Virus record (IMG/VR): IMGVR_UViG_3300027740_000003
Location: 371,005 to 435,004 of that record
Length of the DNA: 64,000 nt
Source of the DNA: a virus
Lineage: Duplodnaviria; Caudoviricetes
Strand: one strand, 5' to 3'
Shown: in pieces, positions 1-64,000 of the stretch
Layout: every line of letters begins with the position of its first letter
Position numbering within the stretch: position 1 is the first letter of the stretch
Made by a program: the position numbers and the translations under genes
Notes under the pieces: generated by a model
What the model saw: the letters and a program-made list of their open reading frames with translations, nothing else
What the model was told of the DNA's origin: nothing
Databases searched by the model: none

Positions 1-508
1 TATATTCGGGGACATATACGAATCTACTAATTTTTCCTTTAAAATTCATTTCAACACCAATTCTTCCCCAGTCGTCTTCGCACCCAACCAATCCATTTAA
101 AACACCCAAGAAACCAATTCGTGGGTTTATATTATTTCCATCACAATCTTTATCAACTATAACAGTTAAATCTTCATTATTTGCCAAATCCCAATTAATT
201 GAAACTCTTTCATTAACTAAACCTTTTATTGCCTCGGGATCTTTTTCAAGAAGATCATTGAAAAAATCTATTATTGGTTGAGGATCTGCTTTGTTGTTAT
301 CATATGGAGCTTCTGTTGAGGTCATTCCAGCCAAGGCCCCGAATATTGTTAATTTATCGTCATAAAAATGAATTGTAGGATGTTGACGCAGATCATTATT
401 AACTGGTACTTTAATTAATAAAATCTTCTCTGTTGCTTCTGGATCTAACCTTCGCATTGTATCCAAAAGATCTGCTACATATTGAGGATGAATTACCGGA
501 TTATCCAT
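1..508 (-). CDS. hypothetical protein with internal two-fold repeat, runs off window start
   Basis: Hand translation from ATG 508 (MDNPVIHPQYVADLLDTMRRLDPEATEKIL...) stays open to base 1; absent from the track because it has no stop in the window. Confidence 0.75.
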   Translation of the reverse strand, partial: MDNPVIHPQYVADLLDTMRRLDPEATEKILLIKVPVNNDLRQHPTIHFYDDKLTIFGALAGMTSTEAPYDNNKADPQPIIDFFNDLLEKDPEAIKGLVNERVSINWDLANNEDLTVIVDKDCDGNNINPRIGFLGVLNGLVGCEDDWGRIGVEMNFKGKISRFVYVPEY

Positions 509-509
509 A

Positions 510-1034
510 TTACTTATCTCCACTTGACCCAAAACCGGCCCTATTGCCAGTTCTTTCAGAACAAAGTTTTTCAAACTCTTCAGTTGATATTATCAATATA
601 TGCATCTCTTGCCGTTTTACTGGAATTATTTGTCCAATACGTTCTCCAAAATCTATCTTTAACTCATTATCATTAAAATATTCTTCTAAATCAGAAGAAA
701 CAATATCATTTGGCCCACCAAAATGGAATATTGGCGGGATCCATTGAACGGCAAGTTTCCAATTGTAAGAAAACGTTTCATCAATTGTACCATAAAGACA
801 ATGCAATGATTTCTTTGCAAATGTAGAAGATCTCGGTTTTAATTCCGCCCACCATTCATTTGGCGCAAAAGCTCTAAACCCAAGATTTATTAATGCTTTA
901 TCAAATGGTCGAAGAACAACACCATTCTTTTCTGCACATCTTACATCCCAACCAGTAGCATTAGGTTCACTTCTAGTAGGAAGAAAACTATTATCTAATC
1001 CTTCGTCAAGAACAAATTTAAAGTATGGAATCAT
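510..1034 (-). CDS. dut: dUTPase (trimeric)
   Basis: Motifs ATGWDV, PRSS, GTIDETF, GERIGQ and C-terminal RAGFGSSG. Confidence 0.9.
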   Translation of the reverse strand: MIPYFKFVLDEGLDNSFLPTRSEPNATGWDVRCAEKNGVVLRPFDKALINLGFRAFAPNEWWAELKPRSSTFAKKSLHCLYGTIDETFSYNWKLAVQWIPPIFHFGGPNDIVSSDLEEYFNDNELKIDFGERIGQIIPVKRQEMHILIISTEEFEKLCSERTGNRAGFGSSGDK

Positions 1035-1435
1035 AGTTTTGTCTCACAGCTGGCTATGATAGCATCTGTATAGTTGTGAATGTTTATTTGGAATTCATTA
1101 TAATCTGGAGCTTCATATTTACATGTTAAAGAATAGTTTACTACAGTTCCTGGCTTAACACAAGTAATCCACCTAAGCACATGGGCGGTAGTTGTAGTCT
1201 TTGTTCCAGAATATTCACAAAACCATCCAAAAGGAGGATTATACACTATACCAGGAGGATCATTATATCCAATTATTTGGTCATTAATTATCCAAGTAGT
1301 ATCATAATAATTCCATGCCGAAGTTGCTGGGATTGGAGCCCCTTGTTGATAATAGGTATATTCATGACAACTTGTTAATGCTAGAGACGCTATTATTGCC
1401 GCTAATATCTTTTTCATTTCTTTCCTCTTTTTCAA
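1031..1435 (-). CDS. putative lipoprotein
   Basis: Signal peptide with lipobox-like LALTSC; start may be ATG 1417. Confidence 0.6.
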   Translation of the reverse strand: MKKRKEMKKILAAIIASLALTSCHEYTYYQQGAPIPATSAWNYYDTTWIINDQIIGYNDPPGIVYNPPFGWFCEYSGTKTTTTAHVLRWITCVKPGTVVNYSLTCKYEAPDYNEFQINIHNYTDAIIASCETKL

Positions 1436-1962
1436 ATCTGAAAATCAAGTATATTTTCTTCCAAATCATTTAACCTAATACTCACAACAGACCCTGGAAC
1501 CATAAACTTGTGGCTTAAAGTACAAATGTTTTTATTACAAGCATAAGCTTCTTTTAAGAAAACTGTTTTTGGCATTAAAAATGCCCAAGCCCACCAATTT
1601 GCTTCCCATTCAACTCTATTATTCCCACCATATCTATCGGCTTCTACTTCTAGTTTTCCACGCTTACTATGGAGTACATAATGAGCAAGATCATGAGTTA
1701 AACTAGTATTGTCTCTAGACAAAGAGAAACAATCCAAAATATTAATAACAAACTCCGTTTTTGAAAATACCCTTAATGATGGTGTATTTTCATATTCTTC
1801 TTTATTTGTGCATCTGGGATTAAAATATTCAACTTTCCCACCTAATCTAGAAATAACCAAATTAACATTGACAGGAATATAACATTCCATTTCCTTGTGG
1901 AAATCTTCAGCTAATTCCTGAATTTCAGCTTTAGATAGGTTAGTTGGTTTAACTTTTTCCAT
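1432..1962 (-). CDS. ImmA/IrrE-family metallopeptidase-like protein
   Basis: THDLAHYVLH (HExxH variant with D) and EWEANWWAWAFLMP. Confidence 0.75.
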   Translation of the reverse strand: MEKVKPTNLSKAEIQELAEDFHKEMECYIPVNVNLVISRLGGKVEYFNPRCTNKEEYENTPSLRVFSKTEFVINILDCFSLSRDNTSLTHDLAHYVLHSKRGKLEVEADRYGGNNRVEWEANWWAWAFLMPKTVFLKEAYACNKNICTLSHKFMVPGSVVSIRLNDLEENILDFQI

Positions 1963-1971
1963 CTTTTATTT

Positions 1972-2274
1972 TCAACCATGTATTATTTCTAATTTCTCAC
2001 AAGGAACCAGTGCTTGTGGTCCATGTCCCCGATGGTGGCATTCCGTCCAAACAAAACACAAATTTTTATTAATATCTTTTACATAAAAAGTACAAGAATC
2101 AATTCTTTCCACCACTTCCCATCCTTGAGGAAGATTTAACCTTCCAAAAGGCACACAATAGTTAGGCAAAATATTTGGATTATCAGGCTTTGGTTCTTGC
2201 TCAACTAGAGAAGTAGGATCTGGTTCGCACCCAACTAGACAGATCAATAAACAAAATAGTTTTATGAAATTCAT
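1972..2274 (-). CDS. putative lipoprotein
   Basis: Hydrophobic N-terminus ending LVGC. Confidence 0.55.
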   Translation of the reverse strand: MNFIKLFCLLICLVGCEPDPTSLVEQEPKPDNPNILPNYCVPFGRLNLPQGWEVVERIDSCTFYVKDINKNLCFVWTECHHRGHGPQALVPCEKLEIIHG

Positions 2275-2277
2275 ATT

Positions 2278-2652
2278 TCAATCCCACCAAAATCTAAATT
2301 CGCCCGTTTTTGCATTAAATTTAAGTTCATCCGCCCCAAGACCAAGTAATTTTATAGTATATGAAAACCATTCTCTTAATTGCTTTTTGGAATAATTAGA
2401 AGGTAATATTCCATATACAGTATCTATCGAGTCTCCTTCATTCAACCCAACATAAACAAATGGAAATTTCTTCATATATAAAAGTAAATCTTCGCCAGGC
2501 CTATTATTCGTCTCCCACTCTAATTTCAAGCCTTTTTTAATATATTTGTTAAGTAATTTATAGTCTATATCAATTTCTTTTTCAGAAATTTCATCATACA
2601 ACATATCAGAAAGCTTTTTTGAGAAAAGCTCTTTTTCTTTTCTATTTCTCAT
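2278..2652 (-). CDS. hypothetical protein
   Basis: 124 aa, abuts neighbours in the co-oriented run. Confidence 0.65.
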   Translation of the reverse strand: MRNRKEKELFSKKLSDMLYDEISEKEIDIDYKLLNKYIKKGLKLEWETNNRPGEDLLLYMKKFPFVYVGLNEGDSIDTVYGILPSNYSKKQLREWFSYTIKLLGLGADELKFNAKTGEFRFWWD

Positions 2653-3471
2653 TTATCCCTCGTCAATCAAAAGTTCTCTCTGCAAATTGCTATACAACAC
2701 ATCGGGGTCATTTTCTGAAATTCCTGACATCGTTCCGTCATTCAACTCGATAACAATCCAATCACCTTTAACCGGCTTCGCCACATCAATTACATAATAC
2801 ACAGGAGGCTCCGACAATTCTGTATTTTGAATTGTATCAATTACTGTTTCTAAAAACTCAATCGGCACCTCTTCTACATTAATCTGACCAGCAAGTTCCT
2901 CGACATGTGAGGACCAATAAAAGCCTCCAGACAGTATCTTCCGTTTATAAACAAAAAACCGATACTCGCGGCTTATTGGCAATCCTTGCAGCCCATCTGC
3001 CAATTTCTCCAATGGCACATACTCTCTTACATAGATTTTTTGATACTGTAGCAAACTGTCTTGCAACAATCTACTCTCTACAGCAATGGCTTCTTTTTTA
3101 TCCCTGGCAAAGAAATGGCTGTTCCATAAAAACTTCTTTGAATTAGTTTCTCCCTTTAGTATAAATTGTTTTCCTTCTGGCAAATAAACTGTGCTGTCCC
3201 AAGTCTTCGGAGTAAATTTCTCTAAATCCTGATACCAGTTGCCTAAATCAGCAATATACCTGTGTTGTTCATAACTATTTATTAGTTTTGCGCCAATATA
3301 TTTAACATCATCCTCTAATTCTTTAAAGAATGGCAACGCGGAAAATCTTGGGATAACTAAATCATTGGATTTAATTTCCATTCGTGAAGAGATACATGGA
3401 AAATATTTCCTAACTATATTGGATTCTTGTCGCCAATCGACATCATCTCTAAATAGAATTACCGGTCTCAT
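2653..3471 (-). CDS. ATP-grasp domain protein
   Basis: FILKGET, IYVREYV, EYRFFV and YVIDVA...WIVIELNDG pattern typical of ATP-grasp folds. Confidence 0.75.
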   Translation of the reverse strand: MRPVILFRDDVDWRQESNIVRKYFPCISSRMEIKSNDLVIPRFSALPFFKELEDDVKYIGAKLINSYEQHRYIADLGNWYQDLEKFTPKTWDSTVYLPEGKQFILKGETNSKKFLWNSHFFARDKKEAIAVESRLLQDSLLQYQKIYVREYVPLEKLADGLQGLPISREYRFFVYKRKILSGGFYWSSHVEELAGQINVEEVPIEFLETVIDTIQNTELSEPPVYYVIDVAKPVKGDWIVIELNDGTMSGISENDPDVLYSNLQRELLIDEG

Positions 3472-4190
3472 ATATTGATCTTGTCAAAAGTTGGTTTGTG
3501 TCCTTCTACAAAAACAAATTTTCTGCCCAATTTATCAGCAACTTTACTGACATTTGCTGTTCCAGCAAACAAATCAAGCACTGTATCTCCTAGATTAGTA
3601 TGTGTTTCAACCATAATTTCGCTTAATCTTTTTGGTTTTTCACATTTATGTGTTTTTCCTCGTAGAATTTCCGTAATATCCGTCCAAACGTTAGTTCTTC
3701 TTTTGTATTCGCTTTTAGCGGGATGTTTCTTATCATATCCATCATAACCACGTTTTTCATTCAACAAAGGAATGTTAAACACTAATGGTTTATCTCCTTT
3801 TACTAGCCAGGCTATTTCTTCTCTGGTAAAGAGATAATCGTCTTTCTTACCATAAGCTCTCTTTTTATTCCATGTAATGACATTTTTTAATGTCAAAGAC
3901 GTTTGTTCTTCTACTTCAGAAAGGAATTTAAAAAATTGTCTATTATGTTTTGTTCCAATTCCTCCCCAAATATAGGCACTTCCACCATTGCACAGGAGAT
4001 CTTCACATAATTCTGCTAGTTTTATATAGTTTTCCCATGTCCATGACCTGTCCCAATTATCAGAGACAATGCCACCATAAGGAGGATCTGCAATAAGTAG
4101 TTTATATTCTTCTAATTCTTTAAAAAGATCTTCATCAAATACATCACAGCAGTATCCTGTGCCATTTGCAAATTGTTTCTTTTCTAACAT
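3468..4190 (-). CDS. N6/N4 DNA methyltransferase (beta class)
   Basis: Catalytic ADPPYG, HxCEKP and AdoMet-binding VLDLFAGT; start refined to ATG 4190. Confidence 0.9.
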   Translation of the reverse strand: MLEKKQFANGTGYCCDVFDEDLFKELEEYKLLIADPPYGGIVSDNWDRSWTWENYIKLAELCEDLLCNGGSAYIWGGIGTKHNRQFFKFLSEVEEQTSLTLKNVITWNKKRAYGKKDDYLFTREEIAWLVKGDKPLVFNIPLLNEKRGYDGYDKKHPAKSEYKRRTNVWTDITEILRGKTHKCEKPKRLSEIMVETHTNLGDTVLDLFAGTANVSKVADKLGRKFVFVEGHKPTFDKINI

Positions 4191-4510
4191 GTCCTCTTCT
4201 TTCTGTGGCAATCAAAGAAGTCTTTTGCAAAATGCCATTTGTCATCGAGTCTTTCTTTTTTAGTAATTCGTAAATCTCTTGCCATATTCTTCAATCTAAC
4301 CTCTGTTAGAAAATCAGAATTTGTAGAAAAATTCATCCTGTCCAAAAAACCATCCGAAAATAAAGACATGAAAAATGGAAGATTTATAATGTCTTTATTC
4401 TTCCAACCACATTCTTTTGCAGCAATCATTATATGAATTGCTTTTAACGCGGCCAATTCAGATTTGAAATCTTTTACAAATGGAGGATTGCCTTTCATTT
4501 TATTACCCAT
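4184..4510 (-). CDS. hypothetical protein
   Basis: 108 aa ORF overlapping the MTase start. Confidence 0.6.
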   Translation of the reverse strand: MGNKMKGNPPFVKDFKSELAALKAIHIMIAAKECGWKNKDIINLPFFMSLFSDGFLDRMNFSTNSDFLTEVRLKNMARDLRITKKERLDDKWHFAKDFFDCHRKKRTC

Positions 4511-4596
4511 CTTTTTTTATGCACACACCAAAAAAAACAACTGTCTGTGAAGTTCTATAGAGACTTCAACAAATTCGTAATCAGAGCCGTACACAA

Positions 4597-5781
4597 TTAT
4601 GCCTCTTCTTTTTGAATTACTTCCATCAAAACATCCATAATAAAATCTCTTAAAGATGAAAGCTGATGAATTCCAACTTCATATTTAAATGCCTTATTGA
4701 TCATTTGTGCTGGTTTTGCTATTACAACCTCTTTAGAAGCTACACCAACAAAGTTCAATCTTCGCTGGCCTCCCAAGCAATCTGCATCACCTTCACGCAA
4801 AACCAGACCGTACATATTAAAATCTTCATGGCCTTTATTAACTAATAGATTACAAAGCCTACCAGATTCTTTTCTTCGAGTCTTCATATCAAGACGAGTA
4901 GTTCCGTATTTAAAATCTCCAGAATCTCCCATGCCCGTATAATGTTTTCTATCTGGATCTTCTCTCCTATCAAACCCCAGATGATCATATATCGGATTCA
5001 TAAGATAAGCAAACATAGCTTCTCCATCTATTGTATCCAACCTAGACCCCCTATGATTTCTCTCCATAACAATTTGATTATGATCTTTGTTTTCTTTAGA
5101 ATCAGGTTCAATTAACATAGAGAAAGTAATAAACCCATCATTTGCTATATTAATTTCTTTATTTTGAAGATCTTTAAAGATTCTGTGAAGCTGATTGTCA
5201 AAATCTAAAATGAAATTCTTTAGATTTTCTTTCCTTTGCTCTAAAGGAATAGATGGTTTTTTTGGAGCAGCAGGAATCTCTGGGGCCAGCTTTGCTACAA
5301 ATTTTTGTTTTTCCGCAGCAACGAGAGCTTTTAAATCATCAAATTCACTTGGTTTTGAAGGTATAGGAAGTGGAACGGGGGACCAGGTTGCTTTGTTATT
5401 GTTTTCGCAAGGAAGAAAAGTAAACCCAAGCATTCCATGTGCTTGTCTGCTTTCTTTGCCAGACTTGTATTGTATAAGATCTTCATCAATTGGAATAAAC
5501 TCATCTGAATCTTTTAACCACAACTCTGTTATGTTATTTTCATCAAGTGTAAACTTTGCTTCAGTATTAGCGTGGGTTTTTAAAAATTCTATTTGTTCCT
5601 CGGTAAGTTTGTCTAAAGAATAAGACGACACAGAAAATTTCTTTCCAAGCATCTTAATAGACCAATGATATCCAAATTGGTTTTTAGAAACAGTTAATTT
5701 ATCAGTAATATAATTTTCCGTTTTATAATAAATATTATCAGCGACTAGATCTAGTTCAGAAAGAAGATTAGTTTGATTCAT
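4597..5781 (-). CDS. hypothetical protein
   Basis: 394 aa open frame, no recognised motif. Confidence 0.75.
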   Translation of the reverse strand: MNQTNLLSELDLVADNIYYKTENYITDKLTVSKNQFGYHWSIKMLGKKFSVSSYSLDKLTEEQIEFLKTHANTEAKFTLDENNITELWLKDSDEFIPIDEDLIQYKSGKESRQAHGMLGFTFLPCENNNKATWSPVPLPIPSKPSEFDDLKALVAAEKQKFVAKLAPEIPAAPKKPSIPLEQRKENLKNFILDFDNQLHRIFKDLQNKEINIANDGFITFSMLIEPDSKENKDHNQIVMERNHRGSRLDTIDGEAMFAYLMNPIYDHLGFDRREDPDRKHYTGMGDSGDFKYGTTRLDMKTRRKESGRLCNLLVNKGHEDFNMYGLVLREGDADCLGGQRRLNFVGVASKEVVIAKPAQMINKAFKYEVGIHQLSSLRDFIMDVLMEVIQKEEA

Positions 5782-5881
5782 CCAATATCTCCAACGTCAT
5801 GAAACAGTTTTGTACCTGTCCTTTTGATATTGAAGATACACATCTAAGGTCTCTCGATTATTGAGATTCCTTTCTTGATAT

Positions 5882-6259
5882 TCAAAACCACATCCGGTGA
5901 AGGTTTTTAGCAAGCAACAGTGTGGCTTTTTCAAACCTAATTCGATCACAATCTTCTACCAGAGCATCACACTCGATTGTCTTTTCTAGCATCCACACTA
6001 TTTCTTTAAATGCCTCTATGGCTTCCGGCCGACTAAACGGATCTATTTTGATAAGCCTTTTTAACCTTGGCAACATAAATTTAGCAACAGTAATGTCTAA
6101 ACTCCACAGCTCATCATCTGAGAATCCTCGAGTCAATTTTTGTTTCCATAATTGTAAACGACGTTTCAAAAGTCCAATGTCCAAACAGGGCCATCTTATT
6201 GATAAATTAAATCCTTTTATAAAATCAAACTCTCCTATCAAACCATATGGAAAAATCAT
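5882..6259 (-). CDS. hypothetical protein
   Basis: 125 aa, ATGA-coupled to the upstream HNH gene. Confidence 0.65.
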   Translation of the reverse strand: MIFPYGLIGEFDFIKGFNLSIRWPCLDIGLLKRRLQLWKQKLTRGFSDDELWSLDITVAKFMLPRLKRLIKIDPFSRPEAIEAFKEIVWMLEKTIECDALVEDCDRIRFEKATLLLAKNLHRMWF

Positions 6260-6585
6260 TTTTCTTTGCTTTCTTCTAACTGTTTTTCTGCAATTTTGCG
6301 CAGAGTTTTATATATTTCTTCGTATTGCTTAAATTGACCCTCTGTATTATTGCCTTTTCCCCAGATATTATGAAACTGATCATGACATATTTTACAAAGA
6401 GACACGCCATTTACTAGTAAATATCGTTTTTCAGGATAAGCATTCCAGGCCCAAACATGATGACTTTCTAAATAAACATCCTTTGCCAAACAAATTGCAC
6501 ATTGGAAATTACCGGCAGTTTTTACTGCTCTTGACCATTGTTTATACTTTTCATCATTATCTCTGTCATCTGACATACATTTCAC
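6256..6585 (-). CDS. HNH endonuclease
   Basis: CAIC...ESHH...NGVSLCKICHDQFH. Confidence 0.85.
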   Translation of the reverse strand: MKCMSDDRDNDEKYKQWSRAVKTAGNFQCAICLAKDVYLESHHVWAWNAYPEKRYLLVNGVSLCKICHDQFHNIWGKGNNTEGQFKQYEEIYKTLRKIAEKQLEESKEK

Positions 6586-6815
6586 TTCACATTTTTGCTT
6601 ATCTTAGCGCCTCGGAAGATAATCACCGGATCCCTTCCTTGTGCAGCCCTAACTTTAATTTCTGTATTATATTTGTCATCTAGATATACTAGTCTGCTCC
6701 AATCATCATGGCCCAAATCAGTAAAATCATTGATTATTACAATTACTCCGTTGCTTTCATCATATTCAGCAACAGCAATTACTCCACCAACACTAGCAAA
6801 AATATCTTCTATCAT
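6582..6815 (-). CDS. hypothetical protein
   Basis: 77 aa, ATGA overlaps on both sides. Confidence 0.65.
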   Translation of the reverse strand: MIEDIFASVGGVIAVAEYDESNGVIVIINDFTDLGHDDWSRLVYLDDKYNTEIKVRAAQGRDPVIIFRGAKISKNVK

Positions 6816-7267
6816 TTCAACAAATCCTGTAATCTTCCTTTATTTTGTTCAATCCATTGAGAAACTTTTTGTTCCTCAGATTCGGCCGGACTTTCTCCTC
6901 CAACAAATCCTTGATCCTGATTATAAGATTTCGTGTGCGCAGCTTCATGAGCCACTGTTAATGCTGCCTGAATAATTGCCTCTGGCCCTTGTCCTAATCC
7001 TTTTATTTTACCAATATTTATATTTAGAATAGCAGGATCTTTGTTTGGACCTGATTGCACAAATCCATAATACATAGATGCCGGAGAAACTTGAATCTGC
7101 CTTATTCCTTTGAAATAAGTCGGGTCCATTCTCTTAAGAAGTTCTACCGCTTTATTTATTGTTGGTTCCATTGGTTGAACAACAACATTGGGAGATTCTA
7201 ACGCTTGGTCTATAATTTGACCATATTTTGCTAAAAAATACTTGGCCAATATATTAATTTTGCTCAT
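6812..7267 (-). CDS. hypothetical protein with HExxH motif
   Basis: VAHEAAH; start preceded by CATATATAC. Confidence 0.65.
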   Translation of the reverse strand: MSKINILAKYFLAKYGQIIDQALESPNVVVQPMEPTINKAVELLKRMDPTYFKGIRQIQVSPASMYYGFVQSGPNKDPAILNINIGKIKGLGQGPEAIIQAALTVAHEAAHTKSYNQDQGFVGGESPAESEEQKVSQWIEQNKGRLQDLLK

Positions 7268-7281
7268 GTATATATGTTATT

Positions 7282-7566
7282 TTATTCTATTATATCTTTA
7301 ATCATCATTTCTACACAAAGCAAAACGTCATTATTCCCATAATATGAACCCTTGTAAATATAATAAAAAGGATATTTTGTTGACATTGGCCTTAACTGAG
7401 ATATAATCTGAAAAAATTCTATATCAGTATCAGTATCAGAATGATTAATACAACGCATACCACATTTTTTACAATTATAAACTCTCGATTCGTTAGAATT
7501 ATCTAAAGGTTTATAATTGTCGTCTATGATAAATTCATGATCCTTCTTTGCTTCTTCCGGCAGCAT
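7282..7566 (-). CDS. MIKDIIE-tail protein, H/CxxC/C Zn-type
   Basis: DHEF...CKKC...LCVEMMIKDIIE. Confidence 0.85.
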   Translation of the reverse strand: MLPEEAKKDHEFIIDDNYKPLDNSNESRVYNCKKCGMRCINHSDTDTDIEFFQIISQLRPMSTKYPFYYIYKGSYYGNNDVLLCVEMMIKDIIE

Positions 7567-7790
7567 TATTCTATTATATCCTTGATAATATATTCGTCAT
7601 ATCTAAGACACGGATAATAATCATCTAACAAAAGCCAGTCAGCAATCTTTAATCTTCTCAATACATCTCCTTGATTTTGATCTAAAGAATTTAATAAAAG
7701 AGCATAAAATTTTCCACAATGTATACATTTCCCATCAATAAAACGATGTCTTATTCTGTCTCCCGTTATTTCTATTCTGTTATTTTTCAT
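7566..7790 (-). CDS. MIKDIIE-tail protein, Zn-type
   Basis: HRF...CIHC...CLRYDEYIIKDIIE. Confidence 0.85.
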   Translation of the reverse strand: MKNNRIEITGDRIRHRFIDGKCIHCGKFYALLLNSLDQNQGDVLRRLKIADWLLLDDYYPCLRYDEYIIKDIIE

Positions 7791-7799
7791 CTAAATTCA

Positions 7800-8093
7800 T
7801 TATTCTATTATATTTTTTATAATTATCTCATCACAAGAAAGCTCCTGTAATTCATAAGACGTTTCCCATAAAATTGGTTTTCCATATCCAACATAAAACC
7901 CTTGATCTAAAGCTTTCATGTTGTATATGTTTTCTTGCCAATCGTTTTCATTTTTATAAAGACGTAAAACTAAACCACATTTTTTACATTTATAATTGAT
8001 AAAATCAAAATCATAAGCTCTATTACCTAGGGAAAAACCTTGATCATAAAAAATTACAAATTCGTGATCCTTCTTTCCTTCTTCCAGCAACAT
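7800..8093 (-). CDS. MIKDIIE-tail protein, Zn-type
   Basis: DHEF...CKKC...SCDEIIIKNIIE. Confidence 0.85.
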   Translation of the reverse strand: MLLEEGKKDHEFVIFYDQGFSLGNRAYDFDFINYKCKKCGLVLRLYKNENDWQENIYNMKALDQGFYVGYGKPILWETSYELQELSCDEIIIKNIIE

Positions 8094-8380
8094 TATTCTA
8101 TTATGTCCTTTATAACCATATCAATACACGACATTTGTTGAGCTTCATATGAAAGTTTATATGTTCTAAAATCATAATACCAGCCCTGTTCATATGCCAA
8201 ACTGTTATATACATTTTTAATACACAATTCCGGATTTTCAATTACACATAATGTAATTTTACATTTGCTGCATCTATAATAATGCATGTCAGAATTTTTA
8301 CATTCGGGAAGATCATATCTTTCAGTTGAAATGAAAACAAAATTATGATCAGCAATGGCACTTTCAGGAATTGGTCTCAT
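8093..8380 (-). CDS. MIKDIIE-tail protein, Zn-type
   Basis: DHNF...CSKC...SCIDMVIKDIIE. Confidence 0.85.
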   Translation of the reverse strand: MRPIPESAIADHNFVFISTERYDLPECKNSDMHYYRCSKCKITLCVIENPELCIKNVYNSLAYEQGWYYDFRTYKLSYEAQQMSCIDMVIKDIIE

Positions 8381-8610
8381 TCAATAATGTCCTTTATCAT
8401 TGCTTCACTCTCTGTTAAACATGGATAATATTTGTCTAAAACGGAATCTATAATATCAAATGTTTGTCCGAAAGAACGACTATATTCTTTTTCATGTTCT
8501 TTTTTTAATTTGTTCAATAACAAAAAATAACTTTTCCCGCAAATTCTGCACCCATATCCATTTTGGTTTTGAAAATGAACAAACCTATGATTCATTCTCT
8601 TTTCTGGCAT
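8377..8610 (-). CDS. MIKDIIE-tail protein, Zn-type
   Basis: NHRF...CRIC...CLTESEAMIKDIIE. Confidence 0.85.
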   Translation of the reverse strand: MPEKRMNHRFVHFQNQNGYGCRICGKSYFLLLNKLKKEHEKEYSRSFGQTFDIIDSVLDKYYPCLTESEAMIKDIIE

Positions 8611-8863
8611 TTAAATCTCTTTTTAATTCTTCTTTAAATTCCTCTGTAAAATATCTACAATATCCCATTATTAGTCCAAAACACCTCTTGCAAACATAAT
8701 TCGTGGCCGGATGTCTTGCATATTTTACCCATTCGTCAGAATACATCTCCGGAGAAGGATATGGCCAAACAATCTCTTCAGAAATCTTCACCTCAGCAGA
8801 AGTTGTTTTTCCAAATAAATTCCTGCATAATGAACAAGTTTCTCCAGTACATTCATCTGTCAT
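8585..8863 (-). CDS. Cys-rich hypothetical protein
   Basis: CSLC and CKRC pairs. Confidence 0.6.
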   Translation of the reverse strand: MTDECTGETCSLCRNLFGKTTSAEVKISEEIVWPYPSPEMYSDEWVKYARHPATNYVCKRCFGLIMGYCRYFTEEFKEELKRDLNARKENES

Positions 8864-9026
8864 TCTCTACCTCGTTTAATCTTTTAATACATTCATCCGC
8901 AATCTGTTGGTGCCTGGCATCATCAAGCTTTGCCTGCATATATGCATCCATCCAAAATAAAGCCTTATATGATGTAAACATCAAACATAATAGAATAAAT
9001 ACCAAAAATATATAATATTGTTTCAC
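8853..9026 (-). CDS. small membrane protein (not in track)
   Basis: GTG start overlapping the upstream TGA; 57 aa [17 protein letters not shown]... Confidence 0.55.
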   Translation of the reverse strand: MKQYYIFLVFILLCLMFTSYKALFWMDAYMQAKLDDARHQQIADECIKRLNEVENDR

Positions 9027-9352
9027 TTGTCTTCTCCAAAATATTCATCAACTATTTTTAAAGCATCAACCTCTTGCTGCTTCGTCATTCCGTTGCTTCT
9101 TTGATCATAAATTAAATTACAATGAATGTTTTTCAAAGTTTCCCGATCAACATAAAAATATAACAAATGAATCCATCCAAAAAACACCAGGGCCAATATA
9201 GACAATATTGTGTCTTTAATAGACAGTTTTTCATAATTGCCAGTTGTACTAATTGTTTTCTGAATATCAAAACTCAGCTTGGCAGAATTCCAAACCGATG
9301 TAATTGTAAACATTATATATATTAAAACAAACAAACAAATATAAAATATCAA
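9023..9352 (-). CDS. membrane protein
   Basis: Two hydrophobic segments. Confidence 0.6.
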
Positions 9353-9801
9353 GGTATTTTTCCTCCGTTGCTATCAATTATATTTTCAAGCCCTAAAAAC
9401 CATGGTTTAGGAATTTCGTCTCTTTTTACCCATCTCCACTCTTCACATTTATTAGGCTCCATAATTTTAGCAAAAACCCTATTAACAAGAATACACTTCA
9501 TAAACAAATTAATATATCTTTTATCATCTGAAAATTCGTCTACAGTAAACCCTACTTCTTTACAACTACTACTATCTATAGCAATTCCTGTCTCTTCAGC
9601 AAGTTCCCTAACAGCCGCAACATTAGGCAATTCTCCAGGCTCCATATGCCCTCCTGGAAATGCCCAGGTTCCTGCTCCATGAGATCCTTTCCTTAAACCA
9701 ACAAGAACATGTCCATCATGCTCTAAAATTAAAGAAACCCCAAGTTTAAATGGGGATGCCGCTTTAGGAAAATTACTACCTCTAGTCGTCATCATATACA
9801 A
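9349..9801 (-). CDS. Nudix hydrolase
   Basis: Nudix box [23 protein letters not shown]. Confidence 0.92.
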
Positions 9802-9807
9802 ACTCCT

Positions 9808-10182
9808 TTAAAACCATTTGTCCCACTTTTCATCGCATCCACCATCATAATCTTCCCAATCATCAACATTTGTACCATATTTTTTCAGAGCTTCTAAAAC
9901 TCTTTTTCCTTTTTGTGTCAGCCAATAATAGCTAATTGCCCCGCCATGATCAATTAATCTAATGTGGTCTAAATAATAAGCGAACGCCCACCAATATGAC
10001 ATATGCTCATCTGGAAGATCTTTAGGAAAACTCTTTGTTTCTCCACCCTCTAACCAAATTAGTAATAATTTCGAAACAGAATCCGGATCCCCACATCCAC
10101 AAAAATGTTGGGAAAACCACTCAGACAAATATCCGCTAGGTGGAATTTCTTCTTCATTCATCATTGTATTCTCCTTCGTCAT
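9808..10182 (-). CDS. hypothetical protein
   Basis: 124 aa with CGCGDP motif. Confidence 0.6.
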   Translation of the reverse strand: MTKENTMMNEEEIPPSGYLSEWFSQHFCGCGDPDSVSKLLLIWLEGGETKSFPKDLPDEHMSYWWAFAYYLDHIRLIDHGGAISYYWLTQKGKRVLEALKKYGTNVDDWEDYDGGCDEKWDKWF

Positions 10183-10369
10183 TGGTAAACATTGATATTA
10201 TAATCTCTGGTTTAATACCTTTTAGAGAATTATCATCTGAAAATTTTTCCACGAGAGGCCCTAAAACTTTTGCTAATATAGATCCTGTTGGAAAGATAAC
10301 CTTCTCAATTTCCTTCTTATCTTCCTCAGAAGCCGTTTTCAGCCACTCTAATACATCATACAACTCCAT
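10154..10369 (-). CDS. hypothetical protein
   Basis: 71 aa, starts 9 nt after the -10 box of a predicted promoter. Confidence 0.6.
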   Translation of the reverse strand: MELYDVLEWLKTASEEDKKEIEKVIFPTGSILAKVLGPLVEKFSDDNSLKGIKPEIIISMFTNDEGEYNDE

Positions 10370-10378
10370 AGCTGTACC

Positions 10379-10407
10379 AATCTAATCATCTACACGGCCT
10401 CTGTCAA
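10379..10407 (-). promoter_or_regulatory. sigma70-type promoter
   Basis: TTGACA-N17-TAGATT; the -35 TGA is the stop codon of the HNH gene. Confidence 0.7.
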
Positions 10408-10910
10408 GCCTGGCCCAAATAGACCTGCCACTCGGGATGAATATCATTAATCAAATATAACTCGCCTGCCAAATCAGAATTTGGCACCGTAGGCTGTTTT
10501 AATATTTTCATTCCTGCTTGCTCTGGAGTTCTATCTCCTTTTTTGCTATTACATGAATAACAAGAACAAACACAGTTCTGCCAACTTAAATGTCCTCCCT
10601 GGCTTTTTGGGAGAATATGATCTATTGTTAACTCACTTGTTTTAAACTGCCCCCCGCAATACATACATATAAATCTATCTCTTTTAAATAGACCAATTCT
10701 GTTAAATCTGCTCTTTTTTGGGATCCACTTAACATAATATAACAAACGAACTATTGCTGGGAAATTAATTTCTCCACTTCCCCAGCGTAGTATTTCGTTG
10801 TCCCAACTTGATACTATCTCTACTTTTTTCTTAAAAAATAGCCTTATTGCTCTTCTTTCATTAAGAAAAGCAATTGGTTGATATGTTGAATTTAATAGAA
10901 GGACTTTCAC
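10404..10910 (-). CDS. HNH endonuclease (McrA-like)
   Basis: CMYCG, TIDHILPKSQGG, NCVCSCYSCNSKKGDRTP. Confidence 0.92.
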   Translation of the reverse strand: MKVLLLNSTYQPIAFLNERRAIRLFFKKKVEIVSSWDNEILRWGSGEINFPAIVRLLYYVKWIPKKSRFNRIGLFKRDRFICMYCGGQFKTSELTIDHILPKSQGGHLSWQNCVCSCYSCNSKKGDRTPEQAGMKILKQPTVPNSDLAGELYLINDIHPEWQVYLGQA

Positions 10911-10925
10911 TGAACTAGGTTCTTT

Positions 10926-11717
10926 CTATGCTTTTCCGTCAATTTTATTTTTAAGAGCTGACCATTGTTCCATACTTAAAAGAGTAATGTCTGCTTCTGG
11001 ATACTTACTAAATACCTCAAGATATTTTGTTGGAGACTTTGTATATTCTATAGGAAGCTTTCCTGTATCAATATGACCAATAATTTTTTGAATTGTATTT
11101 AGTGTATTTGCAACTGATTGTCTCATTGCAACTTCTTCTTGAGGATTACGTGGATTCCTCTTGAATAGAGAAATTAATTCTTTTCTCTGTGAATAAGCAA
11201 ATAATCTACGATAAAGCTGTGTAAAATAATTCTGTAATCCGGTTTTTAATTCAATTGTCAAAGTAATTGCATTTGATGCATTTTGTGTAGCAGTAGGTTG
11301 TGCAAACGTTGAAGCTGGCTTTGGAGCCTCTTCAGGTTCCGGAGTAGTTTTCGGCTTCGCAGCGGGTTTGTCAAGATACTGAACCATAGCTTGTGCAGAA
11401 GGGCCCTCTGTATCTGCTGAGTTTATATTTTTAGTCAATTCTTTCCATGATTTATATGATTCTACATAATCAAGAGTATCTGTTCTTGCCGCAGCAATTC
11501 CTCTTTTATACGCTTCTTGATTAAATCCTTCCGGCAAAATATTTTTTAGTGGTGGAACTCCAACTGTTGCCGCATGATATCCTAAATAAAACGAATTCCA
11601 TGGTTCTCTAGTAAGTTCTGCTGATTTTGCGGCCTTTGCCTCTTCTTCGGCCGAAAGCTGAGCTTGTTTTATCATCCCACGATAAATTGTCTTGAAAATA
11701 TAATCTAGTTTGTCCAT
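10926..11717 (-). CDS. hypothetical protein, possibly virion-associated
   Basis: 263 aa; N-terminal IKQAQ motif and a Pro/Ala-rich linker. Confidence 0.65.
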   Translation of the reverse strand: MDKLDYIFKTIYRGMIKQAQLSAEEEAKAAKSAELTREPWNSFYLGYHAATVGVPPLKNILPEGFNQEAYKRGIAAARTDTLDYVESYKSWKELTKNINSADTEGPSAQAMVQYLDKPAAKPKTTPEPEEAPKPASTFAQPTATQNASNAITLTIELKTGLQNYFTQLYRRLFAYSQRKELISLFKRNPRNPQEEVAMRQSVANTLNTIQKIIGHIDTGKLPIEYTKSPTKYLEVFSKYPEADITLLSMEQWSALKNKIDGKA

Positions 11718-11738
11718 AACCGAATGTCCAAAAAGTAG

Positions 11739-12434
11739 TTATTGATTTTTAAATTTTTCTAAAGCTTCCCTTATATCTAGCCCATCAATATCATTTCCTA
11801 AAACTTCCCATCCTTTTCTAGGTCTTCTACCAAATAATTCAAGCTTTACTATACTTTCGCCCGGAAACATAATATCTAACCTGTCTTGCAACTCCTCCGG
11901 CTTTTGTGAGTGTTTTGATAAAGCGGGTCCAATATATACAGATCTTTGAGAACGATTCTTTAATAATTTCGTATACTTACCTTTGGTTGCAACCAAAGCA
12001 ATCTCATGAGTTTGTCGGAAACAATGTCCCATAAAGAAATTTAAAACATCGCTAATATCAAATTCCTCTATTTTTTCTGAAATAAGTTTTTTAAAATCGT
12101 TCTTATCTTCTTTTTTTAGAATTTTATATATGTCTTTTCCTAGGTTAACCAATGGATTTTGTTTAGTTTTTACCCAAATAAAAGTTTGAGAAACAGTAAA
12201 TCCCCATTTATTACAGCATTCTATACCAACTTCAATTTTAGAAGAAGGAACCCATAATACAAGTACACACTCAGACGCACACACGCCTGGAACATCTAGA
12301 TTTATAATATCTTTATCCGTCATTACGGAATAATTACTTTCAGCTCCCCTTTTTGTTGCGGACATAAGGAGACGGTCCGAAAAACTCCACGCAGGATCAC
12401 AAGCAATTACGTTAGCTTTCACCAAAATCTCCAC
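11739..12434 (-). CDS. MT-A70-family adenine methyltransferase
   Basis: CDPAWSF (DPPW variant), HSQKPEE, LELFGR. Confidence 0.88.
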   Translation of the reverse strand: MEILVKANVIACDPAWSFSDRLLMSATKRGAESNYSVMTDKDIINLDVPGVCASECVLVLWVPSSKIEVGIECCNKWGFTVSQTFIWVKTKQNPLVNLGKDIYKILKKEDKNDFKKLISEKIEEFDISDVLNFFMGHCFRQTHEIALVATKGKYTKLLKNRSQRSVYIGPALSKHSQKPEELQDRLDIMFPGESIVKLELFGRRPRKGWEVLGNDIDGLDIREALEKFKNQ

Positions 12435-12697
12435 CAGGGCTTTTTAAACTCTACCCCTGTATTTCCCTCAATTGGTCTAAGATCAATTAATCTTCTTGAT
12501 AACCTGCCTAATAAATTATTTAAAACAAACATGTGATATTTTTCCGGCAAAGAATCAAATTGATCGGCATTTAATAGAATATCACATTTCCATTCTGAAC
12601 CATCTTCCAAAATAACAGTTAACACATCAGTTATTTTAAAACAGTCAGTTTTAATAGTCATCCCCCCGTTTGTAGTAAAACTTATACCGCTACTCAT
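12419..12697 (-). CDS. hypothetical protein
   Basis: Start refined to ATG 12697; ends KKPWWRFW. Confidence 0.6.
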   Translation of the reverse strand: MSSGISFTTNGGMTIKTDCFKITDVLTVILEDGSEWKCDILLNADQFDSLPEKYHMFVLNNLLGRLSRRLIDLRPIEGNTGVEFKKPWWRFW

Positions 12698-13142
12698 CTT
12701 CTTTCTCTCCAAGAATATCAATCAAGGCCTCTATTTTTGTTTGCAATAAATCAATATAAACAACTTTTGATTTTGCCACCAATTCCTCTTTGCTCTCAAT
12801 TGCTTCCAGGGCCTTTTTTCTCAACTCTCCTGCTTGCAACACATCTCTAAACTGGGTTTTCTTCACTCGACCGAATTTTTCTACATCAATCAAATCCCTT
12901 ATCGACTCAATTGATAAATCTTGAATCGTTCCCTCATTCATCTTTATGTTCTTTGCAGCTGTTAAATAATTATTCGACAACCTACTAACTTCATCATTAG
13001 CCCGGTTCACCTCAGAAATTATTCCGTCATGTTCTGCTAGTTTCTTATTAACCTCCGGATGTTCATCAATCCTTTGTAAGGTATCTTTGAATTTTTCTCT
13101 AGCACGACGTTTTATCCACGGATTTTTTCTAGGTTTCTTCAT
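12690..13142 (-). CDS. hypothetical coiled-coil protein
   Basis: 150 aa, helical and charged. Confidence 0.6.
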   Translation of the reverse strand: MKKPRKNPWIKRRAREKFKDTLQRIDEHPEVNKKLAEHDGIISEVNRANDEVSRLSNNYLTAAKNIKMNEGTIQDLSIESIRDLIDVEKFGRVKKTQFRDVLQAGELRKKALEAIESKEELVAKSKVVYIDLLQTKIEALIDILGEKEDE

Positions 13143-13537
13143 CTTAGAATAATTTTATATCCTTCTTTCTCTAAATAACTCGATAACATAGGTCTAATTG
13201 ATGTATATCCGTATCTTTCCCAGGTCAAAAATGTATCTCCATCCTGGAAAGGAAGAATGTCTTGAACAGTCTTTTCTTGTTTTGTAGCAGATTCCTTTAT
13301 CTCATAAAAGAAATCATCCAATTGTTTTTTGTAGTTGGAAACAAAGAAATCGGACGCCTTCTTTTGATCTTCCAATTGCAATCGGCGATATTCGTCAGTA
13401 ATTTCTTGCAAGGGAACAAATGGTTTAAATGCGCCATCTATTTTTGTTTCGTCTGGCTTTGAAGTAGCTATAGCTATCTTTTTTCCAGATCCGTGGTTCT
13501 GAGTTTCTCGATATGATGCAAAATATAGTGTTGTCAT
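13139..13537 (-). CDS. hypothetical protein (DUF488-like?)
   Basis: LYFASY...IAIATSKP weakly resembles DUF488-type proteins. Confidence 0.45.
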   Translation of the reverse strand: MTTLYFASYRETQNHGSGKKIAIATSKPDETKIDGAFKPFVPLQEITDEYRRLQLEDQKKASDFFVSNYKKQLDDFFYEIKESATKQEKTVQDILPFQDGDTFLTWERYGYTSIRPMLSSYLEKEGYKIILR

Positions 13538-14136
13538 TTTACCTGTATTGGGTTTAAATTGATTGTTTCGCCACCGTTTTCTGGAACAACAATATTCATT
13601 TCAGCACTAACTGTCGGTATGCCAGCTGAGCCCTTTTTAAATACTTTTACAATATAGTTTCCGGGAGGTAAGGCTCCAAACCATTTGCCTGCCGTATTCG
13701 TTTTTTTATTATCCATTAGGACCAAACTATTACTTCCAGGAGACATTGTGAATATTTCTACTTTAGCAGAAGGGACAGCTTGCCCATTTGAAAAACATAC
13801 CTTCTGTTGAACGGTAGTATTGCCAGCTGGAGATTGAACATATCTCAAATCTCTCCTCTTTCCTTTTGGCAAATCATCCTCTGTTGCTTGTAGAAACTCA
13901 TATTCCTCTTCCTTAACCGCAGGAACAAACTGTGCATTTCCCAAATTAACACCCGATTTTATTCCAGGCATCTGAGATTGAACAGGTTTTGGAGGAGCAA
14001 TTGATGCTGTAGGTTTTTCTAATTTGGATATTCTGTTAGCAAGATTTTTTAATAAAGAATCATTGTTCCTAAGGTGTCCAAGAACCTCGTCCAATTTAGA
14101 TTCAATATCTAACAATATTTCTGACGCTTTTCTCAT
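13534..14136 (-). CDS. protein with C-terminal carboxypeptidase-regulatory-like beta-sandwich
   Basis: VPSAKVEIF...TNTAGKW...LPPGNYIVKV; start refined to ATG 14136. Confidence 0.55.
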   Translation of the reverse strand: MRKASEILLDIESKLDEVLGHLRNNDSLLKNLANRISKLEKPTASIAPPKPVQSQMPGIKSGVNLGNAQFVPAVKEEEYEFLQATEDDLPKGKRRDLRYVQSPAGNTTVQQKVCFSNGQAVPSAKVEIFTMSPGSNSLVLMDNKKTNTAGKWFGALPPGNYIVKVFKKGSAGIPTVSAEMNIVVPENGGETINLNPIQVK

Positions 14137-14310
14137 ATTAATATATCGTCTCGATTTACAAGGCATCGAGCTGCCTTTGTAGCTTCTATTATCGCGCCGG
14201 TTGGAAACGATCTAGTCCTGTCTCTAATTATTTTAATCACACCTGATACAATTTAATAAACCGATTTTGTATCAACTGAATTAGTAATTGGTCTGTTAGA
14301 TATATTTTTA

Positions 14311-14958
14311 TTACCCCTCATCTACCAACAATCCATATTTTAAATTAACCCTCTTTAACAAAAGAAATTCAGAAACATCAGCTTCTTCGCTATTTTCTAA
14401 TAGCTCTACTAACGTTTCCACAACTTTCTTTTTACTTCCAGCTACTACAACACTTTCCTCATGAAGCAGTATATATTCCCCAATATTAACCTGAGAAAAA
14501 GAAAATTCTTCATCGTCTTCTAGTGCCTGTTGGGCAGGAGTTAATGGTGGAGAAAAAACCTCCTCAACTTCAATTGGTTCATTATAAACTTTTTTCCCTG
14601 TTATTACCTGATCTTTTGTCCAAACAAGGTCTTCATTCTGCCCAACAGATAAAGCTCTTTCTCGCTTTATTTCCATTGAAGCATCTTCTAAAACATCTGT
14701 TCCAAGAACCTCTTCTAATTCCTCTTTGGAAATCTTGCCATTCCTATAATCTTTAACAAAAGAAATTAAAGCCTGGTTCCTTTGTTTATTTGTGTCTTCT
14801 TTTTTTATAAGCTTATTATATTTCTCAAAATCAGCCGGGTCAGATTCTCTGACCTGTGCCGGAGTTATCCCTAGACGTTTATACTCAGGCGTGTATGCCT
14901 TCTTTTGAACATCTTGAACCACCCTTCGCCTATTATTTTTAATAAAGATTTCGCTCAT
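14311..14958 (-). CDS. hypothetical protein
   Basis: 215 aa with GGAG SD upstream. Confidence 0.7.
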   Translation of the reverse strand: MSEIFIKNNRRRVVQDVQKKAYTPEYKRLGITPAQVRESDPADFEKYNKLIKKEDTNKQRNQALISFVKDYRNGKISKEELEEVLGTDVLEDASMEIKRERALSVGQNEDLVWTKDQVITGKKVYNEPIEVEEVFSPPLTPAQQALEDDEEFSFSQVNIGEYILLHEESVVVAGSKKKVVETLVELLENSEEADVSEFLLLKRVNLKYGLLVDEG

Positions 14959-14961
14959 AAT

Positions 14962-15258
14962 TTATTCTCCACGACCCTGTTGTCTACGTTCCTGCTTCTT
15001 CTTCATTCTCTTTCCCCATTCACCAGATTGAACGAGTCTCATTTTATATTCATATGCAAGCCTCTTCTCAGTAGCCTCCCTTGCCTTCCGACGTTTCTTC
15101 ACAGAAGGTTTTTCGTATTGCTGTCTTTCCTTGTATTCAGCAATAACTCCCTCCCTTTGAACTAAATTTTTAAAAGCTTTTGCTGATTGTTCAAAATCAT
15201 CTGGGTTTCTAACTATTACCTGCAATGGTTTAAACTTGTTTAGATAATCATCATTCAT
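14962..15258 (-). CDS. rpsU: ribosomal protein bS21 homologue
   Basis: FEQSAKAFKNLVQREGVIAEYKERQQYEKPSVKKRRK matches the bS21 core (YEKPS signature). Confidence 0.88.
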   Translation of the reverse strand: MNDDYLNKFKPLQVIVRNPDDFEQSAKAFKNLVQREGVIAEYKERQQYEKPSVKKRRKAREATEKRLAYEYKMRLVQSGEWGKRMKKKQERRQQGRGE

Positions 15259-15260
15259 TT

Positions 15261-16580
15261 TTACTCTATTCCTATTTTTGTTTGATTTTCCGAGATAAAG
15301 TCTGAATCAACATTTTTCTTGTCAGATAAAAGTTGCTTCATAGCTTTTTCTATGTCCTTCTTCTGTGGGTTTTCTCTTCCAGAAGATAAAGCATGGAATG
15401 CTGAAGTAATATATAACTCCTTAAGATAAGCATATGAAAACTTTCTTTCGACCGCAATTTTTACAATATAATTCAAATTATTCTGTCTAATAGAATTACC
15501 ATACCATTTTTGAAGATATTTCATTGCCAAATCCTCTGTTGGCAAAGGAAATTCCCATTTTCTATCAAATCGAGACGGTCTGTTAAGAACAGCTCCGCCT
15601 AACCTTGATAAATCATTTGCGGTAGCAACAACCAATATTCCATTCCTAGAATATACCCCATCCATTAAATTCAAAAAATGAGACAGGCTAACATTGCCAT
15701 TCCCCAACAAAGTATCTAAATCCTCAAAATAAAGCAATGCCGGCTCTTGATCTTGCGCATATTCAAATGCATCTGTTATTACTTCGTCATTGGTCTGTTG
15801 GCCAGTCATAACCGTCACTGGCTTGAAATCATAGTTGGAAATAATCGTTTTAATGCAGCTGGACTTACCCAGGCCTACATCACCATACAAAAGCACACCC
15901 CGCTTCCAAGGAATTTGCTTTTTTGCATACATTTCTTTAGCAGAAAGGAACCCTTCTACAGTACCTCTAATCTGGTCTTTAAGATCTTCTGGTAAGAACA
16001 AATCATCCCAAGACATATTCTTCTCATAAGGAATACTCTCAGCACCAACCACATGGATCTCTAAATTGTTCCTATCTCTCTCCGTAAGCCAGTCATCAAA
16101 CGTATTTCTTAATTCAATATACTTTTCATAATCTTTGTCATCCATAATTGCAAAAAAAGACACCTCGTCCTCATTCTGATTTCCTTTATGAAATAAAGCT
16201 GCATGTAGGAACTGTAGCTTCTTATAAGAAATTTTAAATACTCCTTGGGCCATAAAATGTTCATTATGGTTATCACTCCTCCAAGAAGCAACTGAATCTC
16301 GATATAAACACTCTATCTTTACACCTACTTGTTCAGAAAATTCAAAAAAAGCCCCATCCATAACTATTTTATTATGGATCCAACAATGTAATAGACCTAC
16401 ATTGTTAGTTATACTAGTTCCAAAAGTATCTTTGGCCCAATGCATTAACTCAATTAAATTTTGAGTTGGTCTTTGATTAAAGGTCCAGTTATTTTTTGGA
16501 TTTAATAAATCAAGTCTTTTTGCACTAAGATGTTCTTGTAAATCAACCTGCTCTTCAGTTAAATAGTTATTTTCAGCCAT
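15261..16580 (-). CDS. AAA+ ATPase
   Basis: Walker A GDVGLGKS, Walker B LLYFEDLD, SRH NRPSRFD. Confidence 0.9.
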   Translation of the reverse strand: MAENNYLTEEQVDLQEHLSAKRLDLLNPKNNWTFNQRPTQNLIELMHWAKDTFGTSITNNVGLLHCWIHNKIVMDGAFFEFSEQVGVKIECLYRDSVASWRSDNHNEHFMAQGVFKISYKKLQFLHAALFHKGNQNEDEVSFFAIMDDKDYEKYIELRNTFDDWLTERDRNNLEIHVVGAESIPYEKNMSWDDLFLPEDLKDQIRGTVEGFLSAKEMYAKKQIPWKRGVLLYGDVGLGKSSCIKTIISNYDFKPVTVMTGQQTNDEVITDAFEYAQDQEPALLYFEDLDTLLGNGNVSLSHFLNLMDGVYSRNGILVVATANDLSRLGGAVLNRPSRFDRKWEFPLPTEDLAMKYLQKWYGNSIRQNNLNYIVKIAVERKFSYAYLKELYITSAFHALSSGRENPQKKDIEKAMKQLLSDKKNVDSDFISENQTKIGIE

Positions 16581-18768
16581 TTGTCTTTTTCTTAGCCTTC
16601 TTTGTTGTTCTTGCCTTTAATGCCTTTTGAACAGCCCCCGGTTTTTTATTAAATTGTTGTTGCTTCCTTAATGCAGTTGGGTCGTTCCAACCACCCTTAT
16701 CTTCTCCAGGAAGATCCTCGACATGTTTACAATTGTGTTTTTCAAAATACCCCATGCAAGTCAATTTTCTTTGTCCACTAAATACATTAACAAATAACTC
16801 ACATCCACAATCTGGACACTTCTTTCCATATGGCACCTTCCTGTTTCCTTTACATTTAGGATAATTAGAACAATAATAGAATGGTCCAAACTTGCCCGCA
16901 CTATTCAAAAACATGCCAGCGCCACACTTGGGACAACTAACTCCATCTACTACTTTTCTTTCTTCCTTTGCTTTAATTATATATTTCCCATCAATTAACT
17001 CAACCGCATGGGAACCTTTACAATCAGGCCTTTTTACACATGCAACATAAAACCCATACGGACCATGCTTTAATACAGTCTTCTCACCACATTTCGGACA
17101 CGGTATTCCTATATCTTCACCCGATAATGCAGACGCTTTCTTGCACTCCTTCTGGAATGGAATAAAAAATTCATCTAAAGCCTTTACATATCCTAACTTT
17201 CCTTCAGCAATTTTATCTAATTGCTCTTCCATATTGGCCGTATATTGATAATCCATAAAGGTAAAATTATCCTTTAACTTGGCTATCACCTTTTTCCCTA
17301 AATCCGTAGCATGATAAGTCTTATTCTTTATCTCTACATAATCTCTGCCTTTTATTGTTTCTATAATTGTTGCATATGTAGAGGGCCGGCCTATTCCACG
17401 TTTTTCTAATTCATTTACTAGAGTGGCTTCACCATACCTGTTTGGTGGTTGGGTGAACTTTTGTTCAGCTACTATTTTTGGATCTACCAGATGCAAATTA
17501 TCTTTAGCATCCAAAGATGGAAGCATTTCATCTGCACCATCTTCTTTCTTCAAATCCCCGGCAACCGACAGCCAACCCTCATATTTCAAAGATCTTCCAT
17601 TGGCTTTTAGCTCATGGCCCGAAGAGGATTTAATAACCACAGACATTGTGTCATAGACAGCAGGTTCCATCTGAGAGGCCACGAAACGCTCCCAGATTAG
17701 CCTGTAAAGCTTTTTATGGTCATCGTCGAGGAATACTGCATCCGGCTTCTTAAACACGTCTGAGGGCCGTATAGCCTCATGTGCATCCTGTGCTGAATCT
17801 TTTGATTTATAAAAATTAGCCGTTTTTGGCAAAGACATATTATTTTTCTGAAGAAAATCCCTAACGGAAGTTATTGCTTCCGGAGATATTCTTACCGAAT
17901 CGGTTCTCATATATGTAATTAATCCAGTCTCATAAAGTGATTGCGCCAATTGCATCGTTTTCTTTACCGGGAATCCGTATCTTCCTGATGCCGATTGTTG
18001 CAATTTAGATGTAGTCAAAGGTGGGTAAGGATTTCTATTCTTTTCTTTTCTTTCAACCGATTCGACAACATATGAATCTGTATCAAGTTGAGACTTAATT
18101 TTATTTGCTTTTTCCTCATTATTAACTTTGCCGGTATATTTTGCAACAAAACTTTCTGTAGTTTTGGCCAAGGTTGCATTTATGTTCCAATATTCTTCTG
18201 GGACGAAGGCTTCTATTTCTAATTCTCGGTCTACGATAAGTCTTGCTGCAACAGACTGGACTCTTCCAGCGGAAAGATTTTGTCCAACCCCTTCTCGTAA
18301 ATAATCAGAGGCAAGGAATCCTACAAGACGATCTACTACACGCCGAGCCTGTTGGGCATCAAAAAGATCTTCGTCGATGTCTCTTGGGTTAGCGACTGCA
18401 TTTTGCAGCACCGTTTTCGTAATTTCATTAAAAGTAATACGTTTTATTGGTTTTCCAGTTGATTCTAAACATGATCTTAAATGCCAAGCAATGCTCTCAC
18501 CTTCCCTATCGGGATCAGAAGCTAATAATATCAATCCAACATCACTGGCCGCATCAATGATTGATTGAATTTTATCTTTTTTATCTGGCATTAATTTATA
18601 TTTGGGCTTATAATCATGTTCAATATCTACGCCTAATCTGCAAGTTTTATCTCCAGTTGCAAGATCTCTAATGTGTCCATAAGAGGCTCTAAGAATATAA
18701 TTAGAGCCCAGATATGAAGATATTTTTTTCATTTTACTGGGAGACTCCACAATTATTAGTGTTTTCAT
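16573..18768 (-). CDS. topA: DNA topoisomerase I (type IA) with C-terminal Zn ribbons
   Basis: TOPRIM IVESP and DPDREGE, SAGRVQS, catalytic ITYMRTDS, GIGRPSTY, three C4 ribbons. Confidence 0.97.
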   Translation of the reverse strand: MKTLIIVESPSKMKKISSYLGSNYILRASYGHIRDLATGDKTCRLGVDIEHDYKPKYKLMPDKKDKIQSIIDAASDVGLILLASDPDREGESIAWHLRSCLESTGKPIKRITFNEITKTVLQNAVANPRDIDEDLFDAQQARRVVDRLVGFLASDYLREGVGQNLSAGRVQSVAARLIVDRELEIEAFVPEEYWNINATLAKTTESFVAKYTGKVNNEEKANKIKSQLDTDSYVVESVERKEKNRNPYPPLTTSKLQQSASGRYGFPVKKTMQLAQSLYETGLITYMRTDSVRISPEAITSVRDFLQKNNMSLPKTANFYKSKDSAQDAHEAIRPSDVFKKPDAVFLDDDHKKLYRLIWERFVASQMEPAVYDTMSVVIKSSSGHELKANGRSLKYEGWLSVAGDLKKEDGADEMLPSLDAKDNLHLVDPKIVAEQKFTQPPNRYGEATLVNELEKRGIGRPSTYATIIETIKGRDYVEIKNKTYHATDLGKKVIAKLKDNFTFMDYQYTANMEEQLDKIAEGKLGYVKALDEFFIPFQKECKKASALSGEDIGIPCPKCGEKTVLKHGPYGFYVACVKRPDCKGSHAVELIDGKYIIKAKEERKVVDGVSCPKCGAGMFLNSAGKFGPFYYCSNYPKCKGNRKVPYGKKCPDCGCELFVNVFSGQRKLTCMGYFEKHNCKHVEDLPGEDKGGWNDPTALRKQQQFNKKPGAVQKALKARTTKKAKKKTNG

Positions 18769-19537
18769 CTATTATTTCTCGATTTCCTTTTAAAAGGTTT
18801 TCTTTGGCTGATAGGGGGCGAAGGTTCTCTAAAGCCCAACATTTCTTAAAATTTTCATCTTCCATTGATGTATATATCAATTTAGATTGCGGAATTATAT
18901 GATCAATTTGCCAAGTCCAAGTTGTTGAATTATTATCGTCCCATGTAGCCACGCGATATATTCCATAATTTGACCAATTCATCCACGGTTCAAATTGTTT
19001 TTCTAAATGTTCTTTAAGTTCTATTGGTGTATATGGCAAATGTTTAAAAGACGAACCGCCATTTTTAGAAGATCCAGCTCTATGCAAAGCTTCCAGAATC
19101 ATATGAGAAATACCGTGTCTCATTATTAATTCTGGTTTTGATTTAATCCAATTACGTTGTTTTTTATTAATTTTTTTTCTATTTTTCTGTGAATAAATTC
19201 TGTCTTGCCGTTTTTTCTTTATTTTATTTTCTGGTTTTGAATAATGTTTTTGTTTTTCAATTTTTATTTTATCTGGATGTTTTTCTCTATATTTTCTTTT
19301 TGATTTTAGAACTTTGTCTCTATTTTTTGATCTCCAGTTCTGTTTCCTTTGGCGATCTAATTCTTTGTGTGAATTTTTGTATTTTTTATCAATTTGTTTA
19401 GAAACTTCTTTTCTACATTCTATACAATATAAAAGTCTAATATCTGAAGATCTCCAAAAATCCTCTGTTAAAGGAAGAAATTTATGACAACGTTTACATT
19501 CTTTATTTACTTTCTCGTCCCAATTCTTGCATACCAT
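18734..19537 (-). CDS. HNH endonuclease, probable free-standing homing endonuclease
   Basis: N-terminal CKRC/CIEC, basic helical repeats, WQIDHIIPQS...LENLRPLSAKENLLKGN. Confidence 0.8.
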   Translation of the reverse strand: MVCKNWDEKVNKECKRCHKFLPLTEDFWRSSDIRLLYCIECRKEVSKQIDKKYKNSHKELDRQRKQNWRSKNRDKVLKSKRKYREKHPDKIKIEKQKHYSKPENKIKKKRQDRIYSQKNRKKINKKQRNWIKSKPELIMRHGISHMILEALHRAGSSKNGGSSFKHLPYTPIELKEHLEKQFEPWMNWSNYGIYRVATWDDNNSTTWTWQIDHIIPQSKLIYTSMEDENFKKCWALENLRPLSAKENLLKGNREIIDENTNNCGVSQ

Positions 19538-19691
19538 TAATATCACCCAATAATTCGTCTGCAAGGATATCAGTTATCTGAGCATAAGCCCTCGATAACA
19601 ATTCTCTTTTCTCTATTGATTCTTCGGAACCCATTTTACTTTTGCATTCCTCCGCTGCCTCTACTAGCATTTCCATCGTGAATCTTTTCAT
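19503..19691 (-). CDS. hypothetical protein
   Basis: 62 aa. Confidence 0.5.
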   Translation of the reverse strand: MKRFTMEMLVEAAEECKSKMGSEESIEKRELLSRAYAQITDILADELLGDINGMQELGRESK

Positions 19692-19705
19692 AAGATTATG
19701 CCTTT

Positions 19706-20005
19706 TTATTCTATTATATCTTTTATCATCATGTCAACACACGTATAGTTGCAATATTCTGACCCATCTATATAATACCACGAATCATTAATCCATTTAT
19801 CCCGTGATAATTCATTAACCAATCCGCCATAAACAGTATCTATAAACGTTTTTAAATCTAAAACATAAATACATTTAATATTGCATTTATTACATTTATA
19901 TACAATAAAACTTTTATAACTATAATCAATATAGAATTTATGATCTTTCTTTACTTCTTTTGGAATAATTACATTGGTTGTTTTATAATATCCTTTATAA
20001 CTCAT
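19706..20005 (-). CDS. MIKDIIE-tail protein, Zn-type
   Basis: Start refined to ATG 20005 (ATGA overlap); DHKF...CNKC...TCVDMMIKDIIE. Confidence 0.85.
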   Translation of the reverse strand: MSYKGYYKTTNVIIPKEVKKDHKFYIDYSYKSFIVYKCNKCNIKCIYVLDLKTFIDTVYGGLVNELSRDKWINDSWYYIDGSEYCNYTCVDMMIKDIIE

Positions 20006-20256
20006 TCTATAATATCCTTTATCATCATATCTACACACGTATAATTATTTATACTTTTACCATTATACATATACCACCACTGTTTTCCTTTGGAAGTTAA
20101 AGGTCTTAAAAAATCCTCAGCATTATCTAAAACAACTACACAAATTAGTTTGCATTTGCTACATACATAATACGTATAATATATTCCTTCAAAATGAAAA
20201 TCAAAATTATGATCTTTCTTTGCCCCGTCCGGTAATGGAAATTTGTTCTCAGTCAT
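20002..20256 (-). CDS. MIKDIIE-tail protein, Zn-type
   Basis: DHNF...CSKC...TCVDMMIKDIIE. Confidence 0.85.
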   Translation of the reverse strand: MTENKFPLPDGAKKDHNFDFHFEGIYYTYYVCSKCKLICVVVLDNAEDFLRPLTSKGKQWWYMYNGKSINNYTCVDMMIKDIIE

Positions 20257-20723
20257 TCTATAATATCTTTTATAGCCAAATTATCTAATATTTCTTGTTC
20301 GTATTCTGTATTTATTAAATATTTAGCGCAAAAAACAACTATTTCTTCATCATATTTAGATTCATTTATAGCTAACATGCATAGTTCTTTGGACGGTTTT
20401 CTTATCCATATAATTGCTCTAGGATAGTTTTTAATAATTTCCATTTTGTATTCTTCAGAAAGGTTTGCCGTATCAACATTAGTTAATATGGATTCATTTG
20501 TACTACCTATCGCATAAAGAATAACTTCAAGCGACGGTTCTTCTATATGAAATAGAGAATCTTCATCATTTTCCACTGCCACTTTTTGTAATCTAATTGT
20601 TTGTTGTTCTTTAGGAAGAAAATAAATATTATAAGGGTTGTCTTTAATCATTGATAATATTTGTTTTTTATTTTTTGGATCATATTCTATCGTTTTAACA
20701 ATAAGATCATTTAAAGATTTCAT
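20253..20723 (-). CDS. MIKDIIE-tail protein with helical IxxPSxE repeats
   Basis: IEEPSLEVILYAI and IRKPSKELCMLAI repeats; ends DNLAIKDIIE. Confidence 0.85.
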   Translation of the reverse strand: MKSLNDLIVKTIEYDPKNKKQILSMIKDNPYNIYFLPKEQQTIRLQKVAVENDEDSLFHIEEPSLEVILYAIGSTNESILTNVDTANLSEEYKMEIIKNYPRAIIWIRKPSKELCMLAINESKYDEEIVVFCAKYLINTEYEQEILDNLAIKDIIE

Positions 20724-20724
20724 T

Positions 20725-21489
20725 TCACAAATCCTTTATCACAACACGTTCCTTGCCAGGAGAAGCAATACAAGCAGTCATTGATTCCAATTCAACACAA
20801 GCTAATTTATCACTACCAGACATATCAATCATTAAATACTTCGGATGAACAAATATACCTTTATAATTATGTCCACATATTATTTTCTTTTCCCACGAAA
20901 CATTTTTCTTTCTATTTATTTGCATAAAATTCCACATGCTACGATCCCATAACAAAACATCATTTCCCTGCTCATCCAAAGGAATATTTGGATCACATCC
21001 GGCATGAACAAATATATACTTTTCCGTTTCATAAAACTGATATAATGCCTCTAGAAATTCAACATGTTTTTTAGGCATTATGCCTTTATAACGAGTAAGA
21101 GGAATTGCCATAGTTTCCTCTACAGATAACCCTATTTTTGTAGCATAGGATATAAGAGTATCTATTCCACCATTAGATAGCCATACTTGTTCCGGTCTAG
21201 GATCTCCTGGCAACCATAAAATTTTCATAATTCCTACAGAAACCATTAACATCCATTCATGATTTCCAGACAAACAAGTTATATTCGGTTGTTTGTCCAG
21301 TTCTGATAACGTCTCTATTACTTCGTAATTTCGTTGTCCACGGTCAATATAATCTCCAAGGAAAACCAATTCATCTTTGGGACGAAGAGGAATAATTCGA
21401 TCAAGGATTTTCTTCAAACATTGGTAATTTCCATGAATATCACCAATGACATATGTGTTCTTTTCTGCGGAAGGTCGCCATTTACTCAT
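20725..21489 (-). CDS. PPP-family (calcineurin-like) metallophosphoesterase
   Basis: GDIHG, GDYIDRG, GNHE. Confidence 0.93.
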   Translation of the reverse strand: MSKWRPSAEKNTYVIGDIHGNYQCLKKILDRIIPLRPKDELVFLGDYIDRGQRNYEVIETLSELDKQPNITCLSGNHEWMLMVSVGIMKILWLPGDPRPEQVWLSNGGIDTLISYATKIGLSVEETMAIPLTRYKGIMPKKHVEFLEALYQFYETEKYIFVHAGCDPNIPLDEQGNDVLLWDRSMWNFMQINRKKNVSWEKKIICGHNYKGIFVHPKYLMIDMSGSDKLACVELESMTACIASPGKERVVIKDL

Positions 21490-21724
21490 TTACATCACAT
21501 GATATCATCTTTACAACAACTTTTCCAGATTTATATTCCACTGTTTCTCCCCGGTCTCTAATATAAAAAGGTATTGTACCGTCCCATGTAAAACCAAATA
21601 TTGCTTCCTTTACCCATCTTTTAAGGATATTAACCATTCTTATATTTTTTCGTTTATTTTTAAACTTCTCCACCAAAGGAACCGTGATTTCAAAAACAAA
21701 TTTAATTTCACCATTGTTATTCAT
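21482..21724 (-). CDS. hypothetical protein
   Basis: 80 aa, coupled to neighbours. Confidence 0.55.
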   Translation of the reverse strand: MNNNGEIKFVFEITVPLVEKFKNKRKNIRMVNILKRWVKEAIFGFTWDGTIPFYIRDRGETVEYKSGKVVVKMISCDVNE

Positions 21725-21948
21725 TATTGTATTTCTCCCAACTCTTCTAAACTTACCTCCGCCGTCAACTTTTTTTTCATTTCGTTGGAAATAATATACT
21801 CTGCTTTAATACAACTATCTGTTTCCCATTCATTGTATTTAATTATTAATTTAGAACTAGGATAAGTTTCACTATATGTTGGTTCACCCCAATTAAACAT
21901 ATCACACCTATCATAACATAATCCTGAAGAACAATATTTTTCTTTCAT
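21724..21948 (-). CDS. hypothetical protein
   Basis: Start refined to ATG 21948 (ATGA overlap). Confidence 0.55.
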   Translation of the reverse strand: MKEKYCSSGLCYDRCDMFNWGEPTYSETYPSSKLIIKYNEWETDSCIKAEYIISNEMKKKLTAEVSLEELGEIQ

Positions 21949-22310
21949 TTCAAATTGTCCCGATGTATTTTCATTATATTCCAAATATTGGTTTCGCCCC
22001 CACCCTCTAAAGGCTGTATAACAATAAGATTTCTAGCAACTTCCGAATAATTCAACCTTCTTCTTAACGGGGCAGCAAATAGCCCGGCTTTTACACGATT
22101 CCTCAAAGAAACCGGTTTTATCTTATTTACCAAAATCCATTTAATTTTTCCTCTAGAATTTACTCTGGCTAACCCTGCCCTAACATCATCTAAATCTGCT
22201 GATTCAAAACAATATCTAACTAAAGATCTTTTAATCAAATTATCTTCATTAAATAATGATATAATTTTATCCGTTCCACCAAAACTGTTTACGAAATCTA
22301 TATTATTCAT
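21945..22310 (-). CDS. hypothetical protein
   Basis: 121 aa, ATGA overlap upstream. Confidence 0.6.
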   Translation of the reverse strand: MNNIDFVNSFGGTDKIISLFNEDNLIKRSLVRYCFESADLDDVRAGLARVNSRGKIKWILVNKIKPVSLRNRVKAGLFAAPLRRRLNYSEVARNLIVIQPLEGGGETNIWNIMKIHRDNLK

Positions 22311-22534
22311 CTTGTGCCTTTAATCCTGTCTATCCACGTCTCTAATACATTAATTATCTTTGCCGCGTTCTCAATACCTTTTTCATCTGGAGATAATATA
22401 AATGAATTAGTATCATTTTTGTCATAATCATTTTCTTGATAAACGGACATGAATGCATATGAGTCGGCGTCAATAGATATTCCAATTGATCCGCCATTGT
22501 CATCTTCACAATCTTCTAATAGTTCTAAACTCAT
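22307..22534 (-). CDS. hypothetical protein
   Basis: Start refined to ATG 22534, which has AAGGAG upstream. Confidence 0.6.
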   Translation of the reverse strand: MSLELLEDCEDDNGGSIGISIDADSYAFMSVYQENDYDKNDTNSFILSPDEKGIENAAKIINVLETWIDRIKGTR

Positions 22535-22553
22535 CTTATTAATCTCCTTATAT
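22531..22553. repeat. 23-bp direct repeat, copy 1 (copy 2 at 23580-23602)
   Basis: Minus-strand ATATAAGGAGATTAATAAGATGA is identical at both sites. Confidence 0.9.
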
Positions 22554-22556
22554 GCG

Positions 22557-22937
22557 TCATTTTTTTCCACAGCAAGGGCATTTTTGTCTTTCTTCCTGTA
22601 GGTGTTTTCCAAGTGGACAATCACAATATTTATATTCGCTCCACGAATAATCCGACGACATACTTCCGTCATTACTTTGACAATGATACTTTATCTGTCC
22701 TTCGCCTCCACACTTGTGGCATCCCTTAGGTGGGTCCGGCCACGGAGTAAAACTTTTACATTGCAGATTTTCGGCGCAGTCCCGACTTACAGCATTAGGC
22801 GCAGTACATCCCAACATCCACGACGGGGTGGATGTGTATCCTCTACTATATTAGCAAGTATAAGAACGCTCCCTAGCCAGCCTTTGCCTATCCTCGTAAT
22901 TCATGGTGTTTTTCTTGGCGTCTTTATTTTCTGTCAT
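22557..22937 (-). pseudogene. Cys-rich ORF interrupted by one in-frame TAA (22851-22853)
   Basis: ATG 22937 has an SD and ATGA coupling and is in frame with track ORF 22557-22817. Confidence 0.5.
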
Positions 22938-23101
22938 ATTACTCTCCCTAATGCTTTCCGGTTTTTCACAACCGGACAACGCAAAGTTTCTTTTACTTTA
23001 TCCGACATTTTTATACTACCCATTCTACAAATTACATTTCCACTCTCATCCACAGAATCCCATTTATCATATCCTAAAACCAACCCTGGATTATCATACA
23101 T
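22934..23101 (-). CDS. 5'-shortened paralogue of 23580-23867 (not in track)
   Basis: MYDNPGLVLGYDKWDSVDESGNVICR vs MFDNPGIVLGYDEWDSVDGNGKVICR. Confidence 0.7.
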   Translation of the reverse strand: MYDNPGLVLGYDKWDSVDESGNVICRMGSIKMSDKVKETLRCPVVKNRKALGRVI

Positions 23102-23179
23102 TACTGTCCTTGGTAGATACTAATCGCGCTACATCCATGAACCGTTTATCCCAGTTATCCACTTTCTCTACTTTTTCAT
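23094..23179 (-). pseudogene. possible dCMP-deaminase N-terminal remnant
   Basis: DNWDKRFMDVARLVST resembles the WDxxFMxxAxLVS start of dCMP deaminases; the ATG is one base out of frame and the frame stops after about 28 codons. Confidence 0.35.
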
Positions 23180-23221
23180 ACCTTCTTTTTTTTTACTAGA
23201 GCGATGTACTACTTCCCGGCT

Positions 23222-23494
23222 TTAGAAGCCAGAATTGAACTCGTTTTCGCGGTGGACCCCACCCTCGCTGCCGGCGACGCCGCCACGACCACCACCACTA
23301 CCACTGGAACGGCATCGGTTACAACGCAAGGGGTAACCAAAGTCCCAGCTCTCGTTGAGGATGTGGTCATAGCACTCTGTTTCAAAGTATTGGCACGCCG
23401 AAAACCGGCCGCGGCTTTTCAAGCCCGGGCAGTTACGGGGGCAGTGCTTGTCCCCCGGATTGCAAGGAATCTCAACACTGAGATTGATTTTCAT
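23222..23494 (-). CDS. Cys-rich hypothetical protein
   Basis: 90 aa with a Gly-rich tail. Confidence 0.5.
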   Translation of the reverse strand: MKINLSVEIPCNPGDKHCPRNCPGLKSRGRFSACQYFETECYDHILNESWDFGYPLRCNRCRSSGSGGGRGGVAGSEGGVHRENEFNSGF

Positions 23495-23579
23495 ATTACC
23501 ATACCTTCGTGCGCTTCACGGTACCACTTCTCTTTCTTAAACTTTGGTTTCTTTTTCGGAGACTCTAATTCTGTTTCTG

Positions 23580-23867
23580 TCATCTTATTAATCTCCTTAT
23601 ATCTTTTCTTGTTAAAGGTTTCATATTCTTAATCTCATCATTATATTTTTCCGACATTTTACACAATGCCTTTCTACAAATAACTTTTCCATTCCCGTCT
23701 ACAGAATCCCACTCATCATACCCTAAAACAATTCCAGGATTATCAAACATTATTGTTCTTGTTGGTGGCTCTAATTCTGCTTGTGTCAATCTTTTTTCAT
23801 TAATCTTTTCCTTTTTCCATAATAAGGAAAATGCTAATAATAACTGTTTTTTAATCCATTGAATCAT
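23580..23867 (-). CDS. hypothetical protein
   Basis: 95 aa; paralogue at 22934-23101. Confidence 0.7.
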   Translation of the reverse strand: MIQWIKKQLLLAFSLLWKKEKINEKRLTQAELEPPTRTIMFDNPGIVLGYDEWDSVDGNGKVICRKALCKMSEKYNDEIKNMKPLTRKDIRRLIR

Positions 23868-23955
23868 TTATTATAGCCTTCTGGTGGGTGATTTGTCATT
23901 AAAAAATATCCACATACATCTTTTTTACTTTCTTCTAAGCATATTTTGCCATAAT

Positions 23956-23999
23956 AAAAGGATTAGAAATAATCCAATTCGGGTTGGAACAACCCGAAT
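23956..23999 (-). terminator. double hairpin followed by U-tract
   Basis: 10-bp stem 23977-23999 and 6-bp stem 23960-23975, then TTTT on the minus strand. Confidence 0.55.
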
Positions 24000-24019
24000 C
24001 AAAATGCCTTGAGATTATA

Positions 24020-24247
24020 TCAAAAGGAAGCCCTAGCTTTTAAGTGAGGGCAGTTCACCCTATTTACTTCCACTGCACAGGTAGCAATCGTCTCTTCACA
24101 TTTAAGAACATGATATGGTGCACAATCTGGAATACAGTTATTTAACTTATAATGTTCCTTTATAAATATTGCACATACAATTATTGTAGCTATTAAGCTG
24201 GCCAAAATAATAAAAGGCAAAATATTTTCAACAAATAATCTTTTCAT
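24020..24247 (-). CDS. membrane-anchored Cys-rich protein
   Basis: N-terminal TM helix. Confidence 0.6.
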   Translation of the reverse strand: MKRLFVENILPFIILASLIATIIVCAIFIKEHYKLNNCIPDCAPYHVLKCEETIATCAVEVNRVNCPHLKARASF

Positions 24248-24462
24248 TGTTTTTCACTTTCTTTTATTGACTTTCTAAATCTATCAGCAAGTTCTTTAGC
24301 ATAATCTGCCAAATGACCATTAGTAAATATTACTGAATCAGCTTTAATATCTGTTTCCAAAATTTTCATCAATCTCTCAACTTCACCCGCTGGAGCAGCG
24401 TCTCTTAAAAGATCATAAAAGAAATTTTGAATTGGATCATATTGGTATTGTTTCTTTTCCAT
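24244..24462 (-). CDS. hypothetical protein
   Basis: 72 aa. Confidence 0.6.
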   Translation of the reverse strand: MEKKQYQYDPIQNFFYDLLRDAAPAGEVERLMKILETDIKADSVIFTNGHLADYAKELADRFRKSIKESEKQ

Positions 24463-24515
24463 ATCAGAACCTTTCTTCTACAGAGATTATTATATAAAAA
24501 CAATATATTAACAGA

Positions 24516-24746
24516 TTATGGGGCCCATGTCCAAACCCAATCCTGAGGCCAATTATCATCCGCACTAATAAGTGCGCATTCTTCACACTCCAAAATTATA
24601 CTCCAGCCATTCTTTGTTTCAACATATCCCATCAGAGGAGAAAAATTACCATGTCCCAGCAAACTTGGCCTTAACACCACTATATTAGCCCTCTTATTTA
24701 TTAAGAGCCTTGGGTCTTCTCTTTTCCAAATATCCATCAGAACCAT
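24516..24746 (-). CDS. hypothetical protein
   Basis: 76 aa. Confidence 0.55.
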   Translation of the reverse strand: MVLMDIWKREDPRLLINKRANIVVLRPSLLGHGNFSPLMGYVETKNGWSIILECEECALISADDNWPQDWVWTWAP

Positions 24747-25810
24747 TCTTCTCCAGGAATCATCATATTTGGTGCATAATTAAAATTCCTGCACAAATGT
24801 GCAGGGTGGCTTACTGCTTTAAATAATATCGAAGCGATCTCAATTGGTTTGTCAATTTTCCATCTGTAAGAAACGGCTATATGGTTAAAAGAAGTATGCA
24901 ACATGGCTCCTGAGCATTCATCACCTAGTTTCCACAAACTAGCATGGCATATAATTGGCCGATCTGATATTGGTGCCGGCTCATACTTCTTCCTCTCCTC
25001 AGGTGGCAACAAAGCCAGTTTACCACGGTCAGGTACGTTCGCCAAGGGCACGGCAGAGAGGAACCATATTGCCCATGCTGGTTGCTCAGAAGGGTCCCTA
25101 AATGTCATTAAAACCTCATCAGAAGCCACATAGTATTTCCCATCCCCTAACCTTATTGAATACTTATCTGCTATCTTTACTACATCTGCATAAATATCAT
25201 CAGCATCTTTCAATATTGAAATCACTTTTCCGTCTTTTATGAATTTTTTCAAAGCTTCTTTCATCTTTGGCTCCAAATTAATCTTTTCTTTTTGAATCTT
25301 ATCATCTGTCATTCCATAAATCGCTTTTAACACATCTCTTTGTAATATATCTTCCACCGACGCATAAAAACAAAGAAGCTTAATATGTTGTTCCAAAGTA
25401 ATGGCCGGGTCTATTCTATCATCGACAGAACACATCTTATATGCTTGTGCTGTGGCGGACAATATAGAAACCTGTCTATCCTCCTCTTCTTCTCCTAATT
25501 GCAAAGCCAACGCATCATTTTTTGATAAATGCCATTGTGGTTTAAATCTATTAAATAGTTTTTCGTTTAAGTGGCCAGCATGTTGATTAATAAGCAATTC
25601 TAATTCTGGGAGAGTAAGATCTTCTGCATTATATATATTCTTTTCTTGAAGAATTGCCGGGCCGATGCTGAGGTATTTTTTTAACTCATCAGTAGACATT
25701 TCTTCAAATTTGGCACCATTATCACTTCCTTCGGATTTTCCATATCCTTCGAAAGACTTATTCCCCCTTGCAATTGGAGTCATTGGCTTTAATATATTAC
25801 TTGTCGCCAT
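24737..25810 (-). CDS. hypothetical protein
   Basis: 357 aa open frame. Confidence 0.75.
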   Translation of the reverse strand: MATSNILKPMTPIARGNKSFEGYGKSEGSDNGAKFEEMSTDELKKYLSIGPAILQEKNIYNAEDLTLPELELLINQHAGHLNEKLFNRFKPQWHLSKNDALALQLGEEEEDRQVSILSATAQAYKMCSVDDRIDPAITLEQHIKLLCFYASVEDILQRDVLKAIYGMTDDKIQKEKINLEPKMKEALKKFIKDGKVISILKDADDIYADVVKIADKYSIRLGDGKYYVASDEVLMTFRDPSEQPAWAIWFLSAVPLANVPDRGKLALLPPEERKKYEPAPISDRPIICHASLWKLGDECSGAMLHTSFNHIAVSYRWKIDKPIEIASILFKAVSHPAHLCRNFNYAPNMMIPGEEWF

Positions 25811-26291
25811 AATAATCTTCTAGCTCTTTTTCAGCAATTTCTTTTTCTGTTTTAAAATACTCTTTTACTTTATTTATTATAACATCAGATATCCCATATA
25901 TAACAAATTTTTCTTGCCAATCCTTATCAGGTCTATCACCATAACTACTAGCTTCACCGACAGTAAGACAACAAGGATTAGAATAAACCTTAAATCCATC
26001 TATTTCCAGATATGGCCAAACTTCAACAGGGGAATCACCACAACAACCACAATCATGTCCAATTTCACATTTGTCCACCAATGAATTGACAGATTTAGAA
26101 TACCACCTTTCTCTTTTCCACCGATTGGTATGTTTTTTAAGATCAGGATATAAAACTGCTAATTTTCTTAGCTCGGCCATTTTATTTAATATTAGCGACG
26201 CCTCTTTCTTTAATAATTCTATTTGATAATCTATACATAATAATCTTTCTTGTTCCGCTAAGAATTCATCTTGTTCTTCTTTAGTTCTCAT
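25797..26291 (-). CDS. hypothetical protein
   Basis: 164 aa with CGCCGDSP motif. Confidence 0.7.
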   Translation of the reverse strand: MRTKEEQDEFLAEQERLLCIDYQIELLKKEASLILNKMAELRKLAVLYPDLKKHTNRWKRERWYSKSVNSLVDKCEIGHDCGCCGDSPVEVWPYLEIDGFKVYSNPCCLTVGEASSYGDRPDKDWQEKFVIYGISDVIINKVKEYFKTEKEIAEKELEDYYGDK

Positions 26292-27187
26292 AACAAATTC
26301 CTGTTCTTTTCAATTATTTGTTGAATGTCTCTTAATGCCTGGACGGCCTTGTCTGGATTAACAATTGCATCGGAAAGAGATCCGTAATGTTCTTCAAGGC
26401 AGTTCAAAAGGAGTTGTTTTATAGCGCCTTCATCTGGAGAGTGGCGCAGGGTAGATTCTTCGTAAAGTTTATCTAGATACTTCTCTTTCTGGGAGAACCA
26501 TTCGTTTATATCTTCCATGGACTTTTCTCCTCGACGAACGGCTTTTAGAATTTCTCTATTTCTTTCGAGGTCAAGATCTCCTTCTAGAAGAATTTGCTCT
26601 GCTTGCATGGCCAGCCGCAGAACGTGATAGGCGAATTTTGTTTCTAGTCCGTACTTTTCTACGTTTGCCGCCCTCTTTGATCCGGGCTGATATCCTTCTA
26701 TTTTCATTTTATGTAATTGTGAAAATGAGTATCCGATGTACTTTTGTTTCGCCCCCCGATGAAGGAACATCTTTCTTTTTTCTCTAATCATTTGTCCAAT
26801 ACGAGTAATATGCAATACGCATCTTTCTGGAACAAATAAAGAGTCAATCATGTTTGGATTATTCTCCATACATAATTGAAAGTATTTAACAATACTATAC
26901 ACAGAACAATCATATTCTTTTCCTTTATCCGGATCTTTAATATGATGTTCTTGATATTGTTCAAATCTTTTTATTTGATTTCCGAATCCGGGAATTTCTC
27001 CACGAAGATGGGGAAAAATCATATCTTTTGGAGGGATACAGAATCCATAGATATCGATATCACTATCATTGGAAGAAACACCATAAGCCTCTGATCCCAT
27101 AATGACTTCGTAATGAATATTAGAAGGAAGCCATTGTGGCGGATGAATAATCTGATTTTGAGCTAATCTTGATACTACACTTGGCAT
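26288..27187 (-). CDS. Pol-beta superfamily nucleotidyltransferase (RlaP-like)
   Basis: GSEAYG...SDIDIYG, NPNMIDSL, KFAYHVLRL. Confidence 0.88.
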   Translation of the reverse strand: MPSVVSRLAQNQIIHPPQWLPSNIHYEVIMGSEAYGVSSNDSDIDIYGFCIPPKDMIFPHLRGEIPGFGNQIKRFEQYQEHHIKDPDKGKEYDCSVYSIVKYFQLCMENNPNMIDSLFVPERCVLHITRIGQMIREKRKMFLHRGAKQKYIGYSFSQLHKMKIEGYQPGSKRAANVEKYGLETKFAYHVLRLAMQAEQILLEGDLDLERNREILKAVRRGEKSMEDINEWFSQKEKYLDKLYEESTLRHSPDEGAIKQLLLNCLEEHYGSLSDAIVNPDKAVQALRDIQQIIEKNRNLL

Positions 27188-27198
27188 TTTATTATTCC

Positions 27199-27498
27199 TT
27201 ATTCTATTATATCTTTTATCATTAACTCGTTTTTAGATAATACAAATATTTCTGCATCCTCAGAAAGTACCGCCAACATAATTTCTTCCGGAAAATCTTC
27301 GTTAAAAGCTATATATATTTTATAACTATTATTAAAGTTTTGAGAGATATGTTCTTTAATACAATCTCTAATTTCAACTTCAAGACAGAAACTTTTAAAT
27401 TTTGGCCAGTGAAGCCAACTCATTTTACCATTATTATAACTAATATAGAATCGTTCTCCAGATTTAATACATAAAGTTTTACACCCAACACATCCCAT
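27199..27498 (-). CDS. MIKDIIE-tail protein
   Basis: Ends VLSKNELMIKDIIE. Confidence 0.85.
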   Translation of the reverse strand: MGCVGCKTLCIKSGERFYISYNNGKMSWLHWPKFKSFCLEVEIRDCIKEHISQNFNNSYKIYIAFNEDFPEEIMLAVLSEDAEIFVLSKNELMIKDIIE

Positions 27499-27782
27499 TA
27501 TTCTATTATATCCTTAATTATCATCTCTTCTTTGGAAAGAATTTTAACACAATTTATATATTGTTCTTCAATAAAATAACCTAGAAATAAACAATCTTGA
27601 AAAAAACAAACTAATGAATAAAAATCTTCTTTTTTAGAATTAAAATCATTAAACCAATATCCGCATGTGGAAAAATCAACTTTGTTTACATCGTCTCCTG
27701 TTTTATACAGCTTTTTTATATTAGATAAGTATACTCCCTCTCCTTCTTTCAAAATAATAACTTTATGTCCTATACAAGGCAT
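27498..27782 (-). CDS. MIKDIIE-tail protein
   Basis: Ends ILSKEEMIIKDIIE. Confidence 0.85.
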   Translation of the reverse strand: MPCIGHKVIILKEGEGVYLSNIKKLYKTGDDVNKVDFSTCGYWFNDFNSKKEDFYSLVCFFQDCLFLGYFIEEQYINCVKILSKEEMIIKDIIE

Positions 27783-28150
27783 TATTCTATTATATCCTTA
27801 ATTATCATTTCATCTTCTGACAATATTTTATATCTTGTATCAGACCATTCTGATACAACAAACATTGAATATGCCCCATCTTCCCAATTTACAATAACCA
27901 TTTTAGGATCCAAACAATTCAATTTTGCAATTTCCTCAAATACACATAACATAGTTTCATAATACCAATTATACGAAACGCTATTAGTATATATTTTATT
28001 AGGATAAAATATATCGTTTTTCGTAATAGTTCCACCGACTTTGTTTTTAATATTTAAAAATTTACACATCCCCGACATTGATAAATCAAACATAATATCA
28101 TTATGATTAAGATCAAAAACAACCTCCCATTGAGATTCCTTCTTGGCCAT
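27782..28150 (-). CDS. MIKDIIE-tail protein
   Basis: Ends ILSEDEMIIKDIIE. Confidence 0.85.
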   Translation of the reverse strand: MAKKESQWEVVFDLNHNDIMFDLSMSGMCKFLNIKNKVGGTITKNDIFYPNKIYTNSVSYNWYYETMLCVFEEIAKLNCLDPKMVIVNWEDGAYSMFVVSEWSDTRYKILSEDEMIIKDIIE

Positions 28151-28428
28151 TATTCTATAATGTCCTTAATCATCATTTCATCTTCGGTAAGAATTACTAT
28201 TTTTTCCCAATCATATGCTATAATAAAATTGTAATAATTTTTCCACATAAAAGTATATATTATTGTAGGATCGGGCAAAGTTTGAAACCCTTTATATATA
28301 TCTTTATAATTCACATGTTGGTTATAACCAAGCCTTTTATTAAACAAACGTATATATTTTTTATTACCATGCACAATAAAACCTTCATCTCCATCATTCA
28401 TAATAACAGTTTTACAAGCAATAATCAT
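28150..28428 (-). CDS. MIKDIIE-tail protein
   Basis: Ends ILTEDEMMIKDIIE. Confidence 0.85.
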   Translation of the reverse strand: MIIACKTVIMNDGDEGFIVHGNKKYIRLFNKRLGYNQHVNYKDIYKGFQTLPDPTIIYTFMWKNYYNFIIAYDWEKIVILTEDEMMIKDIIE

Positions 28429-28708
28429 TCAATGATGTCCTTTATCATTATTTCGTCTTCAGTAAGAATTTGAATCATTTCTATTTGATTTGGTTTTAAA
28501 AAACCACAAGTATAACAGCCATCATCATAAAAAATTATATACGACATCACTTCTTCGTCTTTATTTAAACCCCATTAATCCATTGAGTATAGTGCTTAAA
28601 AACATCTTCTAAAAATGGGGATTTATTAAGCCATCCATTGCCTAAATAACCACTACAACGTGCTAGCTTTCCTCCTTTAACATAAAATGTTTTATGACCA
28701 ACCAACAT
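28425..28708 (-). pseudogene. frameshifted MIKDIIE-tail ORF (not in track)
   Basis: Close paralogue of 29460-29744 (MLVGHKTFYVKGGKLARCSGY...); one base missing in the A-run at 28567-28569; ends ILTEDEIMIKDIIE. Confidence 0.85.
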
Positions 28709-28716
28709 TATTCAAT
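28677..28716. repeat. 40-bp junction repeat, 3 identical copies (28677-28716, 29713-29752, 29988-30027)
   Basis: ttaacataaaatgttttatgaccaaccaacattattcaat spans the tail end and the next gene start. Confidence 0.9.
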
Positions 28717-29016
28717 GATGTCCTTTATCATTAAATCATCTTCGGTAAGAATTATATATTTTAAATATTTAGAGTGTACCACCAATAAATAAGAACCTTC
28801 TTCCCAAAACACATTTAAAAATATTAAACTCAGATTATATAACTCTCTACTATGAATCCAAATTTTATTTTCTCGGAAAAATTTTGAATCACCCTCTCTA
28901 ATTTCATGTGGATTTTTAACGATTGACGGTTCGTCTGAAGGAAGACTACGATCAATAAATAAACACTGATCGTCTTTTAAAACAATTGTTTTAAACTCAA
29001 AATCCATATTATTCAA
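28708..29016 (-). CDS. MIKDIIE-tail protein
   Basis: Ends ILTEDDLMIKDIIE. Confidence 0.85.
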   Translation of the reverse strand: MNNMDFEFKTIVLKDDQCLFIDRSLPSDEPSIVKNPHEIREGDSKFFRENKIWIHSRELYNLSLIFLNVFWEEGSYLLVVHSKYLKYIILTEDDLMIKDIIE

Positions 29017-29299
29017 TGATATCTTTAATTATCAAATCGTCTTCGGTAAGAATGTTTATTTTATCAAGTCGTTCTAAAGGAACAATTCCGGCACTGCAAA
29101 AACCATCATCATAGAAAATGAAATACAAAACCTCCGAACAATCTATATGGCGCTGTTCTATTATTTTATTTATAAACTGAAAAGTATCCGAAAAATCACT
29201 CTTCACAATGTCAAGATTTTCATCTGAAAAATAAGCCCGCTTTGCTCCTTTTACATATTCAAATGCTTTAACATTATAATTCACTTGTTTTTGTCCCAC
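29009..29299 (-). CDS. MIKDIIE-tail protein
   Basis: Ends ILTEDDLIIKDIIE. Confidence 0.85.
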   Translation of the reverse strand: MGQKQVNYNVKAFEYVKGAKRAYFSDENLDIVKSDFSDTFQFINKIIEQRHIDCSEVLYFIFYDDGFCSAGIVPLERLDKINILTEDDLIIKDIIE

Positions 29300-29463
29300 T
29301 CTCTCTTAACAATCTCTCTAATAAATTCTTTTGAAATATGAGAGTCCTCAATTGCCAAATTGCCATAAACAAATGATACGGCTTGCTCAAACCTTTCTTC
29401 ATCAGTCATTTTATAATCTTTAACTGATTCAAGCAATTCTTTAAGCTCTTTAGACATCGTCAT
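29281..29463 (-). CDS. small hypothetical protein without the tail
   Basis: MTDEERFEQAVSFVYGN; ATGA-coupled. Confidence 0.65.
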   Translation of the reverse strand: MTMSKELKELLESVKDYKMTDEERFEQAVSFVYGNLAIEDSHISKEFIREIVKREWDKNK

Positions 29464-29744
29464 TCTATTATATCCTTAATCATTAAGTCGTCTTCGGTAA
29501 GAATTTGCATCATTTTTATTTGATTTAGTGTTAAAAATCCATTAGTATAATAACCGTCATCATAAAAAATTATATACGACATCATTTCTTCATCTCCATT
29601 TAAAACCACTTCAATCCAATGATTATAGTGCTTAAAAACATCTTCTAAAAATGGGGATTTAATAAACCACCCATCACCAAAATAACCACTACAACGTGCT
29701 AATTTTCCTCCCTTAACATAAAATGTTTTATGACCAACCAACAT
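29460..29744 (-). CDS. MIKDIIE-tail protein
   Basis: Ends ILTEDDLMIKDIIE. Confidence 0.85.
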   Translation of the reverse strand: MLVGHKTFYVKGGKLARCSGYFGDGWFIKSPFLEDVFKHYNHWIEVVLNGDEEMMSYIIFYDDGYYTNGFLTLNQIKMMQILTEDDLMIKDIIE

Positions 29745-30019
29745 TATTCAATAATATCCTTTATCATTATTTCGTCTTCAGTGAGAATTTGTAATGAATC
29801 CAGCATTTCCTCAGAAAGAAAACCAGAACCCACTTTACCATCTTCAAAAAAAATTATATATGATATAAACTCTTCGGTTTGAGACAAAATATGCTTCATC
29901 CTATTTGCATAAAACTTCAATGTTTCTTGAGTATTTTCCTTAATAATTTTAAACTTAGCAGGCCCAACGTAAGCCTCTTTGCCATCTTTAACATAAAATG
30001 TTTTATGACCAACCAACAT
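29744..30019 (-). CDS. MIKDIIE-tail protein
   Basis: Ends ILTEDEIMIKDIIE. Confidence 0.85.
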   Translation of the reverse strand: MLVGHKTFYVKDGKEAYVGPAKFKIIKENTQETLKFYANRMKHILSQTEEFISYIIFFEDGKVGSGFLSEEMLDSLQILTEDEIMIKDIIE

Positions 30020-30297
30020 TATTCAATAATGTCCTTAATCATTAAATCATCATCAGTCAATACATAAATGTTAGTTTCTCTGTTAGAAAAATATCTATAA
30101 TCAACATTACCTTCGGGCCAGAAAATTGTTAAAAATAAAAAACAATAATTATCTTTTTTATTTAATGCTTTAATAGCATTATCACAACACCAATTCCTTT
30201 CCTCACTATTATTACGTAATTCCTTATTAAAATTAAATAGATGATCTCCTTCCTTTAAAACAATTACTTTATAGTTAAATTCATCTGGGGCTTCCAT
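30019..30297 (-). CDS. MIKDIIE-tail protein
   Basis: Ends VLTDDDLMIKDIIE. Confidence 0.85.
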   Translation of the reverse strand: MEAPDEFNYKVIVLKEGDHLFNFNKELRNNSEERNWCCDNAIKALNKKDNYCFLFLTIFWPEGNVDYRYFSNRETNIYVLTDDDLMIKDIIE

Positions 30298-31070
30298 TTG
30301 TCTTCACCCTTCCACCCGCCAAAAACATACCCTCGATCCTTATAACCATTCCCGCTAGCGTTGTCAATAAGCCGAATTGAACAATTCCCCGGCCCTCTCT
30401 CTTCCTCAAACCACTCATATCTATAATGCAACCATGTCATCGTAAATAACCTAGATACAGTTCCGTGGCAAACAATTATATGGTCTTGAATTCCTTGCTC
30501 CTCATCCCGGTTCAATGTTCCATTAAATTGTCTCAACCTACAACATACATCAAATGCACTCTCCCCCATCGGGTATCTGGCCCAAAATTTTCCATTTGCC
30601 TCTTTCTGCCTCATAAAACATTCGTTCTCACCAGGGAATTTACTCTGCTGTTCCTCATCACTTAATCCATCAAATAACCCAAATTGCTGCTCGCATAACA
30701 ACACATCCTCCCTGGTGTCTTTAATATTCTCCCCAATCAATCCTCCAATTATTGAGGCAGTTTCCCTGGCTCTTCGATATGGAGAGTTCCACAATCTAGA
30801 CTTATACATCTCGTTCTTTATTTTATTAATATCTTGTCCTTGTTGTCCAGCAAGACTCATTATTGTTCCAAACAAATTCTCAGCCAACGCATTTTGCATA
30901 ACTATTGCTGGAGGATGATCTTTCAGGAATTTATTTAAAAATTGTCCAGCTGCTTGTGCTTGTTCCATTCCCCGATTAGAAAGAGGAATATCGTGGTCTG
31001 GAGCGGATTTGTGCAAATTTTGATTTGCGTTCGCTTCTGATTCACCATGTCTAATTAGAAATATTCTCAT
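30264..31070 (-). CDS. histidine phosphatase (phosphoglycerate mutase) family protein
   Basis: RHGES, SPYRRARETA, VCHG, GPGNCS. Confidence 0.92.
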   Translation of the reverse strand: MRIFLIRHGESEANANQNLHKSAPDHDIPLSNRGMEQAQAAGQFLNKFLKDHPPAIVMQNALAENLFGTIMSLAGQQGQDINKIKNEMYKSRLWNSPYRRARETASIIGGLIGENIKDTREDVLLCEQQFGLFDGLSDEEQQSKFPGENECFMRQKEANGKFWARYPMGESAFDVCCRLRQFNGTLNRDEEQGIQDHIIVCHGTVSRLFTMTWLHYRYEWFEEERGPGNCSIRLIDNASGNGYKDRGYVFGGWKGEDKWKPQMNLTIK

Positions 31071-31107
31071 TTTCTAAACCTCCAAATTACAATGTTCTTA
31101 TAAAAAA

Positions 31108-31335
31108 CTACGGTAGCATTTCATCAAGATCACAAACTTTGCCAGTTGTAATATACACATATAACAAATATATAGGAACCATAATTAAAAGCAGAAATAA
31201 AAACAGCAAACACAACGCAAATAATAAAACGCCCCATATTGGACATGTTAATACTACTAATGTTCTAAATAATATTCCTGCCCAATCTTTTCTATTTTCT
31301 AAATTTTTCCACAACTTTTGCAATTTCTTCCACAT
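31108..31335 (-). CDS. membrane protein
   Basis: Long hydrophobic stretch. Confidence 0.55.
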   Translation of the reverse strand: MWKKLQKLWKNLENRKDWAGILFRTLVVLTCPIWGVLLFALCLLFLFLLLIMVPIYLLYVYITTGKVCDLDEMLP

Positions 31336-31867
31336 TTGCCATTGCTCCTATTCCAACTGTTCCACAAGCCAATTGTTTTTCCACCGGACCAACAAAAACA
31401 CATTTTGGATCATATATTCTATAATTGTGATTATTTTCCAACAGCTTTATGCACTTATCCGTAGACGGATGTTTCCACATATTCGTATTCATTGCTGGCG
31501 CCAACACAACTGGTTTGTCTATATCATAGCACCTATAGATACATGTAAGTAGATTATCACAAATACCATTAGCTATTTTACCCAATGTATTTGCAGACAA
31601 AGGCGCAATAACAAGAACATCTGCCCATTCAGCAAGATCTACATGAAAGACAGGGTCTCCTTTTTTATTCCATTGCCATTCTTTATTATCATATAATATT
31701 TCTTTAAACCAAGACTCTGTGTCAACGGACCAATCTACTGTATCTAAAATTTTTGCGGCAGATTGTGTTGCAACTGTTTTTACATCTCCAATATCTAAAA
31801 GTCTGCGTTCTAACTTCTGTGCTACTATTGTCGCTACTGAACCAGTTAGACCCAAAAGTATATTCAT
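31292..31867 (-). CDS. coaC: phosphopantothenoylcysteine decarboxylase-like flavoprotein (HFCD family)
   Basis: LGLTGSVA, HVDLAEWAD, APLSANTLGKIANGICDNLLT, APAMNTNM, LACGTVGIG. Confidence 0.88.
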   Translation of the reverse strand: MNILLGLTGSVATIVAQKLERRLLDIGDVKTVATQSAAKILDTVDWSVDTESWFKEILYDNKEWQWNKKGDPVFHVDLAEWADVLVIAPLSANTLGKIANGICDNLLTCIYRCYDIDKPVVLAPAMNTNMWKHPSTDKCIKLLENNHNYRIYDPKCVFVGPVEKQLACGTVGIGAMANVEEIAKVVEKFRK

Positions 31868-31873
31868 TCAGTT

Positions 31874-32398
31874 TTATAGTTCCTTTCCATCAACAAACAA
31901 CTTGACTTCAACCTTTGCTACAACATATATATCTTCGTCGTTATCAATATCATAAACCTCAATATCAAACCCTTCATCACTATTACTTTCTGCTTCTTGT
32001 GTATATAAATCTACTAAATCATTTCTATCGCAAAAAGATCCGTTTGATCCGCTTCCCCAAGAACATTTGGCATAATATGGTTTTTCCGTATTTTCTTTTA
32101 AAGAAAATCTCTCAATTGTATCTTTTGTAATATTTTTTAATTTTATATTTAGAAAATTTTCAGCAACCCTAATTGCCCTATCATCTAATTGTAGGAATTT
32201 TGCTTCCTTTTTCTTTTGTTCCGCTAATAAATTATCATGTTCTTCTTTGGAAATTATTTTATAGTTAGAAATTTTCTTTTTTGGGGCACTAACAATACAA
32301 TAAGCTTTTACATATTCTTCGGCCTCCTCAAATGAATCCTTTCTAATTTCCATCCATTTTCCCAAACCATCCCTCTTTATCAAAGCAAAATAGAACAT
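31874..32398 (-). CDS. hypothetical protein
   Basis: 174 aa lying between coaB and coaC. Confidence 0.65.
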   Translation of the reverse strand: MFYFALIKRDGLGKWMEIRKDSFEEAEEYVKAYCIVSAPKKKISNYKIISKEEHDNLLAEQKKKEAKFLQLDDRAIRVAENFLNIKLKNITKDTIERFSLKENTEKPYYAKCSWGSGSNGSFCDRNDLVDLYTQEAESNSDEGFDIEVYDIDNDEDIYVVAKVEVKLFVDGKEL

Positions 32399-32399
32399 A

Positions 32400-33080
32400 T
32401 TATTTTCTCACCTTCTTTATTACTTTTTCCAATTCCCGAGGCAACCAATTTCTGCAAACTGGTTTATTTATTCCATCGGCCAATATTATAGCCCGGTCTT
32501 TTGCCCATTCAAGACAATTTGCTACAATTATGTCGGCACCAGATGCTACCCGACTCTTTTCTGCTATTTCAATCAATTCCTCATCAGATATTCCTACCTG
32601 CAATTTAAATTTTACCAACGTTCCTTTAAAACCCCATTCTCTAATCTTATCAATAATCTTTTCTGTTTTTACTAACTTTAAATATAATACATCATGATCT
32701 GAGGATATCTTGGCAGAATTATCTATTTGTACTAAATTTCCCCCAACAACACCATCTACTTTATAATCGCTTACAGCAGCAGAATGTATTATTACATCAT
32801 AGCGTTCGGTTTTAATCGATTGTTCCATAATAGTATAGAGCTCATCATATGTTCTATAAGAAGAACAAACATAATCTAAATGCCAATAAATTTCATTGTC
32901 CATCAGTTTTTCAGTAATGTTTTTGTTTGAAATTAAATGAATATAATTTTTCTTATCAAGAAAGTGTTGAGCCAAATCATAGCCCGTTTTTCCTTTAAAA
33001 ATATTTGTTATACTTCTAACTTTATCTATCGGGACTTCTGTATGCCCACCTGTTATTAATATTCTCATAGTTCGTTCCAT
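32400..33080 (-). CDS. coaB: phosphopantothenate-cysteine ligase-like protein
   Basis: ITGGHTEVPIDKVRSITN..GKTG, HSAAVSDY, LVKFKL, IIVAN. Confidence 0.88.
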   Translation of the reverse strand: MERTMRILITGGHTEVPIDKVRSITNIFKGKTGYDLAQHFLDKKNYIHLISNKNITEKLMDNEIYWHLDYVCSSYRTYDELYTIMEQSIKTERYDVIIHSAAVSDYKVDGVVGGNLVQIDNSAKISSDHDVLYLKLVKTEKIIDKIREWGFKGTLVKFKLQVGISDEELIEIAEKSRVASGADIIVANCLEWAKDRAIILADGINKPVCRNWLPRELEKVIKKVRK

Positions 33081-34567
33081 TTATCTAGAGGTAAAACGTC
33101 TGGTCTTTGTTGTTTATGCAACCTCTTATAAATACTGGACACTAGCCGTTTACGGCTGCGTTGTAAAAACACTAGACTCTTCATCTCATAATGTGATGGA
33201 ATCCTATAATGCTTCACAGACACTTTGGTTCCAGGTTCTACCCCTTGCATATTTATCTGAACAAAAGAATAATCTTTTATTTTGCTTTTCAAGCTATTAC
33301 CAGATTCATCTTTAATATCAATAACTAATCCAATGAAACATGGACCATAATTTTTGAACTTCCTTCCTCCCATATAACACTCTTTTGTGTTATTAGGAAT
33401 TGTTCCATCACATCTGACCACTGCATCGAATTCACTTATTCCATCAAATAAAGATATCTTATCATCTAATAAAGATACAACATCGTATAATTTCCCATCT
33501 TTCTCTATTTTGCAAGGCAGGGAGTCTTGTATTAAAATTACATATTCCTGGAATATTCTGGCTTGCAACGGAAAATCAGCGCTCTGTTTTAGATGGGCCA
33601 AATAAGATATCATCTCTTCTGGATACTTATCCACCATTTTAGCATATGCCTCATACATAGACACTTTTTGAAGCATTGTTCCTTTAGAATTTGTTCTTTT
33701 CACCTGTTCTAATTGTTGTTCAATTACTTCTTTTATTATAGCTAATTCTGATTCAAAACTTTGATTAACCTGAATTTTTAAATCTGGGTTGGCAATCTCT
33801 TCTTTTATTAGATCTAATAATTCAACACCATCACTTGATTCATTAATATTATTTCTAGCTGGAGATTGCAAACTTATGTTGTATTGTTTTCCTTGTCCAA
33901 CAGGATGATTCATCTTCTCCAAATCAGCTAAGCTTCCAAAAAAGAAACAATCTGGATATGGGCAAACAATACCAGAATCACTATTAGAGGATTCAGGAAT
34001 AAACCTAGCACATTCAGGACATTTATATCCTTTCTTTGTATGATATTCAAATGCCCGATGTAGTTTAATTTTTGATTCCAAAGACATTGATATGTCTTTA
34101 TTATTTAGAATCATTTTTGATATTGTTTCAATTTTATTGGAACATTCTGGACATTTCCAAAGTGCACCATGAGCTTGAAGATATTCTTTTTGATTATCAT
34201 ATTTACATCCCGGACAAACGAGAAAATTGGTCTTTTTTTGACCTTCTACGTTTGATTTTATTGATCCGGTTAAAGTAGATAAACATTTAAGAAGATAAGT
34301 ATTTATATCTCTTCCCTGACGCCAATGTTCATATTTAAACAAATATGTATTTAAAGCAGACCTAAATTCTTCTTTTGCTCTTTCTGTAAATGCTTTTAAT
34401 GGCAAAGATGCTCCATCAGCAAAAGCCTCCCGGCCATAAGCAAAATAAGCAAACTGACGTATTTTCGGCTCGTAATATTCTAAAAGCTTAGGAACTATCC
34501 ACTCATCTATATCATTTTCAGAAAGAAATGCTGCAACTTGATTTATTTGTTGTGTTATATCGCCCAT
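33065..34567 (-). CDS. Zn-ribbon protein with sigma70-like segments
   Basis: Three CxxC pairs plus CPYPDC; ISLQSP...DGVELLDLI...NPD resembles sigma region 3.2; INTYLLKCL resembles region 2. Confidence 0.45.
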   Translation of the reverse strand: MGDITQQINQVAAFLSENDIDEWIVPKLLEYYEPKIRQFAYFAYGREAFADGASLPLKAFTERAKEEFRSALNTYLFKYEHWRQGRDINTYLLKCLSTLTGSIKSNVEGQKKTNFLVCPGCKYDNQKEYLQAHGALWKCPECSNKIETISKMILNNKDISMSLESKIKLHRAFEYHTKKGYKCPECARFIPESSNSDSGIVCPYPDCFFFGSLADLEKMNHPVGQGKQYNISLQSPARNNINESSDGVELLDLIKEEIANPDLKIQVNQSFESELAIIKEVIEQQLEQVKRTNSKGTMLQKVSMYEAYAKMVDKYPEEMISYLAHLKQSADFPLQARIFQEYVILIQDSLPCKIEKDGKLYDVVSLLDDKISLFDGISEFDAVVRCDGTIPNNTKECYMGGRKFKNYGPCFIGLVIDIKDESGNSLKSKIKDYSFVQINMQGVEPGTKVSVKHYRIPSHYEMKSLVFLQRSRKRLVSSIYKRLHKQQRPDVLPLDKWNEL

Positions 34568-34590
34568 GTTTTACGTTTCTTATGGAGACT

Positions 34591-35238
34591 TTAGCAATCA
34601 TCTGCAACGCTCCATGGAAGTTCTTTTCTTAGATCATTTATTCTAAAATCTGGGAATAAAGACCCGTTAGTAATCACAAAATCATTTATAGATCTAATTA
34701 CGGGTGCTAAATAAGTTTCTACAATAGACCCATAGAAACCAATTAGCACAGCTTCTTCTTTTGTTATTTTGCGACAATAATGATTCCAGTGAGGATTGGT
34801 GGTTAGAAATAACGCCAGCACGTCTGCTGAATCGACATCTAAAACAATTGCTTGATGTATTTTCCCACCATCAATATGATCAACAACGGACCCAGATTGG
34901 ATTTTAATACAACCCTCTCCTCCTAACTTAACACTATATTGATCGTAAAGTCTATTAGCTTCACTTTCGGCATCTTTAAATGTTTTAAATGCCCTATAAT
35001 GATATTCTATAATTTCTGACCCCCTTGAGTCATATTTCTTCAATATATTGTTCTTTTTAGATGATTTTGCAAAGAAAGATACAATCTTTCCTCTCTCATT
35101 TCTAGCAACTCCAAAAATCCACTCCTCTAAATTTTCCATATGATTTATCATCCAAACCAAATGTGTTATTTTATTATATCTTTTAGCTTTAGTATTATCT
35201 TTATTACTACGCATTATATTTTGCCTACAAAAGCACAT
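34591..35238 (-). CDS. hypothetical protein, C-terminal half weakly PemK-like
   Basis: GSVV...HQAIVL...VLALFLTT. Confidence 0.4.
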   Translation of the reverse strand: MCFCRQNIMRSNKDNTKAKRYNKITHLVWMINHMENLEEWIFGVARNERGKIVSFFAKSSKKNNILKKYDSRGSEIIEYHYRAFKTFKDAESEANRLYDQYSVKLGGEGCIKIQSGSVVDHIDGGKIHQAIVLDVDSADVLALFLTTNPHWNHYCRKITKEEAVLIGFYGSIVETYLAPVIRSINDFVITNGSLFPDFRINDLRKELPWSVADDC

Positions 35239-36215
35239 TGAAACCTAACAAAGTCATGAACTGGACTTTTAATAATAGCATCTCCTCTTCCAAGAAGATT
35301 CTCTGCCCCGACCTGATCTAAAATAACTTTAGAATCAATTCCAGAACTCACTTTGCAAGCCAACCGTGCGGGGAAGTTGGTTTTAATCAAACCCGTAAGT
35401 ACATCAACACTAGGCCTCTGTGTTGCCAGAATAATATAAATTCCCGCAGCCCTTGCTTTCGCAGCTAAAGAACATAAACTCTCCTCAAATCCTCCCCGCC
35501 GCGGATTCTTCTTTCTAGAATCCTGAATCATTAAATCAGCAACCTCATCAATTATTACAATTATTTTATTAAATACATTAGGACAATCAATTACATTTCT
35601 TATTCCCATAACTTCCATAAGAGAATATCTCTTGTCCATAATAATCCGCAATACATCAAGCATTGCCATCGTTTCATCATAATCTTTAGCAATACAAGCA
35701 GAATCTTTATAAATTCCAAATTCTACACCAAATTTAGGATCAGAAAGATATAAATCAACATCCTTCCTGGCTAAAGCATTCGCAATAATAACATGCAATA
35801 AACAGCTTTTACCACTGCCGCTTGCCCCCGACACCAGCAAATGAGGTAGCGTGGCCATGTCAAGCCATAGGAGCTCCCCAGAATCGCTTTCACCAATCAG
35901 GAAGGGTAGGATGCCGTGTGGCACCAGCTCCCTTTTAAAAAGCCCGTCAAGAGGCAGAATATCTGCTTCTCGGAAAGCCACCTTAACTCTAACCACTCCC
36001 TTCTCAGGGTAAGGAACAACAATAGGAGTCGTCTTGCTCTTTAAGAGCAATCCCAACTCCCGCGCCGACATCTCTATTTTTCTTATCCTAGAACCTTGGT
36101 CTAAATAAAGATCGAAAAAAGCCAAATGTCTGTGCTGCTTTGCATTGACACATCTTGCATTGATATCCAAAGATCTCAATGCTTCGTTCATCTGAACAAC
36201 TAGATCCTGTGTCAT
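35214..36215 (-). CDS. ftsK: FtsK/SpoIIIE-family ATPase, motor domain only
   Basis: PHLLVSGASGSGKS, VIIDEVADL, KARAAGIYIILATQRPS, GAENLLGRGD; no TM or gamma domain. Confidence 0.9.
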   Translation of the reverse strand: MTQDLVVQMNEALRSLDINARCVNAKQHRHLAFFDLYLDQGSRIRKIEMSARELGLLLKSKTTPIVVPYPEKGVVRVKVAFREADILPLDGLFKRELVPHGILPFLIGESDSGELLWLDMATLPHLLVSGASGSGKSCLLHVIIANALARKDVDLYLSDPKFGVEFGIYKDSACIAKDYDETMAMLDVLRIIMDKRYSLMEVMGIRNVIDCPNVFNKIIVIIDEVADLMIQDSRKKNPRRGGFEESLCSLAAKARAAGIYIILATQRPSVDVLTGLIKTNFPARLACKVSSGIDSKVILDQVGAENLLGRGDAIIKSPVHDFVRFQCAFVGKI

Positions 36216-36221
36216 GTGGTC

Positions 36222-36250
36222 AATCTAACCCGTCCCGAGCCGTCTGTCAA
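36222..36250 (-). promoter_or_regulatory. sigma70-type promoter, probable leaderless start
   Basis: TTGACA-N17-TAGATT-N6-ATG(36215). Confidence 0.75.
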
Positions 36251-36441
36251 CCCAACCCCACGGAACCATTCCAGATTCCTAAATACATCGCCTGTTCAAC
36301 CAGTCGCTTGAAAACATTTATATCTATACTGTCATCCCCGTCTAACACATCCGTCGATGTCTGGAGCAATCGCTCTACCTCAGGGTGGTTCACGTATAGT
36401 TTAATTAACTGTTGCATTATTCTTTCAAATCCTCTCCCCAA
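36247..36441 (-). CDS. hypothetical protein
   Basis: About 55-64 aa; its stop lies in the promoter -35 box. Confidence 0.55.
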   Translation of the reverse strand: MGRGFERIMQQLIKLYVNHPEVERLLQTSTDVLDGDDSIDINVFKRLVEQAMYLGIWNGSVGLG

Positions 36442-36638
36442 TATAAAGAATCCACATTGATAACGTATGGATTAATTATATTAGCAACAACTTCCATTAT
36501 CCTTTTGTCGGAATTGTTTTTAAACAATACAACCTCATCTGGCCCCAACTCAGAATGAATTTTATCTAAAATTTTATTACAACTCTGTCCATTTCCAGAG
36601 GCAATTAGTGTTGAAAAACATTGGGCTATGGTTGGCAT
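36417..36638 (-). CDS. hypothetical protein
   Basis: 73 aa directly after a promoter. Confidence 0.6.
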   Translation of the reverse strand: MPTIAQCFSTLIASGNGQSCNKILDKIHSELGPDEVVLFKNNSDKRIMEVVANIINPYVINVDSLYWGEDLKE

Positions 36639-36644
36639 GATGCT

Positions 36645-36673
36645 AACTTAACCACCAACTAGCGATCTGTCAA
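36645..36673 (-). promoter_or_regulatory. sigma70-type promoter, probable leaderless start
   Basis: TTGACA-N17-TAAGTT-N6-ATG(36638). Confidence 0.7.
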
Positions 36674-36681
36674 GTGTTTAA

Positions 36682-37062
36682 TTATAGTTTTGTTTCGTAA
36701 TGCTTGGCCAAAGTAGGAACAGACAGGTGAAGTTTAACATTATCTCCCGGATGGAAAGCATGTTTTGATGAAGTACCGGCCGGCAGTTCAATAACTAGAT
36801 CTGTTGGTTCATTGGGTCCAACAAACTTTTCTGAAAGAGGTTCTCCAGAACATATTTGAACAATCTTTCCCGCTTTACAGAATATAATATCCAATGGAGA
36901 AACTGTATTTTTCATCCAAAATTTTCTTTTTGCTTCTGTATTAAATGGAAAAGACATTACTGGAGGAGGCCAATTAGCATACATTAAACCTCTCTCTTGT
37001 TCCTCATCTGTAATTGCTACAAGTGTTGGAAACATCCTTCCATTTATAATAATTTTATCCAT
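36682..37062 (-). CDS. DUF192-family protein
   Basis: VAITDEEQERGLMY, FWMKNTVSPLDIIF, VIELPAG; start refined to ATG 37062. Confidence 0.88.
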   Translation of the reverse strand: MDKIIINGRMFPTLVAITDEEQERGLMYANWPPPVMSFPFNTEAKRKFWMKNTVSPLDIIFCKAGKIVQICSGEPLSEKFVGPNEPTDLVIELPAGTSSKHAFHPGDNVKLHLSVPTLAKHYETKL

Positions 37063-38569
37063 TCTTCTCCGATTCCCCACTAATAGATTTTCCCTGCATA
37101 TCTTGAACATCATTAACAAGCTTCTTTACTTCATTAGCCATGCTTGTTATGTCAATCTGATTGATTGGACCAATATCATGCTTCTCGCCCGAGGCCCTCT
37201 GTTGTCCATAAAAGGTATTATGATTGTTAGCAAATTGAACAAAATCATAAGCAATTACAGCAATTTCCTTATATAAATCAGAAAGCATAATAAATAATTC
37301 GGCAATTTTAGTATCTTTCCTCTCCAAAAGATCCATGACAGCATTCATAAGAAGAGAAAGATTCCTTAACTTCTTTACTGTATCTAATTTAGATTTTGAG
37401 AATTCATCAAAATAAAGACTCAATGTCATTCTTCGCATCCATCTTTCAAATTCCCTCGCTGCTACTTTTTCAAACACTCTATCTGCTTTCTTTATTTGCA
37501 TTAATAGATTATATAATTCTTCAAAAGAACTTGCTTTTTGATTTAATTTCTTATTTAGAACGCTTAACAAATCTTTATATCCTTTTTGAAAAGCATTAAA
37601 GTCAACTTCTTTCTCAGCCACAATAGCTGTTGCTATCTTTATTAACTCATTAGCTAATGATTTAAACTCATTGATATCAACAATTTCTCCTTCTATAGCC
37701 TTTAATTCAACCAAAGAATTATGTCTAGCAATAGTAGGTTTAATGCTCTGAAGATCGGCAACTATATTCTTAGCCCTAACTATTTGTTCTGCTTTTGTAT
37801 CAATTGGACCTTCTGGTTTAGGAAGAGTGTCTGGCTTAGCAGCATCTTCTTGTTCTGCTTTATTCCTGCTTTCTTCTAATTTTTTCTTAGTTTCCTGAAA
37901 AGCTTCGGATGGGTTTTTAACTTCAACAGTTTTTAATAGATTATCAAACTCTTCTTTTTTAACACCAGTAAGTTCTTGTCTTTGCCTATCAACTTCAAAA
38001 TTAATCTTGTCAATAAATCTATTTCTGAACAGACCAAGAAATCTTAAATATGTAAAGAAGGAATGAGTTAGGGCTTTTTTGTCTTGTCCGGCAAGAACAT
38101 ACTCAACATCATTAATTTGTTCTTGAAGTTCTGACAATGATGATAACAAACGAAGTCTAGTTTTAGTAGCTTTATCGTCTTTGAACCATGGTGTTTGAGT
38201 CCAGATTGACCATATCCTAGATAAAGGAGTCGAAGCCATTTTATAAGAAGCTTGAATTGGTTGAATTTCTTTTTGGCTATGTCGCCGAGTTTTGGAATAT
38301 TCTTCCTGATGTTCGACAATCTGTCTGGCTATATTGGCTAAATTATTGAATCTACTAGACATTTCTTCAATGTATGTAGAAATTTCAGGAGGAAGAGGAT
38401 CTTTAATATTGGATGGAGGAAGCCCGGCCTGGGCATCACCTCTACCAGCAATACCCCTTTTTAAAGCAATGGATTGGGCAATGAAAACCTTCATTTCCTT
38501 TTGCCATTCCTTTTTGAGGTCCCGTAGGGATTGTTGCTTGGGGTCAGTGGATCTCGCTAATTTCTCCAT
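37055..38569 (-). CDS. large helical hypothetical protein, possibly virion-associated
   Basis: 504 aa with repeated K-x-A segments (EKLAR, YKMAS, EKVAA). Confidence 0.7.
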   Translation of the reverse strand: MEKLARSTDPKQQSLRDLKKEWQKEMKVFIAQSIALKRGIAGRGDAQAGLPPSNIKDPLPPEISTYIEEMSSRFNNLANIARQIVEHQEEYSKTRRHSQKEIQPIQASYKMASTPLSRIWSIWTQTPWFKDDKATKTRLRLLSSLSELQEQINDVEYVLAGQDKKALTHSFFTYLRFLGLFRNRFIDKINFEVDRQRQELTGVKKEEFDNLLKTVEVKNPSEAFQETKKKLEESRNKAEQEDAAKPDTLPKPEGPIDTKAEQIVRAKNIVADLQSIKPTIARHNSLVELKAIEGEIVDINEFKSLANELIKIATAIVAEKEVDFNAFQKGYKDLLSVLNKKLNQKASSFEELYNLLMQIKKADRVFEKVAAREFERWMRRMTLSLYFDEFSKSKLDTVKKLRNLSLLMNAVMDLLERKDTKIAELFIMLSDLYKEIAVIAYDFVQFANNHNTFYGQQRASGEKHDIGPINQIDITSMANEVKKLVNDVQDMQGKSISGESEKNG

Positions 38570-38587
38570 GCTATAATGTAATATTAT

Positions 38588-38935
38588 TCAGTGTTTAAAT
38601 CTTTCAACAAACTTTCTGTTATTGCAACAGTCTTGTTTCATGCTATAAATGTTGAAGCATTTAGAACATTGTGTTGCAAATTTAGAGATCTCTTTATATT
38701 TAAAAGAGGAAGAACGAAAATATAAAAATTCTCTAGAAAGAAAATTCTCACTATATATACTATAGTAAGAAAATTTATACCTTGGTATATTCGACCAATG
38801 CCTGGAATAATCTTTCCCCACTACTATAAAATCAGCAGCAGAACATAACAACAATTCAGAACCACAATTCTTGCATCTTGTGTGAAGATGCAATGTAGGT
38901 GGACCCATTCTACATTGTGCAATTCTTTTTCTCAT
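38588..38935 (-). CDS. CxxC...CxxC Zn-binding protein (paralogue 3)
   Basis: RCKNCGSEL...QCSKC. Confidence 0.65.
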   Translation of the reverse strand: MRKRIAQCRMGPPTLHLHTRCKNCGSELLLCSAADFIVVGKDYSRHWSNIPRYKFSYYSIYSENFLSREFLYFRSSSFKYKEISKFATQCSKCFNIYSMKQDCCNNRKFVERFKH

Positions 38936-39339
38936 CTAACTCTGTATACTTTACTTGTCATGTTGCATTTTTTACAAGAAACTTGTAAAAAAGTATTTCC
39001 AATACGATAATTAGTCCACATATCAGAATTAACCAATACAGCCACTTGTGTCCCAAATAGAAGATTATATCTTTTCTGATTAAAAATATAAAATCTTATG
39101 TCTGTCAAATCTCGGGCATCGTAATGAACTTGTTTATATCTATTAAATGCATTTAATTTCTCTCTTTTTATTAAGAGAGAAGATTTAAAAGGTCTATTCT
39201 CACACAAAACTAATTCCCCGCCGCAAAACTTGCAACGTTCGCGGCACTGGATTAATTTTTTAACAAGATCCGTCCTAAACAAATGTTCATCAATACTTTT
39301 CATTTTCCAAACATATGAACTGATTTGTGCCACCCACAT
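38932..39339 (-). CDS. CxxC...CxxC Zn-binding protein (paralogue 2)
   Basis: RCKFCGGEL...SCKKC; start may be 39303. Confidence 0.65.
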   Translation of the reverse strand: MWVAQISSYVWKMKSIDEHLFRTDLVKKLIQCRERCKFCGGELVLCENRPFKSSLLIKREKLNAFNRYKQVHYDARDLTDIRFYIFNQKRYNLLFGTQVAVLVNSDMWTNYRIGNTFLQVSCKKCNMTSKVYRVR

Positions 39340-39650
39340 CTTTTACAAGATAAAAGAAGCTGTTTACACGTACAGTATTTACTAGAATCAACTGTATAAC
39401 ATATTCTTCTAGTGGTTTTATCAACCAAATCCACAATTTTATCATTTTTCGAATCAGAATAATCTAAAGAAAAATAAACAATACTACTATGAGATTTATA
39501 CATTGTTTTCGTATTATACATTTGTGCAAATCTAAGCTTAAACTTACCTTCTCCATAAGTAGAAGCGTCTATAAATGCCAAGGAGGCGCCACAATTGCCG
39601 CAGCGCCTCCTGTTGGATACAATTTTTCTAAAAAACTCTTGTCTATACAA
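39300..39650 (-). CDS. CxxC...CxxC Zn-binding protein (paralogue 1)
   Basis: RCGNCGASL...SCKRC. Confidence 0.65.
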   Translation of the reverse strand: MYRQEFFRKIVSNRRRCGNCGASLAFIDASTYGEGKFKLRFAQMYNTKTMYKSHSSIVYFSLDYSDSKNDKIVDLVDKTTRRICYTVDSSKYCTCKQLLLSCKRCGWHKSVHMFGK

Positions 39651-39658
39651 GCAGTTTT

Positions 39659-40276
39659 CTATTTGCTTTTGCGGGTTTTTAATGTTTTTTCTCCAACGAT
39701 TTTATCAATTAAACCAAAATCTTTTGCTTCCTCAGCGGAAAAATAAGTTTCTTCTTTCATTAATTTTTTAACTGTTTCCAACGATTGGCCGGTAAAATCA
39801 GATACCATACCTGCCAGCTTAGTATTTAAATTGTTAACCATTGTTGCTTTTTTTACCAAATCGGAAGTTGATTCAACAAATTCTTCAACATTTACATTTT
39901 GAACTTCATGTATTAAAATGTGAGAATTAGGAAAAGCTCTTCTTTCTCCCTTTGCCCCAGCTCCTAAAAGTATAGCTCCACAAGAATAAGCTTTTCCAAT
40001 ACATGTTGTTCTCACTGGCGCTTTAATATAATTCATTGTATCGTATATTGTAAATAGTCCAGAGTGAATTCCTCCACCATTCGTATTTATATACAAATCA
40101 ATTGGATCTGTTTCACTTTTGCTATTTAAAAATAGCAAAGATGCACAAATTATTGTTGCAACCTCAGTATTGATGTCCGTTGCAAGAAATAATATTCTCT
40201 CTTTAACCAGTCTGGAAAAGATATCATATAAAACTTCACCGTCTTTTGTCTTCTCAAATACTAGTGGGTTTATCAT
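39659..40276 (-). CDS. clpP: ClpP-family serine protease
   Basis: DIFSRLVKERILFL, INTNGG, AYSCG (Ser), ILIHE (His), EETYFSAEEAKDFGLID. Confidence 0.93.
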   Translation of the reverse strand: MINPLVFEKTKDGEVLYDIFSRLVKERILFLATDINTEVATIICASLLFLNSKSETDPIDLYINTNGGGIHSGLFTIYDTMNYIKAPVRTTCIGKAYSCGAILLGAGAKGERRAFPNSHILIHEVQNVNVEEFVESTSDLVKKATMVNNLNTKLAGMVSDFTGQSLETVKKLMKEETYFSAEEAKDFGLIDKIVGEKTLKTRKSK

Positions 40277-40280
40277 TTTG

Positions 40281-40637
40281 TTATGCTTTTTTAAATTGTT
40301 TTGCTTTATGTTCTAACTTCTCAGCACAAACAATACAGGTTATTACATCAGGTTTAGCTAAAAGCCGCTTCTCTGCAATATCTTCACCACACTCTTCACA
40401 TTCACCAAATTTGTTATCGTCAATACGCTTTAAAGCTGCTTCAATGCTTCTAAGCTGTTTTAGGAGGCGAATCGACAAATCTTCCTGCATTTTAACTAAT
40501 GTGGCACCGGCAGCAACATCTATCTCGTCTCCATCCACATCATATTCATTTTCATCGTTCTTTGCAAGTTTTTTATTTATCTCTTCCCTCTGCTCAAGAA
40601 AGGATTGTTTTATTTTTTGAAGTTGGTTTTTTCTCAT
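40281..40637 (-). CDS. dksA: DksA/TraR C4 zinc-finger transcription factor
   Basis: Coiled coil with DEIDVA tip; CEECG...RLLAKP...CIVC; start refined to ATG 40637. Confidence 0.9.
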   Translation of the reverse strand: MRKNQLQKIKQSFLEQREEINKKLAKNDENEYDVDGDEIDVAAGATLVKMQEDLSIRLLKQLRSIEAALKRIDDNKFGECEECGEDIAEKRLLAKPDVITCIVCAEKLEHKAKQFKKA

Positions 40638-40743
40638 AGATTTATCCAATTGATCAGTTCTCAAACAATTATATGTGTTCATGCCCAGCCTGGACAAAGA
40701 AGATTCGTTCCTCACAGATCTCGACAGATTGCCACAAAATGCA

Positions 40744-40771
40744 GAAAACCTGCCCTTGAGGGCAGGTTTTC
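40744..40771. terminator. intrinsic terminator hairpin
   Basis: Perfect 12-bp stem GAAAACCTGCCC/GGGCAGGTTTTC with a 4-nt loop. Confidence 0.8.
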
Positions 40772-40790
40772 CATTTATACCAGGTTTTTA

Positions 40791-41345
40791 TTATGCGCCT
40801 TGCATCACAAGGCCATCAAGATCCTTGATGAAAGCTGCACGAGAATTCGGAAGGCTCTTCTTATCTTCCTTCATATGAGTCTTGAAAATGATCCAACAAG
40901 AATCATCGTTGCCCTCAATAAGACGAACCGTCACGTTCCAGTCCTTATACACAGCAGTGCCGTGTCCAGGCTTAAAAACAATTGAGGTAAGATCAATCGA
41001 AGGCCCCACCTCACGCTTTTTCTCCTTGGGAACCAATACTCCAAGGCGAGGATAGAATGGACCCTTTGTACTTACGTCCTCCTCAAGAACACCATTGGTT
41101 TTGGCAAATTCCTTTTTAGCAGCCGCAATAATAACATCACTGGGCTCGAGGGTGCCAGGCTCAGCATCATACTCAGACATTACGATTTCGTCATTAACAA
41201 TGGCAGCACACACAACCTTAACAGGTCGGGGACTCTTCGCACCACCATCCTCTACCTTTCGACGGCCTCGCCCCCGTGCCACTGGTGTTGTTTCAGTTGT
41301 CGTATTGGTTGTCTCAATTGTCGTATCGGTTGTTGAATCAGTCAT
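40791..41345 (-). CDS. hypothetical protein with AT-hook-like RGRGRR
   Basis: Strong SD AAGGAG; Thr-rich N-terminus. Confidence 0.75.
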   Translation of the reverse strand: MTDSTTDTTIETTNTTTETTPVARGRGRRKVEDGGAKSPRPVKVVCAAIVNDEIVMSEYDAEPGTLEPSDVIIAAAKKEFAKTNGVLEEDVSTKGPFYPRLGVLVPKEKKREVGPSIDLTSIVFKPGHGTAVYKDWNVTVRLIEGNDDSCWIIFKTHMKEDKKSLPNSRAAFIKDLDGLVMQGA

Positions 41346-41384
41346 GTTTTATCTCCTTTTAGAAGCTCTCCGCCTCACTCTATG

Positions 41385-41413
41385 AACCTAAGGCCTGATC
41401 CTCCTTCTGTCAA
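41385..41413 (-). promoter_or_regulatory. sigma70-type promoter
   Basis: TTGACA-N17-TAGGTT. Confidence 0.7.
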
Positions 41414-41468
41414 CCTCCACCACCAGCTTTTTCTCGCCAACCCCCATCACTTTGGAGCAACTCCCCTA

Positions 41469-41714
41469 CTACTCCCTATTTTCTCTTTCTAATTTATTTT
41501 TAATCATTTTTATTAATGATATGTTGGATATAAATCTAACTACGCTTTTTCTTACACTAAATATTCCAAAATTGTTTATGTTAAATATTCCGTCTTCAAT
41601 AATCTTTTGTTTTATATGTTTATTTGCTTCACTAATTACATCTTCAATTAATAATTTAGATATTGTTTTTCCTAATTTGTTATAGACTTTGTCTGTAAAA
41701 TCTTTTTTCAACAT
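41469..41714 (-). CDS. HU/IHF-like DNA-binding protein
   Basis: IEDVI...IIEDGIFNINNFGIFSVRK. Confidence 0.7.
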   Translation of the reverse strand: MLKKDFTDKVYNKLGKTISKLLIEDVISEANKHIKQKIIEDGIFNINNFGIFSVRKSVVRFISNISLIKMIKNKLERENRE

Positions 41715-41745
41715 AAAAGAAATGGGCCAGACTTATCTGGCCCAT
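41715..41745 (-). terminator. intrinsic terminator
   Basis: 10-bp stem ATGGGCCAGA/TCTGGCCCAT followed by TTCTTTT. Confidence 0.8.
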
Positions 41746-41764
41746 CGACAATTATCTAATAAAC

Positions 41765-42808
41765 TCAAACTGGGAAAGAAATCCAGGGAACAACAAATCC
41801 TAGACCTTCTCTCTTCAACTTCGCTGAAACAATTTCTTCCAACGTTCCTTCGTCCTTAACAATTTTGTCTCTTAATTGCATTAAGAGTTTGCCAAGATTA
41901 TTTTCTCCATCACCTTGGCGATTAACTCCCCAATACTTATCCTTAGAGTTGCCCATAACCAATTCAGCATCTCCTGTTTCCAGAAGTCTTACCTTCATTT
42001 CAAAGTTCTGGAATTTATCCTCAAGAATTCTTTCCATAATAATATTTTTTCTATTATCCCAGTCTGGGATAATTGGAGATTTTCTTCCTAATGATACCGC
42101 TGTTCTAGCATCCGGAGCATCGATAATAAGTTGCTGCGCATCTTTATCAAATGTTTTATTTGCTTGATAAGCATGTTCAACAGTCTTAAAATTAACAAAG
42201 TGTGAGCAATTTCCACATTGGTCATCGTCATAAAAACATAACGATGACTGCAAACAAAGGAAATCGTTTCTCAGAAATTCGTGATCCCCAGAAAAATCAG
42301 ATATAACCTTGCCTGATTTCGTAGGAGCAACAACTGTATCTGATGTAATTCCTCCAGCAATTCTCCTAAACATTTCAGCATCATCATAATCAAGAATTGT
42401 TGAATATTTATGTGTTTCAACAATTGGCACACCATCATCAGGCTTAACCGGAACTATATCATTCTCGTAATCCTCTTCATCATCATCATCTGAAGTAGGG
42501 GTTGCAGACGGACCACAACCAGAACAACCACAGCAATTATTTGCCTCTCCGCCTTGTTCTTTGGCCTTAGCTTCTCTTTCCGCCTTGGCTCTTTCAAACT
42601 TCAGCATCTGGTCTTGGTTATAAAAAACATCTCCTCTGGCATTATTAGCAACCTCCGAGACAAGAGAATGCAAAACAGACTCAATTTCTCTAGTAGGAAA
42701 CTCCTCCCACTTCTCAAAAAGTTCATTCATGAATGAATGAGACTCCTTATAAAAGGCATCACCTTCTGGGTTTAAAATTTCTCTATTGTCTTCAAATAGT
42801 GTCTTCAC
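41765..42808 (-). CDS. NADAR (YbiA-like) domain protein with long N-terminal extension
   Basis: FKTVEHAYQANK, KFQN...LLETGDAELV, DKYWG...GENNLGKLLMQLRD. Confidence 0.9.
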   Translation of the reverse strand: MKTLFEDNREILNPEGDAFYKESHSFMNELFEKWEEFPTREIESVLHSLVSEVANNARGDVFYNQDQMLKFERAKAEREAKAKEQGGEANNCCGCSGCGPSATPTSDDDDEEDYENDIVPVKPDDGVPIVETHKYSTILDYDDAEMFRRIAGGITSDTVVAPTKSGKVISDFSGDHEFLRNDFLCLQSSLCFYDDDQCGNCSHFVNFKTVEHAYQANKTFDKDAQQLIIDAPDARTAVSLGRKSPIIPDWDNRKNIIMERILEDKFQNFEMKVRLLETGDAELVMGNSKDKYWGVNRQGDGENNLGKLLMQLRDKIVKDEGTLEEIVSAKLKREGLGFVVPWISFPV

Positions 42809-43068
42809 TTTGATTTTCCTTTCATATTTCTAGCAATCTCTTTATCTAACTCATTGGCAAGTTTTCTCAAAATATCTGGAGTCAATGTTGATCCTATCAA
42901 ATTAAAAGAAGCAGTATTCCTATAGCTATTTAATTATAGAGTCTGATTTAAATAAATATTATTATCATCATCGCCATTATCAATAATCTCAGTTGTCAAT
43001 AATAATTGTTCTCCGCCATTATCTTCCGGATTAAAACAAAAAACATGTATTTTCTTAATCTTGTCCAT
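42805..43068 (-). pseudogene. hypothetical gene interrupted by in-frame TAA at 42934-42936
   Basis: ATG 43068 with SD; frame continues after TAA (LNSYRNTASFNLIGSTLTPDILRKLANELD) to a TGA overlapping the NADAR GTG. Confidence 0.7.
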
Positions 43069-43090
43069 CGCTAACCTGCCCCTCAATTCA

Positions 43091-43119
43091 AACCTAACCA
43101 TCCCGCCGTTGTCTGTCAA
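43091..43119 (-). promoter_or_regulatory. sigma70-type promoter
   Basis: TTGACA-N17-TAGGTT; the -35 TGA is the stop of the ligase gene. Confidence 0.7.
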
Positions 43120-43727
43120 GCTAGTTCTTTAAACTTTCTTTCGTCCCCACCACAAAATTCCTTCAATTCATCAAACCAACTCTGCCGCTTCAACTTCACC
43201 ATGAACGGCTGGCCGGTCTTTTTGTCCAAACTACCTTTGCATACAACCCCCTCAGATCCTAATCCTTCTAGAGTTCCGTCTTTAACCGATTGGACAAAAT
43301 CATCTGTTAATGGCCCTTGGTAGAGCACAGGGGCCGTTTTTGAAAACAATTCAACGAACTGCTCCGGGATTAGAAAACCCTTTTTATAAAACGAAATATC
43401 AATAAATGAACACTGGTGCGGTTCCGTGTGATGTTGACCAAATTTAGAATGTTCCCCATGAAATTCAAAAAAGCATATGGCGGAATCTATTTTTGTGGAT
43501 AATAAAATATTATTAATATCTTTTTCTTGTTCTTTGATCAAACCAATGGATTCACCAAGAGGAACATCAGATTCTGAAATAAGTCGCGTTCTTGAACCAA
43601 ACTTGTAGAATCCTCTTTTTCGATTCCATTCTGCTCTAATATTAGAACCATCTATCTTTTGGAAAGCAACTATATGTTTTCCAACATCAGATTGTTGAAA
43701 ATAACGAATTGTTGGATATGATTTCAA
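43116..43727 (-). CDS. RNA-ligase-like covalent nucleotidyltransferase (adenylation domain only)
   Basis: Motif I KIDGSN, FFEFHG, motif IV EGVV, motif V MVKLK. Confidence 0.8.
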   Translation of the reverse strand: MKSYPTIRYFQQSDVGKHIVAFQKIDGSNIRAEWNRKRGFYKFGSRTRLISESDVPLGESIGLIKEQEKDINNILLSTKIDSAICFFEFHGEHSKFGQHHTEPHQCSFIDISFYKKGFLIPEQFVELFSKTAPVLYQGPLTDDFVQSVKDGTLEGLGSEGVVCKGSLDKKTGQPFMVKLKRQSWFDELKEFCGGDERKFKELA

Positions 43728-43728
43728 T

Positions 43729-44025
43729 TTAAATATATCTTTCTATCAAATACACTTCGTCTTTTTCATCATAGCCAACAACTAGAATTGGTTCGCCTTT
43801 TCTAATTTTTCTACGATATGTTTTAGACATCATTGATGTTTTTGCCATAACATGTCTATCATTTAAATAGATTAGACCGCCTTCTTCATCAATAATTGTT
43901 TCAGCAAAAAATCTTTTTCCAATAAAATCACTTGGTTTTATTTTTGGCTCATAATAAAACATTGTTGCATAAACTGCAACAAAAACAACTATACTAACTA
44001 TTATTGGAATAATATATTGAAACAT
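43729..44025 (-). CDS. NfeD-like membrane protein
   Basis: N-terminal TM helix plus OB-like IGK...GLIYL...IRKGEPILVVG. Confidence 0.6.
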   Translation of the reverse strand: MFQYIIPIIVSIVVFVAVYATMFYYEPKIKPSDFIGKRFFAETIIDEEGGLIYLNDRHVMAKTSMMSKTYRRKIRKGEPILVVGYDEKDEVYLIERYI

Positions 44026-44531
44026 TATATATTTATACTAAAATATGTGTTTCGATTATCCCAAGCTGATCCTTTCAGGATAGCTCTAAAGGTGGGAGAC
44101 TTCTTTTCCTCATCCCGCATTAGAACAGATCTTTCGAATAACCATTTAATAGCCAGATATACCGGGGAAGGATCTAGACCGTCGTACCCTACTTTGTCAA
44201 TTAGCTCTCTTGACGTCAAGGGCTTGGAGGAACTTTCCACAACATCAACTATTTCTTTTAATAGTTCTTTATACGAAGGATCATCCTCTGCTTCTTTTAA
44301 TTCATTATTAACAATTGTAGGTTTAATTCTACGACTTCTTTTAACATCTTCATGATTAAAAGCCTTTAATACTTTTTGCAATTTGTCCCGTTCTTCTCTA
44401 AGTTCATATATCTTTTCTAGTTCAGAATCAATTTCGTTGCGTCTTTCTATGGCTTTTTTACACATATCGGCGGGTTTTGTAATACCGCTATCTACACAGC
44501 TTGAAATGAAATCTTCGACAAAATCGGACAT
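44025..44531 (-). CDS. coiled-coil plus winged-helix protein
   Basis: LTSRELIDKV...VYLAIKWLFERSVL. Confidence 0.55.
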   Translation of the reverse strand: MSDFVEDFISSCVDSGITKPADMCKKAIERRNEIDSELEKIYELREERDKLQKVLKAFNHEDVKRSRRIKPTIVNNELKEAEDDPSYKELLKEIVDVVESSSKPLTSRELIDKVGYDGLDPSPVYLAIKWLFERSVLMRDEEKKSPTFRAILKGSAWDNRNTYFSINI

Positions 44532-44586
44532 GCTTCTTCTCCAATGATGGGAGGAAAGGTTGTATTAGACGGAACGGCTCGACAGA

Positions 44587-45087
44587 TTAGCACATATTGA
44601 TAATTTCTTTCAAAGACTCAAATAAATCATCATATTCATCACACGGCTCCCATAACAAACCCAGAGAGCTCATTTTTTCGAAACCGGCAGATCCAATAAG
44701 CATTTCGTACAAACCTTCCTGTTTCCATCCAGCAGGTGTTTTTAACACAAATAAACCATAATCTTCTATTCCATAAATAGCTTTTACTCCATGAATAGGT
44801 CCTTTGTTTACGGCATAAGTGGCCAAGAATTCATGATAATCATTTTGATTATTGCAAAGATCCGTTGCAATAACTTTAACTTGCATACCTTGGTGCTTTA
44901 AAACACCACACCATAAACCAAATTTCTCCGGTGATATATTCCCTAGTTCATCTTCAAACTCTATGTTAATCGTTTTATCTAGAAGAAATTCTTTCGTTGT
45001 TATTCCTGTTTTGCCAAAATTAGGAGGTGGAACCATTCCTAATTTGCCCAAAATCAACTTGCAAAGTTCTTTACGAAGTTCTTTCAT
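44587..45087 (-). CDS. hypothetical protein
   Basis: 166 aa; start coupled to a tail ORF. Confidence 0.7.
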   Translation of the reverse strand: MKELRKELCKLILGKLGMVPPPNFGKTGITTKEFLLDKTINIEFEDELGNISPEKFGLWCGVLKHQGMQVKVIATDLCNNQNDYHEFLATYAVNKGPIHGVKAIYGIEDYGLFVLKTPAGWKQEGLYEMLIGSAGFEKMSSLGLLWEPCDEYDDLFESLKEIINMC

Positions 45088-45581
45088 TCTATTATGTCCC
45101 TTATCATTAAATCATCTTTTGTTAGTTTTATTATTTTTTCATTGTTTTCTTTAATATAACCGGACATAATATAAAAATTATTCACCAAAATAACTCCTTT
45201 ACCAAAATTTTTTAAAAAATAAACACCATCATTTATTCCAACACAATCTGTAAATTTATAATATGCACTCTCGATCTCTACAATGTTTTCATCAAAAACC
45301 CAACTCCATTTCTCATTACACTCAACATACCCTCCATTACTCAAAGCCTTATTAAAATCCAATGATCCTCGGAAAGATCCGTTCATCTCAATATAATTAA
45401 AAATATTTCCTTTAAGATTGGAAGGAAAAATATAAGTCTCTGGACCAGAATCAGGAACATTTGCCGCCGAAACTACAATACAAGTACCGTTTTCTACTGC
45501 GTATACTTTTTGCGAAACATAATGGTCATATAAAATATTATTATTTGCAGGATTTTGATCTTTTAAAAAAATTACCTTCAT
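45084..45581 (-). CDS. MIKDIIE-tail protein (two-part, 165 aa)
   Basis: Ends KLTKDDLMIRDIIE. Confidence 0.85.
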   Translation of the reverse strand: MKVIFLKDQNPANNNILYDHYVSQKVYAVENGTCIVVSAANVPDSGPETYIFPSNLKGNIFNYIEMNGSFRGSLDFNKALSNGGYVECNEKWSWVFDENIVEIESAYYKFTDCVGINDGVYFLKNFGKGVILVNNFYIMSGYIKENNEKIIKLTKDDLMIRDIIE

Positions 45582-45871
45582 TCTATTATATCCTTAATCA
45601 TTAAATCGTCTTCAGTTAATTCTTTTATTTTGCCCGTTTCAATTAAAAAATTAATAATTTCTGGCGGATACGATATTTCCCAACTGCCAAATTTACAATT
45701 ATATACATCAATCCAGTCTTTATGAATGAAAGCATCCGTCCAATAAGATTGATGGACAACTTCAAAAATACCTTTCATTCCATACCAAGGAATCATATTT
45801 CCAACCTTATTTGGAAAAATAAATTTTTCAAAATTAAAATAATATATTTTAGAACCAGGTCTAATTTTCAC
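45578..45871 (-). CDS. MIKDIIE-tail protein
   Basis: Ends ELTEDDLMIKDIIE. Confidence 0.85.
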   Translation of the reverse strand: MKIRPGSKIYYFNFEKFIFPNKVGNMIPWYGMKGIFEVVHQSYWTDAFIHKDWIDVYNCKFGSWEISYPPEIINFLIETGKIKELTEDDLMIKDIIE

Positions 45872-46134
45872 TCTATTATATCCCTTATCATTAAATCATC
45901 TTCAGTTAGTTTTTTTATTTTGCCTTCTTTAATCAAAATGTTAATGACTTCGGGCTCATACCATATTTTCCAGGTACCACGTTTAAAATCATATACATCA
46001 AAATAATCTAGATAATATTTGCTTTTTATAATTTTATAGATGCCTTTAAATCCTCGGCAATAAATATTAGCAAACTCAGTTGGACACCAATGCGTTTCAA
46101 AATTGAAATAATATATTCCAGGCTCAACTTCCAT
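45868..46134 (-). CDS. MIKDIIE-tail protein
   Basis: Ends KLTEDDLMIRDIIE; paralogue of 45578-45871. Confidence 0.85.
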   Translation of the reverse strand: MEVEPGIYYFNFETHWCPTEFANIYCRGFKGIYKIIKSKYYLDYFDVYDFKRGTWKIWYEPEVINILIKEGKIKKLTEDDLMIRDIIE

Positions 46135-46158
46135 TCAACTATATCCCTTTTATTTAAA

Positions 46159-46401
46159 TCATAAAATGATATCAACAATAGTTTTTTCCGCTTCAGATAA
46201 TTCAACTAATTGATATTTGTCTAAATATTTATAAGCTTGACACGGAATAAACCAATCAAAATGTCCATCGCCAACTAACAAATTTTCCAATTCAACAAAT
46301 GTAGAGCTTAAATTAATTTTCACCAACCCATGAGGGAAATTTTTAGAATTATCTTTTCTAAATTTATTATTAGAAATATAATATAAACCCGGTTTTATCA
46401 T
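46159..46401 (-). CDS. MIKDIIE-tail protein (variant)
   Basis: Ends ELSEAEKTIVDIIL. Confidence 0.8.
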   Translation of the reverse strand: MIKPGLYYISNNKFRKDNSKNFPHGLVKINLSSTFVELENLLVGDGHFDWFIPCQAYKYLDKYQLVELSEAEKTIVDIIL

Positions 46402-46646
46402 AGTATTAAATCTCTAATCATCATATCATCATCAGTTAGTTTTTGAAAACTTTTATCATTTAAACCCTTAATAAAATTTTCAAAACTACCAATAAGATTT
46501 ATATTATCTTGTATATCAAGAAAATTATAAATATTTTCATCTTTATCTTTATAATGGAAAGAAACTTTATAAATATGTCCTTCTTTTTGCCACCAATCTG
46601 CATTGGTAATTATGTTTGTTAAAAGATAGTACCCCTCTTCAATCAT
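46398..46646 (-). CDS. MIKDIIE-tail protein (variant)
   Basis: Ends KLTDDDMMIRDLIL. Confidence 0.8.
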   Translation of the reverse strand: MIEEGYYLLTNIITNADWWQKEGHIYKVSFHYKDKDENIYNFLDIQDNINLIGSFENFIKGLNDKSFQKLTDDDMMIRDLIL

Positions 46647-47832
46647 CTTTCTTCACCTTAATGAAAATCCCAAAAGGAGGTTCGCAAACTGGACTATTTG
46701 CTGTTGCTAAAAATATTGTCTGGGATCTCTTTGGTTTATTCGGCCATCTAACTAGCATCATGTCAGAATAAAGAATTATGAGATCCGGATGCATAGTCTC
46801 GGCAAGTTCAAAAGCTTTGCTCATATCAGACCCACCCCGGCCTTTAAACTTAATATCTCTATCCTTTAATGTCTTTTTTATTCGTTTAACCCTAATCACT
46901 TCCTGAACTACTACATCAGACGTAATTACTGTACATTTATCCACTAATGTTCCTAATTTCTCTAAATGTCCACAAACATATTCAAACTCTTCCCTCTGCA
47001 TCGAAGCTGATGTATCTACAATAAATACTAATTTGCCAATTTTACTAGTTTGTTCTGTAGGAACAATTATATCAAATGGAAGATATTTTGGATCTGGTTT
47101 ATATGGATTTCTATCCGTTGTTCCTTTAAGGATCTTTTTAGAAAACCTAAATAATATTCTTTCCCATGGTATTGTAGATTTTTTTAATGTATCTATATAT
47201 TCTTCATACCTACTTGGCAACCTGCCTTTCTTCATACTTTTTGTTCGGGCTGCCGCTTTAATAATAGCATCAATCAGCTGTTGGTTATCTACAGATGATG
47301 ATGGTTGTTCTAAATCATTTCCCCAAATATTATCATCTTGTTGCAATAAATTAACAGCGTCTTCTAATTTAATAACATCAGGAGTTTGCTTTTTAGATTG
47401 TCCAGGTTCTTTTTTATCTAATTCAGAAATAAGAAGTTTGTATATTTGTTCTACTGTTTTATTTGATAATGATTTGTCGTAATATATTCCTGGTGGAGGA
47501 GAATATTGTCCACGGAGATCTGATATAATAATATCATTTACAACATAATCCGAAGCAATTGTCCAGATTTTCTTTTTTCTTCCTTGCATTCGTTTTGGAT
47601 GTTGAAGGGCGACATGAAGCCATTCATGCATTGCTACAAACATCTTTTGTTTAAATGTAAGTTTGGTCCATTTATCCGGATTGCAGAAAAAAGTTGTTCC
47701 ATTTGTTCCTGCCCAAAAATTAAGGTCTTGGCGGAATTCAATTGGCATCATAAGAATTGGATAAGAAAATGGCGAAATTACTGCCAAAGATGACAATACT
47801 CTTCTAATGTCTTTTATTATTTCTTCATGCAT
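46639..47832 (-). CDS. DUF2201-type protein: HExxH metallopeptidase-like domain plus VWA domain
   Basis: HEWLHVALQH, WTIASDYVVN, MIDAS DTSASM, GRGGSD. Confidence 0.88.
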   Translation of the reverse strand: MHEEIIKDIRRVLSSLAVISPFSYPILMMPIEFRQDLNFWAGTNGTTFFCNPDKWTKLTFKQKMFVAMHEWLHVALQHPKRMQGRKKKIWTIASDYVVNDIIISDLRGQYSPPPGIYYDKSLSNKTVEQIYKLLISELDKKEPGQSKKQTPDVIKLEDAVNLLQQDDNIWGNDLEQPSSSVDNQQLIDAIIKAAARTKSMKKGRLPSRYEEYIDTLKKSTIPWERILFRFSKKILKGTTDRNPYKPDPKYLPFDIIVPTEQTSKIGKLVFIVDTSASMQREEFEYVCGHLEKLGTLVDKCTVITSDVVVQEVIRVKRIKKTLKDRDIKFKGRGGSDMSKAFELAETMHPDLIILYSDMMLVRWPNKPKRSQTIFLATANSPVCEPPFGIFIKVKKDD

Positions 47833-47833
47833 G

Positions 47834-48115
47834 TTATTCTATTATATCTTTTATTATAACTTCGTCTTTAGTTAGTTCTCTACATTTGTTTTTAACATAT
47901 AGTTCAAAATCTCTATAAAAAATTTTCCCCAAATTAATATTCTTTCTATTAATATAGAAAATAAATGACGGATTAGGACTATTAGCATTTTTAATATCAA
48001 AATACTCACCAACATCAAAACTCCAAATTTCTCCACTAAATAAAAGAATATCAATTTCCTCCAAAACAACATATGTTGTTTCTTTTATTAAACCTAAGGT
48101 GTGTATGTTCATCAT
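47834..48115 (-). CDS. MIKDIIE-tail protein
   Basis: Ends ELTKDEVIIKDIIE. Confidence 0.85.
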   Translation of the reverse strand: MMNIHTLGLIKETTYVVLEEIDILLFSGEIWSFDVGEYFDIKNANSPNPSFIFYINRKNINLGKIFYRDFELYVKNKCRELTKDEVIIKDIIE

Positions 48116-48411
48116 TGTATTATATCTTTTATTATAACTTCGTCTTCAGATATATGTTCAATATATTGTTGAAATTTTTTAAAAGATTGAGGTTCTGTTT
48201 TTAAACGGAACGTTAATCCAAAAGATTGAGGTTCTGTTTTTAAACGGAATGTTAATCCAAATGAATTATTTTTTACAATAAAATCAATCCAAATCGGTTC
48301 GTTTTCTAAATAAACAAATTTGGCTTCTAAAACTGTTCCGGCTTTAAATTGAAAATAATTATTTTTCAAAATGAAAAACCCAATAAACTCTTCTTTTCTA
48401 AAATGAATCAT
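48112..48411 (-). CDS. MIKDIIE-tail protein with internal 13-aa duplication
   Basis: SFGLTFRLKTEPQ twice; ends ISEDEVIIKDIIQ. Confidence 0.85.
   Translation of the reverse strand: MIHFRKEEFIGFFILKNNYFQFKAGTVLEAKFVYLENEPIWIDFIVKNNSFGLTFRLKTEPQSFGLTFRLKTEPQSFKKFQQYIEHISEDEVIIKDIIQ
48181..48261. repeat. 39-bp in-frame tandem duplication
   Basis: Two copies with one mismatch (48211 c, 48250 t). Confidence 0.9.
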
Positions 48412-48656
48412 TTGATAATATCCATTATCATCTTTTCATCCTCAGTTAATTTTTTAATATTTTCATTTATATCTTCAATAGAATTAATATAATATTCCTC
48501 ATTGCCTATTACTAACAATTGATTACTTCCATAGAACAATCCAAATTTAATAATAAATATTTCTCCCTGTTTAAAAACAATATTGCAATAATCATCATCG
48601 AAAATTAGTCTAATAACACAATTTTTCTCAACATAATATGTTCCATTTTCTATCAT
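48408..48656 (-). CDS. MIKDIIE-tail protein (variant)
   Basis: Ends KLTEDEKMIMDIIK. Confidence 0.85.
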   Translation of the reverse strand: MIENGTYYVEKNCVIRLIFDDDYCNIVFKQGEIFIIKFGLFYGSNQLLVIGNEEYYINSIEDINENIKKLTEDEKMIMDIIK

Positions 48657-48904
48657 CTGATAATATCCATTATAATAATTTCGTCATTTGTTAGCTCACG
48701 ACAGTTGTTCACTATTAGTTTTTCCAAAGCCTCTTTACCATCACTAATAAGTGTTGCTATGGTTAAATTATCAATGGACTTTATCTGATAATCCCCATCA
48801 TGTATTATTTTAAACGTTTCTCCTTTAACAAAGTCTCTATAATTATTGTCTAAATAATGTATACAAAAAGGTTCTAATACTGTATAGTACGTTTCAGTTA
48901 TCAT
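48653..48904 (-). CDS. MIKDIIE-tail protein (variant)
   Basis: Ends ELTNDEIIIMDIIR. Confidence 0.85.
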   Translation of the reverse strand: MITETYYTVLEPFCIHYLDNNYRDFVKGETFKIIHDGDYQIKSIDNLTIATLISDGKEALEKLIVNNCRELTNDEIIIMDIIR

Positions 48905-49146
48905 TCTATTATATCCTTAATAACCAACTCTTCTTCTGTAAGTTTTCTTAGATGATTTTTTATAATATATTCCTCGTTATTATCAAATAATTGTTTGGCA
49001 TCAATCTGTATATTGTTTTTATAACAAACCAACTCAAAAGCATCAAAACACTCATAATATCTTAAAACATATAATTCTCCAATTTCGTACTGTAAACCGC
49101 AATAATTAAATCTACTTTCTACAGTATATAAACCTTTCTCAATCAT
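48901..49146 (-). CDS. MIKDIIE-tail protein
   Basis: Ends KLTEEELVIKDIIE. Confidence 0.85.
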   Translation of the reverse strand: MIEKGLYTVESRFNYCGLQYEIGELYVLRYYECFDAFELVCYKNNIQIDAKQLFDNNEEYIIKNHLRKLTEEELVIKDIIE

Positions 49147-49427
49147 AAAATGATATCCGCAATCATAACTTCGTCTTCAGATATTGGGTCAAGAAACGAT
49201 TCAAAATTATCTAAATCTGGCCCTGAAACATATACTAGATTCAATGCATGACTAAGCTCTTTTCTTTTGCATAAAATTATAACAAATTCAACAAATCTAT
49301 TTCCAATCATAGGAATTATTGGCTGAGGATTATAATCCGTATAATCCGTAATTACTGCTTTAAATATTGTTCCGCAAGGAAAATTATAAAAATCCTTTTT
49401 AAGGATATAATAACCTTCTTTAATCAT
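49143..49427 (-). CDS. MIKDIIE-tail protein (variant)
   Basis: Ends PISEDEVMIADIIL. Confidence 0.85.
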   Translation of the reverse strand: MIKEGYYILKKDFYNFPCGTIFKAVITDYTDYNPQPIIPMIGNRFVEFVIILCKRKELSHALNLVYVSGPDLDNFESFLDPISEDEVMIADIIL

Positions 49428-49675
49428 TCTATTATATCCTTTATCATTATTTCGTTTTTGGTTAATCCTCTACATTTTGGTAATATATTCTCTGCAAAAA
49501 TCCGTTTATTTACAACTGTAATATTTTTATTTCCAACCAAATGTATTGCAACATAATTAACACCATATTCGGCTTTAAAACAAACATTATTATCAATAAT
49601 AGTATCGTTTCCAAACTCAATTCCAAACTCAATTTTAATTTTAATATTTTGTAAAGCAACAAAATGTTTAATCAT
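49424..49675 (-). CDS. MIKDIIE-tail protein
   Basis: Ends GLTKNEIMIKDIIE. Confidence 0.85.
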   Translation of the reverse strand: MIKHFVALQNIKIKIEFGIEFGNDTIIDNNVCFKAEYGVNYVAIHLVGNKNITVVNKRIFAENILPKCRGLTKNEIMIKDIIE

Positions 49676-49920
49676 TCTATTATGTCTTTTATCATTAGTT
49701 CGTCATCAGTTAGTTTCGTACTGTTTTTTATAATTTCTTTTATATCTGATTTATAGATATAAATTATCTGGCCTTTAATAATTATATAATTGTGTTCAAA
49801 TTGTTTATGAAACAAATCGCCATCATAATAATCTATAAAAATAGAGTTTCCTTTTTTAATAATACAACATCCTAAACTTTCAAACTCTTCATTAACAACA
49901 TACCAGCCAGACTCTATCAT
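49672..49920 (-). CDS. MIKDIIE-tail protein
   Basis: Ends KLTDDELMIKDIIE. Confidence 0.85.
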   Translation of the reverse strand: MIESGWYVVNEEFESLGCCIIKKGNSIFIDYYDGDLFHKQFEHNYIIIKGQIIYIYKSDIKEIIKNSTKLTDDELMIKDIIE

Positions 49921-51230
49921 CCTGCCGCCACAAATTGCATCAATTCATCAATCTCTTGCTCTGCCAATCCCGAGTCCATTATTATATTTATCAACCGAGT
50001 TGCATGAATCTGTCTCAAATAAATCATCCTAACCTCAGGAACCAAATCACCAATAAATCTAACAATGTTCTTTACATACTTGCTATTAAACTTTGCCTTA
50101 TGCCTGTTCTCTTCACAAGCCTTCTCCACAACAAACATATCACTGTCAATCCGGTCAGACATTGCAAATGCAGCAATACATTGTTCACTAATTAACTTCT
50201 CCCCAGACATACTGTCCTTTGTCGGTATCCTTTCCTCTCCCTCTAAAATCTTCATAACATCATATTTAAGATACAATTCCCGATACATAAAAAATTCTGT
50301 CTGAGCTTGCTTCCCAACAAAATCCTGTAGTTCATTCCTAACAATGTTATTAAAATATTCTACTTGCTCCGTATTATTTTTGTCTATCTTAAGTCTCTTC
50401 TCCAATTTATCAATCACTCGGGAAGCCATAACCCAACTTCTCGGGGTTGGATAAGCATAAGTCTGCTCTAGATCATATTTAACTAACCACTCTCCATTGT
50501 TAAATTTGTGGAATAAGATAATGTCTTTTCTAACATCATGATCAACAGCCCATTTGATCCATGTATCTAGATCTGGTTCAACCTCTAAATGAGCACATCG
50601 GTTCCGCAGTTCTGGAGGAACTGGGTTGGATAAAATACTATCTTCCTCGCGATTTGCCGCGGCTATCACATACCATCCATCTCCTAAAGCAAAATCGCCA
50701 ATTACTCTATTTTCCAAAAGATGCGTTGCTGCCCCGAATTTAGTGTCTGAACATTTGTCTAATTCATCAAGCAGACAAACTCCGAATTTTTCTTTTTTAC
50801 ATCTCTCTAAATTTTCAGGCATAACAAACCGTGCATAATTTTCAGATAAAGAAGGGACTACGACTCCTTGAAGTTGCTCAATAGGTCTTTCGGCTAAACG
50901 TAGAATAAGACAATGAGGAGCAATCATATCAAGAAATTCTTTACCAACATAAGAAAAATTCAGAACCTTCTTTTTATGTTCTAAATTTCTCTTAGCTTCT
51001 TTATATTCTTCTAAAGATTCATAGTCTTTATTTTTCTTTTTTAGTTGAGAAATAAGTTCAGAAAACTCTTTTTCTGCTTCATAAACCATTCTCTCTGAAA
51101 TAATTTGATAAACCAATTCCGTTTTACCGATTCCAGGACTTCCCCACAAAATTACAGGATAATTATCTGTAGGATCATTCCAATCCCATTTAGAAAGAAT
51201 TCTTTCTTTTGCTTGTGCAATGTTAACCAT
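49917..51230 (-). CDS. MoxR-type AAA+ ATPase
   Basis: WGSPGIGKT, LLDELDK, IAAANR, PPELRNRC; charged helical insert after Walker A. Confidence 0.9.
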   Translation of the reverse strand: MVNIAQAKERILSKWDWNDPTDNYPVILWGSPGIGKTELVYQIISERMVYEAEKEFSELISQLKKKNKDYESLEEYKEAKRNLEHKKKVLNFSYVGKEFLDMIAPHCLILRLAERPIEQLQGVVVPSLSENYARFVMPENLERCKKEKFGVCLLDELDKCSDTKFGAATHLLENRVIGDFALGDGWYVIAAANREEDSILSNPVPPELRNRCAHLEVEPDLDTWIKWAVDHDVRKDIILFHKFNNGEWLVKYDLEQTYAYPTPRSWVMASRVIDKLEKRLKIDKNNTEQVEYFNNIVRNELQDFVGKQAQTEFFMYRELYLKYDVMKILEGEERIPTKDSMSGEKLISEQCIAAFAMSDRIDSDMFVVEKACEENRHKAKFNSKYVKNIVRFIGDLVPEVRMIYLRQIHATRLINIIMDSGLAEQEIDELMQFVAAG

Positions 51231-51240
51231 ATTTCCTCTT

Positions 51241-51657
51241 TTATTCTATTATATCTTTTATTACTGCCTCTTCAGCCGTGATTAATTCAAGTTCTTTAAA
51301 TTTAAGATTCATTGAATTTTTCAATGAATCCAATGAATTATATGAGTTCATATAACTCGCAGGATATAACAGTTTATCATTATAGAAAATTATAAATGAA
51401 AAAGTTTCGTCAGCTTTATTCATTTCGCTAATTTTATTTACAACACGTATAATTATACTAGAGCTATGATTAAATTTAACAAAATATTTCTTACCAAAAT
51501 TATAACTATATATTTTATGTCTATCAGATAAATTAGAACAATAATGATTGCAACACTCTCCTGGCTTATAACCAAATTCCGAGATTACAGAATTATATAT
51601 AAATTCAATGTCATATTTTAAATCTATACAATGTTTTATAAAATCATTACTATTCAT
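51241..51657 (-). CDS. MIKDIIE-tail protein
   Basis: Ends LITAEEAVIKDIIE. Confidence 0.85.
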   Translation of the reverse strand: MNSNDFIKHCIDLKYDIEFIYNSVISEFGYKPGECCNHYCSNLSDRHKIYSYNFGKKYFVKFNHSSSIIIRVVNKISEMNKADETFSFIIFYNDKLLYPASYMNSYNSLDSLKNSMNLKFKELELITAEEAVIKDIIE

Positions 51658-52004
51658 TCAATAATATCCTTAATAATACTCTCATCTTTGGTTAATAAAC
51701 CAACTTCTTTAAATGCATTAATCAATGCTTTTCTTAACTCTAAAGGAGTGGTTAGATTTCTTTCCACATAATAGCTATTGCCCATAAAACGATCATAAAA
51801 CATAACCGTACACCCTCCATAATAACTAAATCTAATACAATAAATAATATTATCTTTAGAAGATTTAACAAATCCATTATCTTTGTTGCCACACACAAGA
51901 TTTAATATTACTTCGTCTGAAATCATTCGTAATTTACCAAAATCATATCCATAATCAACAAGAATTGATTTTAAAACATCTAATATTTGTTTTTTGGTAA
52001 TCAT
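51654..52004 (-). CDS. MIKDIIE-tail protein
   Basis: Ends LLTKDESIIKDIIE. Confidence 0.85.
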   Translation of the reverse strand: MITKKQILDVLKSILVDYGYDFGKLRMISDEVILNLVCGNKDNGFVKSSKDNIIYCIRFSYYGGCTVMFYDRFMGNSYYVERNLTTPLELRKALINAFKEVGLLTKDESIIKDIIE

Positions 52005-52354
52005 TCAATGATATCTTTTACCATAACTTCATCTATAGTCAATATGTTAAGCTTCTTTATATCGAAATATTTTTCAAACATTTCTACAAAATTTTCTAAT
52101 CCACCAGCATATTCCTTTTCTCCCAACCATCCAAAATTTTTTATCAAACTTCTTAATGTTAGACGGCCTTTTTCTTTCTTAATTGTAATTTTATTTATTT
52201 AATATGGGGCGGTTTTGAAAAGAAAATATATTCCTATATCCAAATCGTCAATAGTTATTATGTTCTTTAAAGAATTTATAGAAACGTTATGTGAATATTT
52301 TAACAAATAATCAAATATATTCTTATATTTTAAATTTTTGTGGCTAATTTTCAT
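52001..52354 (-). pseudogene. MIKDIIE-tail ORF with tandem in-frame TAA TAA at 52196-52201 (not in track)
   Basis: ATG 52354 and TGA 52001 are in frame (118 codons) and both ends are ATGA-coupled; ends ILTIDEVMVKDIIE. Confidence 0.8.
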
Positions 52355-52737
52355 TCTATTATATCCTTAATTATCATCATATTTTTATAATTTTCCTCAA
52401 CTTTATCTAATTTAGATAGATCTTTTTCTAAATAAGATAACATATGTTTATGATGATTAATTTTATCAATAATCAAACGTTTCATATGCTCTTTAGCATT
52501 AAATAATGCCTCTTCTGGAAAAACAAATCTTCTATCTAATAGACAATTTGATTTTTCATCAATCATAACTGTCCACATATCATCAAGATCATGGTAAATC
52601 AAATCAACACCCAAATATTCTGAATGATAAATATAACTCCATTCACTATGTTTAGTATCAATATCTTTGATACTAAAATAAATTCCTAAAACAGTAATTT
52701 CTTTTTCAATAGAAGGATTTTGAACCGCTTTTTTCAT
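52351..52737 (-). CDS. MIKDIIE-tail protein, coiled-coil type
   Basis: Ends YKNMMIIKDIIE. Confidence 0.85.
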   Translation of the reverse strand: MKKAVQNPSIEKEITVLGIYFSIKDIDTKHSEWSYIYHSEYLGVDLIYHDLDDMWTVMIDEKSNCLLDRRFVFPEEALFNAKEHMKRLIIDKINHHKHMLSYLEKDLSKLDKVEENYKNMMIIKDIIE

Positions 52738-53141
52738 TCAATAATATCCTTAATAGACATTTGCTCTTTACACTCTTTAAATATCTCTTCCAATGTAGTC
52801 ATATATTGACTATATAAATGGAATCTTTCATTTGCTTCTTTTACTTTATTTTTGCAAGCGGAAACTTCATATTTAGCATCTTCTAATTTAGAATTCATTC
52901 TTTTTTTAAAATCGCCAAGAACTCTATTTAAAGCCTCAACATCTGTTTTGCCGCCAGGAAAAACATCTCCACGAAAAATAAAACTATACTTACTATTTTC
53001 AAATTTTTCATCAATATACATTTCTATAAAAGGCAATTCTGTACATTCATATTTCATATTAAATTTGCCATCACACAGATTAAGGGTTTTAAGTGTAAAC
53101 TTTTTTCCACAAATAACAATTTCTTTCTCTATGTAATTCAT
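52734..53141 (-). CDS. MIKDIIE-tail protein, coiled-coil type
   Basis: Ends KEQMSIKDIIE. Confidence 0.85.
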   Translation of the reverse strand: MNYIEKEIVICGKKFTLKTLNLCDGKFNMKYECTELPFIEMYIDEKFENSKYSFIFRGDVFPGGKTDVEALNRVLGDFKKRMNSKLEDAKYEVSACKNKVKEANERFHLYSQYMTTLEEIFKECKEQMSIKDIIE

Positions 53142-54355
53142 GTTAGTTTCCCTACATTTGGATCAATCTTTTTACACAATTCTAGCATAGCTTCACTTGC
53201 TGAAGAATGAATTTTAGTAATATCATTCTTGTTTCCAAGTGAAAATGTTTTTATATCAGTTGTCTTTCCTCTTTTCAAAGCAAATAATGCCGCAGGCCAC
53301 AATCTTTCTTTTGCAGCTAATGCAAAAGTTTTTATATCTTCAATTCCTTGAAGATCCTCCCAGTCCTTCTGGGTTGTAGATATTACCTGCTGTACAATAG
53401 GTTTTAATTTTAGAATGCGTTTAGTTATCAACTCAGGCATCAATCCAACAATATCATCATCTTTGCCAAGCAGAATGACATTTATACAATTCTTTACCGA
53501 TGTTTCTAAACTAGTTCTTAGATGAGAAGCCGCTAACCAAGCCGGATTTTTTACTTTAATCCGATGCCAGTATTTGTCCCTAACAACAACCCCTTCATGT
53601 TCTTCAGGATTCCATTCTCGAATTACTTTGACCATATGCTCAATATTATAAAATGAATATGTATTTGGGACACATAATTCAAATCTGTCATCTCCAAGTC
53701 CAATCCATCCATCAGGCTCCTCTTCCTCTAATGTTATATTGTCCCTTACCCCAATTAATGTCAATTTTATATCATCATACCTACATACTACCCTATTGTA
53801 GGGGGATGTAAGTTCAAAAATGAACGTTTTGTTCTTGGCGTCTGGCCGACATTCTGATAAATCTCCCATCAGGTCTTGTATAGACATCGGCGGGTCATCA
53901 GAAACAGTTCCTGGAGCCTGTTGAGCTATATACATTTTATCACAGGCATAATCTACAAGTTTGGAAAAAGTTAAATCACATCCGTTCTCCAAGGGAACAT
54001 CTGCTTCCGGACGAGATCTTGTTGCGACATACCAATGATTTTTGTAAAAATACACACAAATCATAGTTCCGTCTAGTTTTTCTAAATATCCAGCACTTGA
54101 CCAGTCTATTTTGGCAGCAAACTCTTCTTGCTCGAGATTAAAAAATCTTGAAAAAGGAAAAGCTAGAATATCATAAGATCCTTCTTCTAAAACCAAGCCA
54201 CGACATTCACAAGCTAGAAGATCAGAGTTAGATACTTCTAGTTGATCATAGTTTAGAGAGATCTTTCCATTAGTTATGGTAGCATAAACGCCATGTTCTT
54301 TAGCAAGATCATCGAGGGTTTTACCAGAGAGGAGGTATTTTTGAATTAGAAGCAT
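53138..54355 (-). CDS. RNA ligase (T4 Rnl1-like)
   Basis: CRGLVL, FPFSRFFN, motif I EKLDGT, FIFEL, motif IV EGVVV, motif V RIKVKN. Confidence 0.88.
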   Translation of the reverse strand: MLLIQKYLLSGKTLDDLAKEHGVYATITNGKISLNYDQLEVSNSDLLACECRGLVLEEGSYDILAFPFSRFFNLEQEEFAAKIDWSSAGYLEKLDGTMICVYFYKNHWYVATRSRPEADVPLENGCDLTFSKLVDYACDKMYIAQQAPGTVSDDPPMSIQDLMGDLSECRPDAKNKTFIFELTSPYNRVVCRYDDIKLTLIGVRDNITLEEEEPDGWIGLGDDRFELCVPNTYSFYNIEHMVKVIREWNPEEHEGVVVRDKYWHRIKVKNPAWLAASHLRTSLETSVKNCINVILLGKDDDIVGLMPELITKRILKLKPIVQQVISTTQKDWEDLQGIEDIKTFALAAKERLWPAALFALKRGKTTDIKTFSLGNKNDITKIHSSASEAMLELCKKIDPNVGKLT

Positions 54356-54737
54356 TTTCTATTGTTTCCTTATCTGAAACTATATCTAATACACCAATTA
54401 TTCTTTTAATATTTACAAATTTAGTTTCGTCTATTTTTCCAATAAAAATAGTATAATCTGCTACTTTTATTCCAACAACCGAAAGTTCTTTAAGTTCTTT
54501 AATAATATCCGGAATCTGATCATTTGAAGCAGATTTAATTACATAACCAGAGCCTACAGACTTTAGTAGTGATGATAGATCTGAGATCTCCTCTGTGGGG
54601 ACAACATCACCATTTTCTCTACGTCTGTCAAGTTCTTGCATTGCTTTAATTGCCAGGTCTTTGTTTATTTTGAAAGCCCTATATGTGGCAATTATTGAAA
54701 CCAAAGAATCTATCGTAAATGTTTCTAGTTCTATCAT
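54321..54737 (-). CDS. hypothetical protein
   Basis: Start refined to ATG 54737 (ATGA overlap with the tail ORF stop). Confidence 0.65.
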   Translation of the reverse strand: MIELETFTIDSLVSIIATYRAFKINKDLAIKAMQELDRRRENGDVVPTEEISDLSSLLKSVGSGYVIKSASNDQIPDIIKELKELSVVGIKVADYTIFIGKIDETKFVNIKRIIGVLDIVSDKETIENASNSKIPPLW

Positions 54738-55150
54738 TCTATTATATCTTTTATCATTGCTTCGTCTGGAGTTAATAGTTTTAACTCTATGAATTCTTTT
54801 TCTAAAGCTGAAATTATATTTATATAAGAATTTGTATAACACCAATGAAGTACAATAGGATGATCTGGATACGATATACAATATATAAATCCAGTTCGAT
54901 GATAACGAAAACAATTTATTTTAACATAATTTATTTTATGAAGATTTTTCAATCCAAAAAAGAAATCGCATCTAATTATATAAGAAAAATAAAAATATTC
55001 ATTATGAATTTGTATTTTACTTTTGCTAGTATTATATCCGAATTTTTTCAACAAATTAATTATATCCACAGTTATTTTGTTTTCAAAATAAAAAATGTGT
55101 CGGCGGAACTTTTCTTTTAATTCTTTTTTCTTCTTCCTACTCAATTTCAT
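54734..55150 (-). CDS. MIKDIIE-tail protein
   Basis: Ends LLTPDEAMIKDIIE. Confidence 0.85.
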   Translation of the reverse strand: MKLSRKKKKELKEKFRRHIFYFENKITVDIINLLKKFGYNTSKSKIQIHNEYFYFSYIIRCDFFFGLKNLHKINYVKINCFRYHRTGFIYCISYPDHPIVLHWCYTNSYINIISALEKEFIELKLLTPDEAMIKDIIE

Positions 55151-55503
55151 TCTATTATGTCCTTAATAAGCGTTTCGTCTTTTGTTAGAACCTTGCTGTC
55201 TCTAAATGTTTTTACCAATATATTTTTGATATCACTGAAGTTAGTGAAAATATATTTTTTACCATAATCCAAAGAAGATTCAATATAAAATATTTTTCTG
55301 GATAAAATTACAATATACCATTTATTACATTCTAAATAATTACAACCATTACTAAAAAGCTGTTGAGTATTACAAAGATGAATATAACTCTCATGATTAG
55401 TATTAAAATCATGATTCAATTTAACAGCATCAAACTCATAATTGTTTTTAATAAACTCAATTATTTGATTATATAAACTAAAATATGTTTTATCATCATT
55501 CAT
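55147..55503 (-). CDS. MIKDIIE-tail protein
   Basis: Ends VLTKDETLIKDIIE. Confidence 0.85.
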   Translation of the reverse strand: MNDDKTYFSLYNQIIEFIKNNYEFDAVKLNHDFNTNHESYIHLCNTQQLFSNGCNYLECNKWYIVILSRKIFYIESSLDYGKKYIFTNFSDIKNILVKTFRDSKVLTKDETLIKDIIE

Positions 55504-55793
55504 TATTCAATTATATCCTTAATCATAGCCTCTGTTTTGTTCAACAAACCTATATTTTTAATTTCTTTTCTCAAAAATGATTTTATATCTTTCATTGAAT
55601 TATAATTACATTTTTTAAAATTAAATTCAATCTTATGTAAATTTTGATAAACGAAAATTCTTTGAATAATTTCTCTTTTAATATTGTAAAAGCCAAATGT
55701 TATTATATTTCTATGAACAATACAACTAATATTAAAACCATACTCTTTGTTAAAGAAATATATTATTTCGTTTATTAATTTTTGTTTATTCAT
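55503..55793 (-). CDS. MIKDIIE-tail protein
   Basis: Ends LLNKTEAMIKDIIE. Confidence 0.85.
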   Translation of the reverse strand: MNKQKLINEIIYFFNKEYGFNISCIVHRNIITFGFYNIKREIIQRIFVYQNLHKIEFNFKKCNYNSMKDIKSFLRKEIKNIGLLNKTEAMIKDIIE

Positions 55794-56116
55794 TTAATAT
55801 CTTTTGTTGGAAAGAATTTAACTCTTTTCTTCGACAAAACAAATTTTCCCAATCCATTAATTGCAACCTCTTTGTTTTTCATTAATTCTGTTCTAATTTC
55901 CTGATAATACTCTTTTAGAATTATTCCTATCACCGTTATGTCTAATCCTGTTTTTGCTCTAACCGAATACAATAATTCTTTTTGATCTGAGAATGAAATA
56001 GGAATATTTCCAGAATTTTGTTCTGAGTATTCTTCAATTCCAGGAGGCAGATCGTCTTTTTCTTTTTCTGCCCCGATTTCTTTATTGTTTTTCATCATTT
56101 GCCAAAAATTCGCCAT
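55790..56116 (-). CDS. HU/IHF-like DNA-binding protein with acidic N-terminal extension
   Basis: VRAKTGLD...EIRTELMKNKEVAINGLGKFVL. Confidence 0.7.
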   Translation of the reverse strand: MANFWQMMKNNKEIGAEKEKDDLPPGIEEYSEQNSGNIPISFSDQKELLYSVRAKTGLDITVIGIILKEYYQEIRTELMKNKEVAINGLGKFVLSKKRVKFFPTKDIK

Positions 56117-56480
56117 AATACTTCGTATTATGTCTTATTTATTTAGTAGTATGTATTCTTACTGATCTCAATTGGATCATACTGATTGTATGGATCGTAT
56201 ATGATGATCATTGTATACCATGGGATGCGCGGGCGCGAATAGATCTTTCAACAAACTCTCTCGACTTTTTCTTTCCCATTTCAATTATTATCTAGATCGA
56301 TGAATTAATCATTGCTAGATGATCTTAATCTGGACTCCATCTGAGCAGTGGGTCCAGAACGTTTTGTTTAAGGTTTATTCTTTTTTGTGAAAAGCTTTCG
56401 GGGCTTGCTTGAGGGTGAGCCGGGGTGTGTTTGAAAACGATTCCTGGAGACCCCTAGAGGCCGTAGCCAAGATCACACTT
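56117..56480. other. long non-coding region dense in GATC (candidate origin or regulatory locus)
   Basis: 8 GATC sites, 7 of them within 56164-56324; no ORF of 60 aa or more. Confidence 0.5.
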
Positions 56481-57254
56481 TCAGTATCCTAAATTTAATA
56501 TTGGTTTAAATGCTGGGCCATCAATAACAATTTTATCACCAAGTCCATCATTTGAAATAATTTGTCCAGTCAACCTGCCAGTATCATAGATTCCACTATC
56601 TAGGTTGCAAGAGTGAGTATAATACTTTGCCTGGCCATCTTCCTGAGCAGCATGTCCAGAAACAATATATCCAAACCGCCCATCATAAACTTCATGCCAT
56701 GATGTTCCACCTTCTTTGGACTTAACTAGAGTTTTTACTCCATTAATCATTTGCCAGACTAGTGGGATCATTTTTCCATTTTCATCTACGTCTCGGACAT
56801 AAACAACCTCGACATCTTTGCCGAGACTGTTCTGATCCATCAGCGGACTAACACCAGCATGTAGAACAGTTATTTTCATGTTTGGAAATTCAAATGTAAT
56901 AACTAATGGTCTTCCCCTCCACCATTTTAAACATTTAGATAAAGGATTTTTCTTTTTCGATCTAATTATTTTTACTTCATGATTACCACGGACAGCATAA
57001 GCAATATGTTTATCAGATAATCTAATAAGTTCTTCTGTTATTATTTCAGCAGATTTTTCACCATAACCTTTATCATAAACATCTCCTACTGAGACAATTA
57101 ATTTCGTAGGAGAAGGTTTCCATTCTTCCAAAAGATTAAAAAATTGTTCTGTATGTTCATGTATATCGCCAATAATACATATAGAAGTATTTTCTGGAAC
57201 CTGAATTGTTTGAAATGCAGGCAATTTAGAAGCATCTTTATATGTATTGCTCAT
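56481..57254 (-). CDS. calcineurin-like metallophosphoesterase
   Basis: GDIHEH, GDVYDKG, GNHE, VLHAG, VSGH, LDSG. Confidence 0.9.
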   Translation of the reverse strand: MSNTYKDASKLPAFQTIQVPENTSICIIGDIHEHTEQFFNLLEEWKPSPTKLIVSVGDVYDKGYGEKSAEIITEELIRLSDKHIAYAVRGNHEVKIIRSKKKNPLSKCLKWWRGRPLVITFEFPNMKITVLHAGVSPLMDQNSLGKDVEVVYVRDVDENGKMIPLVWQMINGVKTLVKSKEGGTSWHEVYDGRFGYIVSGHAAQEDGQAKYYTHSCNLDSGIYDTGRLTGQIISNDGLGDKIVIDGPAFKPILNLGY

Positions 57255-57742
57255 TCTATGATGTCCTTTATCATTGCACAGTCATAATAATAGTTTAAAT
57301 TGTTTTTAATTTTATTTAAATCTTCTAATCTTTTCTGTTTTTCATTATAAAATTCTATTAGTTTTTTATTATTTTTCAAATTTTCATTTTGTTTTAATTT
57401 CTTTTCAATTTTATCAACAAAACATTGCGAATTATCTTTCCAAAGTGAAATTAAATACAAAAACAAATCTTTTGACATACATTTTATAGCAGAAAGATTT
57501 GGTTTATCTGGGTCATTATTTTGAAAAATAGTATCCATATAAATTATGGATGAAAAATCTTTGTTTAAATGGTTTTCGCCATCATAACTCATAAAATTTT
57601 CTAAAGATCCTAAAATGCCACCATTAAAATGTTTTAACAAATTTTGTATATCTGGCAATAAATGTAGTTTGTCATCATCGATTCCAATAAGATCGTTAGA
57701 ATCTAAACTATACTCTGTTATTCTAGTTAACCAAATGATCAT
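57251..57742 (-). CDS. MIKDIIE-tail protein
   Basis: Ends YYDCAMIKDIIE; paralogue of 57739-58206. Confidence 0.85.
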   Translation of the reverse strand: MIIWLTRITEYSLDSNDLIGIDDDKLHLLPDIQNLLKHFNGGILGSLENFMSYDGENHLNKDFSSIIYMDTIFQNNDPDKPNLSAIKCMSKDLFLYLISLWKDNSQCFVDKIEKKLKQNENLKNNKKLIEFYNEKQKRLEDLNKIKNNLNYYYDCAMIKDIIE

Positions 57743-58206
57743 TCTATGATTCCTTTTATCATTAATTCGTCGTAATATTTGTCTACATTGTTTTCAATTT
57801 TGTTTAAATCTTCTAAGAATTTTTTATAATAGGTATAACATACCAAAAAAATATCATCTTCCTCATCTTTTTTATTTATTTTATATAAATAAAGTTCTTT
57901 CCACAATGAAATCATATATATAAACAGTCTTTTAGACATATATTGTAATAACTCATATCTTGGCTCAGAAATATCTGACTTATCAAATATGTCTTCATAA
58001 TGAATTACATATACCAAATTTACAAATTGATTGCTTCCATCATAACTAGTGAATTTTTCTATAAGACCAAGAATTTCTCCGCCATGAACTTCTTTACAAT
58101 CTCCCGTATTTTCTAAATAATAATTTAAATCTGATAATAAATCAATTTTATCATCGTCAAATTTAACCAAATAATATTCAATTTCTTTTCTTAAATAGAC
58201 AATCAT
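57739..58206 (-). CDS. MIKDIIE-tail protein
   Basis: Ends YYDELMIKGIIE. Confidence 0.85.
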   Translation of the reverse strand: MIVYLRKEIEYYLVKFDDDKIDLLSDLNYYLENTGDCKEVHGGEILGLIEKFTSYDGSNQFVNLVYVIHYEDIFDKSDISEPRYELLQYMSKRLFIYMISLWKELYLYKINKKDEEDDIFLVCYTYYKKFLEDLNKIENNVDKYYDELMIKGIIE

Positions 58207-58613
58207 TCGATTATATTCCTTATCATTATTTCGTCATATACAAGGTTTATTTTGTTTTCAGACAAATATTTACTAATTATTTTTAATTTACAACTATCAT
58301 TTTTAAATTTAATTTTCCACTGTTTTACCAAATAATTAATCAATTTTTTCGGGAGCCAATAAAAATGATAATCTGTTTCAAATGCCGAAGGATCAAACAA
58401 ATCTTCAATTTTTTTATAGAACTTATTCTTTCTCAATGATTTTATTTTAAATTCATTATTTGGAATAATAGCATAAATTGTATTATAATACGATTTGATA
58501 AATTCAAAATTTTCTATTTCGTCTGGAATCTCTAAAAATCTTGGAACAAACCATTCATAATTATGTTCAATATGCTCCGTTGATATGTTATTTTCTTTGT
58601 AAATTACAATCAT
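58203..58613 (-). CDS. MIKDIIE-tail protein
   Basis: Ends VYDEIMIRNIIE. Confidence 0.85.
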   Translation of the reverse strand: MIVIYKENNISTEHIEHNYEWFVPRFLEIPDEIENFEFIKSYYNTIYAIIPNNEFKIKSLRKNKFYKKIEDLFDPSAFETDYHFYWLPKKLINYLVKQWKIKFKNDSCKLKIISKYLSENKINLVYDEIMIRNIIE

Positions 58614-58798
58614 TCGATTATGTCTTTTATTAATAAATTACTCATTATCTCTTCTTCAAATTCTTTATAATTAGGACAATACATTATAACGTTTAAATTA
58701 TATTTGCTTAATTTAATTGCTTCTAGTTGAACTTTCAATGTTGGGTTCCTAATATATTTTATTATTGGAGGGTGTTTTCTAACAATACGCAATTGCAA
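58610..58798 (-). CDS. MIKDIIE-tail protein, probably 5'-truncated
   Basis: No ATG; NPSEELQ and NPTLKVQ repeats as in 20253-20723; ends SNLLIKDIIE. Confidence 0.65.
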   Translation of the reverse strand: MQLRIVRKHPPIIKYIRNPTLKVQLEAIKLSKYNLNVIMYCPNYKEFEEEIMSNLLIKDIIE

Positions 58799-58824
58799 TT
58801 CTTCTGATGGGTTTAAACCAACCT

Positions 58825-58853
58825 AAAATCACCTAGACCAACACCATTGTCAA
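58825..58853 (-). promoter_or_regulatory. weaker sigma70-type promoter
   Basis: TTGACA-N17-GATTTT. Confidence 0.4.
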
Positions 58854-58947
58854 GGAGAAATAATTTTAAAAAATCCTCTTCGTCATTTGGATTATATCCC
58901 AAATGTTTCACTATCTTTTGTTCCAAGGAATTATTTGCCATATATAC

Positions 58948-59478
58948 ATGACCGATTTAGAAGAGAAAAATCCAATTGATTTATATTTTGATATGCGAGA
59001 AGGAAGAGTAAAGTTAGCTCAGAAAGAAATGGAAGAAAAATCTGATGCCCCACGAATACTTTGCGCCTATCTCGGCCTGCTACGTACTATGGTCCTTGTC
59101 TTCCAAAATAGCCACTGGAAGTGCCAATGTCCAGCCTTCTACGGCAACCATCTGCTTTTTGAAAGAATCTACAATGATGCCGCAGAGTTAACTGATGCCA
59201 TGGCAGAAAAATTAATTGGATTATTTGGTAATGATGCTTTGAATCATGCAGAGCAAATTGAATTGATTGCTGGATTCTATAAAAAATATATTAGCGATAA
59301 TCATATTGAGAATAGCTTGAATATATCTAAAGACTTTATCAAAGCAGCCGACGACACTTATCAACGAATTAAAGAAATGGGGAATATGACCCTTGGTCTG
59401 GATGATATGATCATGGCCCAGAGTAGCAAAGTAGAAGAATTCATTTATCTATTGACACAGGTTTCCGGAACACCATAA
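58948..59478 (+). CDS. Dps/ferritin-like protein (only credible plus-strand gene)
   Basis: SHWKCQCPAFYGNHLLFERIY...DAMAEK matches the Dps HW...H..F..Y...D.xAE pattern; start refined to ATG 58948. Confidence 0.8.
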   Translation: MTDLEEKNPIDLYFDMREGRVKLAQKEMEEKSDAPRILCAYLGLLRTMVLVFQNSHWKCQCPAFYGNHLLFERIYNDAAELTDAMAEKLIGLFGNDALNHAEQIELIAGFYKKYISDNHIENSLNISKDFIKAADDTYQRIKEMGNMTLGLDDMIMAQSSKVEEFIYLLTQVSGTP

Positions 59479-59669
59479 GCAGAAATAGTAAATAGTTTCC
59501 CACACTTAGGACATTCATAAACAATTGTTGTTTGACCCATAGTTAGCAACTTCAATGTATCTATTGTTCCTTTGACTGTAAAGGTATGATGATTTGGACT
59601 AGCCACAATAACATCTTGTTTTATCCAATCTTTATGATTGCACAATAGTTTTTTGATTATACTAATCAT
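59445..59669 (-). CDS. small Zn-ribbon protein
   Basis: LCNHKDW...YECPKCGK. Confidence 0.6.
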   Translation of the reverse strand: MISIIKKLLCNHKDWIKQDVIVASPNHHTFTVKGTIDTLKLLTMGQTTIVYECPKCGKLFTISAYGVPETCVNR

Positions 59670-60069
59670 TTTTATTTCTTTCTTTGTCTGCCAATTCTTC
59701 TAGCCATTCATTGTATTTTGCCAAATCTTTTTCATACTTGTGTTGTTTAATGTTATATTTTTTAATGGAATTAATATATAATTCTCTCTCCGATTTATAA
59801 TTTTCATCTTTTAATTTATGAACAATTCTAGCAGAAGGATATTCTCCACCATTCTCATCAGCTTTTAATATTGGCTCAATAAAAATATTTGAAGCTAAAT
59901 TTTCTTCTATTTCATTAATATCATTGTTTGATGTATATTTTGCTCGAATTTCATTTAATAATTCTTTTAACGAAAGAGGACAAGGGATTTCTGTATATAT
60001 TTCTATTTCAAAAAATTCTTTAGGACAAACCATTAGTTCAGATTTTTCTGGCGGAATTGGCTTTTTCAT
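59662..60069 (-). CDS. hypothetical protein
   Basis: 135 aa. Confidence 0.6.
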   Translation of the reverse strand: MKKPIPPEKSELMVCPKEFFEIEIYTEIPCPLSLKELLNEIRAKYTSNNDINEIEENLASNIFIEPILKADENGGEYPSARIVHKLKDENYKSERELYINSIKKYNIKQHKYEKDLAKYNEWLEELADKERNKND

Positions 60070-60434
60070 TCAATGATGTCCTTTATAGATTTTTCTGTTG
60101 CCGTCAATTTATTGTTTTGATACATTTCTTTTATATCATTTATTTTTAATAAAATAAAATCTCCAGAAATACCAGGAAGCTCATCCCAATAATTTTGACT
60201 ATTTTCGCTATAAACAAGCCAATCGTTGGATTTAATAAACTGCGGATTGTTAATTTTTAAAAAATTTGAACTAAAATTTACAAATTCCCCAGATATTGTA
60301 ATGTCATCCAAAACAGCAGTAATCATTTTCCCAATAAGCGGTACGAATAATTTTTCATTGCTAACTTTTCCTAAAGAAATAGCCAGAGAAAAGCCTTCCC
60401 CAGCATCATTCTGTGATGGTTTGTTATTTCCCAT
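60066..60434 (-). CDS. MIKDIIE-tail protein with Sm-like core
   Basis: LIGKMITAVLDD...GEFVNF; ends LTATEKSIKDIIE. Confidence 0.8.
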   Translation of the reverse strand: MGNNKPSQNDAGEGFSLAISLGKVSNEKLFVPLIGKMITAVLDDITISGEFVNFSSNFLKINNPQFIKSNDWLVYSENSQNYWDELPGISGDFILLKINDIKEMYQNNKLTATEKSIKDIIE

Positions 60435-60438
60435 TCTA

Positions 60439-60861
60439 TTATTTGGTCCAATACGTAGTAAATCCTCTTGTCCCTTCAGTCCGGAGCCCCTTTTCTCCTT
60501 TTGAAGCCGTCCATTCTTTGCTCATTACATGAAGTAATGTGCTCAGAACCTTAGGATTAATATCATGTTTCGCATTAGCAAGGAATTCTCGAATCTCCCT
60601 CACCGTCATTCCTGGCTTGGCAAATACAGCTGCTGTAATCGCCTCTCTGTGGCCTTTTGACCCAGGCACTGGACCTACACCCTTCTTGGCCTGGCGAGGC
60701 TTTGTAGAGGCAGCCAGGGCCTGAGAATTGCTATTAAGCTGTTCTAGGGCTTTTTTAATTTCTGCTGTCTGGGCTTCAGAAGAAGCTAACGCAGCCGTAA
60801 GTTTATAAATAGCCAAATTGCGAATATCAGGATCATTAAAAATAGAAATTAGGTCAACCAT
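60439..60861 (-). CDS. putative winged-helix DNA-binding protein
   Basis: PGMTVREIREFL...KVLSTLLHVM; start refined to ATG 60861. Confidence 0.6.
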   Translation of the reverse strand: MVDLISIFNDPDIRNLAIYKLTAALASSEAQTAEIKKALEQLNSNSQALAASTKPRQAKKGVGPVPGSKGHREAITAAVFAKPGMTVREIREFLANAKHDINPKVLSTLLHVMSKEWTASKGEKGLRTEGTRGFTTYWTK

Positions 60862-60887
60862 TGTTATTCCTCTCAAGATCGAGAGAC

Positions 60888-60916
60888 AGCATATGCATTT
60901 CTAGTAGGCTTGTCAA
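60888..60916 (-). promoter_or_regulatory. sigma70-type promoter
   Basis: TTGACA-N17-TATGCT; the -35 TGA is the upstream stop. Confidence 0.75.
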
Positions 60917-61347
60917 GCCCGGTGCTTGGTAGCAGAGATTTGTAGTTCTTCCTCGCCAACATCTGCTATAAATATTAGAAACACAAGTTCTTGTGAACAG
61001 TCTAATGTTAAATCAGCTTGTATTTTGCCAACAAAAAATTTTCTAGGAGATCTATTTTCTTCTCCAATATCTTCGAATCTTTCTTCTAATTCTACAGCTA
61101 TATTATTATGTCTCGAATATGTTTTCTTTTTATTATTAGAATAATATTTAAATATATTTGTAAATTCTGGACAAGTTAAAGGAGCAATGTGAAGTTGTTT
61201 TAATTCTCCTTCAAGGAAAACCAGGAAAGCTTGTCCTTTAGCAAAGTTTAAAGTTCCATTGAACTGTAGTTTTCCTATGTAATATGTTTGCCCATCTCTA
61301 TCTTCTTTGGGAAGTAATCCTATTTTTATTGGATGCATATAGTTCAC
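60913..61347 (-). CDS. hypothetical protein with internal duplication
   Basis: YYIGKLQFNGTLNFAKGQAFLVF vs FFVGKIQADLTLDCSQELVFLIF. Confidence 0.7.
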   Translation of the reverse strand: MNYMHPIKIGLLPKEDRDGQTYYIGKLQFNGTLNFAKGQAFLVFLEGELKQLHIAPLTCPEFTNIFKYYSNNKKKTYSRHNNIAVELEERFEDIGEENRSPRKFFVGKIQADLTLDCSQELVFLIFIADVGEEELQISATKHRA

Positions 61348-61598
61348 TCTATTATGTCTTTTATCATTGCTTCGTCTTCAGTTATACATGTCTCAACACT
61401 TTCAATTATATTAAACAATGCATTTAATATATCTAAATCAACATGATCAAGCTGACTCAACTTATCTAAATTGTCGTAATCAACATTTTTACTGTCAATT
61501 AGTTCTTGAATTAATTCTGATAATTTTTTCTTGCAATTAATACATACGGGTTCCATTTTACCAATATTAACAGGCATTTTATGATTAATTCTTTTCAT
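61344..61598 (-). CDS. MIKDIIE-tail protein, Zn-type
   Basis: NHKM...CINC...CITEDEAMIKDIIE. Confidence 0.85.
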   Translation of the reverse strand: MKRINHKMPVNIGKMEPVCINCKKKLSELIQELIDSKNVDYDNLDKLSQLDHVDLDILNALFNIIESVETCITEDEAMIKDIIE

Positions 61599-61861
61599 TC
61601 AATTAAGTCTTTTATCATCAATTCGTCTTCGGACAAACATCCTTTATGATGGTTCTCCACGTAATTAATTTGGACATTAACTGATGAATCAGAAGAAATG
61701 GTTTTCAATATAGGATCACTTGCCCATTGATTCCATATCCTCATATCAGTTGAATCAACAAGCTCAATGTATAGTTGATCTAAACTTTTCCCGCAGTTTA
61801 TGCATTTGTAATTAACGAATGTTTCATATGTCTTTTGAATATTATGTTTCACCCAATTCAT
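61595..61861 (-). CDS. MIKDIIE-tail protein, Zn-type
   Basis: KHNI...CINC...CLSEDELMIKDLIE. Confidence 0.85.
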   Translation of the reverse strand: MNWVKHNIQKTYETFVNYKCINCGKSLDQLYIELVDSTDMRIWNQWASDPILKTISSDSSVNVQINYVENHHKGCLSEDELMIKDLIE

Positions 61862-62148
61862 TGTATAATATCCTTGATAATTATCTCATCACAAGTAAGG
61901 TTTTTGTTAGTTGCGGAATCAGGAATTATTCCCTCACCATAATCTGTTGCTTTAATTTTGCAATTTTTGCATTTATAATAAATTGTTCTGGGTTCGTGAT
62001 GAACTTCGGCGGTAGAATCACTACGTCGAATAAAGAATTTTCTGCCACCAGATACTTTTACTGGCTCCCAATCATGTCCATAACTGTCCTTTCCCGATTG
62101 ATTTGGATAATTTTTAAGATAATCTTTCCAGGTTTGTGGCTGCTTCAC
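61858..62148 (-). CDS. MIKDIIE-tail protein, Zn-type
   Basis: GHDW...CKNC...TCDEIIIKDIIQ. Confidence 0.85.
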   Translation of the reverse strand: MKQPQTWKDYLKNYPNQSGKDSYGHDWEPVKVSGGRKFFIRRSDSTAEVHHEPRTIYYKCKNCKIKATDYGEGIIPDSATNKNLTCDEIIIKDIIQ

Positions 62149-62166
62149 ATTATAATATATAACAGA

Positions 62167-62529
62167 TCAAATGCAATCATATATTATTTTATAATTTTCT
62201 TTTCCATCATGTTGAGTTATAACCGCATAACAATCATCAGGAATTTCTATTACACAAAGATTCATAGCCCCACCTAAATATGGTTGTTCCTCTTTTTTCA
62301 ATCCAAATTCCTTCTCTAGATCTTTTTCTAATTGTTTCAATATAGGTTCGTCTGCGTCAATATCATTAGGCACAAATATATAATAACCAAGCCTTCTAAA
62401 ATAGTTTTTATCTTCTTCTAGTTTATCTATGATTGGTTGGTATGTTGCAATATATCTAGCAAGTTTAGTATTGCTACATTCTGAGCTCCAACCGGCTCCA
62501 TAAGAATTGGTAATAAGTATTTTTCTCAT
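62167..62529 (-). CDS. hypothetical protein
   Basis: ILITNSYGAGWSS...HDGKE. Confidence 0.7.
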   Translation of the reverse strand: MRKILITNSYGAGWSSECSNTKLARYIATYQPIIDKLEEDKNYFRRLGYYIFVPNDIDADEPILKQLEKDLEKEFGLKKEEQPYLGGAMNLCVIEIPDDCYAVITQHDGKENYKIIYDCI

Positions 62530-62858
62530 GACATTCCGAAATGTACCAATTGTTTTATACAGTCAGGTTTGCTACAACTAATTGGCCTGACAATGTTTTC
62601 AACTATTTCTAAATGAAACCATTCTATTTCTTTACAGTTGGGAGTAAATCCTTCATCAATTTCCTCAATAACAAAGTATATATCATTGCCTTTTGTGATG
62701 TCGGTGTAATATTCTTCCCACCACCAACCAGTAGATAAAGTAAAATCTTTTGCATCATTAATAGAAAACCAATAACCGCGAGTTTCTACTTTGGAATCAA
62801 ATAAAGGATCGGTATTAGGTTTTATATATACTTGTGATATTACAAAAATGCTGCTCAT
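62526..62858 (-). CDS. hypothetical protein
   Basis: 110 aa, ATGA-coupled. Confidence 0.65.
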   Translation of the reverse strand: MSSIFVISQVYIKPNTDPLFDSKVETRGYWFSINDAKDFTLSTGWWWEEYYTDITKGNDIYFVIEEIDEGFTPNCKEIEWFHLEIVENIVRPISCSKPDCIKQLVHFGMS

Positions 62859-63037
62859 AGTTGAAAATACCTATATATAGTGAAAAGCAAAACGGCTACT
62901 GAAATTATATATGCAACTATATGTAAAGGTACGGTTTCAGCCAGGTTTAAAGCCCCTACTAACTCTTCTAATATTTGCCACAACAAACCACAAATAGCAA
63001 CTAAAACAGAAATTATACAAAGAAGAACTGTTGTCAT
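62855..63037 (-). CDS. small membrane protein
   Basis: Two hydrophobic helices. Confidence 0.6.
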   Translation of the reverse strand: MTTVLLCIISVLVAICGLLWQILEELVGALNLAETVPLHIVAYIISVAVLLFTIYRYFQL

Positions 63038-63225
63038 TTGTGCTCCGGCGGAATTTCATTTAAATACTTGAGACCGAACAGCTTTGTTATTATCTTTTCT
63101 AACCAACTAGGTTTGGAGCAGATTGAACATTCATTAGTATAACTGGTTGTTATACCATTACTATTTCTGAATATCCTTGTACCACCCGCTCTGTGCGGGC
63201 AGGAATATATTTCAACCGTTCCCAT
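63034..63225 (-). CDS. hypothetical protein
   Basis: 63 aa. Confidence 0.5.
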   Translation of the reverse strand: MGTVEIYSCPHRAGGTRIFRNSNGITTSYTNECSICSKPSWLEKIITKLFGLKYLNEIPPEHK

Positions 63226-63376
63226 TATCTTTGTTCTTTTCTAGATCGTGTGGTGTAGTAAAATATACTCTAGGGCCCTCGACAACCCGTATGAAGTATG
63301 ATGGATATTTGTGTTCTCTAACTCTTTTTAGAGTTTCATCAACTTCTTCTAATATCTTTTTTAATTTCGGACTCAT
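63212..63376 (-). CDS. small hypothetical protein (not in track)
   Basis: 54 aa MSPKLKKILEEVDETLKEL...; fills the gap with an ATGA overlap. Confidence 0.5.
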   Translation of the reverse strand: MSPKLKKILEEVDETLKRVREHKYPSYFIRVVEGPRVYFTTPHDLEKNKDNGNG

Positions 63377-63603
63377 TTAGCATAACCTTCTCGTCTAGCT
63401 TTCTCAAGAAGGTCTTCTGTTCTAGCATTATTTCTAATCCTATCAGAATATACAGCTCCGCCTTTTACTTCAGTAAGCCAAACCGTATTTCTTTCACCAA
63501 CTGTTTCATCCATTACTTCGACCCATCCTTTTTCAGGACGCCAAGTATAGATCAAACCTTCGAATCTCGTGCCGTCTTTAAACTCAATATCAATTGCAAA
63601 CAT
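63373..63603 (-). CDS. hypothetical protein
   Basis: 76 aa. Confidence 0.6.
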   Translation of the reverse strand: MFAIDIEFKDGTRFEGLIYTWRPEKGWVEVMDETVGERNTVWLTEVKGGAVYSDRIRNNARTEDLLEKARREGYAK

Positions 63604-63616
63604 GTGTTTTCCTTTT

Positions 63617-64000
63617 TTAGAACCCTCTTAACAAAGCTACTCTTCCAAATGGTGGTTTGAAATTTTTGTTTTCTGATGTTATTACCCAGAGAACATCGAC
63701 ACCAGGATCTTTTAACTCAGTATCGAAAAGATAACCATCAGTCATGATGATCATCATGTCAACTTCTTCTCGGATATATTTTCTCCAATTGGTTAATAGG
63801 TCGGAAATTACGGTGCCTCCCCTGCCGTGGATGCTTATATTCGGCAAATCATTCATTCCTTGAATCTTTGTTGCTTTGTCCCAATACACTTGTGCATCCC
63901 AACAAACAACAGTTCCTTCAGACCTACCGTCTAGGCATTTCAATTGACTTACTCCGTAAGCCATATCTTCTCTAGTCATGGAGCCAGACGTATCAAGGCC
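63617..64000 (-). CDS. second DUF2201-type VWA protein, C-terminal part (runs off window end)
   Basis: Frame open to the edge: GLDTSGSM (MIDAS), GRGGT, IMTDGY, VLWVIT. Confidence 0.85.
   Translation of the reverse strand, partial: GLDTSGSMTREDMAYGVSQLKCLDGRSEGTVVCWDAQVYWDKATKIQGMNDLPNISIHGRGGTVISDLLTNWRKYIREEVDMMIIMTDGYLFDTELKDPGVDVLWVITSENKNFKPPFGRVALLRGF

Follow-up and report, generated by a model that had tools for sequence, protein, structure and literature searches.

A C-terminal IKDIIE peptide shared by about 112 small proteins of unrelated folds in a soil-metagenome phage

Approximately one in seven genes of a phage genome assembled from a soil metagenome (G000; 435,004 bp) encodes a small protein that terminates in the same short peptide. 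About 112 of the ~751 called genes (15%) carry this tail, which has the 13-residue consensus L-[TSC]-x-D-[EC]-x-hydrophobic-I-K-D-I-I-E-COOH, with the core IKDIIE immediately preceding the stop codon. The tail is found on at least six unrelated small folds and is under strong purifying selection as a peptide, with its synonymous sites close to saturation. We place about half of our confidence in the explanation that one partner reads it as a docking handle.

The window that we analyzed in most detail is the 64,000-nucleotide right end of the genome (371005-435004), and coordinates below refer to the window unless stated otherwise. In it, 42 minus-strand ORFs terminate in I[KR][DN][IL]I[EQL]-stop, and five further ORFs have the near-variant ends IVDIIL, IMDIIK, IMDIIR, IADIIL, and IKGIIE. 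This recovers all 47 tagged ORFs reported in an earlier note on this DNA, in exactly the arrays that it listed. The strictly C-terminal position that it described holds genome-wide; in a six-frame translation of G000, I[KR]D[IL]I[EQ] lies at a stop in 96 of 96 matches and internally in none, and the corresponding DNA-level pattern has 72 matches compared with none for a reversed control. Scanning with an 8-residue PSSM gave 126 terminal and 9 internal matches among 556,000 windows in G000, and 64 terminal and 5 internal matches in an independent relative (G001). The observation is real and was understated.

All of the window genes described here are on the minus strand. The leftmost array contains HCCC zinc-family proteins of 94 aa (7282..7566, ending MMIKDIIE), 97 aa (7800..8093, IIIKNIIE, modeled as a beta-sheet with a C-terminal helix at residues 87-96), and 95 aa (8093..8380, MVIKDIIE), together with small H/CxxC/C proteins of 74 aa (7566..7790, YIIKDIIE) and 77 aa (8377..8610, AMIKDIIE). 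Zinc-family members of 99 aa (19706..20005) and 84 aa (20002..20256; P0007 and P0008, from other metagenome contigs, are close homologues) precede a 156-aa protein of DUF4116-like helical repeats (20253..20723, LAIKDIIE). Four tagged genes encoding proteins of 92-122 aa (27199-27498, 27498-27782, 27782-28150, and 28150-28428) have tails of the form L[ST]xxE[LM]xIKDIIE and stop/start overlaps of the TAATG type; they are followed by a disrupted gene (28425..28708), by two further tagged genes (28708-29007 and 29009-29299), and by three of the MLVGHKTF type and its relatives (29460-29744, 29744-30019, and 30019-30297). The disrupted gene is a copy of the 29460-29744 type in which a frameshift separates 47 N-terminal residues (28565-28708) from a tail-bearing C-terminal piece of 40 aa (28425-28547); it matches the intact paralogue at E 4.9e-26. 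The tagged ORF at 52001-52198 has an uncertain start.

Two untagged genes lie among the arrays of the right half of the window, a DUF2201_N zincin-like peptidase-vWA fusion (46639..47832) and a MoxR-like AAA_5 ATPase (49917..51230, a weak Pfam match). Five tagged genes (45084-45581, 45578-45871, 45868-46134, 46159-46401 ending IVDIIL, and 46398-46646 ending IRDLIL) separate the vWA/peptidase gene from its conserved downstream neighbor of 166 aa. The SH3-like 'MIxxGxY' group and relatives, with ATGA overlaps throughout, occupy 47834..49920; the array is stated as nine genes, with eight coordinate pairs given: 47834-48115, 48112-48411, 48408-48656 (IMDIIK), 48653-48904 (IMDIIR), 48901-49146, 49143-49427 (IADIIL), 49424-49675, and 49672-49920. 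Beyond the ATPase are three tagged genes of helical type (51241-51657, 51654-52004, and 52001-52198), two others (52351-52737 and 52734-53141), three more of helical type (54734-55150, 55147-55503, and 55503-55793), a group of four (57251-57742, 57739-58206 ending IKGIIE, 58203-58613 ending IRNIIE, and the DUF4116-like 58610-58798), a single 122-aa protein ending KSIKDIIE (60066..60434), and three CxxC-containing proteins (61344-61598, 61595-61861 ending IKDLIE, and 61858-62148 ending IKDIIQ).

The bodies to which the tail is attached include an HCCC zinc beta-sheet domain, an SH3-like barrel, DUF4116 helical repeats (matched at E 1.5e-28 in 10 tagged members), helical proteins, and others. 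That these are unrelated, as proposed earlier, is borne out by profile comparisons of seven families with the tail trimmed off, in which probabilities are below 1% with the exception of one related pair, and by hhalign of the zinc and SH3-like profiles, in which the alignment is limited to the last 17 columns. AF2 models place a tail helix at the end of both the HCCC beta-sheet (pLDDT 72) and the SH3-like barrel (pLDDT 81). No enzyme carries the tail, in agreement with the earlier note, and the carriers are small non-enzymatic domains. The tail is not, as had been suggested, a free graft on all of its carriers, since in the largest family it supplies a zinc ligand; a cysteine at tail position -11, in the first turn, is invariant in 47 of 47 aligned HCCC members and is the fourth ligand of the site.

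The synonymous variation in the tail had been taken as a sign of selection on the peptide, and codon-position entropies confirm this. In core codons -6 to -2 (I-K-D-I-I), the first two codon positions have entropies of 0-0.6 bit and the third has 0.95-1.5 bit, compared with ~1.6-1.8 bit in the bodies; selection therefore acts on the peptide, as the first two positions are near-invariant and the third is almost as variable as in the bodies. Every Ile, Lys, and Asp codon is used. Isoleucines at -2, -3, and -6 are retained in 92-100% of sequences with different folds and are hardly ever swapped for Leu, Val, or Met, and the core among relatives is hydrophobic-I-[KR]-x-I-I-[EK]. The tail forms a strongly amphipathic helix: positions -7, -6, -3, and -2 are hydrophobic, whereas -5, -4, and -1 are polar or acidic. 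It matches no Pfam or PHROG family, and we found no earlier description of the tag in any source searched.

Of 87 small hits among the 1.84 billion representative proteins searched, 85 end in the tail. The zinc family emerges as a large, undescribed, metagenome-only group of 65-100-aa proteins that a clade of huge phages from soil and groundwater carries as amplified tandem arrays. Since the family is widespread in these related phages, the tail probably arose there as a native part of the zinc family and later spread to other folds. Both G000 and G001 also carry it on other small, binder-like, non-enzymatic folds (SH3-like barrel, DUF4116 repeats, and helical proteins). Only four of the 220 reciprocal best hits between these two phages (median identity 44%) are tagged pairs, and both genomes still contain many tagged genes; the bodies turn over fast and the tail is retained.

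The tail codons also contribute to starting translation of the next gene. When the Lys-Asp codons are AAGGAY they form a Shine-Dalgarno-like site with an overlapping ATG 9 nt downstream, and the Lys codon is AAG in 39 of 68 overlapping tagged genes versus 7 of 33 non-overlapping ones (p=0.0007). Overlap with the next start is seen in 69% of tagged genes versus ~25% of other genes, TGA stops in 63% versus 33%, and GAA as last codon in 93% versus 72%. Such biases would be expected if the sequence were kept as a gene-junction signal, with the peptide a by-product. The signal would serve either to translate the downstream gene (through SD-like AAGGA, an AU-rich spacer, and an ATGA or TAATG overlap) or to shuffle cassettes as a recombination joint. 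However, changes are confined to third codon positions and near saturation there, a pattern that a signal in RNA or DNA would not leave; 35 tagged genes have an intact tail and no overlap, and in 12 of these the next gene is more than 30 nt away or absent from the following 200 nt; untagged genes are coupled without the tail sequence; and the upstream half of the tail (L-x-x-D-E) is beyond the reach of any ribosome-binding site. A junction signal is a very improbable main cause, already largely refuted, and the overlap is a real second coding layer rather than the reason for the tail.

A purely structural role is easier to entertain, in which the tail is a C-terminal cap helix that completes a small core, and the metal site in the zinc family, as a reused stabilizer with no common partner. 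The zinc ligand at -11 is consistent with this, as are the tail-helix pLDDT values of 77-88, near those of the bodies, and the lack of intact tail-less paralogues in the tagged families, every intact member keeping the tail as expected for part of a fold. Nonetheless, the same seven residues are 90-100% conserved on a zinc beta-sheet, an SH3-like barrel, and an alpha-solenoid, three bodies that must offer different packing surfaces; core packing alone would be expected to allow interchange of Ile, Leu, Val, and Met, which is almost never seen; and the bodies diverge beyond recognition but the tail does not. We therefore regard structure alone as unlikely. Tails could instead bind each other in small helical bundles, giving homo- or hetero-oligomers or a common assembly with no separate receptor; the helix is suitably amphipathic, and identical handles on co-expressed, translationally coupled proteins would permit mixing. 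A single helix of 10-13 residues offers little length for a stable bundle, however, and the interfaces of self-binding proteins usually drift and co-vary within a paralogue group, whereas here all families share a single sequence, which is also kept between phages with 44% core identity, making self-association a rather poor prospect. Against the docking handle itself, the zinc-family helix begins at a zinc ligand and, in proteins of 65-100 aa, may be no more than a piece of the hydrophobic core; 110 different clients are also many for one partner.

If the tail is a docking handle, the leading candidate partner, as yet unsupported, is the MoxR-like ATPase together with the zincin-peptidase/vWA protein. 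The latter has HEWLH in its peptidase part and an intact MIDAS motif (DTSAS) in its vWA domain, and both motifs are intact in G000 and G001; the ATPase is 60% identical to its G001 orthologue and has tagged genes on both flanks. In three diverged phages the two genes are interleaved with tagged genes, and in G000, G001, and L157 alike a tagged gene lies directly upstream of the vWA/peptidase gene, these three upstream genes being non-orthologous. These neighbors may reflect just the high density of tags. Complex prediction for the vWA/peptidase protein with one tagged protein, a single pair, scored 0.06, a value that counts neither for nor against binding. Three relatives whose vWA/peptidase proteins are 43-47% identical, as diverged as that of G001, have adjacent MoxR and vWA genes and no tagged genes within 10 kb on either side. 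The candidate reader therefore predates the tag and has a wider distribution. The likeness to Dot/Icm signals raised earlier, or to type I secretion signals, stays superficial, as we found no exporter-type ABC transporter and the ABC ATPase of the genome is in an importer-like operon.

One close parallel is with conflict systems of actinobacteria. There, vWA-MoxR associated peptide-processing systems are linked to a zincin peptidase and small fast-diverging proteins with a conserved C-terminal peptide of FxSxx-COOH, RxD, or acidic type (Kaur, Burroughs, Iyer, Aravind 2020; PMC7159879). In G000, too, it is the C-terminal peptide of small diverging proteins that is conserved, and their genes neighbor those of a zincin-like metallopeptidase and a MoxR AAA+/vWA pair; here the HExxH peptidase is fused to the vWA domain and lies inside the tagged arrays. 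The phage system differs in its motif (IKDIIE, not FxSxx, RxD, or an acidic run), in having more than 100 tagged genes rather than one or few, in being phage-borne, and in that relatives hold the MoxR/vWA pair without tagged neighbors; no VMAP, AP-ATPase, or radical-SAM partners were seen in the window. The internal proteins of T4 are highly diverse defence proteins with only the capsid targeting sequence (CTS) conserved (PMC3012670). Like the tail, the CTS is a short terminal peptide that is the sole shared part of diverse, fast-evolving small phage proteins; it is N-terminal, cut off by the prohead protease, and carried by a handful of proteins, whereas the tail is C-terminal, on ~112 proteins, and absent from the head-gene region of the genome (220-340 kb), which has no tagged genes. 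Both are amphipathic and acidic and end in I-x-E.

Known C-terminal docking tails include the clamp-binding tails of T4, the acidic tails of T7 gp2.5 and gp4, the SspB tethering tail for ClpX, the EEVD of Hsp70/Hsp90 for TPR domains, PTS1 for Pex5, and encapsulin cargo-loading peptides. As in the proposed handle, a short extreme-C-terminal peptide on unrelated proteins has one reader, but the phage tail is unrelated in sequence, has far more carriers and a candidate reader only, and ends in a polar residue (E, K, T, or Q) where most docking signals have hydrophobic or aromatic tips. The tagged families share their architecture with the poxvirus ankyrin/PRANC and cellular F-box families, which are large, fast-evolving, and tandemly arrayed and join a variable binding domain to a constant small C-terminal handle for one effector machine. 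The PRANC and F-box handles are Skp1-binding folded domains of ~40-50 residues; the tail is a single ~13-residue helix without sequence similarity to them, in a bacterial virus.

For the phage, a docking handle would mean that the four-isoleucine face and its flanking acidic residues form a surface through which one conserved partner binds all ~110 tagged proteins as a group. These could be adaptors, each presenting a variable target-binding domain on a constant handle in the manner of F-box/PRANC proteins or the SspB tethering tail, or they could be cargo or substrates, in the manner of the T4 capsid targeting sequence or a degron.

The window forms the right end (positions 371005-435004) of a 435,004 bp phage genome (G000; IMG/VR completeness rating 100%, GC 35%), in which the minus strand carries most genes, and in which a head module at 297-327 kb contains the major head protein, portal and large terminase genes. 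Complete coverage of this genome was obtained from a soil metagenome run, a groundwater run contains a small share of it, and none of the RNA runs examined contains the phage. An earlier note had described 47 window ORFs sharing a C-terminal tail, and all 47 were recovered, in exactly its ten arrays. Forty-two are minus-strand ORFs ending in I[KR][DN][IL]I[EQL] directly before the stop codon, and five further ORFs have the near-variant ends IVDIIL, IMDIIK, IMDIIR, IADIIL and IKGIIE; a frameshifted tagged copy occupies 28425-28547 and 28565-28708 on the minus strand (E 4.9e-26 against an intact paralogue). The six-frame translation of the whole genome contains 96 copies of I[KR]D[IL]I[EQ], each immediately before a stop codon and none internal, and a degenerate 21-nt DNA pattern gives 72 matches compared with none for the reversed control. 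An 8-residue PSSM run over 556,000 windows of G000 gives 126 terminal and nine internal matches, the latter mostly from non-coding frames, and the matches in a 458,729 bp relative (G001; 64 terminal, five internal) are again nearly all terminal. The tail is present on approximately 112 of the 751 called genes of G000, and none of these falls among the large virion genes at 220-340 kb.

The proteins that carry the tail are otherwise dissimilar, as had been proposed. When tail-trimmed bodies were compared using BLAST and phmmer they fell into many groups, and seven family profiles lacking their 14 terminal residues show a similarity probability below 1% with the exception of one related pair; in an hhalign-type comparison of the zinc and SH3-like families, the last 17 columns align and nothing else does. 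The largest group is the HCCC zinc family, in which His10, Cys36, Cys39 and Cys87 are invariant (n = 47 sequences) and the tail helix starts at the last of these cysteines. An AF2 model built with the family alignment has a four-stranded sheet followed by a C-terminal helix at residues 87-96 (pLDDT 72), and its best Foldseek matches are WRKY domains, with E-values of 0.2-1 and TM scores of 0.3-0.5. We do not assign the family to the WRKY-GCM1-like zinc fingers, given that no structural match is significant and that those fingers use CCHH or CCHC ligands in canonical order, whereas the phage family has the order H...CxxC...C. It belongs to no Pfam family, and only sub-threshold zinc-knuckle matches (E up to 1) were found. 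In the AF2 model of the SH3-like 'MIxxGxY' family (pLDDT 81), two helices follow a small barrel, the second of them being the tail, and the top 12 PDB matches are all SH3 domains or SH3-containing proteins, with weak E-values. A third type matches DUF4116 (PF13475) in ten of the 65 tagged proteins located outside the window (best E 1.5e-28), the match being restricted to the body with the tail outside it, and a 14-member BLAST cluster of this type takes in the window genes at 20253-20723 and 58610-58798. Apart from DUF4116, Pfam scans of the 47 window and 65 other tagged proteins returned spurious repeat matches only, and three unnamed PHROG families account for four members without covering the tail; no Pfam or PHROG family lies over the tail, and no scanned tagged protein has an enzyme domain, in keeping with the observation in the earlier note that the recognizable enzymes lack it. 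Within each tagged family the tail is kept by every intact member, and the only tail-less homologues are short fragments.

To examine how the tail is conserved, entropy was computed for each codon position of the five core codons (-6 to -2, I-K-D-I-I) and for body codons as a comparison. Entropy in the core is 0-0.6 bit at the first and second positions and 0.95-1.5 bit at the third, the latter close to the 1.6-1.8 bit of body codons, and within the tail isoleucine is specified by all three of its codons and lysine and aspartate by both of theirs. Because the variation is concentrated at the third position, synonymous sites are nearly saturated with the amino acids held fixed, which upholds the proposal that selection acts on the peptide and excludes recent duplication or gene conversion as the main cause of its conservation. 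This third-position pattern, together with the 35 tagged genes that have an intact tail and no overlap with the next gene, also excludes a signal in the DNA or RNA as the principal cause. Nonetheless, the nucleotide sequence does have a second role. Overlap with the next start codon is seen for 69% of tagged genes (57% as ATGA, 12% as TAATG) and for about 25% of other genes, and both TGA stops (63% of tagged genes), a preference attributable to the ATGA overlaps, and GAA as the last codon are enriched. The Lys-Asp codons, as AAGGAY, provide a Shine-Dalgarno-like site placed nine nucleotides upstream of the following ATG, itself overlapping the stop codon (GAATGA or TAATG), and the lysine codon is AAG in 39 of 68 overlapping tagged genes compared with seven of 33 non-overlapping ones (Fisher p=0.0007). 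As the enrichment is confined to overlapping genes, the tail evidently carries the ribosome-binding region of the following gene, in dual-coded stretches 4-20 nt upstream of the overlapping starts (for example at window positions 49917-49940 and 48112-48135).

The relative G001 (GC 39.5%) has 220 reciprocal best hits in common with G000 (median identity 44%), and the tail of its small genes is less strict, [TS]C.[DE]..I[KRMQ][DENGS][IV]I[EKTQV]; 58 of its gene ends read IIE, 21 read IIK and 13 read IIT. Recognizable orthology of tagged proteins between the two genomes is limited to four cases, indicating that the bodies turn over while the tail persists. More distant occurrences were sought in several ways. 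Scanning IMG/VR with the 21-nt pattern gives mostly single chance matches, and a 33-nt pattern finds G001 as its sole match; searches with the MoxR-like protein described below, or with a two-sequence profile of such proteins, found nothing beyond G001. A tail-dominated alignment run against 5.8 billion proteins, a search that is insensitive for a 13-residue motif, yielded ten matches, four of them outside G000. The zinc-family profile gave 1,038 matches at E ≤0.001 among 1.84 billion representative proteins, and we examined 148 of the best 150. Sixty-one of the 148 are long bacterial multi-repeat zinc-knuckle proteins that match in the body only, and 87 are small proteins, 85 of which have the tail at their exact end; 54 of these 87 come from outside both G000 and G001. 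Database records for ten of the small matches are all metagenomic, with uninformative names and without an NCBI or UniProt record. The family-wide tail consensus is hydrophobic-[TS]-C-x-[ED]-hydrophobic-I-I-[KR]-x-I-I-[EK].

Among the contigs of relatives, a 57.5-kb one (L155; GC 30%) is syntenic with the window and has about 16 tagged zinc genes in 20 kb, and a 143.5-kb contig contains about 45 small genes, mostly of 65-90 aa, in 12.5 kb, many joined by 4-nt overlaps. L155 also encodes ribosomal protein S21. Among the metagenome representatives, an internal tail is seen only in P0138 and P0040, two rare fused double-unit zinc proteins in which the tail of the first unit (IIKNIID and IIKKHIG) runs directly into the next GH/THNF start, and which from their sequences look like read-through products or fused neighbours. 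The repeat unit of the long bacterial proteins (P0011-P0027, 600-4600 aa) resembles the N-terminal GHxF...YYxCxxCG of the phage zinc family, the repeats being without an Ile-rich tail and with a different ligand order; choline-binding repeats are present in one of six long representatives scanned against Pfam.

In the predicted tail helix, hydrophobic residues at -7, -6, -3 and -2 lie on one face, with lysine and acidic or polar residues opposite. Because the same residues recur, with isoleucine scarcely replaced, on three very different folds and across phages with core proteins that are 44% identical, we infer that the constraint on the tail would come from a shared binding surface and not from its packing onto the individual bodies. 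A docking handle or address read by a common partner is our preferred reading of the tail, and one that we judge about as likely as not. The bodies are small, non-enzymatic, binder-like modules diversifying in tandem arrays, a picture that would suit adaptors sharing an invariant handle and equally a set of cargo proteins or substrates bearing one address. A more specific proposition, in which a single machine, encoded by phage or host, holds over 100 fast-evolving binder domains by their free C-terminal helix, is offered tentatively and we consider it the less probable outcome; the machine might be a MoxR/vWA-zincin pair, ClpP with an AAA+ unfoldase, or the procapsid.

Shared C-terminal docking tails are familiar from clamp-binding tails, T7 acidic tails, the SspB tethering tail, EEVD, PTS1 and encapsulin cargo peptides, and a shared terminal peptide tag is already known as a principle; these systems do not share the sequence, scale or polar last residue seen here, and what stands out is the scale, the strict terminal position, the unrelated folds and the dual coding. 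The tail itself does seem to be undescribed, as supposed, since no relevant paper in the literature searched contains strings such as KDIIE, IIKDIIE or IIREIIE. In its logic the tail comes closest to the T4 capsid targeting sequence, which is the only conserved part of diverse internal anti-defence proteins (PMC3012670). That sequence is N-terminal, is cleaved off by the prohead protease and is found on few proteins, whereas the phage tail is always C-terminal in the scans of G000 and G001; the tagged genes lie outside the head module. A type I secretion signal, which would call for a dedicated ABC exporter and membrane fusion protein, is rejected in that the only ABC ATPase above the Pfam cut-off sits in an importer-like operon that is absent from G001. 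This operon (G000 32426-35580), probably an auxiliary metabolic module, encodes a 267-aa ATPase, a permease with five TM segments and a binding protein of 515 aa. Reading by PDZ domains is similarly rejected, with no PDZ_2 match in the genome and a last tail residue (E, K, T or Q) that is not hydrophobic. An ssrA/ClpX-type degron would be expected to end in a non-polar LAA-like tripeptide and not in I-I-E, although a degron of different specificity is possible, as the window encodes both ClpP (Pfam E 3e-53) and a YjoB/Cdc48-like AAA protein. The ClpP gene adjoins a DksA/TraR-type zinc-finger gene (window 39659-40682), and this pair is conserved at two loci of distant relatives (L158 and L159), with HU-like and NADAR genes nearby.

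Two further candidate partners are embedded in the tagged arrays, a MoxR-like AAA_5 protein (window 49917-51230) and a DUF2201 protein (window 46639-47832) with a HEWLH zincin motif and a vWA domain containing an intact MIDAS (DTSAS); the HEWLH-type and MIDAS motifs are both conserved in G001. In vWA-MoxR systems, a zincin peptidase accompanies a small protein that diverges rapidly and is conserved in its C-terminal peptide, and vWA MIDAS sites have been proposed to capture peptides (Kaur et al. 2020, PMC7159879). The phage arrangement is alike in having small diverging proteins with a constant C-terminal peptide beside a zincin and MoxR/vWA genes, a match of gene neighbourhood only, but the motif types of those systems (FxSxx, RxD or an acidic run; PMC7159879) differ from the hydrophobic-IKDIIE tail, and no VMAP, AP-ATPase or radical-SAM partner was found among the window proteins scanned. 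In G000, G001 and another phage (L157), a tagged gene lies directly upstream of the one for the vWA/peptidase, the three tagged genes being non-orthologous. A specific link is weakened by three relatives in which the MoxR and vWA genes are adjacent (vWA/peptidase 43-47% identical) and no tagged gene lies within 10 kb on either side. When the 397-aa vWA/peptidase was modelled in complex with Mg and a tagged protein of 82 aa, the prediction scored 0.06, a value that speaks neither for nor against binding. PDB sequence searches with the MoxR-like and vWA proteins gave no match. We retain the pair as a candidate receptor, and an improbable one. For a 500-aa window protein with a faint TPR match, no informative Atlas match was found.

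The vWA/peptidase gene of the relatives has a conserved gene of about 165 aa immediately downstream (G001 152285-154125; L157 3601-5431; L158 10001-11702), and at the corresponding locus of G000 (window 44587-47832) five tagged genes intervene, from which the tagged genes appear to behave as cassettes inserted at junctions of a conserved backbone. The MoxR, vWA/peptidase and ~165-aa genes may form a conserved trio. Tail-like sequences are seen at the N-terminus of the vWA/peptidase (HEEIIKDIRR, window 47805-47832) and at the C-terminus of the MoxR-like proteins of L157 and G001 (DDIMEDIIEYIAAA; L157 820-883); we set both aside as possibly due to chance, a four-residue match being expected several times per genome. 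Elsewhere, the window encodes a split CoaBC-like pair (Flavoprotein and DFP, 31292-33080), an RlaP-like nucleotidyltransferase (26288-27187), a T4-type RNA ligase 1 (53138-54355) and a type IA topoisomerase with zinc ribbons (16573-18768), and G000 218299-219666 encodes a 455-aa protein with a weak PHROG 'tubulin PhuZ' match (E 1e-6) and 60% identity to the orthologous protein of G001.

Whatever reads the tail, the HCCC zinc family with its invariant tail is a large one (about 1,000 representative clusters match its profile, with 61 of the 148 top matches examined matching in the body only), is found only in metagenomes and has no Pfam model, and a peptide signal that overlaps the ribosome-binding site of the next gene is a clean example of dual coding. 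Being short, strictly terminal and tolerated by no fewer than three very different folds, the tail might find use as a naturally portable tag with which proteins could be loaded, tethered or degraded. If one partner does read it, a seventh of the proteome, otherwise unannotated, would be united into a single functional class by its handle, which could be used to pull down the partner, and this would be a previously unseen organizing principle for unannotated huge-phage genes. Should a single machine grip the helix, any small domain could become a client or adaptor by gaining 13 residues that include the ribosome-binding site of the next gene, and the tagged proteins, 15% of the proteome, would be a bacterial-virus counterpart of F-box/PRANC adaptors or of the T4 capsid-targeting sequence.

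Follow-up and report, generated by a model that had tools for sequence, protein, structure and literature searches.

A conserved C-terminal peptide in a 435-kb phage and the wobble-tuned Shine-Dalgarno core of the genes that follow it

The ends of genes reportedly adapt to the downstream gene's Shine-Dalgarno (SD) sequence, as Eyre-Walker is said to have described in J Mol Evol in 1996. Intragenic SD motifs at overlapping gene pairs have already been published (Huber et al., 2019, PMC6728339), with a contribution that ranges from essential to none; termination-reinitiation at overlaps of the types ATGA and TGATG/TAATG is treated in the same paper and in a review (PMC12548453), and gene ends, stop codons and short spacers adapt to a downstream SD (PMC2784483). 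The gene arrays described here, which lie in a window of 64,000 nucleotides, resemble these overlapping pairs (PMC6728339, PMC12548453) in their co-directional genes, in their overlaps of -4 or -1, and in a downstream SD that lies inside the upstream 3' end and contributes to an extent that differs between genes; the parallel in this phage is that AAGGA is present in 57% of coupled tails and absent from the others. Unlike known overlapping pairs, the upstream 3' end encodes a near-invariant peptide repeated on more than 100 genes, and the SD thus comes down to one wobble position, AAG versus AAA, whose distance is constant, the coupling itself being predicted from sequence. From gene-end adaptation (PMC2784483) there is no difference of principle: here too, the initiation signals of the next gene shape the upstream synonymous and stop codons, and the phage provides an example with an unusually clean read-out.

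The peptide, with the consensus L-S/T-x-D-E-h-h-I-K-D-I-I-E-stop, forms the common C-terminus of roughly 110-130 small proteins of the 435-kb phage, whose bodies fall into at least 75 families unrelated by BLAST. In the window, a raw scan for tails ending in I[K/R]DIIE-stop finds 47 on the minus strand, about 40 of them within 27199-62148 and the others at 7282-8377 and 19706-20253. The codons of the tail vary while the peptide stays constant: Leu at -13 is encoded by TTA, CTT, TTG or CTA, Ile by ATA, ATT or ATC, Asp by GAT or GAC, and the Ser/Thr codons vary as well. As the synonymous sites are free in this way, selection acts mainly on the protein tag. In 20 pairs of orthologues the bodies are 46-79% identical and the tails almost unchanged; the same terminal peptide is thus found on unrelated proteins and kept at the amino-acid level, as expected of a C-terminal protein tag. 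In one tagged family the predicted structure ends in a helix at residues 72-81, and the tail presumably docks to a partner. The ssrA tag, the SspB XB motif and the poxvirus PRANC domain likewise put a single short peptide at the C-terminus of many small proteins that are otherwise unrelated; this would be a likeness of arrangement, not of sequence, drawn on the phage side from peptide selection and helix prediction. Searches of ten tagged proteins against Pfam and PHROGs gave no meaningful match, and a megablast of 5.5 kb against phage records gave none.

All features of the window described here lie on the minus strand. The array at 27199..30297 comprises ten tagged small genes, an untagged gene of 60 aa and a frameshifted copy (28425-28708), with junctions mostly of the TAATG or ATGA type. 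Six tagged genes occupy 45084..46646; the last of these (45084-45581), in which Arg-Asp is written AGG GAC, forms an ATGA overlap with the start of the untagged gene 44587-45087. An untagged DUF2201 metallopeptidase-like/VWA protein (46639..47832) stands between tag arrays, and eight tagged genes (47834..49920), with ATGA junctions save the last, separate it from an untagged MoxR-like AAA+ ATPase (49917..51230), also inside the arrays. Five tagged genes are found at 51241..53141, one of which (52001-52354) is broken here and intact in the relative L123, and three at 54734..55793, where the tail of 54734-55150 forms an ATGA overlap with position 54737, where the untagged ORF 54321-54914 has an in-frame ATG. 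The four at 57251..58798 include tails in which Lys-Asp is replaced by Arg-Asn (AGG AAT) or by Lys-Gly (AAA GGA), and an untagged phosphoesterase gene (56481-57254) has its start overlapped by the tail at 57251. A lone tagged gene (60066..60434) forms an ATGA overlap with the untagged gene 59662-60069; three more lie at 61344..62148, where the tail at 61344 ends in GAG TGA and yields a GTG overlap start at 61347 for the untagged gene 60913-61347. Outside 27199-62148, five more genes at 7282..8610 have the same tail and junction types, and three more tagged genes lie at 19706..20723.

A first, sequence-only reading of this DNA had proposed that almost every tail stop overlaps the next start, and this holds for 31 of the 38 tagged genes that a simple in-house caller, not a validated one, places in 27199-62148 (23 overlaps of 4 nt, ATGA, and eight of 1 nt, TAATG); the untagged starts it listed as overlapped, at 45087, 54737, 57254 and 61347, are all in frame with listed ORFs. 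Genome-wide, 73/110 tagged genes overlap a co-directional neighbour by 4 nt or by 1 nt (TAATG/TGATG). When the A-ending last codon is allowed for, the next start is overlapped by 78% of tagged genes versus 48% of comparable untagged ones (p = 7e-11). The excess persists where the next gene is both unrelated and untagged (58% versus 29%), and tag-to-tag junctions overlap in 82% of cases, even between unrelated bodies. Some factor beyond a generic SD effect ties the tails to tight junctions. The stop codon is TGA in 63/80 coupled tags and TAA in 21/30 uncoupled ones, and a GAA last codon tracks coupling in the same way; in tagged and untagged genes alike, the stop-codon and synonymous bias at the end of the upstream gene depends on a close downstream gene.

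Where the Lys-Asp pair of the tail is written with AAG, its codons provide AAGGA, which ends 9 nt (ATGA) or 12 nt (TAATG) upstream of the next ATG, the spacing of 9-12 nt claimed at the outset; the GGA begins at -12 or -15, respectively. Gene 49424-49675 exemplifies the first geometry: the AAGGA of its tail (49437..49441) stands 9 nt 5' of the ATG (49427-49425) of gene 49143-49427, with a predicted anti-SD pairing of about -5.4 kcal/mol. The second is seen in gene 29744-30019, whose Lys-Asp codons form AAGGA at 29757..29761, 12 nt 5' of the ATG (29744-29742) of gene 29460-29744, with GGA at -15. The genome's own SD window extends from -12 to -8, so that a tail GGA at -12 falls inside it and one at -15 outside; AAG is nevertheless at least as frequent at TAATG junctions as at ATGA junctions, which a strict spacing model does not predict. 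Tails with altered residues had been said often to keep GGA. This is true of AGG GAC, AGG GAT, ATG GAT (twice), GCG GAT, AAA GGA and AGG AAT, all of which were found, but AGA GAT and GTT GAT, both without GGA, are present as well; in G001, a second tag-bearing phage, the M-G and R-G tails are encoded ATG GGN, CGG GGA and AGG GGG.

The strength of these sites is modest. Tails with AAG reach an anti-SD energy of -5.4 kcal/mol and those with AAA -1.25 (dG about -1), so that the 31/80 coupled tails that use AAA have essentially no SD. Untagged coupled junctions average -4.6 kcal/mol and 30% of them reach -6 or lower, a value attained by none of the tag junctions; if the peptide were encoded optimally, the energy would be -5.9 kcal/mol. 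The peptide limits the SD. Where AAGGA is present, it is probably used by ribosomes.

The choice of codon at the tail lysine is far from that of the genome. The original hand count of 23/37 AAG in K-D tails is exact for the whole window (19/30 within 27199-62148), and AAA does dominate elsewhere, AAG accounting for 25% of all Lys and 19% of Lys before Asp. Across the genome, 48/92 tail lysines (52%) are AAG versus 122/628 in Lys-Asp elsewhere (Fisher p = 2e-10); with one gene taken per body family the figure is 52% of 67 families (median p = 2e-9), and most families with several members hold both codons. Coupled tails use AAG in 62/109 cases (57%) and uncoupled ones in 16/45 (36%; pooled p = 0.02). 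The share in uncoupled tails, 33-39%, is somewhat above background, a surplus that could come from ancestry or from missed small downstream ORFs. Tail Arg codons shift in parallel to AGG/CGG. In G001, the tail Lys is AAG in 29/56 cases versus 25%, and Arg codons shift to NGG (20/39 versus 26%). AAA and AAG swap between orthologues, and the choice showed no link to the tag status, start codon or length of the next gene; an association of ATT with AAG, which would extend the SD to TAAGGA, was not significant (p = 0.11).

This shift had been put forward as a property of the tag, which it is not, as untagged coupled genes behave identically at the same codon positions. Their lysines at codons -3 to -6 are AAG in 53/96 cases (55%), versus 66/214 for those at codons -9 to -20 and 53/171 where the gene is uncoupled (31%; p ~1e-4), and tagged and untagged coupled genes do not differ (40/71 versus 53/96, p = 1.0). 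Coupled genes, with or without the tag, also use ATA more for Ile in the spacer. The dual coding is real; since untagged coupled genes show the same synonymous tuning, it is no more than the intragenic-SD effect that overlapping gene pairs ordinarily have, and it is weak; it leaves the existence of the tag unexplained. The specific claim comes down to a textbook effect, in which the end of one gene contains the ribosome site of the gene after it, and this should temper the idea of the tag as a nucleic-acid device.

These considerations suggest, with high probability, an account in which the protein tag comes first and a wobble-tuned SD for the next gene is added as an ordinary consequence of overlap. 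The tail would be a protein-level module, a short C-terminal helix kept by selection on its amino-acid sequence. Tagged genes are packed co-directionally into dense arrays where each stop overlaps the start that follows, which necessarily places the ribosome-binding region of the next gene within the last six codons of the tail. Nearly every base of this region is fixed by the peptide, leaving the wobble base of the -5 codon as the sole route to an SD: a change from AAA to AAG for Lys, or from AGA/CGN to AGG/CGG for Arg, yields (A)AGGA at -12 to -15. Selection for downstream initiation or re-initiation would lift AAG from about 19-25% to about 55%, and would also favour TGA stops, GAA as last codon and ATA for Ile, which gives an A-rich spacer. 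The two core statements of the sequence-only reading stand within this account, namely that the tail codons hold the SD core and the stop/start overlap of the next gene, and that the -5 wobble position is under SD selection, as seen in AAG of coupled versus uncoupled tails, in the move of Arg to AGG/CGG and in the tracking of coupling by TGA and GAA.

It is possible, though unlikely, that the tail and junction are in addition a recombination hotspot, at which microhomology or short homology allows in-register gain, loss and shuffling of whole genes; this would explain the uniform junctions, including the 82% overlap between tags on unrelated bodies. In the one relative close enough to compare (75-85% nucleotide identity), the arrays differ by whole genes bounded at junctions, a pattern that selection for intact genes would also leave, and absence is more frequent among tagged genes than among untagged ones (21/59 versus 10/59, p = 0.035). 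A perfect block of 40 bp occurs three times, behind three different upstream genes, and also points towards exchange at junctions; it extends from the final codons of the tail through codon 11 of the gene that follows, and only about 9 nt of it belong to the tail. The homology itself is much shorter than the 30-45 bp once supposed, with a mean identity of 64% over 42 nt and a longest exact match between tails of 8 nt in the median (90th percentile 13), equal to a column-shuffled, peptide-only control; by this comparison with the shuffle, the junction DNA is not conserved beyond the encoded peptide, as it would be in a mobile cassette or an integron-like element. At synonymous sites, orthologous tails resemble each other little more than random ones do (codon identity about 0.64, against an expectation of about 0.5); these sites are near saturation, which leaves no power to place indel breakpoints within the tail.

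Quite doubtful is a second extension of the tag-first account, in which the tail is a two-layer module, its exposed residues at -5/-4 (K-D, R-D, R-E, K-E, M-G, R-G) are kept partly because their codons can hold GGA, and the arrays are built and reshuffled through in-register exchange located at the tail and junction. If true, initiation pressure would shape the amino-acid sequence of a protein tag, and the 78% versus 48% overlap behind tails would be explained.

An origin of the AAG excess outside the SD appears improbable, whether in common descent of paralogous tails, in a bias of codon pairs or context, or in a tendency to avoid A-runs. Many tails do come from tandem paralogues, and some excess is seen in uncoupled tails too; yet it survives the reduction to one gene per body family, most multi-member families hold both codons, AAG is rarer still (18-19%) for a Lys that precedes GA-codons elsewhere, ATA-AAA is common elsewhere, Arg shifts in parallel to NGG, and the shift is tied to coupling, with its equal in coupled genes that lack the tag. 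We consider it most improbable that the tail is mainly a nucleic-acid cassette, a portable SD and stop/start overlap for inserting ORFs into an operon, as the sequence-only reading had it, with the peptide as by-product: junctions do overlap much more often behind tails than behind comparable genes without the tag, and variant tails often keep GGA, including the M-G and R-G tails of G001, but synonymous nucleotides vary freely within a peptide conserved over 13 residues, most of them irrelevant to an SD, 31/80 coupled tails have AAA and lack an SD, the peptide is complete in about 30 tagged genes to which no downstream gene is coupled, SDs at tail junctions are on average weaker than at untagged ones, untagged genes show the same wobble shift, and tails remain nearly intact where orthologue bodies have diverged to 46-79% identity.

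The object of interest remains the peptide tag itself, together with the unexplained tightness of the junctions behind it. The approximately 190 junctions of the two phages, whose SDs are distinguished in essence by a single wobble base, the distance being constant, also constitute a natural experiment, and could serve to measure what the SD adds to re-initiation.

As to a reader of the tag, MoxR AAA+ proteins with a metallopeptidase-vWA partner are described from jumbo phages (Iyer et al., 2021, PMC7824862), and the MoxR-like AAA+ and DUF2201/VWA genes inside the present arrays resemble this pair; to tail-reading MoxR/vWA machines they are likened by gene context only. The DUF2201/VWA protein is a possible but unsupported candidate for the reader. 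A phyletic link between it and the tag is not supported: DUF2201 occurs in 7/10 tagless related huge phages, and it is absent from a complete 36.9-kb phage with two tagged genes. The tail pattern was found in none of ten complete related huge phages and at none of 80 loci around RlaP orthologues (41-68% identity), and searches of viral contigs with the AAA+ and DUF2201 proteins for related loci gave no relatives. A screen for readers among the 92 G000 proteins that are shared with G001 and absent from three tagless relatives gave no discrimination and was dropped, as the tagless relatives are far more distant than G001 (22-124 shared proteins versus 255). In G001, the gene order is kept: RNA ligase, tags, AAA+, tags, DUF2201.

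The window is the final 64 kb of a single 435,004-bp virus record (G000; 35% GC) and carries nearly all its genes on the minus strand; recognisable among their products are ClpP, an FtsK-like protein, an RNA ligase, NADAR, a MoxR-like AAA+ ATPase and a DUF2201 metallopeptidase/VWA protein. Raw six-frame scanning yields 47 genuine ...I-K-D-I-I-E-stop tails for the window, and a raw scan of the entire record about 130, on both strands; among the 677 genes called in G000 with our own ORF-based caller (91% coding density), 110-111 are tagged. By BLAST, the tagged proteins have bodies of 75 groups unrelated to each other, and ten of these proteins compared with Pfam and PHROGs gave no meaningful match. 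The tail pattern has 99 matches in G000 and 38 in G001, a second tag-bearing phage (458,729 bp, 39.5% GC; L085-L107) that was located with a degenerate tail pattern and retrieved as a whole genome; it has 0 matches across ten related huge phages, all of them complete, and controls with the pattern reversed also gave 0. G001 has approximately 106 tagged genes, for example at 2-48 kb and 386-389 kb, and its tails are more varied than those of G000 (IKDII 20, IREII 18, IKEII 11, IKNII 5, IMGII 4, and others), providing a natural series from which to work out which tail positions matter. Two tagged genes of G000 are broken: 28425-28708, a member of the MLVGHK family, is frameshifted, and the two ORFs 52199-52354 and 52001-52147 (together 52001-52354) correspond to one intact 117-residue gene in a relative (L123:530-883).

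The junctions behind the tails are tight. The overlap of tail stops with the next start, noticed in the sequence-only reading, is borne out within 27199-62148, where the 38 tagged genes called include 23 with ATGA (a 4-nt overlap) and 8 with TAATG (1 nt); the four untagged genes it had named there begin at real in-frame starts (45087, 54737, 57254 and 61347), the last of them a GTG produced by a GAG TGA ending. Overlap occurs in 82% of tag-to-tag pairs, even with unrelated bodies, in 58% of pairs leading from a tag to an unrelated untagged gene, in 44% of those leading from an untagged gene to a tag, and in 29% of wholly untagged pairs. That the last tail codon ends in A accounts for part of this tightness; among A-ending genes, tagged ones overlap in 78% of cases vs 48% for untagged ones (p = 7e-11). 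The stop codon tracks coupling: of 80 coupled tags 63 end in TGA, and of 30 uncoupled tags 21 end in TAA. The last codon does so too, with GAA at 94% of terminal Glu positions. The excess of overlaps after tags is genome-wide in both G000 and G001, and persists where the downstream genes are unrelated and untagged.

The lysine codon of the tail is shifted towards AAG. The count of 23 AAG among the 37 Lys-Asp tails of the window proves exact (19 of 30 inside 27199-62148), and genome-wide the tail Lys of G000 is AAG in 48 of 92 cases, vs 25% of lysines outside tails and 19% of those followed by Asp (Fisher p = 2e-10). The excess is not inheritance among paralogues, since both codons are present in 6 of 10 multi-member families; sampling one gene per body family still leaves AAG at 52% of 67 families (median p = 2e-9). 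Where Arg takes the place of the tail Lys in G000, 5 of 8 codons are AGG (22% background). G001 is an independent replicate of the shift, with AAG at 29 of 56 tail lysines (25% background) and AGG or CGG at 20 of 39 tail arginines (26% background).

The evidence points to selection for a Shine-Dalgarno (SD) site as the cause of the AAG excess. The distance from AAGGA to the next ATG is, as claimed, 9 nt at ATGA junctions and 12 nt at TAATG junctions; the tail GGA begins at -12 or -15, respectively, and elsewhere in the genome GGA ahead of starts is most frequent at -12 to -8. Against the 16S tail ACCUCCUUA, AAG tails have a predicted pairing energy of -5.4 kcal/mol and random coding 18-mers average -2.2 kcal/mol, but AAA tails, which make up 31 of the 80 coupled ones, reach only -1.25 kcal/mol. 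With the two genomes pooled, AAG is used by 62 of 109 coupled vs 16 of 45 uncoupled tails (p = 0.02). Among the final three codons of coupled genes in both genomes, tagged and untagged alike, Ile shifts from ATT (55% background) to ATA (46-60%), consistent with a preferred A-rich spacer between SD and start. The variant tails cited as keeping GGA when the amino acids change all exist, but tails with AGA GAT and GTT GAT, which lack it, exist as well.

This tuning is not a property of the tag. Untagged coupled genes have AAG at 53 of 96 lysines in codons -3 to -6, vs 66 of 214 at codons -9 to -20 and 53 of 171 in uncoupled genes (p about 1e-4), and coupled tagged and untagged genes are indistinguishable (40/71 vs 53/96, p = 1.0). 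It is the known intragenic-SD effect (see also PMC2784483): for overlapping gene pairs, most prokaryotes place an SD for the second gene inside the first, and how much this SD contributes varies between essential and nothing (PMC6728339). What the sequence-only reading noticed at the tails is confirmed, and its interpretation of the tail as a dual-coded, portable coupling cassette is partly supported: the tail does hold the SD and start overlap of the next gene, with tuned wobble bases, but this is an ordinary consequence of dense gene packing on a peptide conserved for protein-level reasons.

Selection acts on the peptide, and the peptide limits the strength of the SD it can encode. Enumeration of every synonymous encoding of MIKDIIE gives a best value of -5.9 kcal/mol, and -0.9 kcal/mol for any encoding with AAA; energies of -6 kcal/mol or lower occur at 0 of the tag junctions vs 30% of the untagged coupled ones. 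The remaining codons are free to vary, with TTA, CTT, TTG and CTA all in use for Leu at -13, and likewise for the Ser/Thr, Ile and Asp positions. In a relative from another metagenome sample (contigs L108-L143, 75-85% nucleotide identity), twenty orthologous tagged pairs have bodies 46-79% identical and tails almost unchanged; AAA and AAG have swapped in both directions (4 and 2 cases), and codon identity at the Lys site does not exceed that at neighbouring synonymous sites, so that the wobble base is under weak selection. About 30 tagged genes retain the full peptide without a coupled downstream gene. In an AlphaFold model of one tagged family (mean pLDDT 74.5), a small beta body is followed by a terminal helix at residues 72-81.

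The proposal that tails supply 30-45 bp of shared homology for gene shuffling is overstated. Identity between tails is 64% over 42 nt and rises to 77% over the final 24 nt, but the longest exact match between them has a median of 8 nt (90th percentile 13), the same as after codon shuffling within columns, i.e. as expected from the peptide constraint alone. Gene content does differ between relatives: the AAA+-to-VWA segment has eight tagged genes in G000 and six genes, one of them untagged, in L123, with only two clear orthologues; every difference involves an entire gene and is bounded at junctions. Where synteny holds, 21 of 59 tagged vs 10 of 59 untagged genes are without detectable counterpart (p = 0.035). 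These differences fit exchange through the tails just as well as selection that keeps genes intact; at synonymous sites, orthologous tails are hardly more alike than random ones, so that the position of a breakpoint inside the tail cannot be read off. An untagged gene of L123 (4273-4632, 119 residues) lies within the tagged array, ATGA-coupled to the preceding tail, where G000 has different tagged genes.

A perfect 40-bp block recurs in three copies on the minus strand (window 28700-28770, 29736-29805 and 30011-30080), behind three different upstream genes; the gene bodies are strongly diverged. It runs from the last three tail codons (about 9 nt) through TAATG into the next gene, of which it covers the first 11 codons (MLVGHKTFYVK); relative to copies 2 and 3, the remainder of copy 1 has diverged to roughly 50%. 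Such a pattern suggests either gene conversion or strong nucleotide-level selection on the initiation region.

As candidate readers of the tag, the MoxR-like AAA+ and DUF2201/VWA genes, pairs of which have been described in jumbo phages (PMC7824862), sit within the tag arrays. G000 and G001 have in common a gene order of RNA ligase, tags, AAA+, tags, DUF2201 (window 46639-47832, 49917-51230 and 53138-54355; G001 143.9-153.6 kb), with protein identities of 54%, 60% and 44%. A link of DUF2201/VWA to the tag is not supported, as the gene is found in 7 of 10 tagless relatives and absent from the complete contig of a tagged 36.9-kb phage, G002; a differential-genomics screen returned 92 candidates with no discrimination among them. 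G002 is a complete small phage (36,869 bp, with direct terminal repeats) from the same sample as G000-like contigs, in which two proteins end in MIKDIIE (L081:879-1220 and L082:6395-6763); it has a 684-bp stretch in common with G000 197319-197997, at 74% identity. This small phage hints at a tag reader that may come from the host or be provided in trans.

Follow-up and report, generated by a model that had tools for sequence, protein, structure and literature searches.

Which protein reads the tag that is carried by about 126 proteins of a 435-kb phage (G000)? Tagged ORFs of this phage end in ...IKDIIE-like C-terminal tails, and the most obvious reader candidate is encoded at a locus (the pair 1 locus) in a window of 64,000 nucleotides, which is the whole stretch analysed here. 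At this locus a MoxR-class AAA+ ATPase gene and the gene for its HExxH + VWA partner lie among tagged ORFs. The initial annotation offered two explanations. Either the acidic DIIE-COOH tail is the ligand of the MIDAS of the VWA domain and the pair reads the tag, or tagged cassettes simply inserted between the partners. In the first case an acidic tail residue would complete the MIDAS metal, and the pair would recognise and remodel all tagged proteins, much as CbbQO recognises Rubisco. The comparison with relatives shows that the pair is an older, tag-independent backbone module, which removes a tempting but unsupported answer to the question.

Organization of the Locus

39659–40276: ClpP
43116–43727, minus strand: second RNA ligase (PF09414), a backbone gene (Pfam, synteny)
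44025–45087, minus strand: two backbone genes of 166 and 168 aa, conserved, no family (synteny)
45084–46646, minus strand: five tagged ORFs between the VWA gene and the backbone gene at 44587–45087
46639–47832, minus strand: DUF2201_N + DUF2201/VWA partner of pair 1, 397 aa (Pfam, PHROG)
47834–49920, minus strand: eight tagged ORFs (81–99 aa) between the partners
49917–51230, minus strand: AAA+ ATPase of pair 1, MoxR-class, 437 aa (Pfam, PHROG, Foldseek)
51241–53141, minus strand: five tagged ORFs (48–138 aa) and one untagged ORF, between RNA ligase 1 and AAA+
52199–52354, minus strand: the untagged 51-aa ORF among these five tagged ORFs
53138–54355, minus strand: T4 Rnl1-type RNA ligase, backbone (Pfam RNA_lig_T4_1 at 1.2e-14, synteny)
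54734–55793, minus strand: three more tagged ORFs, at the next backbone junction
63617–64000, minus strand: partner of pair 2, a second and paralogous DUF2201 protein, of which the C-terminal 127 aa lie within the record

The split of the pair by eight tagged ORFs, flanked on either side by five further ones, was described in the initial annotation and is confirmed by the coordinates, ORFs and tails. The eight gap ORFs are chained by 4-nt ATGA overlaps, begin with MIExGxY, and follow a layout of roughly 82 aa. Their bodies show no BLASTP similarity at E ≤ 1e-3. The MIExGxY family also covers four of the five tagged ORFs at 45084–46646, and one layout is common to twelve ORFs at 45578–49920, on both sides of the VWA gene. 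This common layout is consistent with a local tandem family. A tail-coding repeat of 42–44 nt is seen in 15 copies in the locus.

The AAA+ Protein and Its Partner

The AAA+ protein is barely above the Pfam cut-offs (AAA_5, 23.0 bits against 22; AAA, 22.4 against 21.2) and matches PHROG 1297 at 2e-42. Its Walker A motif, GSPGIGKT, corresponds to residues 30–37 and its Walker B motif, DELD, to residues 155–158. The clade comprises 48 proteins with 35–100% identity. In 38 AAA+ sequences, G33, G35 and K36 of Walker A and D155-E156 with L157-D158 of Walker B are invariant. N193 and R211 are also invariant in these sequences, and by position only they are candidates for sensor 1 and the arginine finger. 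In the AF2 model (pLDDT 86.8), a long helical insert follows Walker A (residues ~36–106). Foldseek places the model closest to the NorQ hexamer and to NorQ-NorD complexes (E 3e-7 to 1e-5, TM (target) 0.53–0.60); MCM, clamp loaders, McrB and Lon rank below. Based on the core motifs, the NorQ-like structure and the VWA neighbour in relatives, the protein belongs to the MoxR class. The 2.1 kb between the AAA+ and VWA genes in the window are due solely to the inserted ORFs.

The partner contains DUF2201_N (1.2e-22, 81.3 bits against a cut-off of 23.2) and DUF2201 (2.9e-13, 50.5 bits against 26.4), and matches PHROG 1314 at 6e-65. HExxH at residues 69–73 (H69-E70-x-x-H73) and H78 are invariant in 12 partner orthologs, and the domain is predicted to be peptidase-like. 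The MIDAS, D273-T-S275-A-S277 with T304 and D357, is intact, as the proposal of a tail-binding MIDAS presupposes. D273, T274, S275, S277 and D357 are invariant and T304 nearly so in the same orthologs. In a model of moderate quality (pLDDT 72), the C-terminal domain matches the VWA folds of VWF A2, MDN1-MIDAS, integrin and BatB.

Relationship to Known Systems

The pair belongs to a known module, the MoxR AAA+/metallopeptidase-vWA pair that has been described as chaperone and cochaperone in group 2.2 jumbo phages (Iyer, Anantharaman, Krishnan, Burroughs, Aravind 2021, PMC7824862). The layout, MoxR AAA+ and then N-terminal HExxH (DUF2201_N) with C-terminal vWA (DUF2201), is the same, and so are the PHROGs, 1297 and 1314. 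The module is present in phage G, CBB/GAP32, SCTP-2 and S-TIM5-like cyanophages. Identity to the cultured examples is about 24–28%. The window's AAA+ differs by its long helical insert, and in this lineage the two genes are split by inserted tagged ORFs. Many cultured jumbo phages have a pair of this type, and 311 phage records match the AAA+ protein. Its homolog adjoins a DUF2201_N gene in CBB and a 381-aa gene (family unchecked) in S-TIM54. The tag pattern was not found in the whole genomes of SCTP-2, S-TIM54 and CBB.

NorQ/NorD and CbbQ/CbbO (PMC13036017, PMC4660213) resemble the pair beyond the structural match of NorQ: the window's partner is likewise a VWA protein with a DxSxS-T-D MIDAS, and the ancestral genes are adjacent. 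The N-domain of the partner is, however, an HExxH peptidase-like module, not the N-domain of NorD/CbbO. In agreement with the initial annotation, MoxR and VWA genes are usually adjacent, and a client carboxylate completes the MIDAS metal, as in CbbQO (PMC4660213, PMC13036017). The MIDAS proposal is favoured by the binding of client carboxylates at the MIDAS of CbbQO and probably also of NorQD. Acidianus two-tailed virus also encodes a MoxR-VWA pair, p618/p892, proposed for virion (tail) assembly (cited in PMC4660213, PMC7824862), but it is an archaeal virus and its VWA partner is without a peptidase domain.

The tag resembles ssrA/ClpXP-type degrons in being a short C-terminal peptide common to unrelated proteins, and AAA+ and protease-like genes (MoxR, the HExxH domain, ClpP) lie near the phage tags. 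No co-distribution of the tag with MoxR, HExxH-domain or ClpP genes was found; all three occur in tag-free relatives. MoxR ATPases are not known to serve proteases as unfoldase partners.

Conserved Backbone and Distribution of Tags

The locus is part of a backbone of co-directional genes that is conserved among relatives: metallophosphatase, HU-like, RNA ligase 1, AAA+, VWA, two small genes, RNA ligase, NADAR, DksA-like, and ClpP. Rnl1, AAA+, VWA, and the homologs of the genes at 44587 and 44025 are found in the same order in tag-free relatives. Identities to the AAA+ protein of G000 are 52–57% (L121, L122/L123, L126), 50–53% (L175/L176) and 67% (L177). In these relatives Rnl1 is directly upstream of AAA+, and the two small backbone genes come directly after the VWA gene. 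The gap between AAA+ and VWA is 0–0.9 kb: the genes are adjacent in L175, L176 and L177 and separated by 0.3–0.9 kb in L121–L126. Neither tagged ORFs nor an alternative shared tail was found in the 7.5–21 kb read from L121–L126 and L175–L177; the sources are contigs of 7–107 kb, of which at most 21 kb was read, and tags elsewhere in their genomes are possible. The more distant L129–L131 (AAA+ 36%) also have the pair adjacent and tag-free. With the same backbone, the close relatives have 0 tagged genes, against about 29 in this phage's stretch.

The HExxH, MIDAS DxSxS/T/D and Walker motifs are invariant with or without tags, and ortholog alignments of the AAA+ protein and the partner reveal no lineage-specific change that tracks tag presence. 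An orthologous pair with intact motifs in syntenic tag-free relatives argues against the pair as a reader of the tag. The reverse case is tag-bearing G005 (incomplete), with 31 tags in 131 kb. Here the order is Rnl1, one 93-aa ORF, and the 44587-homolog, and pair 1 is missing both at this syntenic site and from the whole fragment read. The co-occurrence of pair and tag proposed as a check fails in both directions: the pair is without tags in L121–L126, L129–L131, L175–L177 and the cultured jumbo phages, and G005 has tags but no pair 1 at the syntenic site, all of these genomes being incomplete except for those of the cultured phages.

Of the 154 junctions between genes that are conserved in both G000 and G001, 31 contain tags in G000. 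With 8 tags, the AAA+/VWA junction is the fifth among them. Its neighbours hold 5, 5, 3, 4 and 4 tags, which indicates that all consecutive backbone junctions are filled. The second explanation of the initial annotation, simple insertion between the partners, agrees with the comparative synteny and is the better of the two, and the insertion is not specific to this junction. Among relatives, the AAA+/VWA gap contains 8 tags in G000, 5 in L112, and 2–3 in G001, L116 and L119. It is without tags in L114, L115 and L178, the last of which has three untagged ORFs instead. The gap tags of G001 adjoin six or seven untagged ORFs, and no homology was found between the gap ORFs of G000 and G001.

Conserved and Variable Positions of the Tail

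With a tail PSSM, 126 ORFs of the 435-kb genome are recognised as tagged, against none of 3873 internal control 13-mers. The largest single cluster (18 of the 126) is at the pair 1 locus. The initial annotation stated that the most divergent tails cluster here. This holds in part, namely for the loss of the basic residue at position -5 (4/18 here, 0/108 elsewhere, p=3e-4), although the four tails are not independent events because all belong to one local paralog family. The difference is less marked for any deviation from I[KR][DN]II[EQ] (6/18 against 20/108, p=0.13) and for a terminal residue other than E/Q/D (5/18 against 11/108, p=0.053), neither of which is exclusive to the locus.

For the count of acidic residues, tags were detected independently of positions -4 and -1 (124 tails of G000, 114 of G001 and 31 of G005). 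Position -4 is D/E in 79 of the 114 G001 tails and in only 3/31 of G005, where N/K/S/T occupies it in 28/31. Position -1 is D/E in 95/124 tails of G000, 23% ending in a non-acidic residue, and in 62/114 of G001, the other 52 having K/T/V/Q/I/S. Neither acidic position is conserved across tag-bearing relatives. Besides, 18 of the 114 G001 tails (16%) contain no D/E in the last six residues, which speaks against an acidic residue as an obligatory ligand of the MIDAS. The alpha-carboxylate of the tail may serve as a MIDAS ligand. What is invariant in the tail is its hydrophobic face, I-x-x-I-I, together with a basic residue. This limits the features on which a true reader can depend: neither acidic position is required.

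Origin of the Split Pair

The pair is most likely an ancestral, normally adjacent MoxR/metallopeptidase-vWA pair, and tagged genes later colonised every backbone junction including its own. Backbone synteny, tag-free orthologs, and tag insertion at all backbone junctions are observed. There is no sign in the sequences of a specific link between pair and tag, and judging from the comparison of relatives, the tag arrays are recent, lineage-specific expansions. In the G000 lineage, small, fast-evolving tagged genes multiplied and filled the backbone junctions, presumably through tandem duplication and through recombination where the conserved tail, stop and start meet. The 4-nt ATGA stop/start overlap is retained in each inserted gene, so the pair is probably still part of one translationally coupled transcription unit and works as a pair, presumably in a chaperone-type role.

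Other Possible Roles of the Pair

One alternative, which is unlikely, is that pair 1 and/or pair 2 acts on tagged proteins via the I-[KR]-x-I-I face, or that these are trimmed or degraded by the HExxH domain. In that case the tag would serve as a chaperone address or as a degron, and the pair would have other clients besides the tagged proteins. The conservation of HExxH is suggestive of peptidase activity, and peptidolytic processing has been proposed for this pair type (PMC7824862). The three tag-bearing genomes examined all encode pair 2 (G000 in part, G001 and G005), and in G005 and G001 a tagged ORF is found immediately upstream of it. The fragment in the window is the VWA/DUF2201 portion starting at the MIDAS motif (Pfam DUF2201 at 2.6e-13), and is 52–59% identical to VWA2 of G005 and of G001. 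However, L177 has both pairs in a 21-kb stretch without a tag, only 5 of the 117 tags of G001 are at pair 1, its main array (56 tags) being 100 kb away, and neither protein has changed along with the tags.

A narrower version, in which one of the MoxR/HExxH-VWA pairs is an ATP-driven receptor of the C-terminal helix via the same face and not via acidic residues, co-opted after the tag arose on a backbone already carrying the pair, is quite improbable. If true, the loading, remodelling or proteolytic timing of roughly a seventh of the phage proteins would fall to the pair.

There is a slightly smaller chance still that tagged genes are kept here by selection for the expression time and dose of the backbone, with no physical interaction with the pair. 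The 4-nt overlaps throughout the locus form ATGA-coupled chains from Rnl1 to the 44587 gene, internal promoter-like and terminator-like sites are not in excess of chance, and G000 and L112 have kept orthologous tagged ORFs, variant tails included. The 26 tag clusters, however, are spread over many other transcriptional contexts, and the gap content changes fast between relatives. Binding of the acidic tail residue by the MIDAS is the least probable reading and can hardly be maintained, given tag-free relatives with the same MIDAS, G005, and the non-acidic tails.

Given complete genomes, the tag-free and tagged relatives lend themselves naturally to phylogenetic profiling as a way to find the reader. 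Some observations count against the insertion view. The largest tag cluster of G000 is at this locus, and pair 1 is present in both complete tag-bearing genomes (G000 and G001), points that also favour a reader. Two well-separated AAA+ clades (G000/L112 and G001/L116/L119) have tagged ORFs within the pair, and the four tails without the basic residue at -5 are exclusive to the locus.

Organization of the Tagged Locus

The window covers the final 64 kb of a phage record 435 kb long (G000:371005–435004), and every gene discussed here is carried on the minus strand. ORF calling, together with a scan of all six frames for tails, agrees with the initial annotation that the MoxR-class AAA+ gene and the HExxH/VWA gene (together, pair 1) are split by exactly eight ORFs with the C-terminal IKDIIE-like tag, and that five more tagged ORFs lie on each flank.

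51241–53141, minus strand: five tagged ORFs, AAA+ side
49917–51230, minus strand: AAA+ gene
47834–49920, minus strand: eight small tagged ORFs between the AAA+ and VWA genes
46639–47832, minus strand: HExxH + VWA gene
45084–46646, minus strand: five tagged ORFs, VWA side

Scored with a PSSM of the 13-residue tail, 126 ORFs of the G000 genome are tagged, and none of the 3873 internal 13-mers used as controls matches. The tags fall into 26 clusters, and the pair 1 locus is the largest (18 tags). Tail codons vary synonymously, which indicates that the peptide is the conserved level. TGA is the stop of 81 of the 126 tails, typically as GAATGA. In these junctions the ATG that starts the following gene lies within the final Glu codon plus stop, the two genes overlapping by 4 nt, and thus the choice of the terminal residue and translational coupling are entangled. 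With this arrangement the second codon of the downstream gene would start with A, a plausible reason why MI/MK/MN/MT starts are frequent.

Ancestral Adjacency of the AAA+ and VWA Genes

Scanning metagenome contigs with a profile and looking up four homologs yielded 25 loci that carry an orthologous ATPase. Among viral contigs, searches with the single AAA+ and VWA proteins gave no matches, and the profile scan gave only the tag-bearing relative G001. BLASTP of the relatives' ORFs against G000 revealed a conserved backbone.

56481–57254, minus strand: metallophosphatase
55790–56116, minus strand: HU-like
54321–54914, minus strand: backbone gene
53138–54355, minus strand: RNA ligase 1 (Rnl1), followed by AAA+ and VWA
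44587–45087, minus strand: backbone gene after VWA
44025–44531, minus strand: backbone gene
43116–43727, minus strand: RNA ligase, followed by NADAR, DksA-like and ClpP

The same backbone includes the phage ClpP gene (39659–40276), which lies 6 kb downstream of VWA and adjoins the DksA/TraR-type zinc-finger gene. This neighborhood is kept in the relatives L175–L178, including the tag-free ones.

Table. AAA+-to-VWA gap in loci with an orthologous ATPase (AAA+ identity to G000; gap; tagged ORFs)
L112: 87%; 1.6 kb; five in the gap
L178: 70%; 1 kb with three untagged ORFs; one in 17 kb
L177: 67%; 0; none in 21 kb
G001, L116, L119: 60–61%; 2.7–4.2 kb, in G001 also with six or seven untagged ORFs; 2–3 in the gap
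L121, L122/L123: 55–57%; ~0.3 kb; none in up to 18 kb
L126: 54%; ~0.9 kb; none in 8.8 kb
L175/L176: 50–53%; 0; none in 21 kb
L129–L131: 36%; 0–0.1 kb; none

The tag-free status refers to the readable 7–21 kb (e.g., L123, L175–L177), and no alternative shared tail is seen in these relatives either. BLASTP between the gap ORFs of the G001 clade and those of G000 revealed no homologous pair. These gap states, together with the lack of homology between the fillings, indicate that the adjacency of AAA+ and VWA is ancestral and the gap contents are lineage-specific. Synteny is the decisive evidence on the split pair. The deep forks of the AAA+ tree are unsupported, and tags in the gap may have arisen once or twice.

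Insertion of Tagged ORFs

The genes that G000 shares with G001 define 154 junctions in G000, and tagged ORFs sit in 31 of these. The AAA+/VWA junction, with eight tags, ranks fifth. The flanking backbone junctions contain 5, 5, 3, 4 and 4 tags, so all junctions of this backbone are filled. The pair junction is not special for insertion. The proposal that tagged cassettes were simply inserted between the partners is thus well supported by synteny.

To either side of the VWA gene, twelve ORFs in all (45578–49920) share a layout of ~82 aa that opens with MIExGxY and has a G at its center. BLASTP of the tag-less bodies of the eight inserted ORFs gave no pairwise match at E ≤ 1e-3, and their putative kinship is indicated only by the shared layout and the N-terminal motif. 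The tail-coding 42–44 nt are repeated 15 times in the locus with 65–89% identity, and could serve as homology available for recombination. From Rnl1 through the 44587–45087 gene, every gene is linked by 4-nt overlaps, and promoter-like or terminator-like sites show no excess over the shuffled expectation. Pair 1 is probably still co-expressed despite the insertions.

Tagged ORF 48112–48411 contains a 39-nt tandem duplication (48181–48258), perfect to 97%, which repeats 13 residues (GLTFRLKTEPQSF). It looks like a fresh, in-frame duplication.

Distribution of Tags and MoxR/VWA Pairs

The initial annotation alternatively considered pair 1 as the reader of the tag. A co-occurrence check separates the two in both directions. 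The pair is present without the tag in syntenic relatives (L121–L126, L129–L131, L175–L177) and in cultured jumbo phages: an AAA+ of the family is encoded by SCTP-2, S-TIM54 and CBB, with a DUF2201_N partner annotated in CBB, and the tag pattern is absent from all three whole genomes. The reverse is seen in G005, a fragment of 131 kb at 31% completeness. It has 31 tags, most of them IKNIIE, and is collinear with G000 over this region. Its gene order is Rnl1 (78125–79354), an untagged 93-aa ORF, and the homolog of the 44587–45087 gene (77346–77855); pair 1 is found neither at this syntenic site nor elsewhere in the 131-kb fragment. In G001, only 5 of 117 tags are at the pair 1 locus, and the main array of 56 tags is 100 kb off. 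With a stricter tag DNA pattern, five tag-bearing IMG/VR contigs were found: G001, G005, G006, G007 and one of 7.4 kb.

A second, paralogous MoxR/DUF2201-VWA pair (pair 2) is present in G005 (89477–92330) and G001 (130684–133547), and adjoins pair 1 in the tag-free L177. Of pair 2, G000 retains only the C-terminal 127 aa of the DUF2201/VWA protein, from the MIDAS motif on, cut by the record end (63617–64000). The N-terminal part and the AAA+ gene of pair 2 are missing from G000, the other record end included. This truncation indicates that G000 is incomplete here despite a completeness estimate of 100%. A looser client relation between the tag and either pair keeps a low probability, since the complete tag-bearing genomes (n = 2) both contain the pairs.

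Three small ORFs of G005 (85314–86182, 99253–99519; corresponding to L134:3314–4182, 17253–17519) end in ...(D/N)EEWIIFQIIN, possibly a diverged sub-type of the tag.

Composition of the Tails

Here tags were detected without using positions -4 and -1, counted from the C-terminus (114 tails in G001). At position -4, G000 has D/N and G001 has D/E/N/S/G, with N/K/S predominating in G005/G006. Position -1 of the G001 tails is K in 26/114 and T/V/Q in 24/114, and in 18/114 the final six residues contain no D/E. What stays invariant is the core I-[KR]-x-I-I. With no required acidic residue, pairs without tags and tags without pair 1, it is very unlikely that an acidic tail residue completes the VWA MIDAS metal and is thereby read by the pair.

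The clustering of divergent tails at this locus holds for one measure: the basic residue at -5 is lost in 4 of 18 tails here versus 0 of 108 (p = 3e-4). Other measures are not significant. This loss is the only divergence exclusive to the pair 1 locus, and all four tails come from a single paralog family. The L112 ortholog keeps at least one of the variant tails (MIADIIL versus MIANIIL), and the variants are therefore maintained rather than decaying.

Relationship to a Known Jumbo Phage Module

Exactly this architecture, MoxR AAA+ with metallopeptidase-vWA, is known from group 2.2 jumbo phages, where a chaperone/cochaperone role in virion assembly with proteolytic processing was proposed (PMC7824862). 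In CBB, the gene adjoining AAA+ carries DUF2201_N; in S-TIM54, a 381-aa gene directly follows AAA+. Pair 1 is a new, divergent member of this module.

The AAA+ protein matches Pfam AAA_5/AAA barely over the cut-off and PHROG 1297 at 2e-42; it matches 311 phage records. Its clade is sharply bounded (48 proteins, 35–100% identity), and the Walker A/B, sensor and arginine residues do not vary within it. The nearest structure to its AF2 model (pLDDT 86.8) is that of the MoxR-family ATPase NorQ, solved together with NorD, its VWA partner, and a PDB sequence search with the AAA+ profile gave only a marginal ClpB match. Mimicry of the AAA+ C-terminal helix (...LAEDEIDELIKFIAAG) by the tag was also considered, and dropped as a chance likeness of acidic amphipathic helices; this C-terminus is not among the top 20 weak matches of the tail HMM in 565 non-tag G000 ORFs.

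The partner matches DUF2201_N and DUF2201 well over the cut-off, and PHROG 1314 at 6e-65. No change in the HExxH and MIDAS residues (DxSxS, T, D) is seen across 12 orthologs, and the C-terminal domain is predicted to have a VWA fold. A PDB sequence search gave no relative of this protein, and a literature search on DUF2201 gave no functional information. A predicted complex joining Mg and a tagged ORF of 82 aa to the full-length HExxH-VWA protein scored 0.01, below the mark of 0.32, and weighs neither for nor against binding. Orthologs in L116, L118, L119, L121, L122 and L126 (43–51% identity) contain a zinc-ribbon-like insertion of ~45 aa (CxxC ... CPxC) between the HExxH and VWA domains (alignment columns ~175–215). 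It is absent from the partners in G000, L112, L114 and the distant L129/L131.

In L119 (8639–11194), and also in L120 and L132, the orthologous AAA+ has an in-frame insertion of ~415 aa directly after residue 36, within the Walker A P-loop. It contains intein splicing and LAGLIDADG domains, indicating an intein in the ATPase P-loop. The neighboring Rnl1 also bears an intein in L126 (776–3085; 770 aa, LAGLIDADG_2 + Intein_splicing), and Rnl1 of L178 (2707–4323) shows a faint Intein_splicing match.
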